In this document: positions 1 through 64,000 of the stretch, one piece after another | How positions within the stretch are numbered: position 1 is the first letter of the stretch | How the letters are laid out: every line of letters begins with the position of its first letter | Source: Torpedo marmorata | Taxonomy: Eukaryota | DNA length: 64,000 nucleotides | Assembly: GCA_977017645.1 (NCBI GenBank) | Contig: OZ360223.1 | Span: forward strand, 139,128,001 to 139,192,000 | Reading direction: 5' to 3' | Made by a program: the position numbers and the translations under genes | The notes under the pieces: model-generated | Databases searched by the model: none | Seen by the model: only the letters and a program-made list of their open reading frames with translations | What the model was told of the DNA's origin: nothing

Positions 1-3000
1 GGGATGTTTACATGGAGTCGATGGAGGGGAAGGAACTTTGTGTGATGGTCCAATCTGCATTCAATGCCTTCTACAGTTCCTTGTCGACCAAAGCAGAGCA
101 GTTCTCATGATACGCAATGATGCATCTTCAAAGGATTTTTGATTGGTGCATCTGTAAAGGTTGTTGAGGGTGCAGTCTTCATGCTGAACTTACTCAGGCA
201 TTGAAGGAAGTAGAGAAGTTGTGGCACTTTCTTGGTGTTTTGTCAACTAATCCAAGACCATCAGAGGATGGAATGTGTCCAGAAATACACCAAGGAGCTT
301 CGGAGGAGGGAATGTATGTGGTCAGAACAAATCAGGAGCTTTGGAGGAAGTAACATGGCCAGGATATTGCAGGCGAGCTAGGTCAACATGATTTAATCTT
401 ATGATGTTTGCTCATGAGAGTGACAGCAGTGATGTAGTCAATTTTGAATATCGAGCTGTGTAATTTCTGAAAGTGTATATTATTCCCGACTGAAGGAGGG
501 TGACGAGAGAGTGACTGGGATGAATCATTTGAAACTGATAATTTTTCCGAGGCAGCGCGCTGTGTAAATGGAGTTAATGGAGTGGAAGGAGCTTTGTGTG
601 ATGGTTGAAGCTGCATTCACTAATTTCTACAGTATCGCATTCTATGACTGAGCAGAATCCATGCCGCACTGTGATACATTCTCGCAGGATTCTAGTGATG
701 GTACTTCTGTAAAAGTTGTGGAGGGAGCAGCGTTTCATTTGAACATTTGAGGACTGAGCGTAAGTTCATACACTTTCGATGCTGTCGCATCAATACTGTT
801 TCCACGTTGGATAAGGCAATGTGGCCAGGACCTATCAGAGGTGTCAGTGAGTCCAGGACAAATGTGGAGAATCGGAGGAAGCAATGTGTCAGGACAAATT
901 GGGGACAAGATGAGGAGGAAGGATGGCTCAAATTCAATTTAATTGTCACAAGTACTGAGGTGGAGTGAAAGTGTCTAATTTGCAAGTGATGTGCTTGATT
1001 TCACAATTGTGAACCTTCATTTCAAAGGAAGGAGGGAGAAAGGAATGCGGTCACGTTGGGATGAGTTCTTTGAGAGGTTGGCTGTTATTTCACGACTGTG
1101 GGATGTGTAAATGGTGGGGAAGCAATTTGGTGTGGTCACTTAATATCTTGTTTGTTTTACTGAGGCACTAGGGTGTGTAGGCACAGTTGATGGCAGGGAA
1201 GGAGGCTTGTGTGAAGGTCTGAGCTGCGTTTAAAGCTTTCTGCAGCATTTTGTAATCCAAGGTGGAGGAGGGACTGTGGTACTGACTGTGCATCCTGACG
1301 GGATTCTTTCCATGGTGTATTTGTAGAATTTGATCAGTGCACTGCTTTCATGCAAGGTTTTCTCAGGTGTAAGTGGAAGTACAGGAATTAGAGTGCTTTC
1401 CTGATCAACACCTCAAGCACTCCAGGACCATCAGAGGACGAAATCGGGCTGGCAGTAATCATGAGGCAAGGCAGGAGAGGACCAAGCCGAAACCATCGAT
1501 GGAGGCAAGGTAAAATGAAACAGCAACTTTCACAGATATACGGGGAGCCAGGAATCAGATGGGATCATCGGAGAAGGGAAACTCGTCAAGACCAAGTCAG
1601 GACCATTCGAGAGAGAAGGATGCCAAGACCGACCATGGATCCTCGGTGTAGTAATGATAGCCAGAGTCATTTGAGGAGGTAAGGTGGACATGACCGAGCT
1701 GGGAGAATCATCGCAGACAAAGCAGTTCCTGTTCACATTAATTGTTGTATTTCTCGTGGTAGAATAAAAATATTCTGTGTGCTATCCAGCAAGTCAACAC
1801 ATGCATGCATACCACCAATAAAACACAGGTGAAAGTGCAGAAATAGAGAGAGATCATTAGACTGGAGCACGGGCAACGTGATCATATCATTGTGATGGTC
1901 GGTCACGTGTTTAATACTTTGTAACAGTCACTGTTTTGAATCTGATGGTGAGTGACTTCAAATTGTGATTCTTTCTGACAGAAGAGGGGTGAATGGGTAG
2001 TCGCTGGGGTGGAATGAATCATTCAACACATTTCTGAGATGTGTACATGGATTTGATGGAGAGGAAGGAACTTTGTTTGATGGTCCAATCTGCATTTGAT
2101 GCCTTCTACAGATTCTGAGGTCAAAAGCAGAGCAGTTCTCATGACAATCGAGGATGATTCTTCACAGGATTTTTGATGGGTGCATCTGTAGAAGTTGTTG
2201 AGGGTGCACTTACTGATGCTGAACTTACTCAGGCATTGGAGGAAGTAAAAGAGTTGTGGCACTTTCTTGCTGCTGTGTCAACTGATCCAAGACTATTAGA
2301 GGAGGGAATGTGTCCAGAAATACACCAAGGAGCTTCGGAGGATGGATTGTATGTGGTCAGAACAAATCAGGAGCTTTGGAGGAAATAACATGACCAGGAC
2401 ACGGCGGGGGAGCAAGGTCAACATGATTTACCTTTGTAATGGTCATTCATGAGTGTGACAGCAGTGATGTTGTCACTTTTGAATCAAGAAGTGCGTAATT
2501 TCTGAAATGTGAATAGGCAAAAAGAGAGTAACTGGGATGGGATGAATCATTTAAATCATTGATCATTTTACTGAGGCAGCAGGATGTGTAAATGGAGTGG
2601 ATGGAGTGGAAGGAGCTTTGTGTGATGGTTGAAGCTATGTTCAAACCTTTCTACAGAATCTAATTTTCTATGACTGAGCAGATCCCGTGCTGCACTATGA
2701 TGAATTCTAACAGGATTCATGGTTTCATTTGGACACTTGAGGACTGAGTGGAAGTTCATGCGCTTTGTATGCTGTCGCATCAATATTCTTTCCACATTGG
2801 AGAAGGGAATGTGGCCAGGACCTATCAGAGGAGTCAATGTGTCCAGGACATGTATGGAGAATCGGAAGAAGTCATGTGCCAGGACAAATTGGGGACAAGC
2901 TGAGGAGGAAAGATGGCTCCAATTCAATTTAATTGTCATGAATACTGAGGTAGCATGAAAGTGTTTAATTTGCAAGTGATGTGCTTGATTTCACAATTGT

Positions 3001-5700
3001 GAATCTTCATTTCAAAGGAAGGAGGGAGAAAAGAATGTGCTAACGGTGGGATGAGTTCTTCGGTACGTTGGCTGTTATTTCGAGGCTGTGTGGATGGTGG
3101 GGAAGCAGTTTTGTGTGGAGGTTGAGTTGCATTCACCACATTCTGTAGTTTATTGCAGTCTTGGGCAGCACATTTCCCATACCATTCAGTGATGCATCTG
3201 TAAAGGATGTTGAGGGTCATGCGAATTTGGTCCAGCATCTGAGGAAGTAGAATTGTTTGTGTACATTCTTGACTGTAGCATCAACTGAACTAGGACCATT
3301 AGAAGGAGGTGAAATCCTGGACCTTTGGTGCAGGCAACTTGGTACGGTCCAATTGTGGATAATTGGAGGGGTCGATCTATCCACGGTCAGTCAGAACCCT
3401 CGGAGGAGGTAACGAGGCCAGGACAAACCCAGATGATCGGAGGATGCAAAACTGGAACCATCAATGCATGCATGCTTGCCTGAACTGAGCTATGAAAATC
3501 GAAGGAAGTCGAATTGATGTTCGCATTTGTTATGCTTTTTGAGGTACAGTGAAAATTGTAGGCTTTTATGCTTTCCAGCATGACAATCCATACATACATA
3601 CTGCAAATAAAAGACACAACAGAGTGCAGAGTTACTGAGCGCAATCAGTGAGAATAGAGTAAGGGCATCATGATTTCACTGTTGTGATGTTTGTTTGTGT
3701 GTTGACAAGAATAACAGCACTGATATATTCATAGTTTTGAATCTGATGATGCATGATTTTAAATCGCGATTTTTCTTTCTGATGGAAGTAAGAAGAATAG
3801 GGAGTGGTCAGGGTGGGATGATTCACTTAATATGTTGTCTGTTTTACTGAGGTATCAGGATGTGTAGAGAGAGTGGATGGCACGGAAGGAGACGTGTGAA
3901 GGTCTGAGCTGCGATTAAAGCTTTCTGCAGCATCTTGTTGTTCAACGTTGAGCAGGGACTGTTTAACTGACTGTGTAACCTGATAGGTTTCTTTCAATGG
4001 TGCATTTGTAGAATTTGTTCAGAGCACAGTGTTCATGCAGTTTTCTCAGGCATGTGTGCAAGTATGAGAATTGGAGGGCTTTCGTAGTCATCATATCAAG
4101 CACTTCAGGCCCATCAGAGGAGGAAACCGGGCCGGCAATAATCAGGAAACATTGCAGTAGGCAACGTGGCCAGGACCAAGTCCAACACATCAATGGAAGC
4201 AAGGGGCCCAGGACCAAGCAGGTCCTTCGATGCAGGCAAAACGGGATCGGACCCAGCTGGAATCATCGGCAGAGGCAAGGTGGGACAGATCCCGGCCGGG
4301 ACCATCGATGGAGACAAGGCGGGTAGGACCCAGGTGGGTCCATCAACAGAGGCAAATCGGGACAGGACCCAGCTGGGACTATCAGCAGAGGCAAAGCGGG
4401 ACAGGACCCAGCTGGGTCCATCAACAGAGACAAGGTGGGACAGATCCTGGCCGGGACCATCGATGGAGGCAAGGCGGGTCAGGACCCAGCTTGGTCCATC
4501 AACAGAGGCAAATCGGGACAGGACTGAGCTGGGATCATCGGCAGAGGCAAAGCGGGTCGGACCCAGCCGGGTCCATCGACAGAAGCAAGGTGGGACTGGA
4601 CTCAGCCGGGATCATCGATGGAGGCAAGTGGCCCAGGACCGTGATGGGACCATCGACGGACTCAAGGTGTGCACGACCGAGCTGGGACCACCTGCGGAGG
4701 CAAGGTAAGAAGAAACGAAACAGCAAATTTCACAGACATGAGGGGAGCCAGGAACCAGATGGGAGCATTGGAGAAGGGAAAGTGGTCATGACCAAGTCAT
4801 TGAGAGAGAGAAGGAAGCCAAGACAGACCACAGATCGTTAGTGTGGTAATGATAGCTAGCAGCATTGGAGGAGGTAAGGTGGGCATGACCGAGCTGGGAG
4901 AATCATCGCGGCAAAGCAGCTCCAGTTCCTGTTCATATTAAATGTTGTATTTCTCGAAGTAGAGTAAAAATATTTATTCTGTGTGCTATCCCACAAGCCA
5001 ACATACATGAACACAACCAATAAAAGACATTAGAAAGGGCAGGAATAGAGAGAGATAATTTAGACTGGAGAATGGGCAATGTGATTATATCATTGTGATG
5101 GTCGGTCACGTGTCTAATAGTTTCAAATAGTGACTGTTTTGAATCTGATGGTGTGTGATTTCAAATTGATTCTTACTGACAGAAGAGGGGAGTACGGAGA
5201 GTCACTGGGGTGGAATGAATAATTCAACACATTGTCATTTTTCTGGGATGTGCACATGGAGTTGATGGAGGGGAAGGAACTTTGTGTGATGGTCCGCTCT
5301 GAATTTGATGCCCTCTACAGTTCCTTGTCATCCAAAGCAGAGCAGTTCTCATGACACGCAATGATGCATCTTCAAAGGATTTTTGATTGGTGCATCTGTA
5401 AAAGTTGTTGAAGATGCAGTCTTCATGCTGAACTTACTCAGGCATTGGAGGAACCAGAGGAGTTGTGGCACTTTCTTGCTGTTGTGTCAACTAATCTGGG
5501 ACCATTGGAGGAGGGAATGTGTCCAGGAACACACTGAGGAGCTTCGTAGGAGGGAATGTATGTGGTCAGAACAAATCAGGAGCTTCAGAGGAAACAACAC
5601 GACCAGGACACGACGGGGGAGCATGGTCAACATGATTTACTGTTGTGATGTTCGTTCATGAGAGTGCCAGCAGTGATGTAGTCACTTTGAATCTGGAATT
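1..5700. repeat. Macro-repeat of degenerate Rex1/Babar-like LINE 3' fragments (minus strand) alternating with 37/39-bp family units
   Basis: Minus-strand translations resemble the Rex1 ORF C-terminus. Marker AAAGCAG(CTCCAG)TTCCTGTTCA(C/T)ATTAA occurs at ~1719 and ~4913 and again at ~54449, ~58392 and ~62795. Bases 1-870 are nearly identical to 63128-64000. Confidence 0.8.
4166..4705 (+). repeat. 39-bp GC-rich minisatellite (degenerate copy) preceded by an H3-start-like sequence
   Basis: Units resemble GGCAAGGTGGGACAGGACCCAGCTGGGTCCATCAACAGA. The block starts GTGGCCAGGACCAAG, which reads (M/V)ARTK. Confidence 0.8.
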
Positions 5701-5784
5701 TTCACAGGCCTCTGAGGAAGTAGAGGCGTTGTTGCACTTTCCAGGACCATTGGAGGAGACAATGTGTCCTTGAACATGCTGGCG

Positions 5785-6540
5785 GAGCTTAAATTTGCTC
5801 AGCCCCACCATCTCTGGTCCCCCAATGATCACTGGATCGTACACCTCTGGTTTCCCTCCTGTATGCTGACTCATCGCCCCTTTTTATACAAACTACTACC
5901 GTGGTAGCGTCAGCGAACTTGTAGATGGTGTTGCTGTTGCACCGAGCCACACAGTCGTAGGTGTAAAGTGAGTAGAGCAGGGGGCTAAGAACACAGCCCT
6001 GTGGTGCTCCGGTACTGATGGAGATTGTGGAGTAGATGTTCTTAGCAATACTCACTGATTGTGCTCTGGAGGTGAGGAAATGCAGGATCGAATTACACAA
6101 TGGGGTGTTGAGTGCTTGACAGGACTGAGCTATGACAAGCACTCTTGGAGTCTTGCAGTTTGCTGATCAATTTTGAGGGTATGATGGTGTTAAATCCTGA
6201 ACTTTTGTCGATAAAGAGCATCCTGCTGTATGCATCTTTGCTGTCCAGGTGTTCCATGGCTTTGTGTAGAGCCAGTGAGACGGCATCCGCCGTAGACCTG
6301 TTTCTACGATGGGTGAATTGGAACGGATCCATGTCGCTGCTCAGACAGGAGTTGATATGCTTCAACACCAGCCTTTTGAAACACTTCATCTCTATTGATA
6401 TAAGTGCCACGTGTCGATAGTGGCAGGTTACCCACACTCTTCTTGGACACCGATACGATAGACACCTGTTTGAAACAGGTGGATACCACGCCCTGCCAGA
6501 GTGAGATGTTGAAGATATTTGTGAATACATTGGTAAGTTG
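5785..6540 (-). mobile_element. Rex1/Babar-type LINE reverse transcriptase fragment (frameshifted)
   Basis: Translations give [80 protein letters not shown] and KFADATTVV. Confidence 0.9.
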
Positions 6541-6619
6541 AACATAGAACATTACAGCACAGTACAGGCCCTTCAGCCCACAGTCAGGGGACACAATCAG
6601 GTTCATGCCGAGTGTGCAT

Positions 6620-7135
6620 CTGAAGAGGCAATGTGTCCAGTAACAAGCCAATTGTACAGGAGGAGGCAATGTGTCCAAGACCTAGCCTGTTCCATTGGAG
6701 AAATTAATGGAGCCGGGATCTTCAGTGAGACCATTGGAGGAGACCAGAATAATCAGAAGAGGCAATGGAATCTTGATTTGTTCTGACAATTGGAGGAATC
6801 AATATGGCCAGGACCAATGGAAGAGGCAAGGCCATAATCAGGCCCTTTGAGAAGATTCTGTGGCCAGGACTACGTGAGAGTAACAATGGGTAATGCACTG
6901 CTGCCAGGAACAAGCAGAGGAACACCTGAGTGGCCAATGTGGCTAGGGTAGTATTTTATGAGCAATTTGTCCAGATGAAGTTGAAATACCGGAGGAGGCA
7001 ATGTGGCAAGAGCCAAGCCTGGGTCACTAGAGGAGACGATGTGGACTGGTCCAAACCAGGCCAGTCTGAGGATGGCCAAGGTGGAATGAGTCCTTGAATA
7101 AATTTTGAGGTAGCGTGATGTTTAGATCGTCAATG
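6620..7135 (+). repeat. Highly degenerate units of the 37-bp family
   Basis: Recurrent GGAGGAGGCAATGTG(G/T)CCAGGACC motifs. Confidence 0.65.
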
Positions 7136-7769
7136 GAGGGACGAGATATTTGGGTGATATTCTCAGCAGCATTCACCATTTACTGCAGTTTCTAGCGTGG
7201 AACAATTCCTGGACAGGCATTGATGCATCCACAGAAGATGCATCCAATGGTGCATCTTTAAAAAATTTGTTGAGGCATGCAGTGTCATGCTCAGGTGTAT
7301 GAGGAAATAGGCAGGTTTGTGTGCATTCTCATCTGCCACAACATTCAAACCAGGTTCATAGGAGGAGGGAATGTGACCAGTCGAATCACGGACGATCAGA
7401 GGGGCAAATGTGATCAGGATCGATCTGGGACAAGCTGAAAGGGAAGATGGCTCAAGATCAATTTTATAATAACATGTACCAGGGTACTGTGAAATATTTG
7501 ATATGCATGCTATCTAGCAAGACAAAACATGTATGTGTACAGCAAATAAAACATTGTACAAAGTGCGGAGCTACAGATAGAATGGAGCAAGTGCAATGCT
7601 ATTTTACTATTGTGAGTTCTGTTCAGTAGTGTGATATCAATATTATTGTAACTGTTCAGAATTTGGTGTCGCATGACTTCACCATCATGGTTGTTCCTCC
7701 TGACTGTTTTCAAGGCAGCGGGATGTGTGGACGGAGTTGATGTGTAATCTGGGAAATTATAGGCCGGTG

Positions 7770-8600
7770 AGCTGGACATCAATATATATTTGGAAGATAT
7801 TTCAAGAGATGAGATATATAGGTATTTGGATGGACAGGGACTGGTTACTTTAGTAAGGGCTTTGACAAGGTCCTGCATCGTCGGTTGGTCAAGAAGGTTC
7901 AGTTGCTTTGCATTCAGGATGAGGATGTAAATTGAATTAACATTGGCTTTTCAGGAGAACCCAGAGAATGGTATGAGAAGATTACCTCTCGGACTGGATG
8001 CCTCTGATGAGTGGTGTGCTTTGGGAATCTATGTTGGCTCTCTTGTTTGTCATCTATATCAAAGATATGGTTGATATGGTAAACTGGATTTGCAAATATG
8101 CAGTTGACACTAAGATTGGGGGTGTAGTGGACAACAAGGAAAGCTTTCAAAGCTTATTGTCCTGGACCATTGGAAAAATTGGCTGAAAAATAACAGATGG
8201 AATTTAATACAGATACTGTATGTGTGAGGTTTTGCACTTGGACTTACACAGTAAACAGTAGAGCACTATGAAGTGCAGTAGGAAAAAAGGATCTTGGGTT
8301 ATAGATGCGTAGATCTTTTAAAGTGGGTTGTAAAGAGAGATTTTGGCACATTGGCCTTCATCAGTCGAAGTATTAAGTACAGAGTGGGTGAGACAAGACA
8401 AGAGAGAATGAGTTGGGGGTGAAAGGTGAAATGTTTAAGGGGAACTTCAGTGGAAACCTCTTCACTCTTCACAGGGTGGTGAGAGTGTGGAATGGGTTGG
8501 AAGTGGTGCAAGTGGGTTTGATTTCAACATTTAGGAAAAAATTGGATAGGTACATGGATAGGAGAGTTATGGAGGGTGCAGGTCGATGGGACTAGGAAGA
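7770..8600 (+). mobile_element. CR1-type LINE ORF2 3' remnants
   Basis: Reads as KGFDKVLHRRL, then LLFVIYIKDM...ICKYAVDTKIGGVVD, then a CR1-like 3' end (RVVRVWNGL...KKLDRYMD). Confidence 0.8.
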
Positions 8601-8639
8601 ATAATAGTATGTAACGGGAAAGATGGGTTGAAGGTTTTA

Positions 8640-10218
8640 TGAAATGTGTCCAGGAACAAGCTGAGATAAGTGAAGAGATTATATGACCAGGACAACCCCA
8701 ACATTCGGAGGAAGGAATGTGGTCAGGACCAAGCATGGGTCATCTGAGGAGGCAATGTGGACAGGACCGATATTGGAGGTTTGGAGGGGAAATGTGGCCA
8801 GGACCTATTGGAACCACAGCGAGTGGAAAGATGGACATGACCAATCCCTAACACTCGGGGGGAGTAACATGGTCAGAATAAACAAGGACAATTGTTGGAA
8901 GCTATGTGGCCAGGACCAATCCAGAGCATTGGGGGAGGCAATGTGGCCAGGACGATACCGGGGGAACATTTAAATGAGGCAATGTTGGGCAGTACACATT
9001 GTTGTAGGATCTGTGCAGACGATGTGGTCAGGAGAATTGAAAGACGTTTATCACCAGGAAAACACAGAAAACAAGGGGAATTAATGTGGCAAGACCAATC
9101 TGGGTGAATAAGAATGAGGTAATGAGGAATGGAGCAATCTGGGATGATTGAAGGAGCCCATAAGGTCTAGCGCGATCTGGGACCAATTGAGAAGGCCACA
9201 AAGAGTGATACAATGATGCAGGGCACAAAGACTTGACCAAACAGGAATGAAAGAATGAGGACAGGAAGACTGGATACATCTAGGAAGCATGGAGGAGGCC
9301 ACGAAGACTAGACCATTCTGGGAGCAATGGTGGTTGCCAAGAAGACTGGACCAATCTGGTACCAATGGAGGAGGCCAAGAGGACTGGGGTAATGGAGAAG
9401 TCCACAAAGACTGTTGCAATGGGTAAGGCCACTAATGCTCGGCTAATGGAGGAGGCCATGAAGACTGGGCCAATGGGAGAGGCCACAAAGACTGAACTAA
9501 TGGAGGAGGTCATGAAGACTCCACCATCTGAGAGCAATGGAGGAGGCCAGGAAGACTGGACCAATCTGGGACCAACGGAGGTAGCCACGCTGTCCGGATC
9601 AATCTGCGACCAACAGAGGATGCCACGAAGACTGGACCAATGGAGTAGGTCACAAAAACTATACCAATAGAGGAGACCAGGAAGACTGAACCAATGGTGG
9701 AGGGCACAAAGACGTAACGAATGGAGGAGGCGACGAAGACTCCACAAACCTGGGACCAATGGACGAGGCCAGGAAGACTGGTCCAATCTGGGACCAATGG
9801 AGGATGCGAGGGAGACTGGTCCTGTAGAGGAAGCCATGAAGACGAGCACTGGGGGGAGGCCACAAAGACCAGTAAGGAGAGAAATGGAGGAGGCCACAAA
9901 GTCTGCGCCAAACTGGGACCAATCTAGGAGACCATGAAGATAAGACTAATCTGGGACCAATGGAAGAGGCCAGGAAGACTGGACCAATGTTGGGACAATG
10001 GTGGAGGCCACAAAGGCTGGACCAATAGGGGAGGACATGAAGACTGAACCAATGGAGGAGGTTATGAAGACTCCACCAATCTGGGACCAATGAAGGAGGC
10101 CAGGAAGACTGGACCAATCTGGAACCAATAGAGGAGGCCATGAAAACTAAACAATCTGTGAGCAATGGAAGAGGCAACAAAGACTGGACCAATCTGGGGC
10201 CAACGGAGGAAATCACTA
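8640..10218 (+). repeat. Degenerate minisatellite, a variant of the 37-bp family (GGAGGAGGCCACGAAGACTGGACCAAT[CTGGGACCAAT])
   Basis: Tandem recurrence of GGAGGAGGCC..GAAGACTGGACCAAT is visible, clearest at 9290-10210. Confidence 0.8.
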
Positions 10219-11134
10219 GCCTCTTTCACACTGGCTAACCAGTAAATTGGCCGTTCAGTGTCCCGGTTAAGGAAGCTGTTTTTCCCGTTCACACTGGGCC
10301 AATGTTAACCGGGACACTGCGTCGTTTCACACTCACCTCAAGGCATCCCCGGGGACAGGGGAGTTTATTCTGCACCAGTGATGTCTGAGTGACGCATCGA
10401 GCGATGGTGGACCTGCCCTAAATCCTGATCATGTACAGCAGAGTATGAGCCCTTCAGCCCCTGTTGTTGTGCCGACCAATATAAACCTTTATAAATTTAT
10501 AAAGGACCATGGGAAAGCTGTAGCTTCAATAGCGGACAATTTATAAAGACCGTGGGAACAGTAGTGCACAATTTATAAAGACCGTGGGAACAATAGCGCA
10601 CAATTTATAAAGACCGTGGGAACAATAGCGCACAATTTATAAAGATCGTGGGAAAGAGCGAAAGCGGACCTGCCCTCCCAGAATTCCGTGCGGCAGAGAA
10701 AGAGCTGTATGCACAGAGAATTCATGGAGGGGTTTCTCTGCCGTACGGAATTCTGGGAGGCCAGGTTCTCCATCGCTTTCTCTCTCTCTCTCTCCCGTTG
10801 CGACTCTCCCACGGTTCTTTAGAAATTTATAAAGGTTTATGTAGGTCATCAAAGTTTATACCTTTTTAATCTTTTGTTTCCTTCAAGTTCCTGCACTCAT
10901 GCAAAAACGTCATCAAAGCGTCACTACTTTGTCCCTGAATAGTAAGTGTCCCTTTCACACTGGACTAATCGGCACGCAGGCATCAGTTGACGCCGGGGAT
11001 GAGAGTAGGGGTCAAGACCGTCAATACCCGGCGTGATTTGACGCCGGCGTGCCGATTAAATCGCTTTCACACTGGACCCTTAACCGGTAAATTGGCCGTC
11101 AATTACTTGGACAAGGTGCCAGTGTGAAAGGGGC
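10219..11134. mobile_element. Non-autonomous DNA transposon (MITE) with Harbinger-like termini
   Basis: 17-bp TIRs GCCTCTTTCACACTGGC / GCCAGTGTGAAAGGGGC (1 mismatch), flanked by TA on both sides, with internal TTCACACTGG repeats. It is absent from the paralogous site near 12385. Confidence 0.85.
10474..10847. repeat. Inverted-repeat element nested inside the MITE
   Basis: Ends GACCAATATAAACCTTTATAAATTT / AAATTTATAAAGGTTTATGTAGGTC. Contains ~32-bp tandem units CAATTTATAAAGACCGTGGGAACAATAGCGCA and a long hairpin at ~10667-10768. Confidence 0.7.
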
Positions 11135-11136
11135 TA

Positions 11137-13320
11137 TGAAGTCGGGACCAATCTGCGAAAAATATAGGACGCCATAATGATTGTGGTCAGGAGGACTGAA
11201 ACAATGGAGGGAAGCAACAAAACAGGATCACACCGGGAAAAGTTTGGACATTGCACTTCAAATATTTTGACAGGACCTATCTAAACCATTGGAGGAAAAT
11301 ACGTAACCAGGACCATCCATACACCTTCAGACCTTGTTGGGAGCATTGGATGAGCCACTGTGGTCAAGGCATTTCCAGGAGAATATCTGAGGAGTAAACA
11401 TGTACAGGGCCAAGCCTGGAGTGTCAGATTTAGCAATGTGGCCAATGCCAAGGATAACATAGTAGTAATAGAGCCAAGACTAACACAGACAAACAGATGA
11501 GGCTCTCAGCATTAGAGCAGGCAATGTGACCAGTAACTGTCAGAACTCGAGCAAGAGGAAATGTTGCCAAGACGACACCACAGGAGCATCTGTGAAGGTA
11601 ACGTGTTCAGAATCAAGCTTGGCCCATGGGGGGTGGCATTGTGGCCAGAACCAAATGAGGAGATACCATGGACAGGACCATGCCAAGGGATCACTTGAGG
11701 AGGCAATGTTGATAGACACAAGCCAGGAACATTGAAGGAAGAAAGTGGCAGGGACAAACATGGACAAACAGAGGAAGCTGTGTGTACAGGATGAATGAGG
11801 GACTATTGAGGAAGTAATGAAGCCCGTACCAATCACGTTCCAATGGAGGAGGCAATGTGGCCAGGACCACAACAGCATGGCATCTGAGTAATGTGTATTG
11901 GAACAAGCTGGGAAAAGTGAAGAGGCATCGTGACCAGGAGAAACCCAGAAAATCAGAGGAAGCAAGTAAACAAGACCAGTCCGAAACCATTGAAGGAGAC
12001 AATGTGGCCAGAACCCATCCAGGAGGATGCAATGTGCCAGGATCAATCACGGACCATTGAAAAATGCAATGTGCCAGGATCAATCACGGACCATTGGAGG
12101 ATGCAATGTGCCAGGATCAATCATGGTCCATTGATGGATGCAATGTGGCAGGACCAATCACAGACCATTGGAGTATAGAATATGCCAGGACCAATCATGG
12201 ACCATTGAAGGATGCAATGTGCCATGAATAATCATGGACCATTGGAGGATGTAATGTGCCAGGGCCAATCATGGACTATTGAAGGATGCAATGTGCCAGG
12301 ACCAATCATGGACTATTGATGGATGCAATGTGCCATGACTAATCATGGACCATTGGGGTTGCCACTAATGCCACGGAGGAAGTCACTAAGTTTGAACCAA
12401 TCTGCGGCCAATATAGGACACCATAATGATTGGACCAAGGATGGACCAATGGAGGAGTTCACGAAGACTGGACTAATGGAGGAGGTCAGGAGGACTGGAA
12501 CAATGGAGGGGGACAACAAAACAGGATCACACCGGGAAAACATTGAACATTGCAACTGCAAATGTTTTGACGGGACCAATCAGAAGCATCGGAGGAAAAT
12601 ACGTAACCAGGACCATCCACAGACCTTCAGACCTTGTTGGGAGCATTGGATAAGCCACTGTGGTCAGGACAATGCCAGGAGAGTATCTGAGGAGGAAACA
12701 TGTACAGGGCCAAGCCTGGAGTGTCAGAGTTCACAATGTGGCCAATGCCCAAGAATATTATAGGTAGTAATAGAGCCAAGACTAACACAGACAAACAGAT
12801 GAGGCTCTCAGCTTAGAGGTGGCAATGTGACCAGTAACTGTCAGAACTCGAGCAAGAGGAAATTTTGCCAAGACGACACCACAGGAGCATCTGTGAAGGT
12901 AACGTGTTCAGAATCAAGCTTGGCCCATGGGGGGTGGCATTGTGGCCAGGTCAAATCAGAACCGAATGAGGAGATACCATGGACAGAACCATGCCAGAGA
13001 TCACTTGAGTAGGCAACGTTGATAGACACAAGCCCAGGGCATTGAAGGAAGAAAGTGGCCTGGACAAACAGAGAAAGCTGTATGTACAGGATGAATGAGG
13101 GACTATTGAGGAGGTAATGAAGCCAAACACTTTCCAATGGAGGACGCAATGTGGCCAGGACCACAACAGCTTAGCATCTGAGTAATGTGTCTTGGGACAA
13201 GCTGGGATCAGTGAAGAGGCAATGTGACCAGGACAAACCCAGACTTTCGGAGGAAGCAAGTAAACAAGCCCAGTCCTGGACCATTGAAGGAGACAATGTG
13301 GCCAGAACCCATCCAGGACC
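11137..13320 (+). repeat. Local tandem duplication (~11137-12020 vs ~12390-13320) of degenerate repeat sequence, separated by a short 37-bp array
   Basis: Near-identical blocks, for example GTGACCAGTAACTGTCAGAACTCGAGCAAGAGG at 11526 and 12827. Confidence 0.85.
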
Positions 13321-13329
13321 TTTGGAGTA

Positions 13330-16300
13330 TGCAATGTGCTATGGCCAATCACGGACCAATTGAAGGATGCAATGTTCCAGGACCAATCACTGCCCAGTGA
13401 AGGATGCAATGTTCCAGGACCAACCATGGAGCATTGAAGGGTGCAATGTGCCAGGACCAATCACGGAGCATTGGAGGATGGAATGTATCAGGACCAATCA
13501 CGGCCCATTGGTGGATGCAATGTGCCAGGGCCAATCACGGACCAATTGAAGGATGCAATGTGCCAGGACCAATCATTGACCATTGGAGGAAGCAATGTGC
13601 CAGGACCAATGAAGGACCATTGGAGGATGCAGTGTGCCAGGATAAATCACGGATCAGTGGAGGATGCACTGTACCAGGACCAATCACTGCCCAGTGAAGG
13701 ATGCAATGTTCCAGGACCAACCATGGAGCATTGAAGGGTGCAATGTTCCAGGGCCAATCACGGACCATTGGAGGATGGAATGTGTCAGGACTAATCATGG
13801 ACCATTGGAGGATGGAATGTGCCAGGACCAATCACGGACCATTGAACGATGCAATGTGCCAGGACTAATCATGGACCATTGGGAAATGGAATGTGCCAGG
13901 ACGAATCATGGAACATTGGAGGATGCAATGTGCCAGGACCAATCACGGACCATTGGAGGATGCAATGTGCCAGGACCAATCACGGACCATTGAACGATGC
14001 AATGCGCCAGGACCAATTATGGACCATTGAAGGATGCAAGGTCCCAGGACCAATCACCGCCCATTGGAGGATGCAATGTGCCAGGATCAATCATTGACCA
14101 TTGGAGGATGCAATGTGCCAGGACCAATCATGGACCACAAAAGGATGCAATGTGCCAGGACCAATCACGGCAAATTGGAGGATGCAATGTGCAAGGGTCA
14201 GTAACAGACTATTGAAGGATGCAATGTGCCAGGACCAATCACCGCCCATTGGAGGATGCAATGTGCTAGGGCCTATCATGGACCATTGAAGTATGCAATA
14301 TGCCAGGACCAATCACAGCCCATTGGAGGATGCAATGTGCCAGGATCAATCACGGGCCATTGGCGAATGCAATGTGCCAGGACCAATCACGGAGCATTGA
14401 AGGATGCAATGTGCCAGGACTAATGGACCATCGAAGGATCCAAAGTGCCAGGAGCAATTATGGACCATTGAGGATGCAATGTGCCAGGGCCAATCACGGA
14501 CCATTGAATGATGCAATGTGCCAGGACCATCATCGACCATTGAAGGATGCAATGTGCCAGAACCAATCATGGCCCATTGGAGGATGCAAAGTGCCAGGGC
14601 CAATCACGGATCATTGAAGGATGCAATGTGCCAGGACCAATCATGGACCATTGGAAGATGGAATGTGCCAGGACGAATCATGGAACATTGGAGAATGGAA
14701 TGTGCCAGGATCAATCACGGATCATTGAAGGATGCAATGTGCCAGGACCAATCACAGCCCATTGGAGGATGCAATGTGCCAGGACCAATCATGGATCATT
14801 GAAGGATGCAATGTGCCAGGACCAATCACAGCCCATTGAAGGATGCAATGTGCCAGGGCCAATCACGGCCCATTGGAGGATGCAAAGTGCCAGGGCCAAT
14901 CACGGATCATTGAAGGATGCAATGTGCCAGGACCAATCACAGCCCATTGAAGGATGCAATGTGCCAGGACCAATCACGGCCCATCGGAGGATGCAAAGTG
15001 CCAGGGCCAATCACGGATCATTGAAGGATGCAATGTGCCAGGACCAATCACAGCCCATTGAAGGATGCAATGTGCCAGGACCAATCATGGCCCATTGGAG
15101 GATGCAAAGTGCCAGGGCCAATCACGGATCATTGAAGGATGCAATGTGCCAGGACCAATCACAGCCCATTGAAGGATGCAATGTGCAGGAGCAATTACGG
15201 CCTGGTGGAGGAAGCAATGTACCAGGACCAATCATGGTCCATTGGAGGATGCAATGTGCCAGGACCAATCACGGACCATTGGAGGTTGCAATGTGCCAGG
15301 ATCAATCACGGACCATTGGAGGATCGAAAGTGCCTGGACAAATCATGGAACATTTGAGGATGCAATGTGCCAGAGACGTCACGGCCATTTGGAGGATGCA
15401 ATGTGCTAGGGCCAATCACGGACCATTAAAGTATGCAATGTGCCAGGACCATTCATGGACCATTAAAGGATGCAATGTGCCAGAACCATTCATTGTCCAT
15501 TGAAGGATGCAATGTGCCAGGATAAATCATGGACTATTGGAGGATGGAATGTGCCAGGACTAATGAAACATTGGTCCTGGCTCATTGCATCCTCCAATCA
15601 CAGAGCATTGAAGGATCCAAAGTCCCAGGATCAATTATGGACCATTGGAAGATGGAATGTGCCAGGATCAATCATTGACCATTGGAGGATGCAATGTGCC
15701 AGGACTAATCAAGTACCATTGAAGGATGCAATGTGCCAGGAGCAATTACGGCCTGGTGGAGGATGCAATGTACCAGGACAAATCATGGTCCATTGGAGGA
15801 TGCAATGTGCCAGGATCAATCATGGACCATTGAAGGATGCAATGTCCCATGACCAATGACTGCCCATTGGAGGATGCAATGTGCCAGAACCAATCACGGC
15901 CAATTGGAGGAGGCAATGTGCCAGGACCAATCATGGTCCATTGGAGGATGCAATGTTTCAGGATCAATCATTGACCATTGGAGTGTGCAATGTGCCAGGA
16001 CCAAACATGGACCACAAAAGGATGCAATGTGCCACGACCAATCATGGACCATCAAAGGATCCAAAGTGCCAGGACCAATTATGGACCATTGGAGGATGCA
16101 ATGTTCCAGGACCAATCACGGCCCATTGGAGGCTGCAATGTGCCAGGACCAATCACCGCCCACTGGAGGATGCAATGTGCCAGGACCAATCATGGCAAAT
16201 TGGAGGATGCAATGTGCAAGGGCAAATAACGGACTATTGAAGGATGCAATATACCAGGACCAATCATGGACCATTGAAGGATGCAAAGTGCCAGGACCAA

Positions 16301-17668
16301 TCACTGCCCATTGGAGGATGCAATGTGCCAGAACCAATCACGGCCAATTGGAGGATGCAATGTACCAGGGCCAATCACGGACCATTGAAGGATGCAATTT
16401 GCCAGGACCAATCACGGACCATTGAAGGATGCAATGTGCCAGGACCAATCACCGCCCAGTGGAGGATGCAATGTGCTCGGGCCAATCATGGTCCATTGGA
16501 GGATGCAATGTGCCAGGACCAATCATGGACCATTGAAGGATGCAATGTGCCAGGACCAATCATGGACCCTTGAAGGATGCAATGTGCCAGGACCAATCAT
16601 GGACCATCGAAGGATCCAAAGTGCCAGGACCAATTATGGACCATTGAGGATGCAATGTGCCAGGACCAATTATGGACCATTGGAGGATGCAGTGTGCCTG
16701 GACCAATCATGGTCCATTGGAGGATGCAATGTACCAGGAATAATCATTGACCTTTGGAGGATGCAATGTGCCAGGACCAATCATTGACCATTGAAGGATG
16801 CAATGTGCCAGGACCAATCATTGACCATTGATGGATGCAATGTGCCAGGACCAATCATTGACCATTGAAGGATGCAATGTGCCAGGACTAATCATGGACC
16901 ATTGAAGGATGCAATGTGCCAGGACCAGTCACGGCCAGTAGGAGGTTGCAAAGTGCCAGGGCCAATCACGGACCATTGAAGAATGCAATGTGCCAGTACC
17001 AATCGTGGACCATTGGAAGATGGAATGTGCCAGGACTAATGGACCATTGGAGGATGCAATGTGCCAGGACCAATCACAGAGCATTGAAGGATGCAATGTG
17101 CCAGGACCAATCATGGACCATCGAAGGATCCAAAGTCCCAGGATCAATTATGGACCATTGGCGGATGCAATGTGCCAGGACTAATCACGGAAGATTGAAC
17201 GATGCAATGTGCCAGGAATAATCACGGCCTGGTGGAGGATGCAATGTGCCAGGACCAATCATGGACCATTGAATGAGTCAATGTGCCAGGACCAATTATG
17301 GTCCATTGAAGGATGCAATGTGCCAGGACCAATCATGATCCATTGAAGGATGCAATGTGCCAGGACCAATCATGGTCCATTGAAAGATGCAATGTGCCAG
17401 GATCATCATGGACCATTGAAGGATGCAATGTGCCAGGACCAATCATGGTCCATTGGAGGATGCAATGTGTCAGGACCAATCATGGTCCATTGGAGGATGC
17501 AGTGTGCCAGAACCAATCACGGACCATTGAAGGATGCAATGTGCTAGGACCAATCATGGATGATTGGAGGCTGCAATGTGCCAGGACCAATCATGGACCA
17601 TTGGAGGATGTAATGTGCCAGGATCAATCACGGACTATTGGAGGCTGCAATGTGCCAGGATCAATCAC
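13330..17668 (+). repeat. 37-bp minisatellite array, roughly 115 units (GGATGCAATGTGCCAGGACCAATCACGGACCATTGGA)
   Basis: Period of 37 counted directly (13921 to 13958). ORF-track translations cycle through all three frames every 37 aa. Confidence 0.95.
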
Positions 17669-18048
17669 ACCCCACAAGTTTGCCCCAGTGAATTCCAGAG
17701 GGGCATACTGGGTCTGACCTGCCCTTGTTGGACTAAGAGAAATCTGATTTCACCAGAAGTGCACTGAGCTGCTTCTGCATGAATTATCCTGACGTTGCCT
17801 GGTGTGGGAGATAAATTAGCAACTCAGCACCTGAGAACGCGACCATCAAGTATCTTCAGGACAGCAAGATTTACCAGGTAAAGCTATGTAAGTACAACAC
17901 CTTTTTTCTATCTACTAACTCCAAGCAGGTCCCCGTCATCAAAGACATCCAGTTGGCCCTCTGCAAGTGCAGGAAGGTGCCTAACTGGAGTGGAGTGGAA
18001 GAGGTGACTAAAGCAGCCTTCAAGTGTGTCCCATCCATGATGGAGTGA
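17669..18048 (+). pseudogene. Histone H3-derived pseudogene
   Basis: Translates PHKFAP..V*PALVGLREI*FHQKCTELLLHELS*RCLVWEIN, then after a frameshift ENATIKYLQDSKIYQVKL..NSKQVPVIKDIQLALCKCRK. This is colinear with H3 RKSAP..[74 protein letters not shown]. Confidence 0.88.
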
Positions 18049-21000
18049 AGAAGATTCACCACCACTTACCCCTTCCTCATTTTCAGCCACACAAAGGCAC
18101 TTTTAAGAGCCAATGAAAAGAGCTATAACCATCCTTATTCTACCCGATTGTTTTGTCTGATTTTACTCTCTACTTCTTGATTCATAGCATTTAATTGTAC
18201 TCTAGTGAGTGCAGGCAGTGTGTGTTTTATGTACCTCAGCATCATAAAAACTGCATTATCCACATACCCTGTGATGCCCTAAAGATCCATCTCACTGAGC
18301 ATATCGTTTATATCCTCATCTTGTCTCCAGCCTTTGCAGTGGCTCAACGGTCGATGGAGGTTCCCAGCAATGCACTCATCACTGGATGTCGGAGGGAAAA
18401 TGTCCCTGACCAAGCAGATGGTGCCAAGGTGGAGTGGAGGGGATGTGGTAACTAAAGCGGCCTACAAGTGTGTCTCATCGATGATGGAGTGAAGACTCAC
18501 CACCACCGACCCCTTCCTCAATCTCAGCCACACAAAGGCTCTTTTTAGAGCCAATGAAAAGAGCTATAACCATCTTTATTTCACCTGAGTGTTTTGTGAA
18601 TTGTTACTCTACTTGATTCACAGCATTTAATTGTACTCTAGTGAGTGCAGGCAGTGTGTGTCTTATGTACCTTTGCACCATTTTATTGCATTATCCCCAT
18701 TCCCGTGATGCCCTGAAGATCCATCTAACTGTGAGCACATGGTTTATATTCTCATCTTGTCTGCAGCCTTTGCTGTGGCTCAAAGGTTGATGGAGGTTCC
18801 CAGCAATGCACTCTTACTGGATGTCGGGGGGGGAAAATGTCCCTGACTAAGCAGATGGTGCCGAGCTGAAGTGGAGGGGAAGTGGTGACTAAATCGGCCA
18901 ACAAGTGTGTCCCACATTGATGGAGTGAAGAAGACTCACAACCACCGACCCCTTCCTCAATCTCAGCCACACAAAGGCTCTTTTAAGAGCCAATGGAAAG
19001 AGCTATAACCATCTTTATTCCACCCGAGTGTTTTGTCTGTTTTTACTCTCTACTTTTTGATTCATAGCATTTGATTGTACTCTAGTGAGTGCAGGCAGTG
19101 TGTGCCTTTTGTACCTCTGCATCATAAAAACTGCATTATCCCCATACCCTGTGATGCCCTAAAGATCCATCTAACTGTTACATATCGTTTATATCCTCAT
19201 CTTGTCTGCAGCCTTTGCAGTGGTTCAACGGTTGATGGAGGTTCCTGGAAATGCACTCTTCTCACTGGATGTCGGAGGGAAAATGTCCCTGACCAGGCAG
19301 ATGGTGCCGTGGAGGGGAAGTGGTAGCTAAAGCAGCCAACAGGTGTGTCTCATCGATGATGGAGTGAAGAGTCACCACCACTGACCCCTTCCTCAATGTC
19401 GGCCACACAAAGGCTCTTTTTAGTGCCAATGAAAAGAGCTATAACCATCTTTATTTCACCTGAGTGTTTTGTGAATTGTTACTCTACTTGATTCACAGCA
19501 TTTAATTGTACTCTAGTGAGTGCAGGCAGTGTGTGTCTTATGTCCCTCAGCACCATTTTACTGCACTATTCCCCTCCCCATTCCCATGATGCCCTAAAGA
19601 TCCATCTAACTGTGAGCACATGGTTTATATCCTCATCTTGTCTGCAGCCTTTACAGTAGCTCAAGGTCGATGGAGGTTCCCAGCAATCCACTCTTCTTAC
19701 TGAATGTTAGAGGGAAAATGTCTCTGACAAAGCAGATGGTGCCCAGCTGGAGCGGAGGGGATGTGGTAACTAAAGCAGCCGACAAGTGTGTCCCACCGTG
19801 GTGGAGTGAAGAAGACTCACCACCACCGACCACTTCCTCATTCTCAGCCACAAAAAGGCTCTTTTAAAAGCCAATGAAAAGAGCTATAACAATCTTTATT
19901 TAACCTGAGTGTTTTGTGAATTTTTAATATACTTCTTGATTCATAGCATTTAATTGTGCTCTAGTGAGTGCAGGCAATGTGTATCTTATGGACCTCAGCA
20001 CCATATTACTGCACTATTCCCCTCCCCATTCCCGTGATGCCCTAAAGATCCATCTAACTGAGCACATGGTTTATATCCTCATCTTGTCTGCAGCCTTTGC
20101 AGTGGTTCAACGGTCTATGGAGGTTCCCAGCAAACCACTCTTCTCACTGGATGTCAGAGGTAAAATGTCCCTGACCAAGTAGATGGTGCCAAGGTGGAGT
20201 GGAGGGGAAGTGGTAACTAAAGCGGCCTACAAGTGTGTCTCATCGATGATGGAGTGAAGAGTCACCACCACTGACCCCTTCCTCAATGTCGGCCACACAA
20301 AGGCTCTTTTAAGAGCCAATGAAAAGAGCTATAACCATCTTTATTTCACCTGAGTGTTTTGTGAATTGTTACTCTACTTGATTCACAGCATTTAATTGTA
20401 CTCTAATGAGTGCAGGCAGTGTGTGTCTTATGTACCTCAGCACCATTTTATTGCATTATCCCCATTCCCGTGATGCCCTAAAGATCCATCTAACTGTGAG
20501 CACATGGTTTATATCCTCATCTTCTCTGCAGCCTTTGCAGTGGTTCAACGGTTGATGGAGGTTCCCAGCAAACCACTCTTCTCACTGGATGTCCGAGGTA
20601 AAATGTCCCTGACCAAGCAGATGGTGCCGAGCTGGAGTGGAGGGGAAGTGGTGACTAAATCGGCCAACAAGTGTGTCCCACATTGATGGAGTGAAGAAGA
20701 CTCACCACCACCGACCCCTTCCTCAATGTCGGCCACACAAAGGCTCTTTTAAGAGCCAATGGAAAGAGCTATAACCATCTTTATTCCTCCCGAGTGTTTT
20801 ATGTTTTTTTTTTACTCTGTATTTCTTGATTTCCAACATTTAATTGCACTCTACTGAGTGCACGGAGTGGATGTCATATCTACCTCGGCACCATTTTACT
20901 GCATATCCTCATACCTCTCGATGCCGTTAAAATCCACATAACTATGAGTATGTGCGTTATATCCTCACATGTGTCTCCTGCCTTTGCAGTGTATCAAAGA

Positions 21001-21640
21001 TCGATTGTCAAGTTCCCAGCAATACGCTCTTCATACTCGAGTCAGAAGGAAAATATCCCTGAACAAAGAGGTGTTCAAATGGAGTGGAGGAAAAAGACCC
21101 TGCTGTACCTGTTGCTGAGTCACGATGGAGGAAGGAAGATACCACCACCGGCCCCTTCCTCATTCTCAGCCACACAAAGGCTCTTGTAAGAGCCAATGAA
21201 AAGAGCTACAACCATCTTTATTTAACCTGAGTGTTTTGTGAATTTTTAATCTAATTTTTGATTATAGCATTTAATTGTGCTCTGGTGAGATCAGGCAGTG
21301 TCTTATGGACCTCGGCACAATTTCACTGCACTATCCCCATACCCATGATGCCCTAAAGATCCATATAACTGAATTTAGGCTTTATATCTTCACCTTGTCT
21401 GCAGCCTTCTCAGTGGAACAAAGTTGATTGACATTCCCTGCAATCTATTGTTCTCACTGGATGTCAGAAGGAAAATGTCCCTGATCTAGCAGATGCGTCC
21501 CAGCTGGAGTGGAGGGGGAGTAGTGACTAAAGCGTCCTGCAAGTGTGTCTTAGCTATGATGGAGTGAAGAAGAATCACCACCACTGACCCCTTTCTCATT
21601 CTCAGCCCCACAACGGCTCTTGAGAGGCACCAAAGATCTA
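17990..21640 (+). repeat. ~440-bp tandem array, each unit ending in a histone 3' stem-loop plus HDE
   Basis: Stem-loop starts at 18096, 18537, 18976, 19412, 19857, 20302, 20742, 21179 and 21615 (degenerate), spaced 436-445 bp. Confidence 0.92.
18976..19009 (+). promoter_or_regulatory. Histone mRNA 3' stem-loop and U7-complementary downstream element (representative copy; same stem-loop at 20302 and 20742)
   Basis: ACAAA-GGCTCTTTTAAGAGCC-A matches the SLBP stem-loop consensus and is followed by AAAGAGCTATAAC. Confidence 0.85.
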
Positions 21641-22189
21641 CAACCAGTTTGTTCCACCCAAATGTCCTGTCAGTTTTTGGTCTGTGTATTTCTTGATTCA
21701 CAACATTTAATTGCACCTGAGTGCTTAAAGTGCACGTACGTCTTGTTTACCACAGCACCATTTTACTGCTCTATCACCCTATCCCTTAATACCACTAATA
21801 TCCACACAATTATGGTTATATTTTTGGAATGAATGTTAAAGAGTAAATAATTTATGGAAAATTTGCCTTGATGTGAGTTAAAACTGTTGATGTCAGCTAG
21901 TTTTGAGTCTAGTCCCCTCTTCTCGATGTTTTGAGCAAGAAAACATTTTCTCTCCATCTCTCCTTTCATTCCTATAACCCTCATAGTGTTTCATCACAGT
22001 GCCAGTCGAAACCGACCTTGGGGACGATGTTACCCCTTTCTCTGGAGATCTGTATCTTGTAATTTGAAAGTCTCTTATGGGTCTTCAGTTTAAGGGGAGG
22101 ATAACTTGGGTGGCTGCCATGTGAAGGAGAGAGGGTGGCCATCTCTGTTTCACCTGCCTTCCCATTTCACCAAAGGTCGATTGATGGGT

Positions 22190-22390
22190 CAGAGGGAATA
22201 TGTCCCTGAGGGTGCCCGACTGAAGTGGTGGGAAAAGTCCCTCCAAGCAAGTGGTGACTAAAGCTGACTGCAAGTATGACCCAGCCATGATGGCGTGAAG
22301 AAAACCTACCATCACCGACTGCTTCCTTATTCTCAGTGCCACAATGGCTCTTGTAAGAGCCAATTTACAGAGCTATAACCATCTTTATTT
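22190..22390 (+). repeat. Detached partial copy of the 440-bp unit with stem-loop
   Basis: GTGGTGACTAAAGCTGACTGCAAG...GGCTCTTGTAAGAGCC (22346-22361), then AGAGCTATAACCATC. Confidence 0.8.
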
Positions 22391-22647
22391 CACCCGTGTT
22401 TATTTTTTTTTCTCTGTAATTTGCATTTATGATAGTTCAAAATGGTCCAGCCTGTTAGATTTCTGATTGTTAACCCTATGTCTAAATGTCTTAGCTGAGG
22501 ATCATTTTTGTCTGAAACCATCCTTTTGGGTTTTGGAAGAATAGTTCACGTTCATTCAGAGGGTGCGTTGCAAACATTTTTGTCATGGGGACATTTACAT
22601 TGTGATTTGACACACAATATATTTTGAATCCCCTGCTGAAACAATAG

Positions 22648-23125
22648 ATGAGGTGGGATGCAGCCAGAGGGCAGGAGTGGGCTTTGGGCCACAGCAGTGT
22701 CACATACAGCAGCACTGAAACCACATGCCACCTAATGACCAATTGCTTCCATGTCATCGAAGCGAGACTTCAAATGTTTTTATCCACAAACTCATTTTGT
22801 GCACTATCTTCTATTTCTTTTAGGTCCACCGGAAATCCACTGAGATGCTCCTCCACGAACTGTGCTTCGAGTGCCTGTTGCTGGAGATCGATCAGAACTT
22901 CAAGACAGACCTGCACTTCCAGAGCTAGGCCAGCATGAATCTATGGGGAGCAGCATTTACGTGGTGAAGCGGTGAGGTCTCCAACCTGTACGCCATCCCT
23001 GCTGAGCAGATCGCCAGCACAACACCTAGCTGGCCCACTGCATCTACAAGAAGTGCACCGAGGACCCTCCTTCACTCTCACTCCAAACAAAGGCTCCTCC
23101 ACAGAAAAAGCTATAACCAGCTTTA
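22648..23125 (+). pseudogene. Histone H3-derived pseudogene with shared upstream module
   Basis: From 22824 it reads VHRKSTEMLLHELCFECLLLEIDQNFKTDLHFQS*ASMNL, matching H3 [40 protein letters not shown], then SNLYAIPAEQI. A decayed stem-loop/HDE lies at ~23090-23118. Confidence 0.88.
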
Positions 23126-23404
23126 TTCAACTCATCCTGTACTATTTAATTTACGCAATGAATGCAAGATATTTGGCATTATATGTTAATAAATGAATAT
23201 CTTAAATTAACTGTAATTTGTTATTCTCTATGTATTTAAGTGCACTATCGCGAAGAATTCTACTCCTGAGCTGACACCCACTTCCTCCCTGTCCACATTG
23301 TCCCAGCAAACTTAATGAAGGTTTGAAGAAGATTAATTTCTCTTTCTCAGGATATTGTAGCCCTTAAGAATGGGTTACTGGGAATTCTGGGCACATGGGA
23401 ATTC

Positions 23405-23585
23405 AGAGCGGCACGGTTAATGCAACTCGGATTCGAATCTGGCGCTGTCTAAGGAGTTTGTACGTCCTTCCTGTGTCTTCATGGGTTTTCTCCGGTTGCT
23501 CCGGTTTCCTCCCATCCTATAAAACGTGGACCGGAAGGGTCTGTTACTGTGCTGTATGTCTAATTTTTAAAAAAATAAATAAAAT
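23405..23585 (+). mobile_element. V-SINE / HE1-like SINE fragment
   Basis: GGAGTTTGTACGTCCTTCCTGTGTCTTCATGGGTTTTCTCCGGTTGCTCCGGTTTCCTCCCA is a V-domain-like core, followed by an A-rich end. Confidence 0.7.
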
Positions 23586-24384
23586 ATGATGAGTTGGGAG
23601 ACTTGGAGCATGCCCTGCTGCCCTCCCTTGTACTCAGTAGGGTTCACCCTGCCCTTGAATTTTACCTTGCTTTCATTTATTGCACCAATTTAAAGCCAAC
23701 ACAGACAGAATATTTTCCAGCAACACCTTTGTGGTTGCTTCATAGCTGAAGGCCATTATCTTGGGCCCTCGCGGGTCTCAGTTCAACATGGGCTCTATAG
23801 CTTTCAGGGTATGCCCAGTCATTGGGACATATGGGCTGATACTGGTGGAACTTGAAACCATGTTGCATATCTGCATCAATACAAAGGGCAGTCCCCATTC
23901 CAAGTGCAGTACTCCTGTTTTATTATACAGGTTTGGTATGCCTCATATCGCTTTTGTGGGTAAATATATCTGAATTATATTGAGTGCAAATTAAATATTT
24001 GTCATTGCAGTGTTTCAATTCCTTATCTGTCCCTGGCCACCAGCACAATCCCTTCATTCATTCCGTGTGTTTTTTGCTTCTTCATGTCCCTGAATAACAA
24101 AGCACTGTTGAGTAATTTTTTTCCAATGCCCTTAAAAATTAAGCTGTCCATTAGTGTAATTTTGTTCTTCCGCTTATCATAAGGGGCAAAGGTGTTTCTC
24201 TTCCAGCCACTGACTTTGTTCTCATCACTGCCCTGGGCCTGTTTAAGGTCCTTGATGTTGGTCTGGGTTATGGCGATTGCATCTATTAATTTGGGGATCA
24301 GGTGTTGCCACAGGTCCCCTTAGGCACCTACCTTTGCCAATTCTGCTGCTCTAACGATCCTGGCTAGGGAAGTTCTGTGACTGA

Positions 24385-26256
24385 ACCGAGGATGCTATTT
24401 CAACAGTGCTCCACTCTGCTTTGACACACTTGGACAGCTCTAACTCTTATGTCAGAATGCTGTTCATAGACTTCAGCTCGGCTTTCAACACTGTTATTCC
24501 CTCCAAGCTGATTACCAAACTTCGTCTGCTTGGTATCAGCTCATCCCTCTGTAATTGGATTTTGGACTTTCTAACGAACAGACCCCAATCTGTTAAGTTA
24601 GGCAATCTTTTCTCTTCCATTCTCACCTTGAATACCGGCGTACCTCAGGGTTGTGTGTTGAGCCCTCTTTTGTATTCCCTTTTTACCTCCGACTGAGTTC
24701 CTTTACATAGTACGAACTCTATAATCAAGTTCGCAGATGACATCACGGTGGTTGGCCTGATCAGAGGGGACGATGAAACGGCCTATAGGGATGAGGTTCA
24801 GCACCTGGCCTTGTGGTGTGCCGATAATAACCTGACACTTAATACTCAGAAGACCAAGGAGATCATTGTGGACTTTAGGCGTGCTGGAAGCCACACTCAC
24901 GTCCCTATTTACATTCATGGAGTTGTGGTGGAACTTGTGTCAAGCTTTAAATTTCTTGGCGTCCAGATTTCTGAAGATCTTACTTGGGCGTTGAATTCTT
25001 CAAAGCTTTTTTTTAAATTTTTTTATATATTTTATTTAAATTTTTAAATCACAGATTACATAAAATAATTTTGCATATATTTCAAAGAAAAATACATGTG
25101 ATTTACATTTTCTCCCCCCCTTCCCACCCTCCCCATCCTCCCTCCCCACCCTAACCCTTATATCCCCACTACTCTAAAAATAATAATATAGTAAAGAGAA
25201 AAGAAAAAAGAAAGATAGAAAAATAGAATGAGGAGACAACAAACTTAAAACTAATTTACCTTAGAGGTTATTTTCGCCAGTGGATCTGATATCCAGAGAA
25301 TTTACATTGTTAAACCCATAATCCTCATATATGGGCCCCAAATTTTCAAAAAAGAATGATATTTATTTCGCAAATTACAAGTAATTTTTTCTAAAGGTAT
25401 ACATGAACGTAACTCTGCATGCCATCGTTCTAAATTTAAATCCACATCCGACTTCCAAGTAATAGCTATACACTTTTTCGAAACTGCTAATATTATACGT
25501 AGAAATTCTATTTGATACATATTTAATCTATTTCTAATACGAAATTTTTTAATATCTCCGAATAAAAATAACATAGGATCCATTGTAAACTCAACATTAA
25601 AAATGAATTCTTCAAAGCTGATTAAAAAGGCACAACAGCGTCTTTACTTTCTGCAAAGCATGAGGAAGGTACACCTCTGTCCCAGGATATTGCTGGATTT
25701 CTATAGATGTACCATTGAGAGTGTACTAACATATGGTATCTCGGCGTGGTACGGTAACTGCCTAGTACAAGACCGCAAAGTACTCCAGATGGTGGTGAAA
25801 ACTGCCCAGCGGATTATTGGCATGCAGTGGCCCACCATCGAGAACATCTATAGAGAACGGTGTCTGGGCAGAGCGAGGAACATTATTAAGGATGCATCAC
25901 ACCCAAATCACGGACTTTTTACTCTTCTCCCATCGGGCAGACGCTACAGGAGCCTTCGCTCGTGTACCAGCAGGCTGAAGAAGAGTTTCTTTCATGAGGC
26001 TGTGAGCCTGATGAACACTGAATCGCAGCGCTGAGTGGTACTGCACTCACAGTGTAATATCAGTACTTTTATAATAGTTTGTTGTTGAATAGGTTGTCGT
26101 TGTTGATTAGGTTATTGTTGGTTTTAATTGCACATGTTTTACTGTGATGTATATAGCACTATTTTTTTAAACTTCTGGTTGGATGCTAGTTGTATCTCAT
26201 TGGCTTGTTTTGAACTGCTACAATGACAATAAAGTGCATCTAATCTAATCTAATCT
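24385..26256 (+). mobile_element. 5'-truncated Rex1/Babar LINE (RT to 3' UTR) with (CTAAT)n tail, split by an L1 insertion
   Basis: ORFs 24406-24696, 24748-25007 and 25603-26034 are consecutive Rex1 RT/C-terminal segments ([48 protein letters not shown]). Ends with AATAAA and CTAAT repeats. Possible TGTGAC TSD. Confidence 0.92.
25008..25603 (-). mobile_element. 5'-truncated L1 (ORF2 C-terminus, 3' UTR, polyA)
   Basis: ORF 25302-25583 matches the L1 ORF2 end. 16-bp TSD TGAATTCTTCAAAGCT at 24992-25007 and 25604-25619. Confidence 0.95.
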
Positions 26257-26899
26257 TGTGACACCATTTTCCTGTCTTTGGGTGGCATGAAATATGAATT
26301 TTATCAGGGGAACCAATGGAAGTTTCTTCCCACCTACTGATACAATACCTCATTTTATTGGGTAGTGACAATGCCACTCAGTGTCACCTCGATGGTCCTC
26401 AACATTGATTCCATGCTGTGATTTCCTGCTCCTACCCTCCACCTTAGAAACCCATCCCTAAAAATGACCAGAGGCAACCCTCTTTCTTGGATTCTCCCTC
26501 AATTAAGTTGGGATAAATAATCCTTTCAAGACATTTATGGCCACTAGCTGACACTGATGTGCTTCATCACTTTAAATAAGATTGTCCACCAGCAATGTGG
26601 CCCCTGTCACTGATCGTACCATCATCAATACACCTGCCCGGTAAGAAATGTGTGGGACTATGTTCTGTAGGTACAATCAATGGGCTTTGTCCGATAATAT
26701 CCGAGAAGTGTGGTACTGCCCAGAAAACAAAATAGGTGTCCCTTTCATAGGGAAAAATTCTGCTTTATGGAGTCAGAAGCCTGCAGGCAAAAGCCACTGG
26801 TCCTAAATCTGCGAGACCGACAAAATTCTTCCAGCATTTCTGTTTGTTTTTACTACAATCACAGCGTCTGCAGACTTTCGTATTTCACTCTGCACACAT

Positions 26900-27210
26900 C
26901 AAACACCCTGCCCTTGTCAATCCTGTTTGTCACCTTTGATAACACTCAGTTAAATTGGTGAGACACAATTCCTTACGCATAAAGCTGTGCTGTTTGTCCT
27001 TGATCAGACTTGCCTTCCCATATGCAGATAGATCCTGTCGCTCAGAATCCCATCCAGTAACTTCCCAACCACTGATGTTAGGTCTGTTGACTGTCTATTC
27101 ATTGTCTTGTCCTTGCTGCCTTTCTTAAATAAATCCACAACATTAGTCACTTTCCACACTTCTGATACATCACCCGTAGATAACAACGATGCAAATTCTA
27201 ACATGTATGC
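26900..27210 (-). mobile_element. CR1 RT N-terminal fragment
   Basis: WKVTNVVDLFKKGSKDK...LTSVVGKLLDGILSDRIYLHM. Confidence 0.8.
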
Positions 27211-27332
27211 AGACTGAAGAGGTGGGAACTGTTTTTTCCTGGAGTGGAGGAGGTTTGGAGGGGACATGATTGGCCTATATTGAAGTAAGAGGGATATAGA
27301 CAGAGATTGAAGGGAACATTGCGGAATACCAG

Positions 27333-27556
27333 AGGTAGATAAAGGTAAAGGTTCCATTATTGTCATGTAATACTACATTTAGAATGTAACATACATGAAA
27401 TTCTTTAATTTTTGTCTATCGTAAGGCGCCCCTCACAGACACCTACAGCACCTGGTGTTCCTAGGCGGTCTCCCCTCCAAGTACTGACCAGTACTGTGCT
27501 TGCTTAGCTTCGGAGATCAGACAATCCCAGTCGTATTCAGGCTATTGGTGCTGTTG
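27333..27556 (-). mobile_element. 5S rRNA-derived SINE (SINE3-like)
   Basis: Reverse complement contains TCTGATCTCCGAAGCTAAGCA..TGGTCAGTACTTGGAGGGGAGACCGCCTAGGAACACCAGGTGCTGTAGG (5S boxes A and C), then a non-5S tail ending in CCTTTA repeats. Confidence 0.85.
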
Positions 27557-27930
27557 CAAGAGCATTATGTTAAAACTACTGCAGAATACATTAGTGAGAC
27601 TACACTTGGACTGTTGGTATAGGACAGATATTGTTAAGCTGGAAAGGGTTCTGTAAAAATTCACAAGAATAATTCAGATGCAGATTTATTGTTAGAGTAC
27701 ATACATGACATCACAGACAACCCTGAGATTCTTTTTCCTGTGGGGGAGGCAGAATTACCACTTATTGGTGGTGCAAACAAAAACTGTACACAGCGTAAAC
27801 ATGTAAACAAATAAAAAACTAAACAGATAACGAGTGTAAACAAACTGACTGTGCAATACAGAGAGAATAAAAAATATCAATAAAGTGCACAAGTAAGAGT
27901 CCTCAAATGAGTCCCTGATTGAGTTAGTTT

Positions 27931-30900
27931 TTTTTTTAAAGTTTTTTTTAAACTTTTAAATCACAAAATACATAGAATAAAATATAAAATTATCAAAATA
28001 CATGTGATATATTTTCACCCCCCCCATCTCCCTCCCCTCCCTAACCCCCCCATCCCCACTAATCTAATAATAAAGTAACAATAAAAATAAAAATAGAAAA
28101 AAGAAAGAAAGGAAAAGATAGAATAAGGGGAATATCATCTATAAACTAATTCTATTACGGAGGTCAAGTTTGCCAGCAGATCCGATATCTAGAGATCTTC
28201 AAATCCTTAAACCCACAGCTCTCATATATGGGCTCCAAATTTTCAAAAAGAAATGATATATATTACGTAGATTATAAGTAATTTTTTCCAGTGGTATACA
28301 CGAACGAAGTTCTGCATGCCATCTTTCTAATCCTAAATCTAAATCAGATTTCCAAGTAATAGCAATGCATTTTTTTGAAACTGCTAAAGCAATTCGTAAA
28401 AATTCTACTTGAAACATATTTAATTTCTTTTTAATACTAAATTTTCTAATATCTCCAAATAAGAATAACATAGGATCCATTGGAAATGTAATATTAAATA
28501 CTTTATCTAACAATTTTTTTACTTTCAACCAAAAATCTTGAATTTTTGGACAAAACCATGTAGAATGTACAAAAGAACTTTCCTCATTATTACATCTAAA
28601 ACATAAACCTGATAATGTCGGATTAAATTTCTTTAATATTTTAGGTGTTAAATATAATTGATGAAAAAAGTTATATTGTACTAATCTATATCTAACATTA
28701 ATAATCTTCGTCATACTTAATTTACATAATTCTTTCCAATGATTCTCATCTATTCGTATATTCAAATCTAATTCCCACTTTAATCTTGATTTATGAATTC
28801 CTACTTTAGTCATTTTCCTTTGAAACAATTTATACATTTGAGAAATAAATTTATTAACTTCTCCATTAGTGACTAATAATTCTAATTCATTTTGTCTTGG
28901 TAAAATCAAAGCATGACCTAATTTCTCGATTAAAAAGGCTTTAACTTGATAATAAGCTAAAAATGTATTATCTAATATATTGAATTTATCTTTCATTCTT
29001 TGAAACGTGATAAGTCTTCCAGCTTCAAAACAATCATTAATCTTCTTAATACCTTTTTGAAACCAAATTCTAAATAACTGATTATTAATAGTAAATGGAA
29101 TAAGTCCATTTTGATATAAAGGCATATTTGAAGAAATTAATCCTCTTCCACCTATCTCTTTATCCAACTTACCCCATATTTCTAACAAATGTTTAATAAT
29201 CGGTGAATTTTTCTTTTTTACTGATATTAATTTAGAATCCCATTTATAGATAATCTCTTCTTTAAAATTTTCTCCTATATTATTTAATTCTATTTTAATC
29301 CAAGCCGAAGTTTTATTTGGATCGAAAAATTCATTAACAAATTTTAATTGAGCTGCTTTATAATAATTTTGAAAATTAGGAAGTTGCAATCCCCCTAACT
29401 CATAATTCCAAGTTAACTTTTCCATACTTACTCTTGCTAACTTTCCTTTCCACAAAAATGTCCTAACAATAAAATTTAAATCTTAAAAAAATTTTTGAGG
29501 AATTCCAAAAGGAATTGATTGAAGAAGATATTGAACTCTTGGAAAAATATTCATTTTAATACAATTTACCCTTCCCATTAAAGTTATAGGTAAATCTTTC
29601 CAATTCTCTAAATCTTTCTTTATTTTCACAAATAATGGTAAATAATTTAATTTATATAAATTTTCCAATTTTGTATCAACCTTTACCCCTAAATATTTAA
29701 TTCCCTCTTTAGCCCATTTAAATTGTGTTACTTCTTTACATCTAGTATAATCACCTTGAGATAAAGCCATTATTTCACTCTTATCTGAATTAATTTTATA
29801 TCCAGATACTTCACCATATTCTCTTAGTATAATAGATAATTGTTGAAGTGACATAATAGATTTTGTCATATATATCAATACATCATCTGCAAACAAACTA
29901 ATCTAATGTTCTTCCCTACCAACTTTAATACCTACTATTTTAGGATCTTTTCTAACTAATTCAGCTAAAGGTTCTATTGCCAAAACAAATAATGCTGGTG
30001 ATAGGGGACATCCCTGTCTCGCAGATCGTGTCAAAGAAAATTTTGACGATATTTGTCCATTTGTAATCACTTTAGCTGATGGTTCTTTATATATAGTTTT
30101 AATCCAATTTATAAATATATTACCAAAACCAAATTTTTCTAATACCTTAAATAAAAAATTCCATTCTAATCTATCAAAAGCCTTTTCAGCATCTAATGTT
30201 ACAACTAATGGTAAATCTTCCTTCTTTTTATGCAAACCAATTAAACTAATTAATCTAGCTATATTATCCTTTGAATATCTATTTTTAATAAAACCAGCTT
30301 GATCTAAGTGTATCAAATCTGGTAGATATTTAGCCATTCTATTTGCTAAAATTTTTGCCATTATTTTATAATCTACATTTAATAATGAAATAGGTCTATA
30401 TGATTCAGTTTTTAATACATCTCTATCTTTCTTTGGTATAACTGTAATTATAGCATTTTAAAATGTTTTTAGTAATAAATGAGTTTCCGTAATTTGATCT
30501 AATACTTCCATATATGGAGGTATTAATAAATCTTTAAATTCTTTATAAAATTCTGATGAAAACCCATCATCACCCAGAGATTTACCATTCTTCAACGATG
30601 AAAAAACTTCAGTAACTTCTCTCATTGTAAAGGGTAAGTCTAAAGAATCTCTACTCCGGTCATTCAATTTAGGTAATGTAATTTTAGATAAAAATCTATT
30701 AATTTTAGAATCATCTTGATCAATCTGTGATCTATATAAATTCTGATAATAATCTTTAAAAGATTCATTTATTTCTTGAGGTTTATAAGTTATTTCTCCA
30801 GTATTCTACTTCCTTATAGCGTTTATAGTTTTAGAAACTTGTTCTTTTTTCAATTGCCATGCCAAAACTTTATGTGCTCTTTCTCCTAATTCGTAATATC

Positions 30901-32125
30901 TTTGTTTAGTTTTCTCAATTAATTTTTCCATTTTATATGTTTGCAACAAATTATAATGTAGTTTCTTCCTTGTTAAACAATTTCTTTTTTGAATTGATCT
31001 ATTTCTCTGTAAATCTTTTTCCATAAGTTCAATCTCCTTCTCTAATTTTTCTGATTCTCTAAGATAAACTTTCTTAATTTTAACTGAGTAGCTTATTATT
31101 AAACCCCTTAAATAAGCTTTTAAAGCTTCCCATACTATAAATTTATCATTAGTAGAGTTAGCATTTATTCGTAAAAATTCTTGAATTTCTCTTCTTATAT
31201 TTTCACAAAAATCTTTCCTTTTTAATAATGATGAGTCAAACCTCCAATTATATATAGTTTTTTCTCTTTCCGGGATTATACAAGACAATAACAAAGGTGA
31301 ATGATCAGAAATTACCCTCGCTTTATAAGATACTTGCGATATTCTATCTTGAACTTGTGATGATAATAGAAATAAATCTATTCTAGAATATGAATCATGT
31401 CTAAACGAGTAAAATGAATAATCTTTTTCCCTAGAATTCAATCTCCTCCAGATATCTATTAAATTTAAATCTTTCATCAAACTAAGAACTTTTTTCACAA
31501 TTTTAGGTCTAACAGATGATCTTGAAGTTCTATCCATTATTGAATCTAGACAACAATTGAAGTCTCCCCCAATTAAAATATTCTCATTAGCATCTGATAA
31601 ATGTAAAAAGGCATCCTGAATAAACTGCTCATCATCTGGATTTGACACATATAAATTCATAAGCGTCCAAGATTCTGAATAAATTTGACAATGTATCAAA
31701 ACGTATCTTCCTGCTACATCTGTAATTACCGATTGTATCTTAAAAGGTAATTTTTTATTAACTAATAACGCCATTGTTTTATATTCGGGGATTTATATTT
31801 TCTTTTTTTCTTTTTCCATTCTTTTCTTTATCTGAGGGGATATTAATTAGTTTACAATTCAAGGGGGGGAAGCCAGTGGATTTGATTGAAAGAGATTTGT
31901 TACAATTTGATTATGATGGATAGTAAAAATATAAACTTAGTAAATATAAATATAAATGGGCTTAATAATCCAATTAAGCGAAAAAGAACTTTAGCATATA
32001 TTAAAAAGTTGAAGGTAGATATAGCTTTCTTACAAGAGACTCATCTGATAGACTTGGAACATCAAAAATTAAAAAGAGAGTGGGTTGGCCATGTGGTGTC
32101 TTCTTCATTTAATTCTAAAGCAAGA
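27931..32125 (-). mobile_element. L1 element with near-complete disrupted ORF2 and an inverted 5' segment (31775-32125 on +)
   Basis: EN, RT (LDAEKAFD, QGCPLSP, FADD) and Cys-rich C-terminus are in the minus ORFs 28199-31774. The plus ORF at 31886 holds the ORF2 N-terminus ending SFNSKAR. TSD GATTGAGTTAGTTT at 27917 and 32933. Confidence 0.93.
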
Positions 32126-32919
32126 TTTTTTTTTTTTTAAATATTTTATTTAAAATTTTTAAATCACACAATACACAGTTTAAAACGCAAATTCCTCAAA
32201 TTACATGTGATACATTTTCACCCCCCCCCTCCCCCCCCACCCTCCCCTCCCTAACCCTCCCGAAAAGAAAGAAAGAAGAAGAAAAGGATAGAGTAAGGAG
32301 AATGTCAATCTAAAAAGAACAACTATAATCTGATCTTATTGTGGAGGATAGGCTCGCCAGCCAGACCCGATGACCAGAGATCTTCAAATCCTTAAACCCA
32401 CAATTTTTATATATGGGCTCCATACTTCCAAAAAGAAATGATACTTATCACGTAAATTATATGTAATTTTTTCGAGTGGTATGCAAGAACGCAATTCTGC
32501 GTGCCATCTTTCCAACCCCAAATCTACATCCGACTTCCATGTAGTGGCAATACATTTCTTATAAACGGCCAACGCAACACGCAAAAACTCCGTCTGGTAC
32601 ATATTCAATTTCACTCCAACACTGGTTCCTTCAATATCTCCAAACAAAAATATCATAGGATCCATTGGAAGTGTAGTTCCTAATACTTTATCTAAAAGGT
32701 TTTTAACTTTCAACCAAAAATCATAAACATTTGGACAAAACCATGTAGAATGTACAAAAGAACCTTCCTCTTTATTACATCTAAAACATAAACCAGATAA
32801 TGTCAGATTAAATTTCTTTAGTCTTTTAGGTGTTAAATATAGTTGATGAAAGAAATTATATTGCACCAATCTATATCTAACATTAATAATCTTCGTCATA
32901 CTTTGTTTACATAATTTTT
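32126..32919 (-). mobile_element. 5'-truncated L1 inserted at the 5' junction of the previous L1
   Basis: ORF 32384-32899 is an ORF2 C-terminus. TSD AATTCTAAAGCAAGATT at 32111-32127 and 32920-32936. Confidence 0.93.
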
Positions 32920-35364
32920 AATTCTAAAGCAAGATTGAGTTAGTTTTTGAGGAGTTTGATGGTGGAGGGGTAGTAGCTGTTCCTGAAACTGGTGGTGTGA
33001 GTCTTGTGGCACCTTTAACTCTTTCCTGATGGCAGCAGCAAGAACAGAGCCTGTGCTGGGTGGTGTGGATCCTTGATGATTGCTGCTGCAGTCCATCGGC
33101 AGTGTTCCCTCGAGATGTTCTTGATAGTGGGGTTTTGCCTGTGATGTCCTGGGCTGTGTCCACTATCTTATGGAGGGCTTTATGCTCAGGGGTATTGGTG
33201 TCCCCATACTAGACCATGATGCAGCCAGTCAGCACACTTTCCAGCACACATCTGTTGAAATTTGCCAGGGTTCCTAGTGTCATACCAAACCTCCACAAAC
33301 TACTGAGGAAGTAGAGGCGCTGACATGCTTTCATCACGATGCCATTAGTGTGTTGGGTCCAGAAAAGATCCTCCAAGATAGTGACTCCCAACAATTTAAA
33401 TTTGGTTACCCTCTCCACCTCTGATCCCCCAATGATCACTGGATTGTATACCTCTGGTTTTCCCTTCCTGAAGTCAACAATCAGCTCTTTGGTTTTGGTG
33501 ACATTGAGTGCAAGTTTGTTTTTACCGGGACTGGTAGGCTTGAATTATAAGGAGAGGCTTGATAGGCTGGGACATTTCTCCCCAAAGCATCCAAGACTAA
33601 GGGGAGCTGGGGGGGAGAGGTGGTTGGGGGGCGGGGTGGAAGCATCTTATAGAGGTTTATAAATTCATGAGCGGCATAAATATAGTTAATAGTCATACAG
33701 TAGCTGTTTCCTCGAGCAGGAGAATGTTTAAAAATCAAGCTCATAGATTTAAAGTGAGAGGGGAAAGATTTAAAGGGGACCTGAGGGGCATGCTCTTCAT
33801 ATAGAGGATGTTGGGTACATGGAAAAAAGCTGCCAGAGTAAGTGGAGGAAGCAGGGACAGTCTTAAAAGTAGAAAGGCATTTAGCAGGTGACTGGATAGG
33901 AAAGGTTTCGAGGGATATGTGCCAAATACAGGCAAAAGGGGAAGTTTGGTCAGCATGGTTAATTTGGGCTGAAAGGCCTGTTTCCAAGCTGTAGCACTCA
34001 GTGGCTGTATAACTCAGGGCCCACAATTTTAAAATAAAAGGTTGCCTTTTTTAAATGACGGTGACTTGGAATGTTTTTCATCAGAAGGTCATGACTTCTT
34101 GAACCCTTTTTCAAAGAGCAATGGTCAAAGGATTTTTGAATATTGTTGAGGCAGAATTGAACAGACTCTTGAGAAGTAAGGGTGTGAAAAATTACCAAGG
34201 GTGGGTGAGAATGTGGAGCTGAGGTTACAATCAACTCAGCCATCATCTTATGTAAAGGCAGCTTGTGGCTGAGTGCCCTGCTCCTGTTCTAAATGCAAAC
34301 GTTCAATTGACTAAAAGAGCAGCATCCTCACACACTCAGATCTGAGAGTCTGTGAACCCACTATAACTTGTTCTTTTGCATGAAGCCACTCAGACACAGG
34401 GTAGTTAATGCAGCAAAGTTAGATATTTGAAATGTTTGCCACCTGCCATGTTCTGAAAATATTTTGAGAGTCAGAATGATGTGATCTGAGCCCAACAACA
34501 GTCATGTACATGATAAAATGGTAAAGTCCACAACATTTCAATGCTCAATTCAGCACCTAATGTTCAGAATGCCTTATCATATTGCATAAATGTTGTCACA
34601 CCTACAATTGATCCACAAGGTTCAGTACGTTCAGTATTGTTTCAAGAACTAGCTAATCTATCTCCCTCCTGTAGGCTTCCTCATTGCTGTCTGTGATCCT
34701 GCCGACAACCATGGTGTCATCGGCAGATTTGCAGGTAGCATTTGAATTGTGTCTAGCCACACAGTCATAGGTGTAGAGTAGTAGAGCAGTGTAATACAAA
34801 CTGTTCAATGCAGAAAAAAATATTCAAGAATAAATAATATGCAAAGTAAGAGTCCTCAAATGAATCTCTGAGTTTGTTGTTGAGGAGACTGATGGTGGAG
34901 GGTTAGGAACATACCTGCAACAATGCCTGCTGTTCTGGAACTGAATGAACGACAGCAACTGAGTTAGACACAAGAAGTACCTCTCGTGCCTGTTCCACCA
35001 TTCAGTTTCATAAGACCATAAGACAGGAGCAGAAAATAGGCTTCAGCCCATTGAGTCTGCCCTGCCATTTAATCATGAGCTGATCCATTTCCCACTGCCC
35101 AACCTTTTCCCCACGCAATGGTCCTGAGGGTGATGGGAACTATGACTACAAGATCAGGCTAAAATATTTTAAAGGGGCAGTCACTGCTAGCTATTTCCTT
35201 TTATCTCCTCAGTACATTCATGAGTAAATGACACCACTTTACATTTGCCCTCAAGACTTAACGACACAGCGATTCCACCACTCGTGAACCTCTTAAAAGT
35301 TTGATTGGCATTTGAAGTTGAGAATAGTCAGATAACAACGTGGGTGGAATAATACAGATCAACA

Positions 35365-35680
35365 GGGGCGTCTAGAAGAACCATTTGGTCTGAGAGTGAG
35401 GGAGGTTTTCACACACAAGTTGGATATCTGTCTGCATGGTGAGCGGTGAGGCAAAGGTGGTGCATAAGTTGGTCTTGGTACCTCACCGGAGAAGTCTGGG
35501 TCCCTACAGCTCCCTAAGGTAGGTGAAGGGAGCTCTGTCCAGATGTTCTTGGCGATATGATGATAGAAAGAGAATTTATTTTGAGAAGATTCGTTGCTGG
35601 AAACATTACAAGCCCTGCTTGATGTCAGGCAAGAAGCTGTCATCAGGTGGGAAGTGTGCTCAAGAGTTATACTTGAGAAC
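35365..35680 (-). pseudogene. Histone H3-derived remnant with shared upstream module
   Basis: Minus strand reads IAKNIWTELP.. and KTNLCTTFASPLTMQTDIQLV (H3: [32 protein letters not shown]). Upstream CCCACCTGATGACAGCTTC matches 51453. Decayed stem-loop at 35365-35382. Confidence 0.78.
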
Positions 35681-36347
35681 GGTGTAAAATTATGATGTAC
35701 ATACCCTCGGGGAAGGGACAAAAATGTTCGCAATATACGCCGAGTCTGGCAGTGTGACAGAACACATGTATTCTTACAGGGGTCAAAGGATGGTTGCAGA
35801 GAAAATTGATACTCGCCCAATAAATTTAGACAAAGGAGTCAGTCTTAAATCTAGGGGGCCAGACCATTTTGAATTCCTATCAAGGCAAATTTCTCACAAA
35901 TGTTGAACATGAAATCTCTATACCATTGCTTTAAAGCATATACCAATAATTATGTGGATATTGATGACATGAGGTTGATCATTCAGTAAATTTTTGCAGA
36001 GGTAGATATGACGCGCGCACGTCATATCCATTCGAATGCAAATTTTGAACGTAAATCAACACATTTAAAAAAAATTATTTAGAATTTTAAATCACTTGAT
36101 AATACATATTGTAAAATGCAAAATTATCAAAATACATGTGATATATTTTCACACCCCCTCCCTCCCTCCCTTCCCTAACCCTCCCACCCTTACTATTCTA
36201 ATAAAATAAAAAGAAAGAAAGAAAGAAAAAGATAAAGTAAGGAGAATGTCAATCTAAAAAGAACAACTATAAGCTAATTTTATTGTTGGACACAGGTTCA
36301 CCAGTCAGATCCGATATGCAGAGATCTTCAAATCCTTAAACCGACAG

Positions 36348-39300
36348 TTTTTTTTTTGTTTGTTTTTTTAAAATTATTTTATTTAAATTTTTAAATCACA
36401 AAATACATAAATCAAAATATGTAACTTTCAAAATACATGTGATATATATTTCCTCCCCCATACCCTCCCTCCCCTCCCAAACCCCCCCATCCCCACTATT
36501 CTCAAAAAAAGGAATAATAAAAAAAAAGGAAATATATAGTAAAAAAGAAAGAAAGAGAAAGATAGATTAATAGTAAGGGGAGAACCATCTTCAAACTAAT
36601 TTTATCATGGAGGTTAAACTCGCCAATAGACCTGATATCTAGAGATTTCAAATCCTTAAACCCATAACTCTCATATATGGGCTCCAAATTTTCAAAAAAG
36701 AATGAAACTTATTACGTAAATTATAAGTAATCTTTTCCAGTGGAATACACGAACGGAGTTCTGCATGCCACCTATCTAAACTTAAATCTAAATCTGATTT
36801 CCAAGTAATAGCAATACATTTTTTTGAAACAGCTAAAACAATTTGTAAAAATTCTACCTGATACATATTCAATCTATTCCTAATACTAAATTTTCTAATA
36901 TCTCCAAATAAAAATAACATAGGATCCATTGGAAACATAACATTAAAAACTCTGTCTAAAAAATTCTTAACTTTCAACCAAAAATCTTGAATTTTTGGAC
37001 ATGACCATGTAGAATGAACAAAAGAACCTATTTCACTCTTACATCTAAAACACAAATCCGATAACGTCGGATTGAATTTCTTTAATTTTTTTGGTGTTAA
37101 ATATAATTGATGAAAAAAATTATATTGTACTAATCTATATCTAACATTAATAACTTTAGTCATACTTAATTTACATAAATCTTTCCAATGATTTTCAGCT
37201 ATATTCACATTTAAATCTAATTCCCATTTTAATCTTGATTTATGTAATCCTACTTTAGGCATTTTTCTCTGAAATAATTTTTACATTTGAGAAATAAACT
37301 TATTGACATTTGCTTTAGTTATTAATAATTCTAACTCATTTTGTCTTGGTGCAATCAAATCATCCCCTAATTTCTCAATCAAAAAAGCTTTAACTTGATA
37401 ATAAGCTAACCATGTATTATCTAATACATTAAATTTTTCCTTCAATCTTTGAAACGTAACAAATCTTCCAGCCTCAAAACAATCTTTAAAATTCTTAATT
37501 CCTTTTTGAAACCATACTTTCAATAACTAATTATTCATAGTAAATGGTAAAAGTGGATTTTGATATAATGGCATATTTAAAGAAATTAACCCTTTCCCAC
37601 CTATTTCTTTATCTACCTGTGTCCATATTTCCAACAAATGTTTAATAATCGGTGAATTTTTCTTTCTTACTAATAATAATTTAGAATTCCACTTATAAAT
37701 AATATCCTCTTTATAATTTTCTCCTATATTATTTAATTCTATATTAACCCAGGCAGAAGTTTTAGTTAAATCAAAAAATTCATTAACAAATTTTAATTGA
37801 GCTGCTTTATAATAATATTGAAAATGAGGAAGTTGCAATCCTCCCATCTCATAATTCCATGTTAACTTATCCATACTTACTCTTGATAACTTCCCTTTCC
37901 ATAAAAATTTCCTAATAATAAACTTTAAATCTTTTTAAAAAATTTTTGGAATTCCAAAAGGAATTGATTGAAAAAGATATTGAATTCTTGGAAAAATATT
38001 CATCTTAATACAATTTACTCTTCCCATTAAAGTTATAGGCAAATCTTTCCAATTTTCCAAATCTTTCTTTATTTTCGTAAATAAAGGTACATAATTTAAT
38101 TTATATAAATTTTCTAATTTTGTATCCACTTTAACTCCCAAATATTTAATTCCTTCTTTTGCCCACTTAAATTCCGTAACCTCTCTACATCTAGTATAAT
38201 CACCTTGAGATAAAGCCATTATTTCACTTTTATCTGAATTAATTTTATACCCAGATATTTCACCATATTCTGTTAATATAATAGCTAGTTGTTGAAGTGA
38301 TGTAATAGATTTCGTCATATATATTAATACATCATCCGCAAACAAACTAATCTTATGTTCTTCCGTACCTACTTTAATCCCTACTATGTTAGGATCTATC
38401 CTAATCAATTCAGCCAAAGGTTTACCACTTTTCAATGTCGATAAAGCTTCAACTACTTCTCTCATTGTAATAGGTAAATCTAACAAATCTCTATTAAAAT
38501 TATTTAATTTAGGCAATGTAATTTTATATAAAAAATTATCAATTTTTGTAACATCTTGATCAATCTGTGAAGTGTATAAATTCTGATAATATTCTCTAAA
38601 GGAATCGTTTATTTCTTGAGGTTTATAGGTTATTTCACCAGTACTTTTGTTTCTTATAGCATTTATAGTTTTAGAAACTTGTTCTTTTTTTAATTGCCAT
38701 GCTAGAACTTTATGTGCTCTTTCTCCCAATTCATAATATCTTTGTTTTGTTCTACCAATTAATTTTTCTATTTTTCATGTTTGTAATATATTATAATGCA
38801 GTTTTTTCCTAATTAAACGTTGTCTCTTAAAAATTGTTTTATTTCTTTGAAAATCTTTTTCCATAAATTCAATCTCCCCTTCCAATTTTTCTTCTTCTTT
38901 CAAATAATCTTTTCTAATTTTTGCCGAGAAACTTATTATCAAACCTCTTAAATATGCTTTTAAAGATTCCCAAATTATAAATCTATCATTAACTGAATTA
39001 TTATTAATTCTTAAAAATTCCTTAATTTCTTTTCTTATATATTCACAAAAGTCTTTTCTATTTGATAAAGAAGAATCTAATCTCCAATTATATACAGTTT
39101 TTTCTTTCTCTGGAATTATACATATCATTAACAAAGGTGAATGATCTGAGATTATTCTTGCTTTATAAGATATTTGAGTTACTCTGTCCTGAACTTGTGA
39201 AGATATCAAAAACAAATCAATCCTTGAAAATGAATTATGTCTAAAAGAATAAAATGAATAATCTTTTTCTCTAGGATTTAACTTCCTCCAGATATCTACC

Positions 39301-42300
39301 AGATTCAGGTCATCCATTAAATTAATAATTCTTTTAACTATTTTAGGTCTAACAGATGTTCTAGTAGTTTTGTCCATATTTGCATTAAGACAACAATTAA
39401 AATCTCCACCAATTAAAATATTTTCCTTAGCCTCAGATAAATGTAAAAAAGTATCTTGAATAAATTGTTCATCATCTGGATTTGTAACATATAGATTTTA
39501 AAAAGTCCATGTTTCTGAATAAATTTGACAATGTACTAAAACATATCTACCAGCTATATCGGTCACTACTGATTGTATTTTAAATGGTAATTTTTTATTA
39601 ACTAAAATCGCTACACCTCTCGCTTTAGAATTAAAAGATGAAGCTACTACATGTCCCACCCATTCTCTCTTTAACTTTTGATGTTCCTTATCAGTCAAAT
39701 GTGTTTCCTGTAAAAAAGCTATATCTACTTTCAATTTTTTAATATGTGCCAAAGTTTTTTTCCTCTTAATTGGATTATTAAGCCCATTAACATTAATACT
39801 TACAAAATTTATACTTCTAGAATCCACCATGACTAAACTTTAAACATTCTCTATCTGTCAGATCCACTGGCATCTCCCTCCTAATCTGTTGATCACATAT
39901 TTTCTCCTCAAATAGAATGGAAAAACAGAAAAGTAAGAAAAAATAATAGCCCATAAATAACACCAGATTATATACCCCAGTGTCACCCCCCTCCGTCGCT
40001 CGAGAAGCGGTTCTCACCGCTAAGGTAGTGGTGGTTTCGGAAAAAGTCCCAATGAGTCCACCTCCCCCAAACAGATAATTATTCATACAACTTGTATTCA
40101 ATTAACTCCTCCCAAATTTTCACAATCTCCTTCTATTTGAACCAAAGCAGCTTCTTCAGTTATCAAACCAAGTATCTCGTTGTCCCGACTTGCTTGATCT
40201 TCTTGCATTTGTTGAACAGAGACCGAAGGATAGATCCTTCTCAAACGCGGAAGATTTCTCGCATGGAAAAGAGCTTGCCCAGGGTCCATAAATAATAAAG
40301 AATTGTCACCATCATTTTGAACCCTCAAAATCGCCGGATATTTAAACGAAAATTTATAACCTTTATCCCACAATATTGCCTTTGCAGGATTAAATTCTTT
40401 ATGTTGTTTGACCACCATAGGACTTAAATCAGGATAGAAGAGAACTCTACTATCTTGAATCATCATCGGAGCTCCATGATCTCGTGCATATTGAATCACT
40501 GATCTTAAAATTTTCTCTCTGTCTTGATACCTTAAACACTTTATCAAGATTGGACGTGGTCTCCGATCTTGCTGATTTCTTCTTCCAATCCTATGAGCTC
40601 GCTCAAGCTCCACTGGTTGGTCAAACTCAAAAGTCTGTTTCAACCAATCTTGAAAAAATTGAGTTGTATCCATAGTCTCAGTATTTTCAGGTAATCCCAA
40701 TATTTTCACATTATTTCTGCGACTTTGATTTTCCATCTGATCTATCTTCTGTGTCAAATAATCTCTTTGCTTTTCCCATCCAACAAAAGTATCTTCCATT
40801 TTATCCACTCTATCTCTACAGTCTTCAACTTCATGCTTATTAGATTCAATCTCCTCTTCTATTTCTTAACTCTTACATCCACTTTACGTACAATATTTTC
40901 CATTTTTCCCATATTCTGTTTCATTTCTATAAATTCATCTTGTATTTTTTGTTCAATCTTACCTATGGCCATATTAAGTTTAACTTCCATTTTTCCTTCT
41001 AATTTAGCAATAGCCTGTAAAATACTCTCTTGACTATTTTTTACTAACCAAAATTGCAAAATCTCCTGGTGATGATGGATTTCCGATAGAGTTTTATAAG
41101 AAGTTTAAAGATTTACTGATACCTATATATATGGAAGTATTGACTCAAATAAAGGAAACTCATTTATTACCGAAAACATTTTTAAATGCTGTTATTACAG
41201 TTATACCAAAGAAAGATAGAGATGTATTAAAAACTGAGTCATACAGACCTATATCACTGTTGAATGTAGATTATAAATTAATGGCAAAAATTTTGACAAA
41301 CAGATTAGCTAAGTTTTTACCGCTTTTAATAGATTCAGATCAAGCAGGATTTATTAAAAATAGATAGTCAAAGGATAATATAGCAAGATTAATAAGTTTA
41401 ATTAATTTGCAAAAAAGGAAACAGGATTTACCGTTGGTGATAACATTAGATGCAGAAAAAGCATTTGATAGATTAGAATGGAATTTTTTATTTAAGGTTT
41501 TAGAGAAATATGGGTTTGGAAATACTTTTATAAATTGGATTAAGACTATATATAAGGAACCTACAGCAAGAGTAATTACAAATGGTCAGATATCATCTAA
41601 ATTTTCCTTGACGCGATCAACAAGACAAGGATGTCCTTTATCACCTGCTTTATTTGTATTGGCAATAGAACCGCTAGCTGAAATGATTAGGAAAGATATC
41701 AATATAAATGGGATTAAAGTAGGTGCAGAAGAGCATAAAATTAGTTTATTTGCAGATGATGTATTAATATATATGACAAAATCTATTGGATCGCTTCAAC
41801 AATTAGCTAAGATACTGAGGGAGCATGGTGAGATATCTGGTTATAAAATAAATTCAGATAAGAGTGAAATAATGGCTTTATCTCAAGGAGATTATACTAA
41901 ATGTAAAGAAGTTACAGGATTTAAATGGGCTAAAGAAGCAATTAAATATTTGGGAGTTAAAGTAGATACAAAATTGGAAAATTTATATAAATTAAATTAT
42001 ATACCTCTATTTCAGAAAATAAAGAAAGATTTGGAAAATTTGAAAGATTTATCTATAACCCTAATGGGAAGAGTGAATTGTATTAAAATGAATATCTTTC
42101 CAAGAGTTCAATATCTTTTTCAATCTATACCTTTTGGAATTCCTCAAAAATTTTTTAAAGATTTAAAAATCATTGTTAGAAAATTTTTATGGAAAGGAAA
42201 ATTAGCAAGGGTAAGTATGGATAAATTAACTTGGGAATATGAGATGGGTGGATTACAACTCCCCAATTTTCAATATTATTATAAGGCAGCACAATTAAAG

Positions 42301-44249
42301 TTTATTAATGAATTTTTTGATTTAACTAAATCTACTGCTTGGATTAATATAGAATTGAATAATATAGGGGAAAGATATAAGGAAGATATTATTTATAAAT
42401 GGAATTCTAAATTATTATTAGTTAAAAAGAAAAAATCACCGATTATTAAACATTTATTGGAAATCTGGACTCAGTTAGACAATGAGATAGGACGAAAAGG
42501 GTCATTATCTTTGAATATGCCATTGTATCAGAATTTATTGTTACCTTTTTCTATTGATAATCAATTTTTAAAACTATGGTTTCAAAAAGGAATTAAGAAG
42601 ATTAAAGATTGTTTTGAAGCTGGAAGATTTGTTACATTCTCGAGGTTGAAAGAAAAATTTGGAATAATGGATAATACGATTTTGGCTTATTATCAGGTTA
42701 AAGGATTTTTAGTTGAGAAATTGGGGAATCAATTAATAACTCCTAGACAGGATGGATTAGAATTATTAATTACTAATGGAAATGTTAACAAGTTTATATC
42801 ACAAATGTATAGATTACTTCAGAGAAAGATGCCAAAGGTAGGATTGCATAAATCAAGATTAAATTGGGAATCAGATTTAAATATTAGTATAGATGAAAAA
42901 CATTGGAAAGAATTATGTAAATTGAGTATGACTAAAATTATTAATGTTAGATATAGATTAGTACAATATAATTTTTTTCATCAATTATATTTAACACCTA
43001 AAAAATTAAAGAAATTTAATCCGGCACTATCAGATATGTGTTTTAGATGTAGGGATGAAATAGGTTCTTTTGTACACTGTACATGGTCATGTTTAAAAAT
43101 TCAAAATTTTTGGTCTAAAGTTAAGGATTTTTTGGATAGAATTTTTAATATTACGGTTCCAATGGACCCTATGTTATTTTTATTTGGAGATATTAAAAAA
43201 TTTAGTATTAGAAATAGATTGAATATGTATCAAATAGAATTTTTACGAATTGTTTTAGCGGTTTCAAAAAAATGTATCGCTATTACTTGGAAATCAGATT
43301 TAGATTTGAGTTTAGATAGATTACATGCAGAATTACGTTCTTGTATACCATTGGAAAAAATTACATATAATTTATGTGATAAATATCATTTCATTTTGAA
43401 AATTTGGAGCCCATATATGAGAATTATGGGTATGAATTAATTCTCTAGAAGTTGGTACCGCTGGCAAAAATAACCTCCAATATATAAATAGAATTAGCTT
43501 GTAATTTGTTTTCTCCTCACTTTAACTCTTTAATTCTTTATTATTCAACTCTTTTCTTTTTTTTTCTTTATAACTAACATTCTTTTTTTTTCTTCTTTTT
43601 TTTTTAGAATAGAGCTGGGAGGTTGGGGAGGGGAGGGTGGGAGGGGGGAGGTAATATATCACATGTATTTTAAATGATATACTATTTTTGATTCATGTAT
43701 TTTGTGATTTTAAAATTTAAATAAAATTATTTAAAAAAAAAAAATTCAGCCAAAGGTTCTATTGCCAAAACAAATAGGGCTGGTGATAAGGGGCATCCCT
43801 GCCTCGTAGAACGTGTTAAAGGAAATTTTGGCGATATTTGTCCATTTGTAATTACTTTAGCTGTAGATTCTCTATATATAGTTTTAATCCAATTTATAAA
43901 AATATTCCCAAAACCAAATTTCTCTAACACCTTAAATAAAAAATTCCATTCTAATCTAGCAAAGGCCTTTTCTGCATCCAACGTTACCACCAGTGGTAAA
44001 TCCTGTTTCTTTTTATGTAAATTAATTAAACTTAGTAATCTAGCTATATTATCTTTTGAATATCTATTTTTAATAAAGCCAGCTTGATCTGAATGTATCA
44101 AATTTGGTAAATATTTAGCTATTCTATTAGCCAAAATTTTTGCCATTATTTTATAATCTACATTTAATAAAGAAATAGGACTATATGACTCAGTTTTTAA
44201 TACATCTCTATCTTTCTTTGGTATAACTGTAATAATAGCATTCAAAAAT
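36348..44249 (-). mobile_element. Middle L1 (pieces 36348-38422 and 43743-44249), 5'-truncated in the RT domain
   Basis: ORF 43727-44245 ends IEPLAE and continues as PLAELIRIDP at 38420, across the TSD AATTCAGCCAAAGGTT. PolyT at 36348. Confidence 0.9.
38423..43742 (+). mobile_element. Inner near-full-length L1 with 5' inversion: ORF1, spacer and ORF2 N-half inverted (38423-41060, minus); ORF2 C-half, 3' UTR and polyA direct (41061-43742)
   Basis: ORF1 motifs ENQSRRNNVKILGLPE, ELERAHR, FYPDLS and YPAILRV. The inverted part ends ..LKSGK and the direct part starts KSPGDDGF. 677-aa ORF at 41407-43440. 16-bp TSD at 38407-38422 and 43743-43758. Confidence 0.93.
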
Positions 44250-45264
44250 ATATAGGCTCCATATTTTCAAAAAGAAATAATATTTGTTACGTAAATTATA
44301 AGTAATTTTTTCAAGTGGTATAGCTGAATGAATTTCTACATGCCATCTCTCTAACCCTAAATCTACGTCAGATTTCCATGTAATAGCAATGCATTTCTTA
44401 GAAACAGCTAAAGCAATTCGCAAAAATTCTATTTGATACATATTTAATCTCATTTTAGTACTAATTCTTTTAATATCTCCAAACAGAAATATCATAGGAT
44501 CCATTGGGAGTATAATTCTTAACACTTTGACTAAAAACTTTTTAACTTTCAACCAAAAATCATATATCTTTGGACAAAGCCATGTTGAGTGTACAAAAGA
44601 ACCTTCCTCTCTATTACATCTAAAACATAAACCTGATAATGTCAGATTAAATTTCTTTAATTTCTTAGGTGTTAAATATAATTGATGCAAAAAGTTATAT
44701 TGCACCAACCTATATCTAACGTTAATAATCTTCGTCATACTTTGTTTACATATTTCTTTCCAATGCTCCTCATCTATTGTTACATTCAAATCTGATTCCT
44801 ATTTTAATCTTGATTTATGAATTCCTAATTTAGGTATTTTTCTCTGTAACAGTTTATACGTTTGAGAAATAAATTTGTTTACACCTCCATTAGTACCTAT
44901 AATTCCAATTCACTTTGTCTTGGTAAAGTCAATCTATAACCCAACCTTTCAACTAAAAATGCTCTAATTTGATAATAAGCAAAAAGTGTATTATTTAATA
45001 CATTAAACTTCTCTTTCATTCTTTGAAATGTAATAAATTTACTAGCTTCAAAACAATCATCTATTTTTTAAATTCCTTGTTGAAACCAAATTTTAAATAA
45101 TTGATTATCAATAGTAAATGGAATAAGTTTATTTTGATATAAAGGCATTTTTTTCGAGAAATTAATCCTTTCCCTCCTATCTCCCTATCCACTCTGTTCC
45201 ATATTTCTAACAAATGTTTTAAAATACTGACAAAAAAACAAGACAAGACACTCGAGTGAAACAA

Positions 45265-45610
45265 TGCTGGTTGTAGCTCTTTATGTTGGCTTTATAAGTG
45301 GCTTCATGGAGGTGAGAATGAAGAAGTAGTTTGGTCCAGGTTACAGAACAGGTGGAGTAAAATAGTATTGTCGGTCTTTTCAAAGGTACTTTGAAAAGAG
45401 GGAGGGTTTCACACGCTTCCTCTGTGGATGTGGCCGACCAGCTGGATGTCCGTCAGCGCGGTGACCGGTGGCGAAAGGGTGGTCCATAGGTTGATGTGTC
45501 AGAGCCTCACCAGGAAAGCCAGGGTCCCTGCACACCCATGACAGATGAGCTCTGGGAGGGCAGGTCTTTTCGGACGTCCTCAGCAATCTCTCAGACCAGG
45601 CGCTGGAAGG
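45265..45610 (-). pseudogene. Histone H3 fold remnant
   Basis: Minus strand reads SFQRLV*EIAEDVRKDLPSQSSSVMGVQ...FLVRL*HINLW..PVTALTDIQLVGHIHRG. Decayed stem-loop at ~45288-45303, followed by AAAGAGCTACAACC. Confidence 0.88.
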
Positions 45611-45915
45611 AGTTTAAGACCACAAGTTATAGGAGCAGAAATAGGCTATTCAGCCCATTGAGTCTGCCCCACCATTCAATCATGAGCTGATCCATTTTCC
45701 CACTCAGCCTCGCTGCCCAGCCTTCTCCCCATAACATTTGATGCTCTGGCTAATCAATCTCTGCCTTAAATACACCCAATAATTTGGCCCCCACAACCGC
45801 ATGTGGCAACAAATTCCAAAGATTCACCACCCTCTAGCTGAAGACATTTCTTCATATCTCTGTTCTAAGCAGATGCCCTACACGATGGGCTGAATAGCTT
45901 CTTTCTGTTTTTATG

Positions 45916-46161
45916 GTCAACAGCACCAATAGCCTGAATACGACTGGGGTGTCTGATCTCAGAAGCTAAGCAGGCACAGGACTGGTCAGTACTTGGAGGG
46001 GAGACCGCCGAGGAACACCAGGTGCTGTAGGTTTCTGTGAGGGGCGCTGGACAAAGTAACGACCCACTGTCTGCCTTACGGTTGACAAAAATTAAAGAAT
46101 TTCATGTATGTTACATTCTAAATGTAGTATTACGTTCCAATAATGCAACCTTTAACCTTTA
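45916..46161 (+). mobile_element. 5S rRNA-derived SINE (SINE3-like), second copy
   Basis: 5S-like head (TCTGATCTCAGAAGCTAAGCAGG..GTACTTGGAGGGGAGACCGCC..GGTGCTGTAGG) and the same tail as 27333-27556. Confidence 0.85.
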
Positions 46162-46499
46162 AGGTGGTATGTGAGTGGAATAAAAAAGGTTGAGAACCAC
46201 TGGCCCAGGTGCAGCTCGGGACTTTTGAAATGTTTGTACCAATCTTTCAAATCATTTTTTCAATTTATTTACAGCACGGTAGAAACAGATTCCGGCCATT
46301 TAAACCGGTGCCGCCCAATTACACCCAAATTAACCTACAGCCTGTGGTTGTGTGAACATTAATGGCAGGAGTTGGTTTATAGTTCAGCAAATAGTCGCTG
46401 ATGTGGAGATGACGCGTGCACCTTGTACTCGATCGAGCGCAATTAAACTGTGAACATAAATAGAGAACAAAAAAAGACAAGACACTCGTGTGGAACAAT

Positions 46500-46720
46500 G
46501 CTGGTTGTCGCTCTTTACGTTTTATCTGATGCCATGTATGTACTCTGACAATAAACCTGAACTTTGAGCTTTTGAACGTTGGCTCTTAGAAGTGCCTTTG
46601 TGGGGCTGAGAATGAGGAAGGTCCAAGTTGGTGTCCTGCAGGTCCATGACGGCGGACCAGGTCTGTCTTGATTTGTGGAGGAGCAGCCCGTTGAATTGAC
46701 TGCGGCACACTCGAGGGGTG
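46500..46720 (-). pseudogene. Internally deleted H3 remnant with stem-loop
   Basis: GLLLHK..SAVMDLQDTNL. Stem-loop GGCACTTCTAAGAGCC at 46581-46596. A ~55-bp LINE 3' tail with an ACGTT duplication sits between stem-loop and HDE. Confidence 0.72.
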
Positions 46721-47124
46721 CTTTATTTATCATTGGCATCAAGATAAATTTCCTCAATTTGGTGAACCTTTTTAAAGTCGCAATGTACCCCGCGACCGGC
46801 ACTGTGAAAGCACACAAGTGTTCTTACAGGAATGGTTGCAGAGAAAATCGATTCTCGCCGGGAAATTTAGATGAAAGGGCCAGCCTCAAAATCAGAGGGC
46901 AAGACTATCGAGTTCCCATCCAAACAAATTTCCCACAAAAGTTGGACTTTTGATATCTGGGTACCATTCCTTCAAAACATATACCTAAAATTATGAGAAT
47001 ATTGTCGCTGCGGTATATATGACGTGCGCACCTCGTACCCACTAGTACGCAATTAAACGTTGAATTATATTATTATTATCGACTTATAGAGACTAAAGAA
47101 AAATACACTGGTGAGGAATAATGC

Positions 47125-47390
47125 TGGTTATAACTCTTTACGTTGGCTCTTGTAAGTGCCTTTGCGGGGCTGAGAATGAGAAGGTGGGTTAGGTCCGAGT
47201 TGGCGTCTTCACAGAGGTTCACCCGTTAAATCACACGGTCCACGACCGAGTCAAACCAAGGCTTGATTTAAGGCGGAGCAGCTCAATGGCTTCCCCGTAA
47301 TTCAGATCAACAGTGGCAGTGAGATACTCCGGAATGACGGGGGCACCTTCGACGGGTGTTTTAGTCATCATTGCCATTGAGATAAATTTC
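47125..47390 (-). pseudogene. Mosaic histone remnant (H2A-like, then H3-like pieces) with stem-loop/HDE
   Basis: GAPVIPEYLTA (H2A: GAPVYLAAVLEYLTA), YGEAIELLR (H3: [10 protein letters not shown]), VNLCEDAN (H3: VGLFEDTN). Stem-loop at 47145-47160, then AAAGAGTTATAACC. Confidence 0.6.
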
Positions 47391-47760
47391 TCCAATTAAG
47401 TGAACTTTATTACATTCAGTCTGACACGATGTTGAGAATCAAAGACCAGAGGTAGATATTAGCGGAACATTCGGGGACGGTGACCGCGCGGCGTAATGGC
47501 CCTGAGATCGGTGTGGAATAGGATCTATGAATAGTGGAGCAGGCGGAAATGTTAGTCACGACTAGTTATGCATTTACGAGTAAATGACCCCACTTTCTAT
47601 TCGCCCTCAAGACGAAAATATTCCTGAAAGTAACCACGACTCTACCACGCGCGCGATCCGACTCGATCGCAATTCAAAGTTAGGAATAAATAAAAACTCA
47701 GAGACAAAACAAGCACACAAGAGATTCTCAGGTGGGAAAAAATAGATGGATCGTGTTTTC

Positions 47761-48030
47761 AGAGCTCTTAAAAGAACCTTTGTTTGTTTGAGGTGAGCTC
47801 GGGAGTCAGGCACCTCCCCGTGGCTGCGGCGGACCAGCTGGGTGTCTGGGTCCCTGCAGCTCGGTGACGGATCGGGGAATTTCAGGTGGTGCCGGGTCTC
47901 CTTCAGGACCGTGGCGGTGGATCGGCAGCAGCGAGGCTTCTTCACGCAGACACCGCCTCAGTCGCCAGTCGCTCAGGTCGATCTGCTTGGTTCCCGCCAC
48001 CTTTCCTCCTCCGATGGTCCAGGGTGAAGA
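47761..48030 (-). pseudogene. Histone H3 pseudogene with internal deletion
   Basis: GTGGCGGGAACCAAGCAG (MARTKQ-like), VKKPRCCRSTATVLKETRHHLK (H3: [22 protein letters not shown]), DTQLVRRSHGE (H3: [11 protein letters not shown]). Stem-loop AAAGGTTCTTTTAAGAGCTC at ~47762-47781. Confidence 0.85.
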
Positions 48031-48430
48031 CTGGCACCGCACCTCGCAATTTGATTGGCTGTCTTTCACACCGTGGCATTCCCGCCTCATCGTTGATCGG
48101 ACCGCAGTCTCTGGGGTTTGAACCGAAGCTCAACATGATCTGCTGGAGGAACTCAGCAGATGAAGCAGTATTGCTGGGAGAAAAAGAATGATCAACGTTT
48201 CGAGCCTGAGCCCCTTATCCAGATTGAGGTGTTTCTGCTCGAAACGTCGACGATTCTTTTTTCTCTCACAGATTCTGCTGCACCCGCTGAGTTCTTCCAG
48301 CAGATTGTGTTTAGCTTCCCATTCCAGCATCTGCAGTCTCGTGTGTGTTTTGGGTTTAAACCGAATCTGATCAGGGAATTGATGCCTTGGAAATCAATCG
48401 TGCGGATTGAGATATCCCGCCAACTTCAGA
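48031..48430 (-). promoter_or_regulatory. Putative promoter of the 47.9k H3-like copy, interrupted by a repeat at 48128-48350
   Basis: CCAAT at 48054-48058, GGCGGGAA at ~48079-48086 and TTGGCGGGA at ~48415-48423. Colinear with 50885-51060. Confidence 0.55.
48128..48350. mobile_element. Palindromic element of the Penelope-like terminal-repeat type
   Basis: CTGCTGGAGGAACTCAGC...GCTGAGTTCTTCCAGCAG inverted arms, CGAAACG motifs on both strands, flanked by duplicated GGGTTT(G/A)AACCGAA. Confidence 0.6.
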
Positions 48431-48569
48431 GCAACAATATTGAGAAGATTTAGTTTTGCACATATCAAATAGTTTGTGACTAGAAACGCTGTGGGTCCCG
48501 CGCTGTGCCAGACAAGTAACTGGTCATTGGATATGGGGTGCTCTCAGTGTTGCTGTATCTGACAAAGTT

Positions 48570-49150
48570 CAGAGTCAGAGAGTTATGCAGCTCGAAAATA
48601 GGTTGTTCAGCCCAGCATGTCCATGCTGACCCAGTTGTCCAACTGAGCTCCTCTCATTTTCCTACGTCTGGCTCACACCCCTTTAAATCTTTCTGTGCAT
48701 CCATCCAGCTATGGTTTAAACTTGGTAATTATATCCACCTCCAGTTTCCTCTGCAGTTCCTTCCATCTGTCCACCAGCTCATGTGGAAAAAGTAGCCCCT
48801 CAGGACCCTTTAACATCTTTCTGCTATCCCCTTAATTCACTGTATTTATACCCCTCTTGATTTTATATCCCACTATAATAAGGTCACCCCTCTGCCTCCT
48901 TCCCTCCAAAGAAAAAGCCACAGCCTAACCAGTCTTTCCGCACAAGTCAATCCCTTCTCTTCGAGCACCATTGTTGTGAATCACTATCTGCTAATAGATC
49001 TAATAGAATTATGGTCACTTGTTCAGAAGTGCTCCCCCACTGATACTTTAGTCACTTGCCCTGCCTCATTTCCCAATAGGAAGTCTCGTGTGATGCCCCT
49101 TCTCCAGCAGGGCTATATAAAAATAGCTTGAAATAACTTTCCTTGACACC
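48570..49150 (-). mobile_element. Degenerate CR1 3' fragment
   Basis: Reverse complement resembles the CR1 ORF2 end and 3' UTR seen at 33520-33990. Confidence 0.55.
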
Positions 49151-49539
49151 TTAAAAATTCGAAAGGATGTTCATATTACCTACTATCACAATCTTATTAT
49201 TCTTACAGCTCACTATGACATCATTGCACATTGGCTCCACTAGTTGCTGTTGTTTATTGGAGTGCTCTATGGTACTATCCCATCAAAGTGGTCACCCCCT
49301 TCTGATTTCTAAATTCCACCCACATAACTTCACTGGACAGTCCACTAAGTTTATCCTCCCTTGGTACTCTCTCACCACTGATTCAGAGAGATCACTCGAG
49401 TCAACTTCCGTTTCATCTGAAAATCCAAAATGTGTGAAGATTTGCAATGATGAGGCATTCTGACAAATGGGTTTGGCAGTCTTCTTACAGAACAATCCCA
49501 TAAGGATCCCACATTGAATCTCTTAGGAATTGGAAAGGT

Positions 49540-50750
49540 TCATGGTAAATTAAGCCTCACAAATTTACTCTGGGTTATCTTGAAGAGGCGATGTGTGGAA
49601 TTGATGAGGACAGGGCGATGCATGTTGTCTGCATGGATTTTGGAAATGCCTTTGACAGGGCCCCATATGGTTGGCTTGTCTGGATGGTGATGTAACATGG
49701 GATTCAGAGGGAATTAGCCAATTGTTTACAAAATTGACTTGGTGGTAGGGGTCAGGCAGTTGTTATGGAGTGTTGCTTTTCAGATTGGAGGCCTATAACC
49801 TGTGGTCTACTGCAGGATCTTTTTAATTCAACTCTTTATTTAATGTGCTGAAATAATTGTCATTTGTCATCTATGTTAATGATTTAGATGACAATGTTTT
49901 TATCTTGGTTTATATGTTTGTGGATGTCATTAACGTTGCTGTAGACAGTGAAGAAGGTTATTTTGTTAAAGCAGGATCTGGATCAACTATGAATTTGGGT
50001 CAAGGAATGTCATGTCAAACTTTGCTCTGACAAGTGTAAGTTGCTGCATTTTGGTAAGTTTAACCAGAACAAGACATACAGTAAATGGTAAGACCTTGGA
50101 GAATGTTGTAGAACAGAGAAACCCAGAGGTGAAGGTCCATAGTTCCCCAAATTAGTGACACAGATAGACAAGGTGGTGAAGAAGGCATGTTTGCTATTAT
50201 TTGTCAAGATATTGAATTCAAGAGCTTGGACATCATATTAGTACTGTACACATCATTGGTGAGACCACACAGAGCATTGTGTGCCATTCTGGTCTTCAAG
50301 ATATAGGGACAATGTTATAAAGCTGGAAAGAGTGCAGAAAAGTTCTACAAGGATATTGTCGGGACTGGCGGGTTTGAGATATATTGAGGAGTTAGATAAG
50401 CTGGTACGTTTTCTCTGGAACATTGGAGTCTGACAGCTAATAGAAGTATGTAAAATCATGAGGGGCACAGATAAGGTGAACGGTTCCAATCATTTCTCCA
50501 GGGTTGGGGAACCTAAAGCCAGATGGCGCAGGTTTAAGATAAGAGGGGAAAGATTTAAAAGGGATCTGAGGGTCATTTTTTCACTCGGATGGTTATATTG
50601 AAGGAGCTGGTAGTGGCAGGTACAATTACGACGTTTAAAAAGCATAGATAGGAAATGTTTCAAAAAATTTCAGCCAAATAAGAGAGAACAAGGCACAAGC
50701 TCTGGCAGACAACTTGGTGGGAATAATCAAGTTGGGCCGAAGGGCATGTG
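49540..50750 (+). mobile_element. Degenerate CR1 ORF2 (RT to 3' end)
   Basis: Reads MDFGNAFDR, FVIYVNDLD, DKCKLLHFGK, LVRPHTEHCVPFWS and KLERVQKSSTRILSGL. Confidence 0.85.
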
Positions 50751-50884
50751 GGCTCTGTGAACATTGTCACATACACACTGAAAGCCCCTCACACACAATT
50801 ACTTGCTTCTTGTCAGTCATGGAGAGAGATGTATAATTTTTCCAGTCACAAACACTTAAATATGTGCAAAATGACATCTTTTCG

Positions 50885-51030
50885 ATTCTGAAAATTGGCG
50901 GGAATTCTCACATCGGATAATTTGGCCCCAAGGTTCTATTCTCCAGTCAGATTCGGTTTGAACCCTGTTGTCAGGGCCCCAGCGGCCCAACCAGATTTGA
51001 GGCGGGAATCGCCAACGTATAAAAGGCAGC
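50885..51030 (+). promoter_or_regulatory. Putative histone-type promoter
   Basis: E2F-like TTGGCGGGAA at 50895-50904, GGCGGGAA at 51001 and TATAAAAGG at 51018-51026. Marks the start of a CpG-rich stretch. Confidence 0.6.
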
Positions 51031-51045
51031 CTGTCGGGTCGTGCG

Positions 51046-51825
51046 GTGCCAGTCTTCGCGACGATCGGAAGTGGAAAGGAGGTCGCAGGAGAGAAGGAGG
51101 TCGCAGGAGAGAAGGAGGTCGCAGGAGAGAAGGAGGTCGCAGGAGAGAAGGAGGTCGCAGGAGAGAAGGAGGTCGCAGGAGGGAAGGAGGTCGGGACGAT
51201 CGGAGGAGGAGGGAAAGCGGTCGGTGGAGGGTAGACGGTCGGTGGAGGGAAGGCGGTCGGGACGGTCGGTGGAGGGTAGGCGGTCGGTGGAGGGTAGGCG
51301 GTCGGTGGAGGGAAGGCGGTCGGGACGGTCGGTGGAGGGAAGGCGGTCGCGATCAGTGACCGGCGACTGAAGCGTCGTGCAAGTGCGGTCGAGGCGGGGA
51401 CAGGTTGTGGGGAACGGGCCACACCGGGGTCACGGACAATCCCACACCACGTCCCACCTGATGAACAGCTTCTGCCCTGTGGTCAAGCGGAACTTGCAAT
51501 GTTTCCGGGAACATATCCTTCTATCGTTTCAAACTCAAATTTATCTATTATCACCACAGATATCCCCGAGCTACGTCCCCGCAAACTGCCCTTCCCGCGC
51601 CTGGTCGGGGAGATCGCCGAGGACGTCCGGACAGACCCGCCCGCCCAGAGCTCGGCCGTCGTGGAGCTGCCGGCACCCAGACTTTCCTGGTGAGGCTCTG
51701 ACCTGTGCGCCGCCTTCGCTGCGCCGGTCATCGTGCCCCCAGGCATCCAGCTGTTCCGCCACATCCACGGGGAAACGCTGGACACCCGACCTCACCGCAG
51801 GACAACAGGTTCTTTATGGTCTTTT
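51046..51825 (+). pseudogene. H3-like gene copy with repeat-expanded N-terminal region, frameshifted in helix 2
   Basis: One frame runs TIGSGK(EVAGEK)n..TVGGGKAV (with TAG stops) into ELRPRKLPFPRLVGEIAEDVRTDPPAQSSAVVEL. After a frameshift it reads DLCAAFAAPVIVPPGIQLFRHIHGE. Confidence 0.82.
51075..51348 (+). repeat. 18-bp tandem repeats (AAGGAGGTCGCAGGAGAG x6, then GGTCGGTGGAGGG(A/T)AGGC variants)
   Basis: Directly visible. Confidence 0.92.
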
Positions 51826-51929
51826 CATTCTCAACTTTGAGATGTGATCGAGTGTGGACGAGGTGGTCGAATCGCGGTGTCTTCCAACAGAGATTTCGTC
51901 CTGAGGGCAAAGAGAAAGTGGTGTTACTT

Positions 51930-52106
51930 TATTTACAACATGAGAGAAGCAGATTGCGGCCATTTAAACCCGTGCCGCTGCTCACCCCTCACCCCGGTCG
52001 TTTTGGAGGGAGGGAGGAAACCGCAGCACACGGGTAAGCTCACGGGGAGAACGTACAAACTCCTTCCAGACGGCGCCGGGTTCGAACCGCGTCGCTGGCG
52101 CTGTAA
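51930..52106 (-). mobile_element. V-SINE / HE1-like SINE fragment
   Basis: GGGAGGAAACCG..CACGGGGAGAACGTACAAACTCCTT..GGGTTCGAACC is the reverse complement of the 23405 element and includes a B-box. Confidence 0.7.
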
Positions 52107-55100
52107 TTTACTTGTGAATATGTTGTGATAAAATATCTCGTGGTGTTTGATGCTGTCAGATAGAGGTCAGCTTGTAGTATGACAGTATGAAAACGTTTAC
52201 AGTGTTCTCCAGTTTGAGGAAATGTACCTTGACGGTTGTGGGAAATGGCCCAGCCTTCTCGTTTTGTAATTGGGAGCCCTGTTGCGAGATTTATCGGACA
52301 AGAATTCACCTGTTCTGCATTCGGGTGGTGAAACCGTGTGAGAAGACTTGTGTTTTGATGTCGTCGAGGCTGAGGCTGCCTTGTGAATATTCTTGTCCAG
52401 TTATCTGTGCGTCTGTCAGGTCGCGATGTACAGGTCCAATCTGATAATTTTGGTTGTCCATGTGCACAAAATAAAACAGTTCAAAATGCAGAGTTACGGA
52501 GAAAGGATCAGCGAGAACGGAACAAGGGCAACATCGTTTTAGTGCGAGGTTCCTATGCGAGTGTGATATCAGTAACTGTTGGGAATCTTGTGCGATTTCA
52601 TATTTGAATATCTTTTTCCTGACGAGTTCGCGTTTACATTTATTCTGACGTTAATCGGAGTACTATGATACATTTTTTTGTGTTGAAGGTAAACTTTTTT
52701 TTTTGTGTTGTTAGTAAACCCATTCAAAACAGAACAAACAAAAGTACAGAGTGATGTGTTATATGGAGAGATTAATTAGAATGGGGCAAGGGTGAAGGAC
52801 AACATGATATTATTGTTGTGATGTTCATCCGGGAGTATTAAAGCAGTGATATTCAAACCAGCGATTAAGTGATGGCGCATGAGTTCCCAATTATTTTTCT
52901 GATTCCCTCTTCCATCGGGAATGTCGAGGTGGCGTGGATTATTTAAGGCGCTGGCTGCTTTTCAAAGGCAGAGGGATGTGTAGATGGAGTTGATGGAGGG
53001 GAAGGTTTGTGTGATAGTCAGAGCTGCTTTTAAAACGGAGCGATGCAATGAGGATCCTGATATGATTTTTTCGGTGGTGCATCTGTCAAAGTTGTTGAGA
53101 GACACGGGGGCACGCTGACTTTTCTCAAGCATCTTTCTTGGCAGTCACAGCGACCAATCGGGGATTATTGGAGCAAGACAAATTGGTCAGAGCTGTGGGG
53201 CTTACTTGCTATCTGTAAGGAGCTGCCATTTCTATGCAGAGTTAGGAAACTAGTGCAGAGTGCTAAAAGCAGGGGCAATGTTGTGTTACTGCTGTGAGGT
53301 TGTGCACTTGGAACTGTTTGGAATCTGGTAATTTGAGGATGAGAGGTTATTGACGTACTGTATACATTGAACAGATGCAATGAACTTGCTGAAGCCACAC
53401 AGGTATATAAATGTACCAAATTCGATACCAACATTTAATTATCACAAAATACTATGAGACAGGAAAATAGATAATAAATATAAAAGGATAGCTAAATATT
53501 CATTGAAGATTGTGCAAAATGATAATGATATTTCAATGGTGCAGACAAATCTTTTGGTCTGGCGCAGTTTATACTTTTTGTCATAAAGTGAGGTTCAAGG
53601 TCCTGATAGCTGTTAGAGAAAAATAAACTGTTCTAGAACTTAGAGGTTGGATTTCAGGTTTCTGTATGTTCTGCCTGAAGGTGAGCAGATTGTGACCCAG
53701 AAGATTTCATGATCATGAATCTTTCTGACAGAAGGAGGGAGAAAAGAATGTGTCTGGGGCTGGAAGAGGCATTTCATATGTTGTCTGTTTTCCTGAGGCA
53801 GCGGGATATGCAGATGGTGTCAATGGAGGGGAGCAAGTTCAGTAAAGTGGTTGGAGCTGTGTTCACCACTTTCAGAAGTTTATCGTGGTCTGGAGTGGAG
53901 ACGTTCACCGACACACACTGAAGCAATCTAACAAGATTCTTTCAATGGTGAATCTGTAAAAGTTATTGAGGTACATTCAGAATCAGAATTTATTGTCATG
54001 AGCAAGTCATGAAATTCGGTGTTTTGCGGCAGCATCATAGTGCAACATTCATATTATAACCATCTTACGACATTTTCATGCACTATTATTTTTTTTATAT
54101 AGTAATAACCATAACAATTACAGCACAGAAACAGGCCAGTTTGGCCCTTCTAGTCCATGCCGAACAGGTGGGAAAAGGGTCCAAGAAATCGAAGGAGGCA
54201 AGTGGCTCAGGACAAAGCTGTGACCATCGATGGATTCAAGATGCGCAAGACTCAAGGTAACAAGAAACCAACCAGCAACTTTCACAAATATAAGGGAAGC
54301 CAGGAACCAGATGGCTCATGACCATGCCAGGACCATTCAGGGAGAGATGAATGCCAAAACAGACCATGGATCATCGTTGGAGAGTGATAACCAGCATCAT
54401 TGGAAGAGGAAAGGGGGGCATGACCGAGCTGGGAGGATCATCGCCCACAAAGCAGCTCCAGTTCCTGTTCACATTAATTGTTGTATTTATTGAGTTAGAG
54501 TAAAAATATTTATTCTGTGTGCTATACAGCAAGTCAACACGTGCATGAGTAAAACCAATAAAACAGAGTAGAAAGTGCGCAAATGGAGGGAGAGATCATT
54601 TAGACCAGAGCACGGGCAACGTGATTTTATCATTGTAATGGTCGGTCATGTGTGTAATATTTTGAAATAGTGACTGTTTTGAATCTGATGGTGTGTGACA
54701 TCAAATTGATTCTTACTGACGGAAGAGGGGAGCAGGGGAAGTCGCTGGGGTGGAATGAATCATTCTGCATTCGATGCCTTCTACAGTTCCTTGTCGTCCA
54801 AAGCAGAGCAGTTCTCATGACACGCAATGATGCATCTTCAAAGGATTTTTGATTGGTGCATCTTTAAAGGTTGTTGAGGGTGCAGTCTTCATGCTGAACT
54901 TACTCAGGCATTGAAGGAAGTAGAGAAGTTGTGGCACTTTCTTGGTGTTTTGTCAACTAATCCAAGACCATCAGAGGAGGGAATGTGTCCAGAAATTCAC
55001 CAAGGAGCTTCGGAGGAGGGAATGTATGTGGTCAGAACAAATCAGGAGCTTCGGAGGAAATAACATGGCCAGGATATGGCAGGCGAGCTAGGTCAACATG

Positions 55101-56336
55101 ATTTACTCTTGTGATGTTTGCTCATGAGAGTGGCTGCAGTGATGTAGTCACTTTTGAATCTCGAGCTGTGTAATTTCTGAAAGATGTATATTATTCCCGA
55201 CTGTAGGAGGGTGATGAGAGAGTGACTGGGATGGGATGAATCATTTGAAACTTTGATAATATTGTCGAGGCAGCGCGATGTGTAAATGGAGTTGGAGTGG
55301 AAGGAGCTTTGTGTGATGGTTGAAGCTGCATTCACTACTTTATACAATATCGCATTCTATGACTGAGCAGAATCCATGCCGCACTGTGATACATTCTCAC
55401 AGGATTCTATTGATGGTACTTCTGTAAAGGTTGTGGAGGGAGCAGCGTTTCATTTCAGCATTTGAGGACTGAGCGGAAGTTCTTACACTTTCGACGACGT
55501 CGCATAAATATTGTTTCCACGTTGGATAAGGCAATGTGGACAGAACCTATCAGACGTATCAATGAGTCCAGGACAAATGTGGAGAATCGGAGGAAGCAAT
55601 GTGCCAGGACAAATTGGGGACAAGGTGAGGAGGAAGGATGGCTCAAATTCAATTTAATTGTCACAAAGACTGAGGTAGAGTAAAAGTATCTAATTTGCAA
55701 GTGATGTGCTTGATTTCACAATTGTGAATCTTCATTTCAAAGGAAGGAGGGAGAAAAGAATGCGGTCAGGGTGGGATGAGTTCTTTGAGAGGTTGGCTGT
55801 TATTTCAAGGCTGTGGGATGTGTGAATGGTGGGGAAGCAATTTGGTGTGGTCACTTAATATCTTGTCTGTTTTACTGAGGCACCAGGGTGTGTAGGCACA
55901 GTCGATGGCAGGGAAGGAGGCTTGTGTGAAGGTCTGAGCTGCGTTTAAAGCTTTCTGCAGCATTTTGTAATCCAAGGAGGAGGAGGGACTGTGGTACTGA
56001 CTGTGCATCCTGACGGGATTCTTTCCATGGTACATTTGTTGAATTTGTTCTGTGCACAGCGTTCATGCAAACTTTTCTCAGGCGTGTGCGGAAGTAGAGG
56101 AATTGGAGTGCTTTCCTGATCAACGCATCAAGCATACCAGGACCATCAGAGGAGGAAATTGGGCCGGCAATAATCAGGAAACATTGGAGTAGGCAACGTG
56201 GCTGGGACCAAGTCCAACACATTGAAGGAAGCAAGGGGCCCAGGACTGAGCAGGATTGTTCGATGGAGCCAAGGCAGGACAGGACCGAGCCAGGACCGTT
56301 GATGTCGGTAAGGGGCCCAGTACCTAGCCAGACCAT

Positions 56337-56848
56337 GGACAGAGGCAAGGCGCGATAGGACTGAGCTGGGTCCATCGACAGGGGCAAGGTGGGACAGGAC
56401 CCAGCTGGGTCCATCGACAGGGGCAAGGTGGGACAGGACCCAGCTGGGTCCATCGACAGGGGCAAGGTGGGACAGGATCCAGCTGGGTCCATCGACAGGG
56501 GCAATGTGGGACAGGACTGAGCTTGGTCCATCGACAGGGGCAAGGTGGGACAGGACCCAGCTGGGTCCATCGACAGAGGCAAGGTGGGACAGGACTGAGC
56601 TTGGTCCATCGACAGGGGCAAGGTGGGACAGGACCCAGCTGGGTCCATTGACAGGGGCAAGGTGGGACAGGATCCAGCTGGGTCCATCGACAGGGGCAGG
56701 GTGGGACAGGATCCAGCTGGGTCCATCGACAGGGGCAAGGTGGGACAGGACCCAGCTGGGTCCATCGACAGGGGCAGGGTGGGACAGGATCCAGCTGGGT
56801 CCATCGACAGGGGCAAGGTGGGACAGGACCCAGCTGGGTCCATCGACA
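56337..56848 (+). repeat. 39-bp VNTR, ~13 units (GGGGCAAGGTGGGACAGGACCCAGCTGGGTCCATCGACA)
   Basis: Directly visible; homogeneous units. Confidence 0.95.
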
Positions 56849-59800
56849 AATTGGGGACAAGCTGAGAAGGAAAGATGGCTCAAATACAATTTAATTGTCC
56901 CAAATAATGAGGTACAGAGAAAGTGTTAATTTTCACAATTGTGAATCATCATCCCAAAGGAAGGAGGGAGAAAAGAATATGGTCAGGGTGGGATGCATTC
57001 TTCTGTAAGTTGGCTGATATTTCGAGGATGTGGATGGTGGGGAAGCAGTTTCAAATGGTGATAGAAGATTCATTCACCACTTTCTGTTGCAGTCTTGGAC
57101 AAAAAAATTCCCATACCACACAGTAATGCATCTGTAAACGTTTAGGGTCATGCCTAATTTGTGCCAGCATTTGAGGAATTAGACTTGTTAGTGTGCAACC
57201 TTGACTGGAGCATCAACCAAACTATAGGACCATTTTAGAGGCCAATGTAACAAGGGCCAATCCTGGACCATTGAGGAAGGAAAGTTTATCAGGTGAAATG
57301 CCAGAAAATTGGAGGAGGCAATCTATCCAGGGTCAATCAGAAACATCGGAGGAGGTGAAGAGGCCAGGACTAACCCAGACAATCGGAGGAAGCAAATCTG
57401 GAACCATCACGGGAGGCAAGCTTTCCTGTACTGAGCCATGAAAATCGAAGGAGGGAAAGGAGCTATAGTTCAATTTTACATTGGTTAAATTCTTCGAAGT
57501 TCTGTCAAATTTATAGGTTTGCATGCTCTCCACCATGACAATCCATACTTACAGGCAAGAAATAAAACAGTGCAGAGTTACTGAGAGGAATCGGTGGAAC
57601 GAAGCAAGGGCATCATGATTTCACAGTCGTGATATTTGTTGGTTCACAAATATAAAAGCACTGATATAGTCACTATTTGAATCTGATGGTACGTGATTTC
57701 ATATCATGATTTTACTTCCAGTTGGAAGGAGGGAGAATAGGGAGTGGTCAGTGCAGGATGAGTCACTTAAATATGTTGGCTTCTTTACTGAGGCACCAGG
57801 ATTTGTTGATGGCAGGGAAGGAGCTGCGATCAAAGCTTTCTGCAGCATCTTTTGATCCAAGGTGGAGCAGGGAGTACGTCCCTTACTTGTGCATCATGAC
57901 AGGATTCTTGCAATGGTGCATTTGTAGAATTTGTTCAGGGCACTGCATTCACGTGAATTTTTCGCAGGCGCCTGAGGAAGTAGAGAAATTGCTGCATTTT
58001 CTTGGTCATCGCATCCAGCACTCCAGGACCATCAGAGGAGGAAACTGAGCCGGCAGTAATCAGGAAACATTGGAGTAGGCAACGTGGCCAGGACCAAGTC
58101 AAAGAAATCGAAGAAGGCAAGTGGCCCAGGACAAAGCTGGGGCCATCGATGGATTCAAGATGCGCAAGACCCAGCCGGGATCAAGGTAACAAGAAACTAA
58201 CCAGCAACTTTCACAGACATAAGGGGAGCCAGGAAGCAGATGGGAGGATCGGAGAAGAAAATGGTCCATGCCAGGACCATTCAGGGAGAGAAGAATGCCA
58301 AGGCAGACCTTGGATCATCGTTGGAGAATGATAACCAGCATTATGGAAGAGTAAAGGGGGGCATGACCGAGCTGGGAGAATCATCGCCAACAAAGCAGCT
58401 CCAGTTCCTGTTCACATTAATTGTTGTATTTATTGAGTTAGAGTAAAAATGTTTATTCTGTGTGCTATACAGCAAGTCAACTCGTGCATGAGTACAACCA
58501 ATAAAACAGAGTAGTGTGTGCACAAATGGAGAGAGAGAATATTTAGACAGGAGCACGGGTAACGTGATTTTATCATTGTAATGGTCGGTCATGTGTGTAA
58601 TATTTTGAAATAGTGACTGTTTTGAATCTGATGGTGTGTGCCATCAAATTGATTCTTACTGACAGAAGAGGAAAGCAGGGGGAGTCACTGGGGTGGGATG
58701 AATCATTCAACACATTGGCAGTTTTCCGGGATGTTTACATGGAGTCGATGGAGGGGAAGGAACTTTGTGTGATGGTCCAATCTGCATTCAATGCCTTCTA
58801 CAGTTCCTTGTCGACCAAAGCAGAGCAGTTCTCATGACACGCAATGATGCATCTTCAAAGGATTTTTAATTGGTGCATCTGTAAAGGTTGTTGAGGGTGC
58901 AGACTTCATGCTGAACTTACTCAGGCATTAAAGGAAGTAGAGGAGTTGTGGCACTTAATGTTTTGTCAACTGATCCAAGACCATCAGAGGAGTGAATGTG
59001 TCCAGAAATACACCAAGGAGCTTCGGAGGAGGGAATGTATGTGGTCAGAACAAATCAGGAGCTTTGGAGGAAGTAACATGGCCAGGATATGGCAGGCGAG
59101 CAAGGTCAACATGATTTACTCTTGTGATGTTTGCTCATGAGAGTGACAGCAGTGATGTAGTCACTTTTGAATATCGAGGTGTGTAATTTCTGAAACGTGT
59201 ATATTATTCCTAACTGAAGGAGGGTGACGAGAGAGTGACTGGGATGAATCATTTGAAACTTTGATAATTTTGCCGAGGCAGCGCGATGTGTAAATGGAGT
59301 TGATGGAGTGGAAGGAGCTTTGTGTGATGGTTGAAGCTGTATTCACTACTTTCTACAGTATAGCATTCTATGACTGAGCAGAATCCATGCCGCACTGTGA
59401 TACATTCTCACAGGATTCTATTGATGGTACTTCTGTAAAGGTTGTGGAAGGAGCAGCGTTTCATTTGAGGACTGAGCGGAAGTTCATACACTTTCGACGC
59501 TGTCGCTTCAATATTGTTTCCACGTTGGATAAGGCAATGTGGCCAGGACTTTTCAGAGGTGTCAGTGAGTCCAGGACAAATGTGGAGAATCGGAGGAAGC
59601 AATGTGCCAGGACAAATTGGGGACAAGATGAGGAGGAAGGATGGCTCAAATTCAATTTAATTGTCAAGAATACTGAGGTAGAGTGAAAGTGTCTAATTTC
59701 CAAGTGATCAGCTTGATTTCACAATTGTGAAACTTCATTTCAAAGGAAGGAGGGAGAAAAGAATGCGGTCAGGGTGGGATGAGTTCTTTGAGAGGTTGGC

Positions 59801-61014
59801 TGTTATTTCAAGGCTGTGGGATGTGTGAATGATGGGGAAGCAATTTGGTGTGGTCGTAGAATATGCATTCACCACTTTCTGTAGTTCGTTCCAGTCTTGG
59901 TCAGAACATTTCCCATACCACACAGTTATGCAACTGTAAAGGTTGTTGAGAGTAATGCCTAATTTGTGCCAGCATCTGAGGAAGTAGACTTTTTTCTGTG
60001 TATTCTTGACTTTAACGTCAACCAAACTTCGACCATTCGACGAGGCGATATAACGACAACGAATCCCGGGCCTTCGGTGAAGGAAACTTGGTAAGGTCTA
60101 ATTCCCGAACATTGAAGGAGGCCAGGACAAACCCTGACGATGGGAGGATGCAAAGCTGCGACCATCGATGGAAGCATGCTTGCCTGGACTAAGCTATGAA
60201 TATCAAAGTAGGGAGAGGAGCTCAAGTTCAATTTTGGATTTATCATGTTTTTCGAGGTACAGTCAAAATTTTTTAATTTTATTCTATTCAGCAAGACAAT
60301 CCATGCACACATACAGCGAATTCAATACAGTATTGAGAGCAGTTACCGACAGCAATCAATGAGAATGGAGCAAGAGCATCATGATTTCACAGTTGTGATG
60401 TTGGTTTGTTCTCAAGTTTAACACCACCGATATAGTAATTGTTTTGAATCTGATGATGCGTGACTTAAAATTGTGATTTTTCTTTTGATGGAAGGATGGA
60501 GTATAGGGAGTGGTCAGGGTGGGATGAGTCACTTAATATCTTGTCTGTTTTACTGAGGCACCAGGGTGTGTAGGCACAGTCGATGGCAGGGAAGGAGGCT
60601 TGTGTGAAGGTCTGAGTTGCATTTAAAGCTTTCTGCAGCATTTTATAATCCAAGGTGGAGGAGGGACTGTGCTACTGACTGTGCATCCTGACGGGATTCT
60701 TTCCATGGTGCGTTTGTAGAATTTGTTCAGTGCACAGCGTTCATGCAAAGCTTTCTCAGGCGTGTGCGGAAGTAGAGGAATTGGAGTGCTTTCCTGATCA
60801 ATGCATCAAGCATAGCAGGACCATCAGAGGTGGAAATCGGGCCAGCAGTAATCAGGAAACATTGGAGTAGGCAACGTGGCTGGGACAGAGTCCAACACAT
60901 CGAAGGAAGCAAGGGGCCCAGGACTGAGCAGGATCCTTTGATGGAGCCAAGGCAGGACAGGACCGAGCCAGGACCATTGATGTCGGTAAGAGGCCCAGTA
61001 CCGAGCCAGACTAT

Positions 61015-61211
61015 GGACAGAGGCAAGGCGAAACAGGACCGAGCTGGGTCCATCGACAGGGGCAAGGTGGGACAGGACCCAGCTGGGTCCATCGACAGGG
61101 GCAAGGTGGGACAGGACTCAGCTGGGTCCATCGACAGGGGCAAGGTGGGACAGGACCGAGCTGGGTCTATCGACGGGCAAGGTGGGACAGGACCCAGCTG
61201 GGTCCATCGAC
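61015..61211 (+). repeat. 39-bp VNTR, ~5 units
   Basis: Same unit at the paralogous position in the next macro-unit. Confidence 0.92.
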
Positions 61212-64000
61212 AAATTGAGGACAAGCTGAGAAGGAAAGATGGCTCAAGTACAATTTAAATGTCCCAAATAATGAGGAACAGTGAAAGTGTTAATTTTGTA
61301 AGTGATGTGCTGGATTTCACAATTGTGAATCATCATCCCAAAGGAAGGAGGGAGAAAAGAATATGGTCAGGGTGGGATGCATTCTTCTGTAAGTTGGCTG
61401 TGGTTTCGAGGTTGTGGGATGTGGATGGTGGGGAAGCAGTTTCGAATGGTGATAGAAGGTTTATTCACCACTTTCTGTTGCAGTCTTGGACAAAAAAATT
61501 CCCATACCACATAGTAATGCATCTGTAAACATTGTTGAGGGTCATGCCTAATTTGTGCCAGCATTTGAGGAAGTAGACTTGTTAGTGTGCAATCTTGACT
61601 GTAGCATCAACCAAACTAGGACCATTTTAGGAGCCAATGTAACAAGGGCCAATCCTGGACCATTGAGGAAGGAAAGTTTATCAGGTTAAATGCCAGAAAA
61701 GTGGAGGAGGCAATCTATCCAGGGTCAATCTGAACCATCAAAGGTGGCGAAGAGGCCAGGACTAACCCAGACAATCGGAGGAAGCAAATCTGGAACCATG
61801 ACGGGAGTCAAGCTTTCCTGTACTGAGCCATGAAAATCGAAGGAGGGAAAGGAGCGATAGTTCAATTTTACATTGGTTACATTCTTCAAAGTTCTGTCAA
61901 AATTATATGTTCGCATGCTCTCCACCATAACAATCCATACTTAACGTGCAAGAAATAAAACAGTGCAGAGTCACTGAGAGGAATCGGTGGAACGAAGCAA
62001 GGGCATCATGATTTTACAGTCGTGATATTTGTTGGTTCACAAATATAAAAGCACCGATATAGTCACTATTTGAATCTGATGGTATGTGATTTCATATCGT
62101 GATTTTACTTCCAGTTGGAAGGAGGGAGAATAGGGAGTGGTTAGTGCAGGATGAGTCACTTAATATGTTGGCTTGTTTACTGAGGCACCAGGATTTGTAG
62201 ATGGAGTTGATGGCAGGGAAGGAGCTGCGATCAAAGCTTTTTGCAGCATCTTTTGATCCAAGGTGGAGCAGGGAGTACGTTCCTTACTTGTGCATCATGA
62301 CAGGAATTTTGCAATGGTGCGTTTGTAGAATTTGTTCAGGGCACAGCGTTCATGTGAATATTTCGCAGGCGCCTGAAGAAGTAGAGAAATTGGTGCATTT
62401 TCTTGGTCATCGCATCCAGCACTCCAGGACCATCAGAGGAGGAAACTGAGCCGGCAGTAATCAGCAAACATTGGAGTAGGCAACGTGGCCAGGACCACGT
62501 CAAAGAAATCGAAGAAGGCAAGTGGCCCAGGACAAAGCTGGGATCATTGATGGATTCAAGATACGCAAGATCCAGCCGGGATCAAGGTAACAAGAAACTA
62601 ACCAGCAACTTTCACAGACTTCAGGGGAGCCAGGAAGCAGATGGGAGGATCGGAGATGAAAATGGTCCATGCCAGGACCATTCAGGGAGAGAAGAATGCC
62701 AAGGCAGACCTTGGATCATTGTTGGAGAATGATAACCAGCATCATTGGAAGAGGAAAGGGGGGCATGACCGAGCTGGGAGAATCATCGCCAGCAAAGCAG
62801 CTCCAGTTCCTGTTCACATTAATTGTTGTATTTATTGAGTTAGAGTAAAAATATTTATTCTGTGTGCTATACAGCAAGTCAACTCGTGCACGAGTACAAC
62901 CAATAAAACAGAGTAGTGTGTGCACAAATGGAGAGAGAGAATATTTAGACAGGAGCACGGGCAACGTGATTTTATCATTGTAATGGTCGGTCATGTGTAT
63001 TATTTTCAAATAGTGACTGTTGTGAATCTGATGGTGTGTGACATCAAATTGATTCTTACTGACAGAAGAGGGGAGCAGGGGGAGTCCCTGGGGTGGAATG
63101 AATCATTCAACACATTGGCAGTTTTCCGGGATGTTTACATGGAGTCGATGGAGGGGAAGGAACTTTGTGTGATGGTCCAATCTGCATTCAATGCCTTCTA
63201 CAGTTCCTTGTCGACCAAAGCAGAGCAGTTCTCATGACACGCAATGATGCATCTTCAAAGGATTTTTGATTGGTGCATCTGTAAAGGTTGTTGAGGGTGC
63301 AGTCTTCATGCTGAACTTACTCAGGCATTGAAGGAAGTAGAGAAGTTGTGGCACTTTCTTGGTGTTTTGTCAACTAATCCAAGACCATCAGAGGATGGAA
63401 TGTGTCCAGAAATACACCAAGGAGCTTCGGAGGAGGGAATGTATGTGGACAGAACAAATCAGGAGCTTTGGAGGAAGTAACATGGCCAGGATATTGCAGG
63501 CGAGCTAGGTCAACATGATTTAATCATGATGTTTGCTCATGAGAGTGACAGCAGTGATGTAGTCACTTTTGAATATCGAGGTGTGTAATTTCTGAAAGTG
63601 TATATTATTCCCGACTGAAGGAGGGTGACGAGAGAGTGACTGGGATGAATCATTTGAAACTTAGATAATTTTTCTGAGGCAGCGCGATGTGTAAATGGAG
63701 TTAATGGAGTGGAAGGAGCTTTGTGTGATGGTTGAAGCTGCATTCACTAATTTCTACAGTATCGCATTCTATGACTGAGCAGAATCCATGCCGCACTGTG
63801 ATACATTCTCACAGGTTTCTATTGATGGTACTTCTGTTAAAGTTGTGGAGGGAGCAGCGTTTCATTTGAACATTTGAGGACTGAGCGTAAGTTCATACAC
63901 TTTCGATGCTGTCGCATCAATACTGGTTCCATGTTGGATAAAGCAATGTGGCCAGGACCTATCAGAGTTGTCAGTGAGTCCAGGACAAATGTGGAGAATT

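What the first reader, a model, noticed from the sequence alone, without database searches (positions are those of the whole stretch)
17669..51825. Dispersed family of chimeric, histone-derived gene-like units (H3 core with H2B/H2A-like pieces) keeping histone 3' processing signals
Seen: at least seven segments translate colinearly with histone H3 (17.7k, 22.8k, 35.5k, 45.5k, 46.6k, 47.9k, 51.6k), plus a mosaic at 47.3k. They lie on both strands, most are followed by a stem-loop, and several share non-coding flanks. Some share substitutions versus canonical H3 (EIAEDVR at 45.5k and 51.6k; LLH at 17.7k, 22.8k and 46.6k), so they appear to descend from an already divergent ancestor rather than from separately decayed canonical genes. 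Known: canonical H3 is nearly invariant and histone clusters normally carry whole H2A/H2B/H3/H4 genes. Inference: this is either a lineage-specific divergent histone-variant family undergoing birth and death, or a repeat family assembled from captured histone fragments. No copy here is intact.
Basis: partly seen in the sequence, partly recalled or inferred. Interest (0 to 1): 0.82.

Follow-up and report, generated by a model that had tools for sequence, protein, structure and literature searches.

The report
Decayed histone H3-only tandem array
This stretch holds the broken remains of a head-to-tail array of one histone H3 gene, not hybrids of different histones; its fragments have seeded new tandem repeats, and some copies carry a hint that the protein once evolved unusually fast.

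Summary
H3 homology, shared flanks, shared derived sites and histone 3' signals are real. The H2B/H2A chimera is not supported: the 'H2B' piece is the H3 N-terminal tail, and the 47.3k 'mosaic' aligns colinearly with the 17.7k H3 copy. The flank order (upstream flank, promoter, 5'UTR, H3, stem-loop, HDE, downstream flanks) repeats, so the units are deletion derivatives of one ~1.3-kb H3.2-type unit that was copied as DNA. They fall into two sub-lineages and all are broken; four share a 4-nt frameshift followed by TGA. One result argues against plain neutral decay: third codon positions are far less diverged than first and second ones on the path to 22.8k (stem dN/dS ~5.6, P=0.006; at most 2 of 2000 neutral simulations). 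No living relative was found in protein searches. Verdict: a histone pseudogene array in an unusual form, possibly the remnant of a fast-evolving H3 variant.

The parts
13278..17668 (+). 37-bp satellite, 119 copies, CCAAT-rich; homologous to the transcription-start/5'UTR region of the H3 unit; abuts the truncated 5' end of the 17.7k copy
   Evidence: best match among 2808 windows is the 47.9k 5' end, 40.8 vs next 26.0; 33.2 vs max 22.6 in 300 shuffles; 29 CCAAT/ATTGG per kb. Direction of derivation is inferred
17671..17976 (+). H3 pseudogene, lineage A, residues ~25-133; 4 in-frame stops and several indels
17976..21809 (+). 436-bp tandem array (8.3 copies to 21621, last flank to 21809) of tail-only H3 minigenes: 5'UTR, ATG, H3 0-43 with frameshift, 3'UTR, stem-loop, HDE, flank Y
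   Evidence: ORFs from the start codons run 4-49 codons
21797..22205 (+). flank Z and 5' remnant
22200..22422 (+). tail-only H3 unit (residues ~10-43) with perfect stem and HDE
22409..22827 (+). flank Z followed by upstream flank X
22828..23146 (+). H3 core pseudogene, lineage A, residues 54-135; 2 stops, deletions of 4, 2 and 7 nt; stem-loop broken, HDE with one change; unusually conserved third codon positions
35114..36067 (-). unit Y-Z-X-H3 core remnant (lineage B)-broken stem-loop-flank W
45222..45615 (-). H3 core pseudogene, lineage B, residues 66-135, with an A-type 3' end; broken stem, HDE kept; 5' end cut by a repeat insertion
46348..47004 (-). unit Z-multiply deleted H3 (lineage A)-stem-loop with one mismatch-duplicated HDE-flank Y
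46996..47420 (-). the 'mosaic': multiply deleted H3 (about residues 19-109), sister of 46.6k; stem-loop with one mismatch, HDE, flank Y
   Evidence: 55.8 vs 17.7k (shuffle max 38.4), 111.1 vs 46.6k (32.7); no PDB match for its 54-aa frame
47492..48576 (-). most complete unit: X-promoter-5'UTR-H3 with start codon lost and internal deletions-stem-loop with G-U pairs-flank W; a palindromic insertion sits at 48125-48318
50747..51929 (+). X-promoter with TATAAAA at ~51018-5'UTR expanded as 18/27-bp minisatellites (51076-51349)-tail remnant-second X-H3 core (57-133, lineage B, GC-enriched)-broken stem-loop-flank W
52201..52401 (+). flank Z remnant
   Evidence: 35.5 bits

Best explanation
A replication-dependent H3.2-type gene was duplicated head-to-tail on its own, as a ~1.3-kb unit (upstream flank X, promoter, 5'UTR, H3, 3'UTR, stem-loop, HDE, flanks Y/W and Z), without H2A or H2B. 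The array split into two lineages (A, B), lost coding function, and was remodelled by unequal crossing-over, deletions, an inversion and LINE/SINE insertions. Pieces were amplified again: a 436-bp tail-only minigene array, a 37-bp satellite from the 5' end, and 18/27-bp minisatellites. No copy in the window can make a histone. SHOWN: homology, module order, broken frames, sub-lineages. INFERRED: unit length, order of events, direction of satellite origin, lack of function.
For: Module order repeats, Y/W then Z then X, on both strands, and the reversed controls are near empty. Homology includes the promoter and runs hundreds of bases past the cleavage site, which points to DNA-level copying. 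A spacer copy has no histone match in six frames, and the flanks are 38-45% GC against 48-70% for the H3 remnants. Four copies share a 17-nt instead of 21-nt segment and a TGA at the same codon. Tandem copies and 22.2k share a frameshift at codon 32. Coding identity within lineages (0.62, 0.76) is about equal to flank identity (0.58-0.71). 17.7k and 22.8k show GC-to-AT decay with 50-56% of Arg-codon sites hit. Within-lineage pairs show no codon-position constraint. SAVM-type residues mark H3.2 (PMC3380720 Table 3).
Against: Plain neutral decay does not reproduce the low third-position divergence: 22.8k vs 51.6k differ at 30/67, 31/66 and 11/65 by codon position, reached in at most 2 of 2000 simulations taking the best of six pairs. 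Stem-loop plus HDE is somewhat better kept than the rest of the 436-bp unit (7/30 vs 170/400 variable columns, P=0.03; P=0.17 without copies 7-8). H4 and H1 were not tested with reference sequences. The rest of the genome was not available.
Confidence: 0.75

Rival explanations
1. Compatible with the best explanation but changing its meaning: before dying, the array encoded a fast-evolving, stem-loop-type H3 variant (perhaps germline) under selection for amino-acid change.
For: Four-copy site patterns by codon position: internal branch 6/9/2, 22.8k-only changes 5/7/0. A codon model with a canonical root gives dN/dS 5.6 on the two stems (P=0.006) and 6.8 on stem A plus 22.8k (P=1.5e-4, branches chosen after seeing the data). 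Neutral simulations with CpG and GC bias rarely match; GC3 of 0.84 or more arose in 0 of 438 conditional runs. Precedent for fast evolution, amplification and loss: short H2A variants (10.1101/165936, abstract).
Against: Only 59 codons and four copies; the host's canonical H3 DNA is unknown, so the root is a prior. The internal-branch count alone is marginal (P=0.054; 34-71 of 2000 simulations). 17.7k and 45.5k look neutral, and 51.6k fits AT-to-GC bias (21 vs 8). The signal is strongest downstream of the shared frameshift and stop, where H3-frame selection should not act unless those deletions arose late and independently; the sequence does not settle this. No protein with the derived residues was found.
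Confidence: 0.3
2. The 436-bp minigenes are functional: transcribed and cut by U7 snRNP into short stem-loop RNAs, or acting as repeated cleavage or silencing sites behind the CCAAT-rich satellite.
For: 5 of 9 array copies keep a perfect stem; the HDE core sits 8 nt behind the stem in 9 of 9 matched sites; the stem-loop-to-HDE window is the least variable of the unit (7/35 vs 177/410, P=0.007). U7 represses human LTR12 elements and lincRNAs through HDE-like motifs near CCAAT boxes (10.1101/2023.08.25.554787, abstract).
Against: Conservation is not significant without two mosaic copies (P=0.17) and spans about 90 bp, wider than the signals. The ORFs vary from 4 to 49 codons. The promoter module is not detected in the array.
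Confidence: 0.08
3. A mobile repeat family that captured histone fragments.
For: Copies lie on both strands among many LINE and SINE insertions.
Against: Native gene order and head-to-tail continuity. The inverted-repeat search of three regions showed mainly homology between oppositely oriented units and one internal palindrome (25 of 69 pairs were shown for the largest region). Target-site duplications were not tested systematically.
Confidence: 0.06
4. True H3/H2B/H2A chimeras.
For: H2A scores 23.7 on 47.3k (0 of 200 shuffles), above H3 at 20.4. H2B beats all shuffles on two tail pieces.
Against: On those tail pieces H3 scores twice as high. 47.3k aligns end to end with 17.7k and 46.6k. Window-wide H2A and H2B searches stay within shuffles.
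Confidence: 0.04

Closest known systems
Pseudogenes of replication-dependent histone clusters under birth-and-death evolution (PMC13525598, passages)
   Same: Intronless H3.2-type genes with stem-loop and HDE, duplicated locally and decayed.
   Different: Here the repeated unit carries H3 only (the review defines arrays as quartets or quintets), every copy in the window is dead, and dead copies were re-amplified.
Histone orphons / solitary histone genes (concept recalled; the word was seen only in reference titles)
   Same: Histone-gene copies separated from intact partners.
   Different: Not a single displaced copy but a tandem lineage with secondary arrays; its position relative to the host's real cluster is unknown.
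Satellites seeded by other repeated sequences such as rDNA spacer or transposon parts (PMC5615363, passages)
   Same: A short piece of a repeated locus amplified into a satellite.
   Different: The apparent seed is a histone gene 5' end, and a second array is a whole minigene. No paper held all three terms 'satellite DNA', 'derived from histone', 'histone gene'.
Rapidly evolving germline histone variants: short H2As (10.1101/165936, abstract); primate H3.Y (PMC3380720, passages)
   Same: Lineage-specific amplification and loss; possible excess of amino-acid change.
   Different: No intact ORF, expression or ortholog is shown here.

Membership tests
Replication-dependent H3 (H3.2) pseudogenes | Colinear homology to H3 | tested here: met
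Replication-dependent H3 (H3.2) pseudogenes | H3.2 (SAVM) rather than H3.3 (AAIG) residues | tested here: met
   SAVM at 46.6k, SAVV at 51.6k, SSVM at 45.5k; definition in PMC3380720
Replication-dependent H3 (H3.2) pseudogenes | 3' stem-loop followed by HDE | tested here: met
   12 distinct stem-loop sites (17 matches, 1.2 expected); 14 of 18 HDE matches at family sites (2.7 expected); all below the Rfam gathering score
Replication-dependent H3 (H3.2) pseudogenes | Disabling stops, frameshifts or deletions | tested here: met
Replication-dependent H3 (H3.2) pseudogenes | Neutral divergence across codon positions | tested here: inconclusive
   met for 17.7k, 45.5k and within-lineage pairs; not met for 22.8k and marginal for the stems
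Canonical histone array (quartet or quintet) | H2A and H2B in the repeat unit | tested here: not met
Canonical histone array (quartet or quintet) | H4 and H1 in the repeat unit | tested here: inconclusive
   no reference sequence obtained; one spacer copy has no histone match in six frames against PDB; no intact ORF
Functional histone variant | Intact ORF with a complete histone fold | tested here: not met
   no closer protein: top 120 of 2226 hits at most 53% identical (one short-coverage limit: word-based search), best 150 of 586 at most 58%
Functional histone variant | Expression and chromatin incorporation | not testable with these tools
   no RNA or protein data
Processed (retro) pseudogene or SINE | Homology ends at the mRNA 3' end; no promoter | tested here: not met
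   shared promoter, HDE and downstream flanks
Transposon with captured gene fragments | Element termini and target-site duplications around units | tested here: inconclusive
   no unit-bounding inverted repeats among the pairs shown; target-site duplications not tested
Transposon with captured gene fragments | Genome-wide dispersal | not testable with these tools
   host genome not available

The most novel reading that the evidence does not exclude
The locus is the remnant of a lineage-specific, positively selected H3.2-derived variant that was amplified as an H3-only, stem-loop-processed array, may survive intact in related species, and after death gave rise to a 5'-end satellite and a minigene array that still carries U7 processing signals.
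Probability: 0.22. Interest if true: 0.75.

Novelty: new variant of a known kind. Interest (0 to 1): 0.42.

Why it matters
If it is only decay, it is a clear worked example of a histone gene turning into tandem repeats at three scales (18-37 bp, 436 bp, ~1.3 kb), and a warning that decayed H3 tails can look like H2B or H2A. If the codon-position signal holds, it records adaptive evolution of H3, one of the most constrained proteins, outside mammals, and names a locus where a living variant can be sought.

Tried and rejected
Pfam found no histone family in 27 translated frames; it also missed the proven H3 copies, so it is uninformative. The 131-aa ORF at 51298-51690 had no hit at E<=0.01 among 167 candidates. 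The 'H2B C-terminus' reading of the tandem piece had no PDB match and was replaced by the H3 tail. An intron before codon 54 was considered; the AG-ended tract is present only at 22.8k and the segment is the upstream flank X. An L2-LINE origin of the 37-bp satellite scored within shuffles for the three L2 pieces tried (22-143 of 300); the satellite also did not match the 51.6k 5' end (168 of 300), so the link rests on the 47.9k copy and on adjacency to 17.7k. A conserved micropeptide was rejected (ORFs of 4-49 codons). The simulation used branch lengths three times too long and was replaced. The bacterial promoter scan is irrelevant here. No tRNA genes. Codons next to indels (80-85, 93-97, 103-108, 117-122) were dropped, and 35.5k, 46.6k, 47.3k and 47.9k were too short to include. 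Literature searches that found no direct precedent in their listings: 0 papers; 0 papers. No supplements were read. No collection of eukaryotic DNA was available, so related loci stayed unchecked.
Full report
Setting. The window is repeat-rich DNA with no intact histone gene among 124 ORFs of 90 aa or more (read by eye). It holds LINE fragments (RVT_1 and endonuclease matches), whose nearest Atlas clusters are eukaryotic, the top three most often chordate. A cartilaginous fish is my guess from recalled repeat types; no call tests it.

Observation. H3 homology is well above chance. The 35.5k, 46.6k and 47.9k copies pass the per-unit test, and 47.3k passes through its sisters. Each is a start codon plus H3 residues 0-43 joined directly to the 3'UTR, stem-loop and HDE.

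Chimera test. I obtained named fish H2A and H2B references. Neither gave a signal above 20 shuffles anywhere in the window. Per unit, H2B beat all 200 shuffles on two tail pieces (23.9, 23.3), but H3 scored 48.3 and 51.6 on the same DNA. H2A scored 23.7 on 47.3k against H3 at 20.4, which is the one result in favour of a mosaic. However, 47.3k aligns in order along the whole 17.7k H3 copy (55.8, shuffle max 38.4) and with 46.6k (111.1, max 32.7), and its open frame has no PDB match. I read it as H3 with deletions. H4 and H1 had no reference; one spacer copy gave no histone hit in six frames.

Anatomy. Profiles of the flanks occur only around these units and in a fixed order: X, promoter, 5'UTR, H3, 3'UTR, stem-loop, HDE, Y or W, Z, then X again. 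Y and W are distant homologues. Summing the modules gives a unit of about 1.3 kb (inference). Promoter and downstream flanks are shared, so copying was at DNA level (inference). About 14.8 kb of the window is family-related, counting the satellite and small insertions.

Lineages and lesions. Lineage A (17.7k, 22.8k, 46.6k, 47.3k, the array, 22.2k) and lineage B (35.5k, 45.5k, 51.6k, with 47.9k by its W flank) each share derived bases within but not clearly between them (trees). 45.5k has B coding sequence on an A-type 3' end, so units recombined. Four copies have 17 instead of 21 nt between codons 92 and 99 and a TGA at the same place; 17.7k has 18. Whether the 22.8k and B deletions are one event cannot be shown. 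Diagnostic residues are H3.2-like (PMC3380720, passages).

3' signals. Of 17 sites, 6 have perfect stems, all behind tail-only units. The HDE core lies 8 nt behind the stem in 9 of 9 matched sites, in the 8-13 nt range given in 10.64898/2026.06.11.731563 (passages, 12 of 25 shown). The signals vary less than the rest of the array unit with eight copies (P=0.007; P=0.03) but not with six (P=0.17). This is weak evidence of maintenance.

Secondary repeats. The 37-bp satellite ends two bases before the 17.7k H3 remnant begins. Its best match in 35 kb is the 47.9k 5' end. The 39-bp and 27-bp minisatellites of the flanking regions match the same 5' end (0 of 300 shuffles each; the 27-bp consensus rests on 3 monomers). 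The link rests on one copy, and its direction is inferred.

A result against plain decay. 17.7k and 22.8k show GC-to-AT decay; 51.6k shows the reverse bias. Yet 22.8k keeps 84% GC at third positions while a third of its first and second positions have changed. A codon model gives dN/dS 5.6 on the stems (P=0.006) and 6.8 on stem A plus 22.8k (chosen after seeing the data). Neutral simulations with CpG and GC bias reach the largest pairwise gap in 0-2 of 2000 runs, the internal-branch gap in 34-71 and the largest single-copy gap in 14-40. The caveats are 59 codons, an unknown host root, and a signal that is strongest behind the shared stop. I leave it unexplained; a past variant phase is the most direct reading.

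Living relatives. None was found. The best 120 of 2226 profile hits are at most 53% identical to the 51.6k copy, none of 65 named hits carries the AED, EDV, DVR, LLH or LHE motifs, and the best 150 of 586 hits among 1.84 billion representatives are at most 58% identical. Clustering could hide a variant close to canonical H3.

Comparison. It works like, and meets the tested features of, replication-dependent H3 pseudogenes under birth-and-death (PMC13525598, passages). It is not a quartet or quintet array, not a retrocopy family and not a living variant. What is unusual is the H3-only unit, the minigene array, the 5'-end satellite and the codon bias. My searches (listings only) showed no direct precedent; the library lacks most subscription papers and I read no supplements.

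Verdict: new variant of a known kind, interest 0.42.

Noticed in passing
window:45916-46161 (+) and 27340-27558 (-): Two related 5S rRNA-derived elements (Rfam 46.8 and 37.2 bits) share about 245 bp at 83% including a non-5S tail; they look like a 5S-derived SINE (label recalled).
   Followed up: partly
window:48125-48318: A 194-bp palindromic insertion (61-nt arms, 80% complementary) between flank X and the promoter of the 47.9k unit; MITE-like.
   Followed up: partly
window:10474-10847: An element with inverted ends, a 32-bp x4 internal repeat and an inner palindrome; it contains an HDE-like match at 10699.
   Followed up: no
window:1-5700 and 53000-64000: Degenerate ~4.4-kb tandem units on both sides of the region, mixing LINE-like pieces with 39-bp minisatellites that resemble the H3 unit's 5' end. 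The 39-bp arrays give long low-complexity ORFs with no Pfam match.
   Followed up: partly
window:27924-45225: At least four AT-rich LINE copies at 75-90% identity, some inverted or nested, split the H3 array; the longest open frame is 690 aa at 41368-43440.
   Followed up: partly
window:17976-21621: The 436-bp array has higher-order structure: copies 2, 4 and 6 share indels and are 91-95% alike, while copies 7 and 8 are mosaic.
   Followed up: partly
window:45400-52000: Local GC and CpG enrichment (CpG o/e 0.8-0.9 at 46-48k and 50-52k) coincides with AT-to-GC bias in the 51.6k copy (21 vs 8), as GC-biased gene conversion would give (inference).
   Followed up: partly
window:22940-22990, 35460-35510, 51680-51710: In 3 of the 4 copies with the 4-nt deletion, a second deletion near codon 104 brings the net change back to a multiple of three, leaving one TGA between them. 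This may be chance.
   Followed up: no
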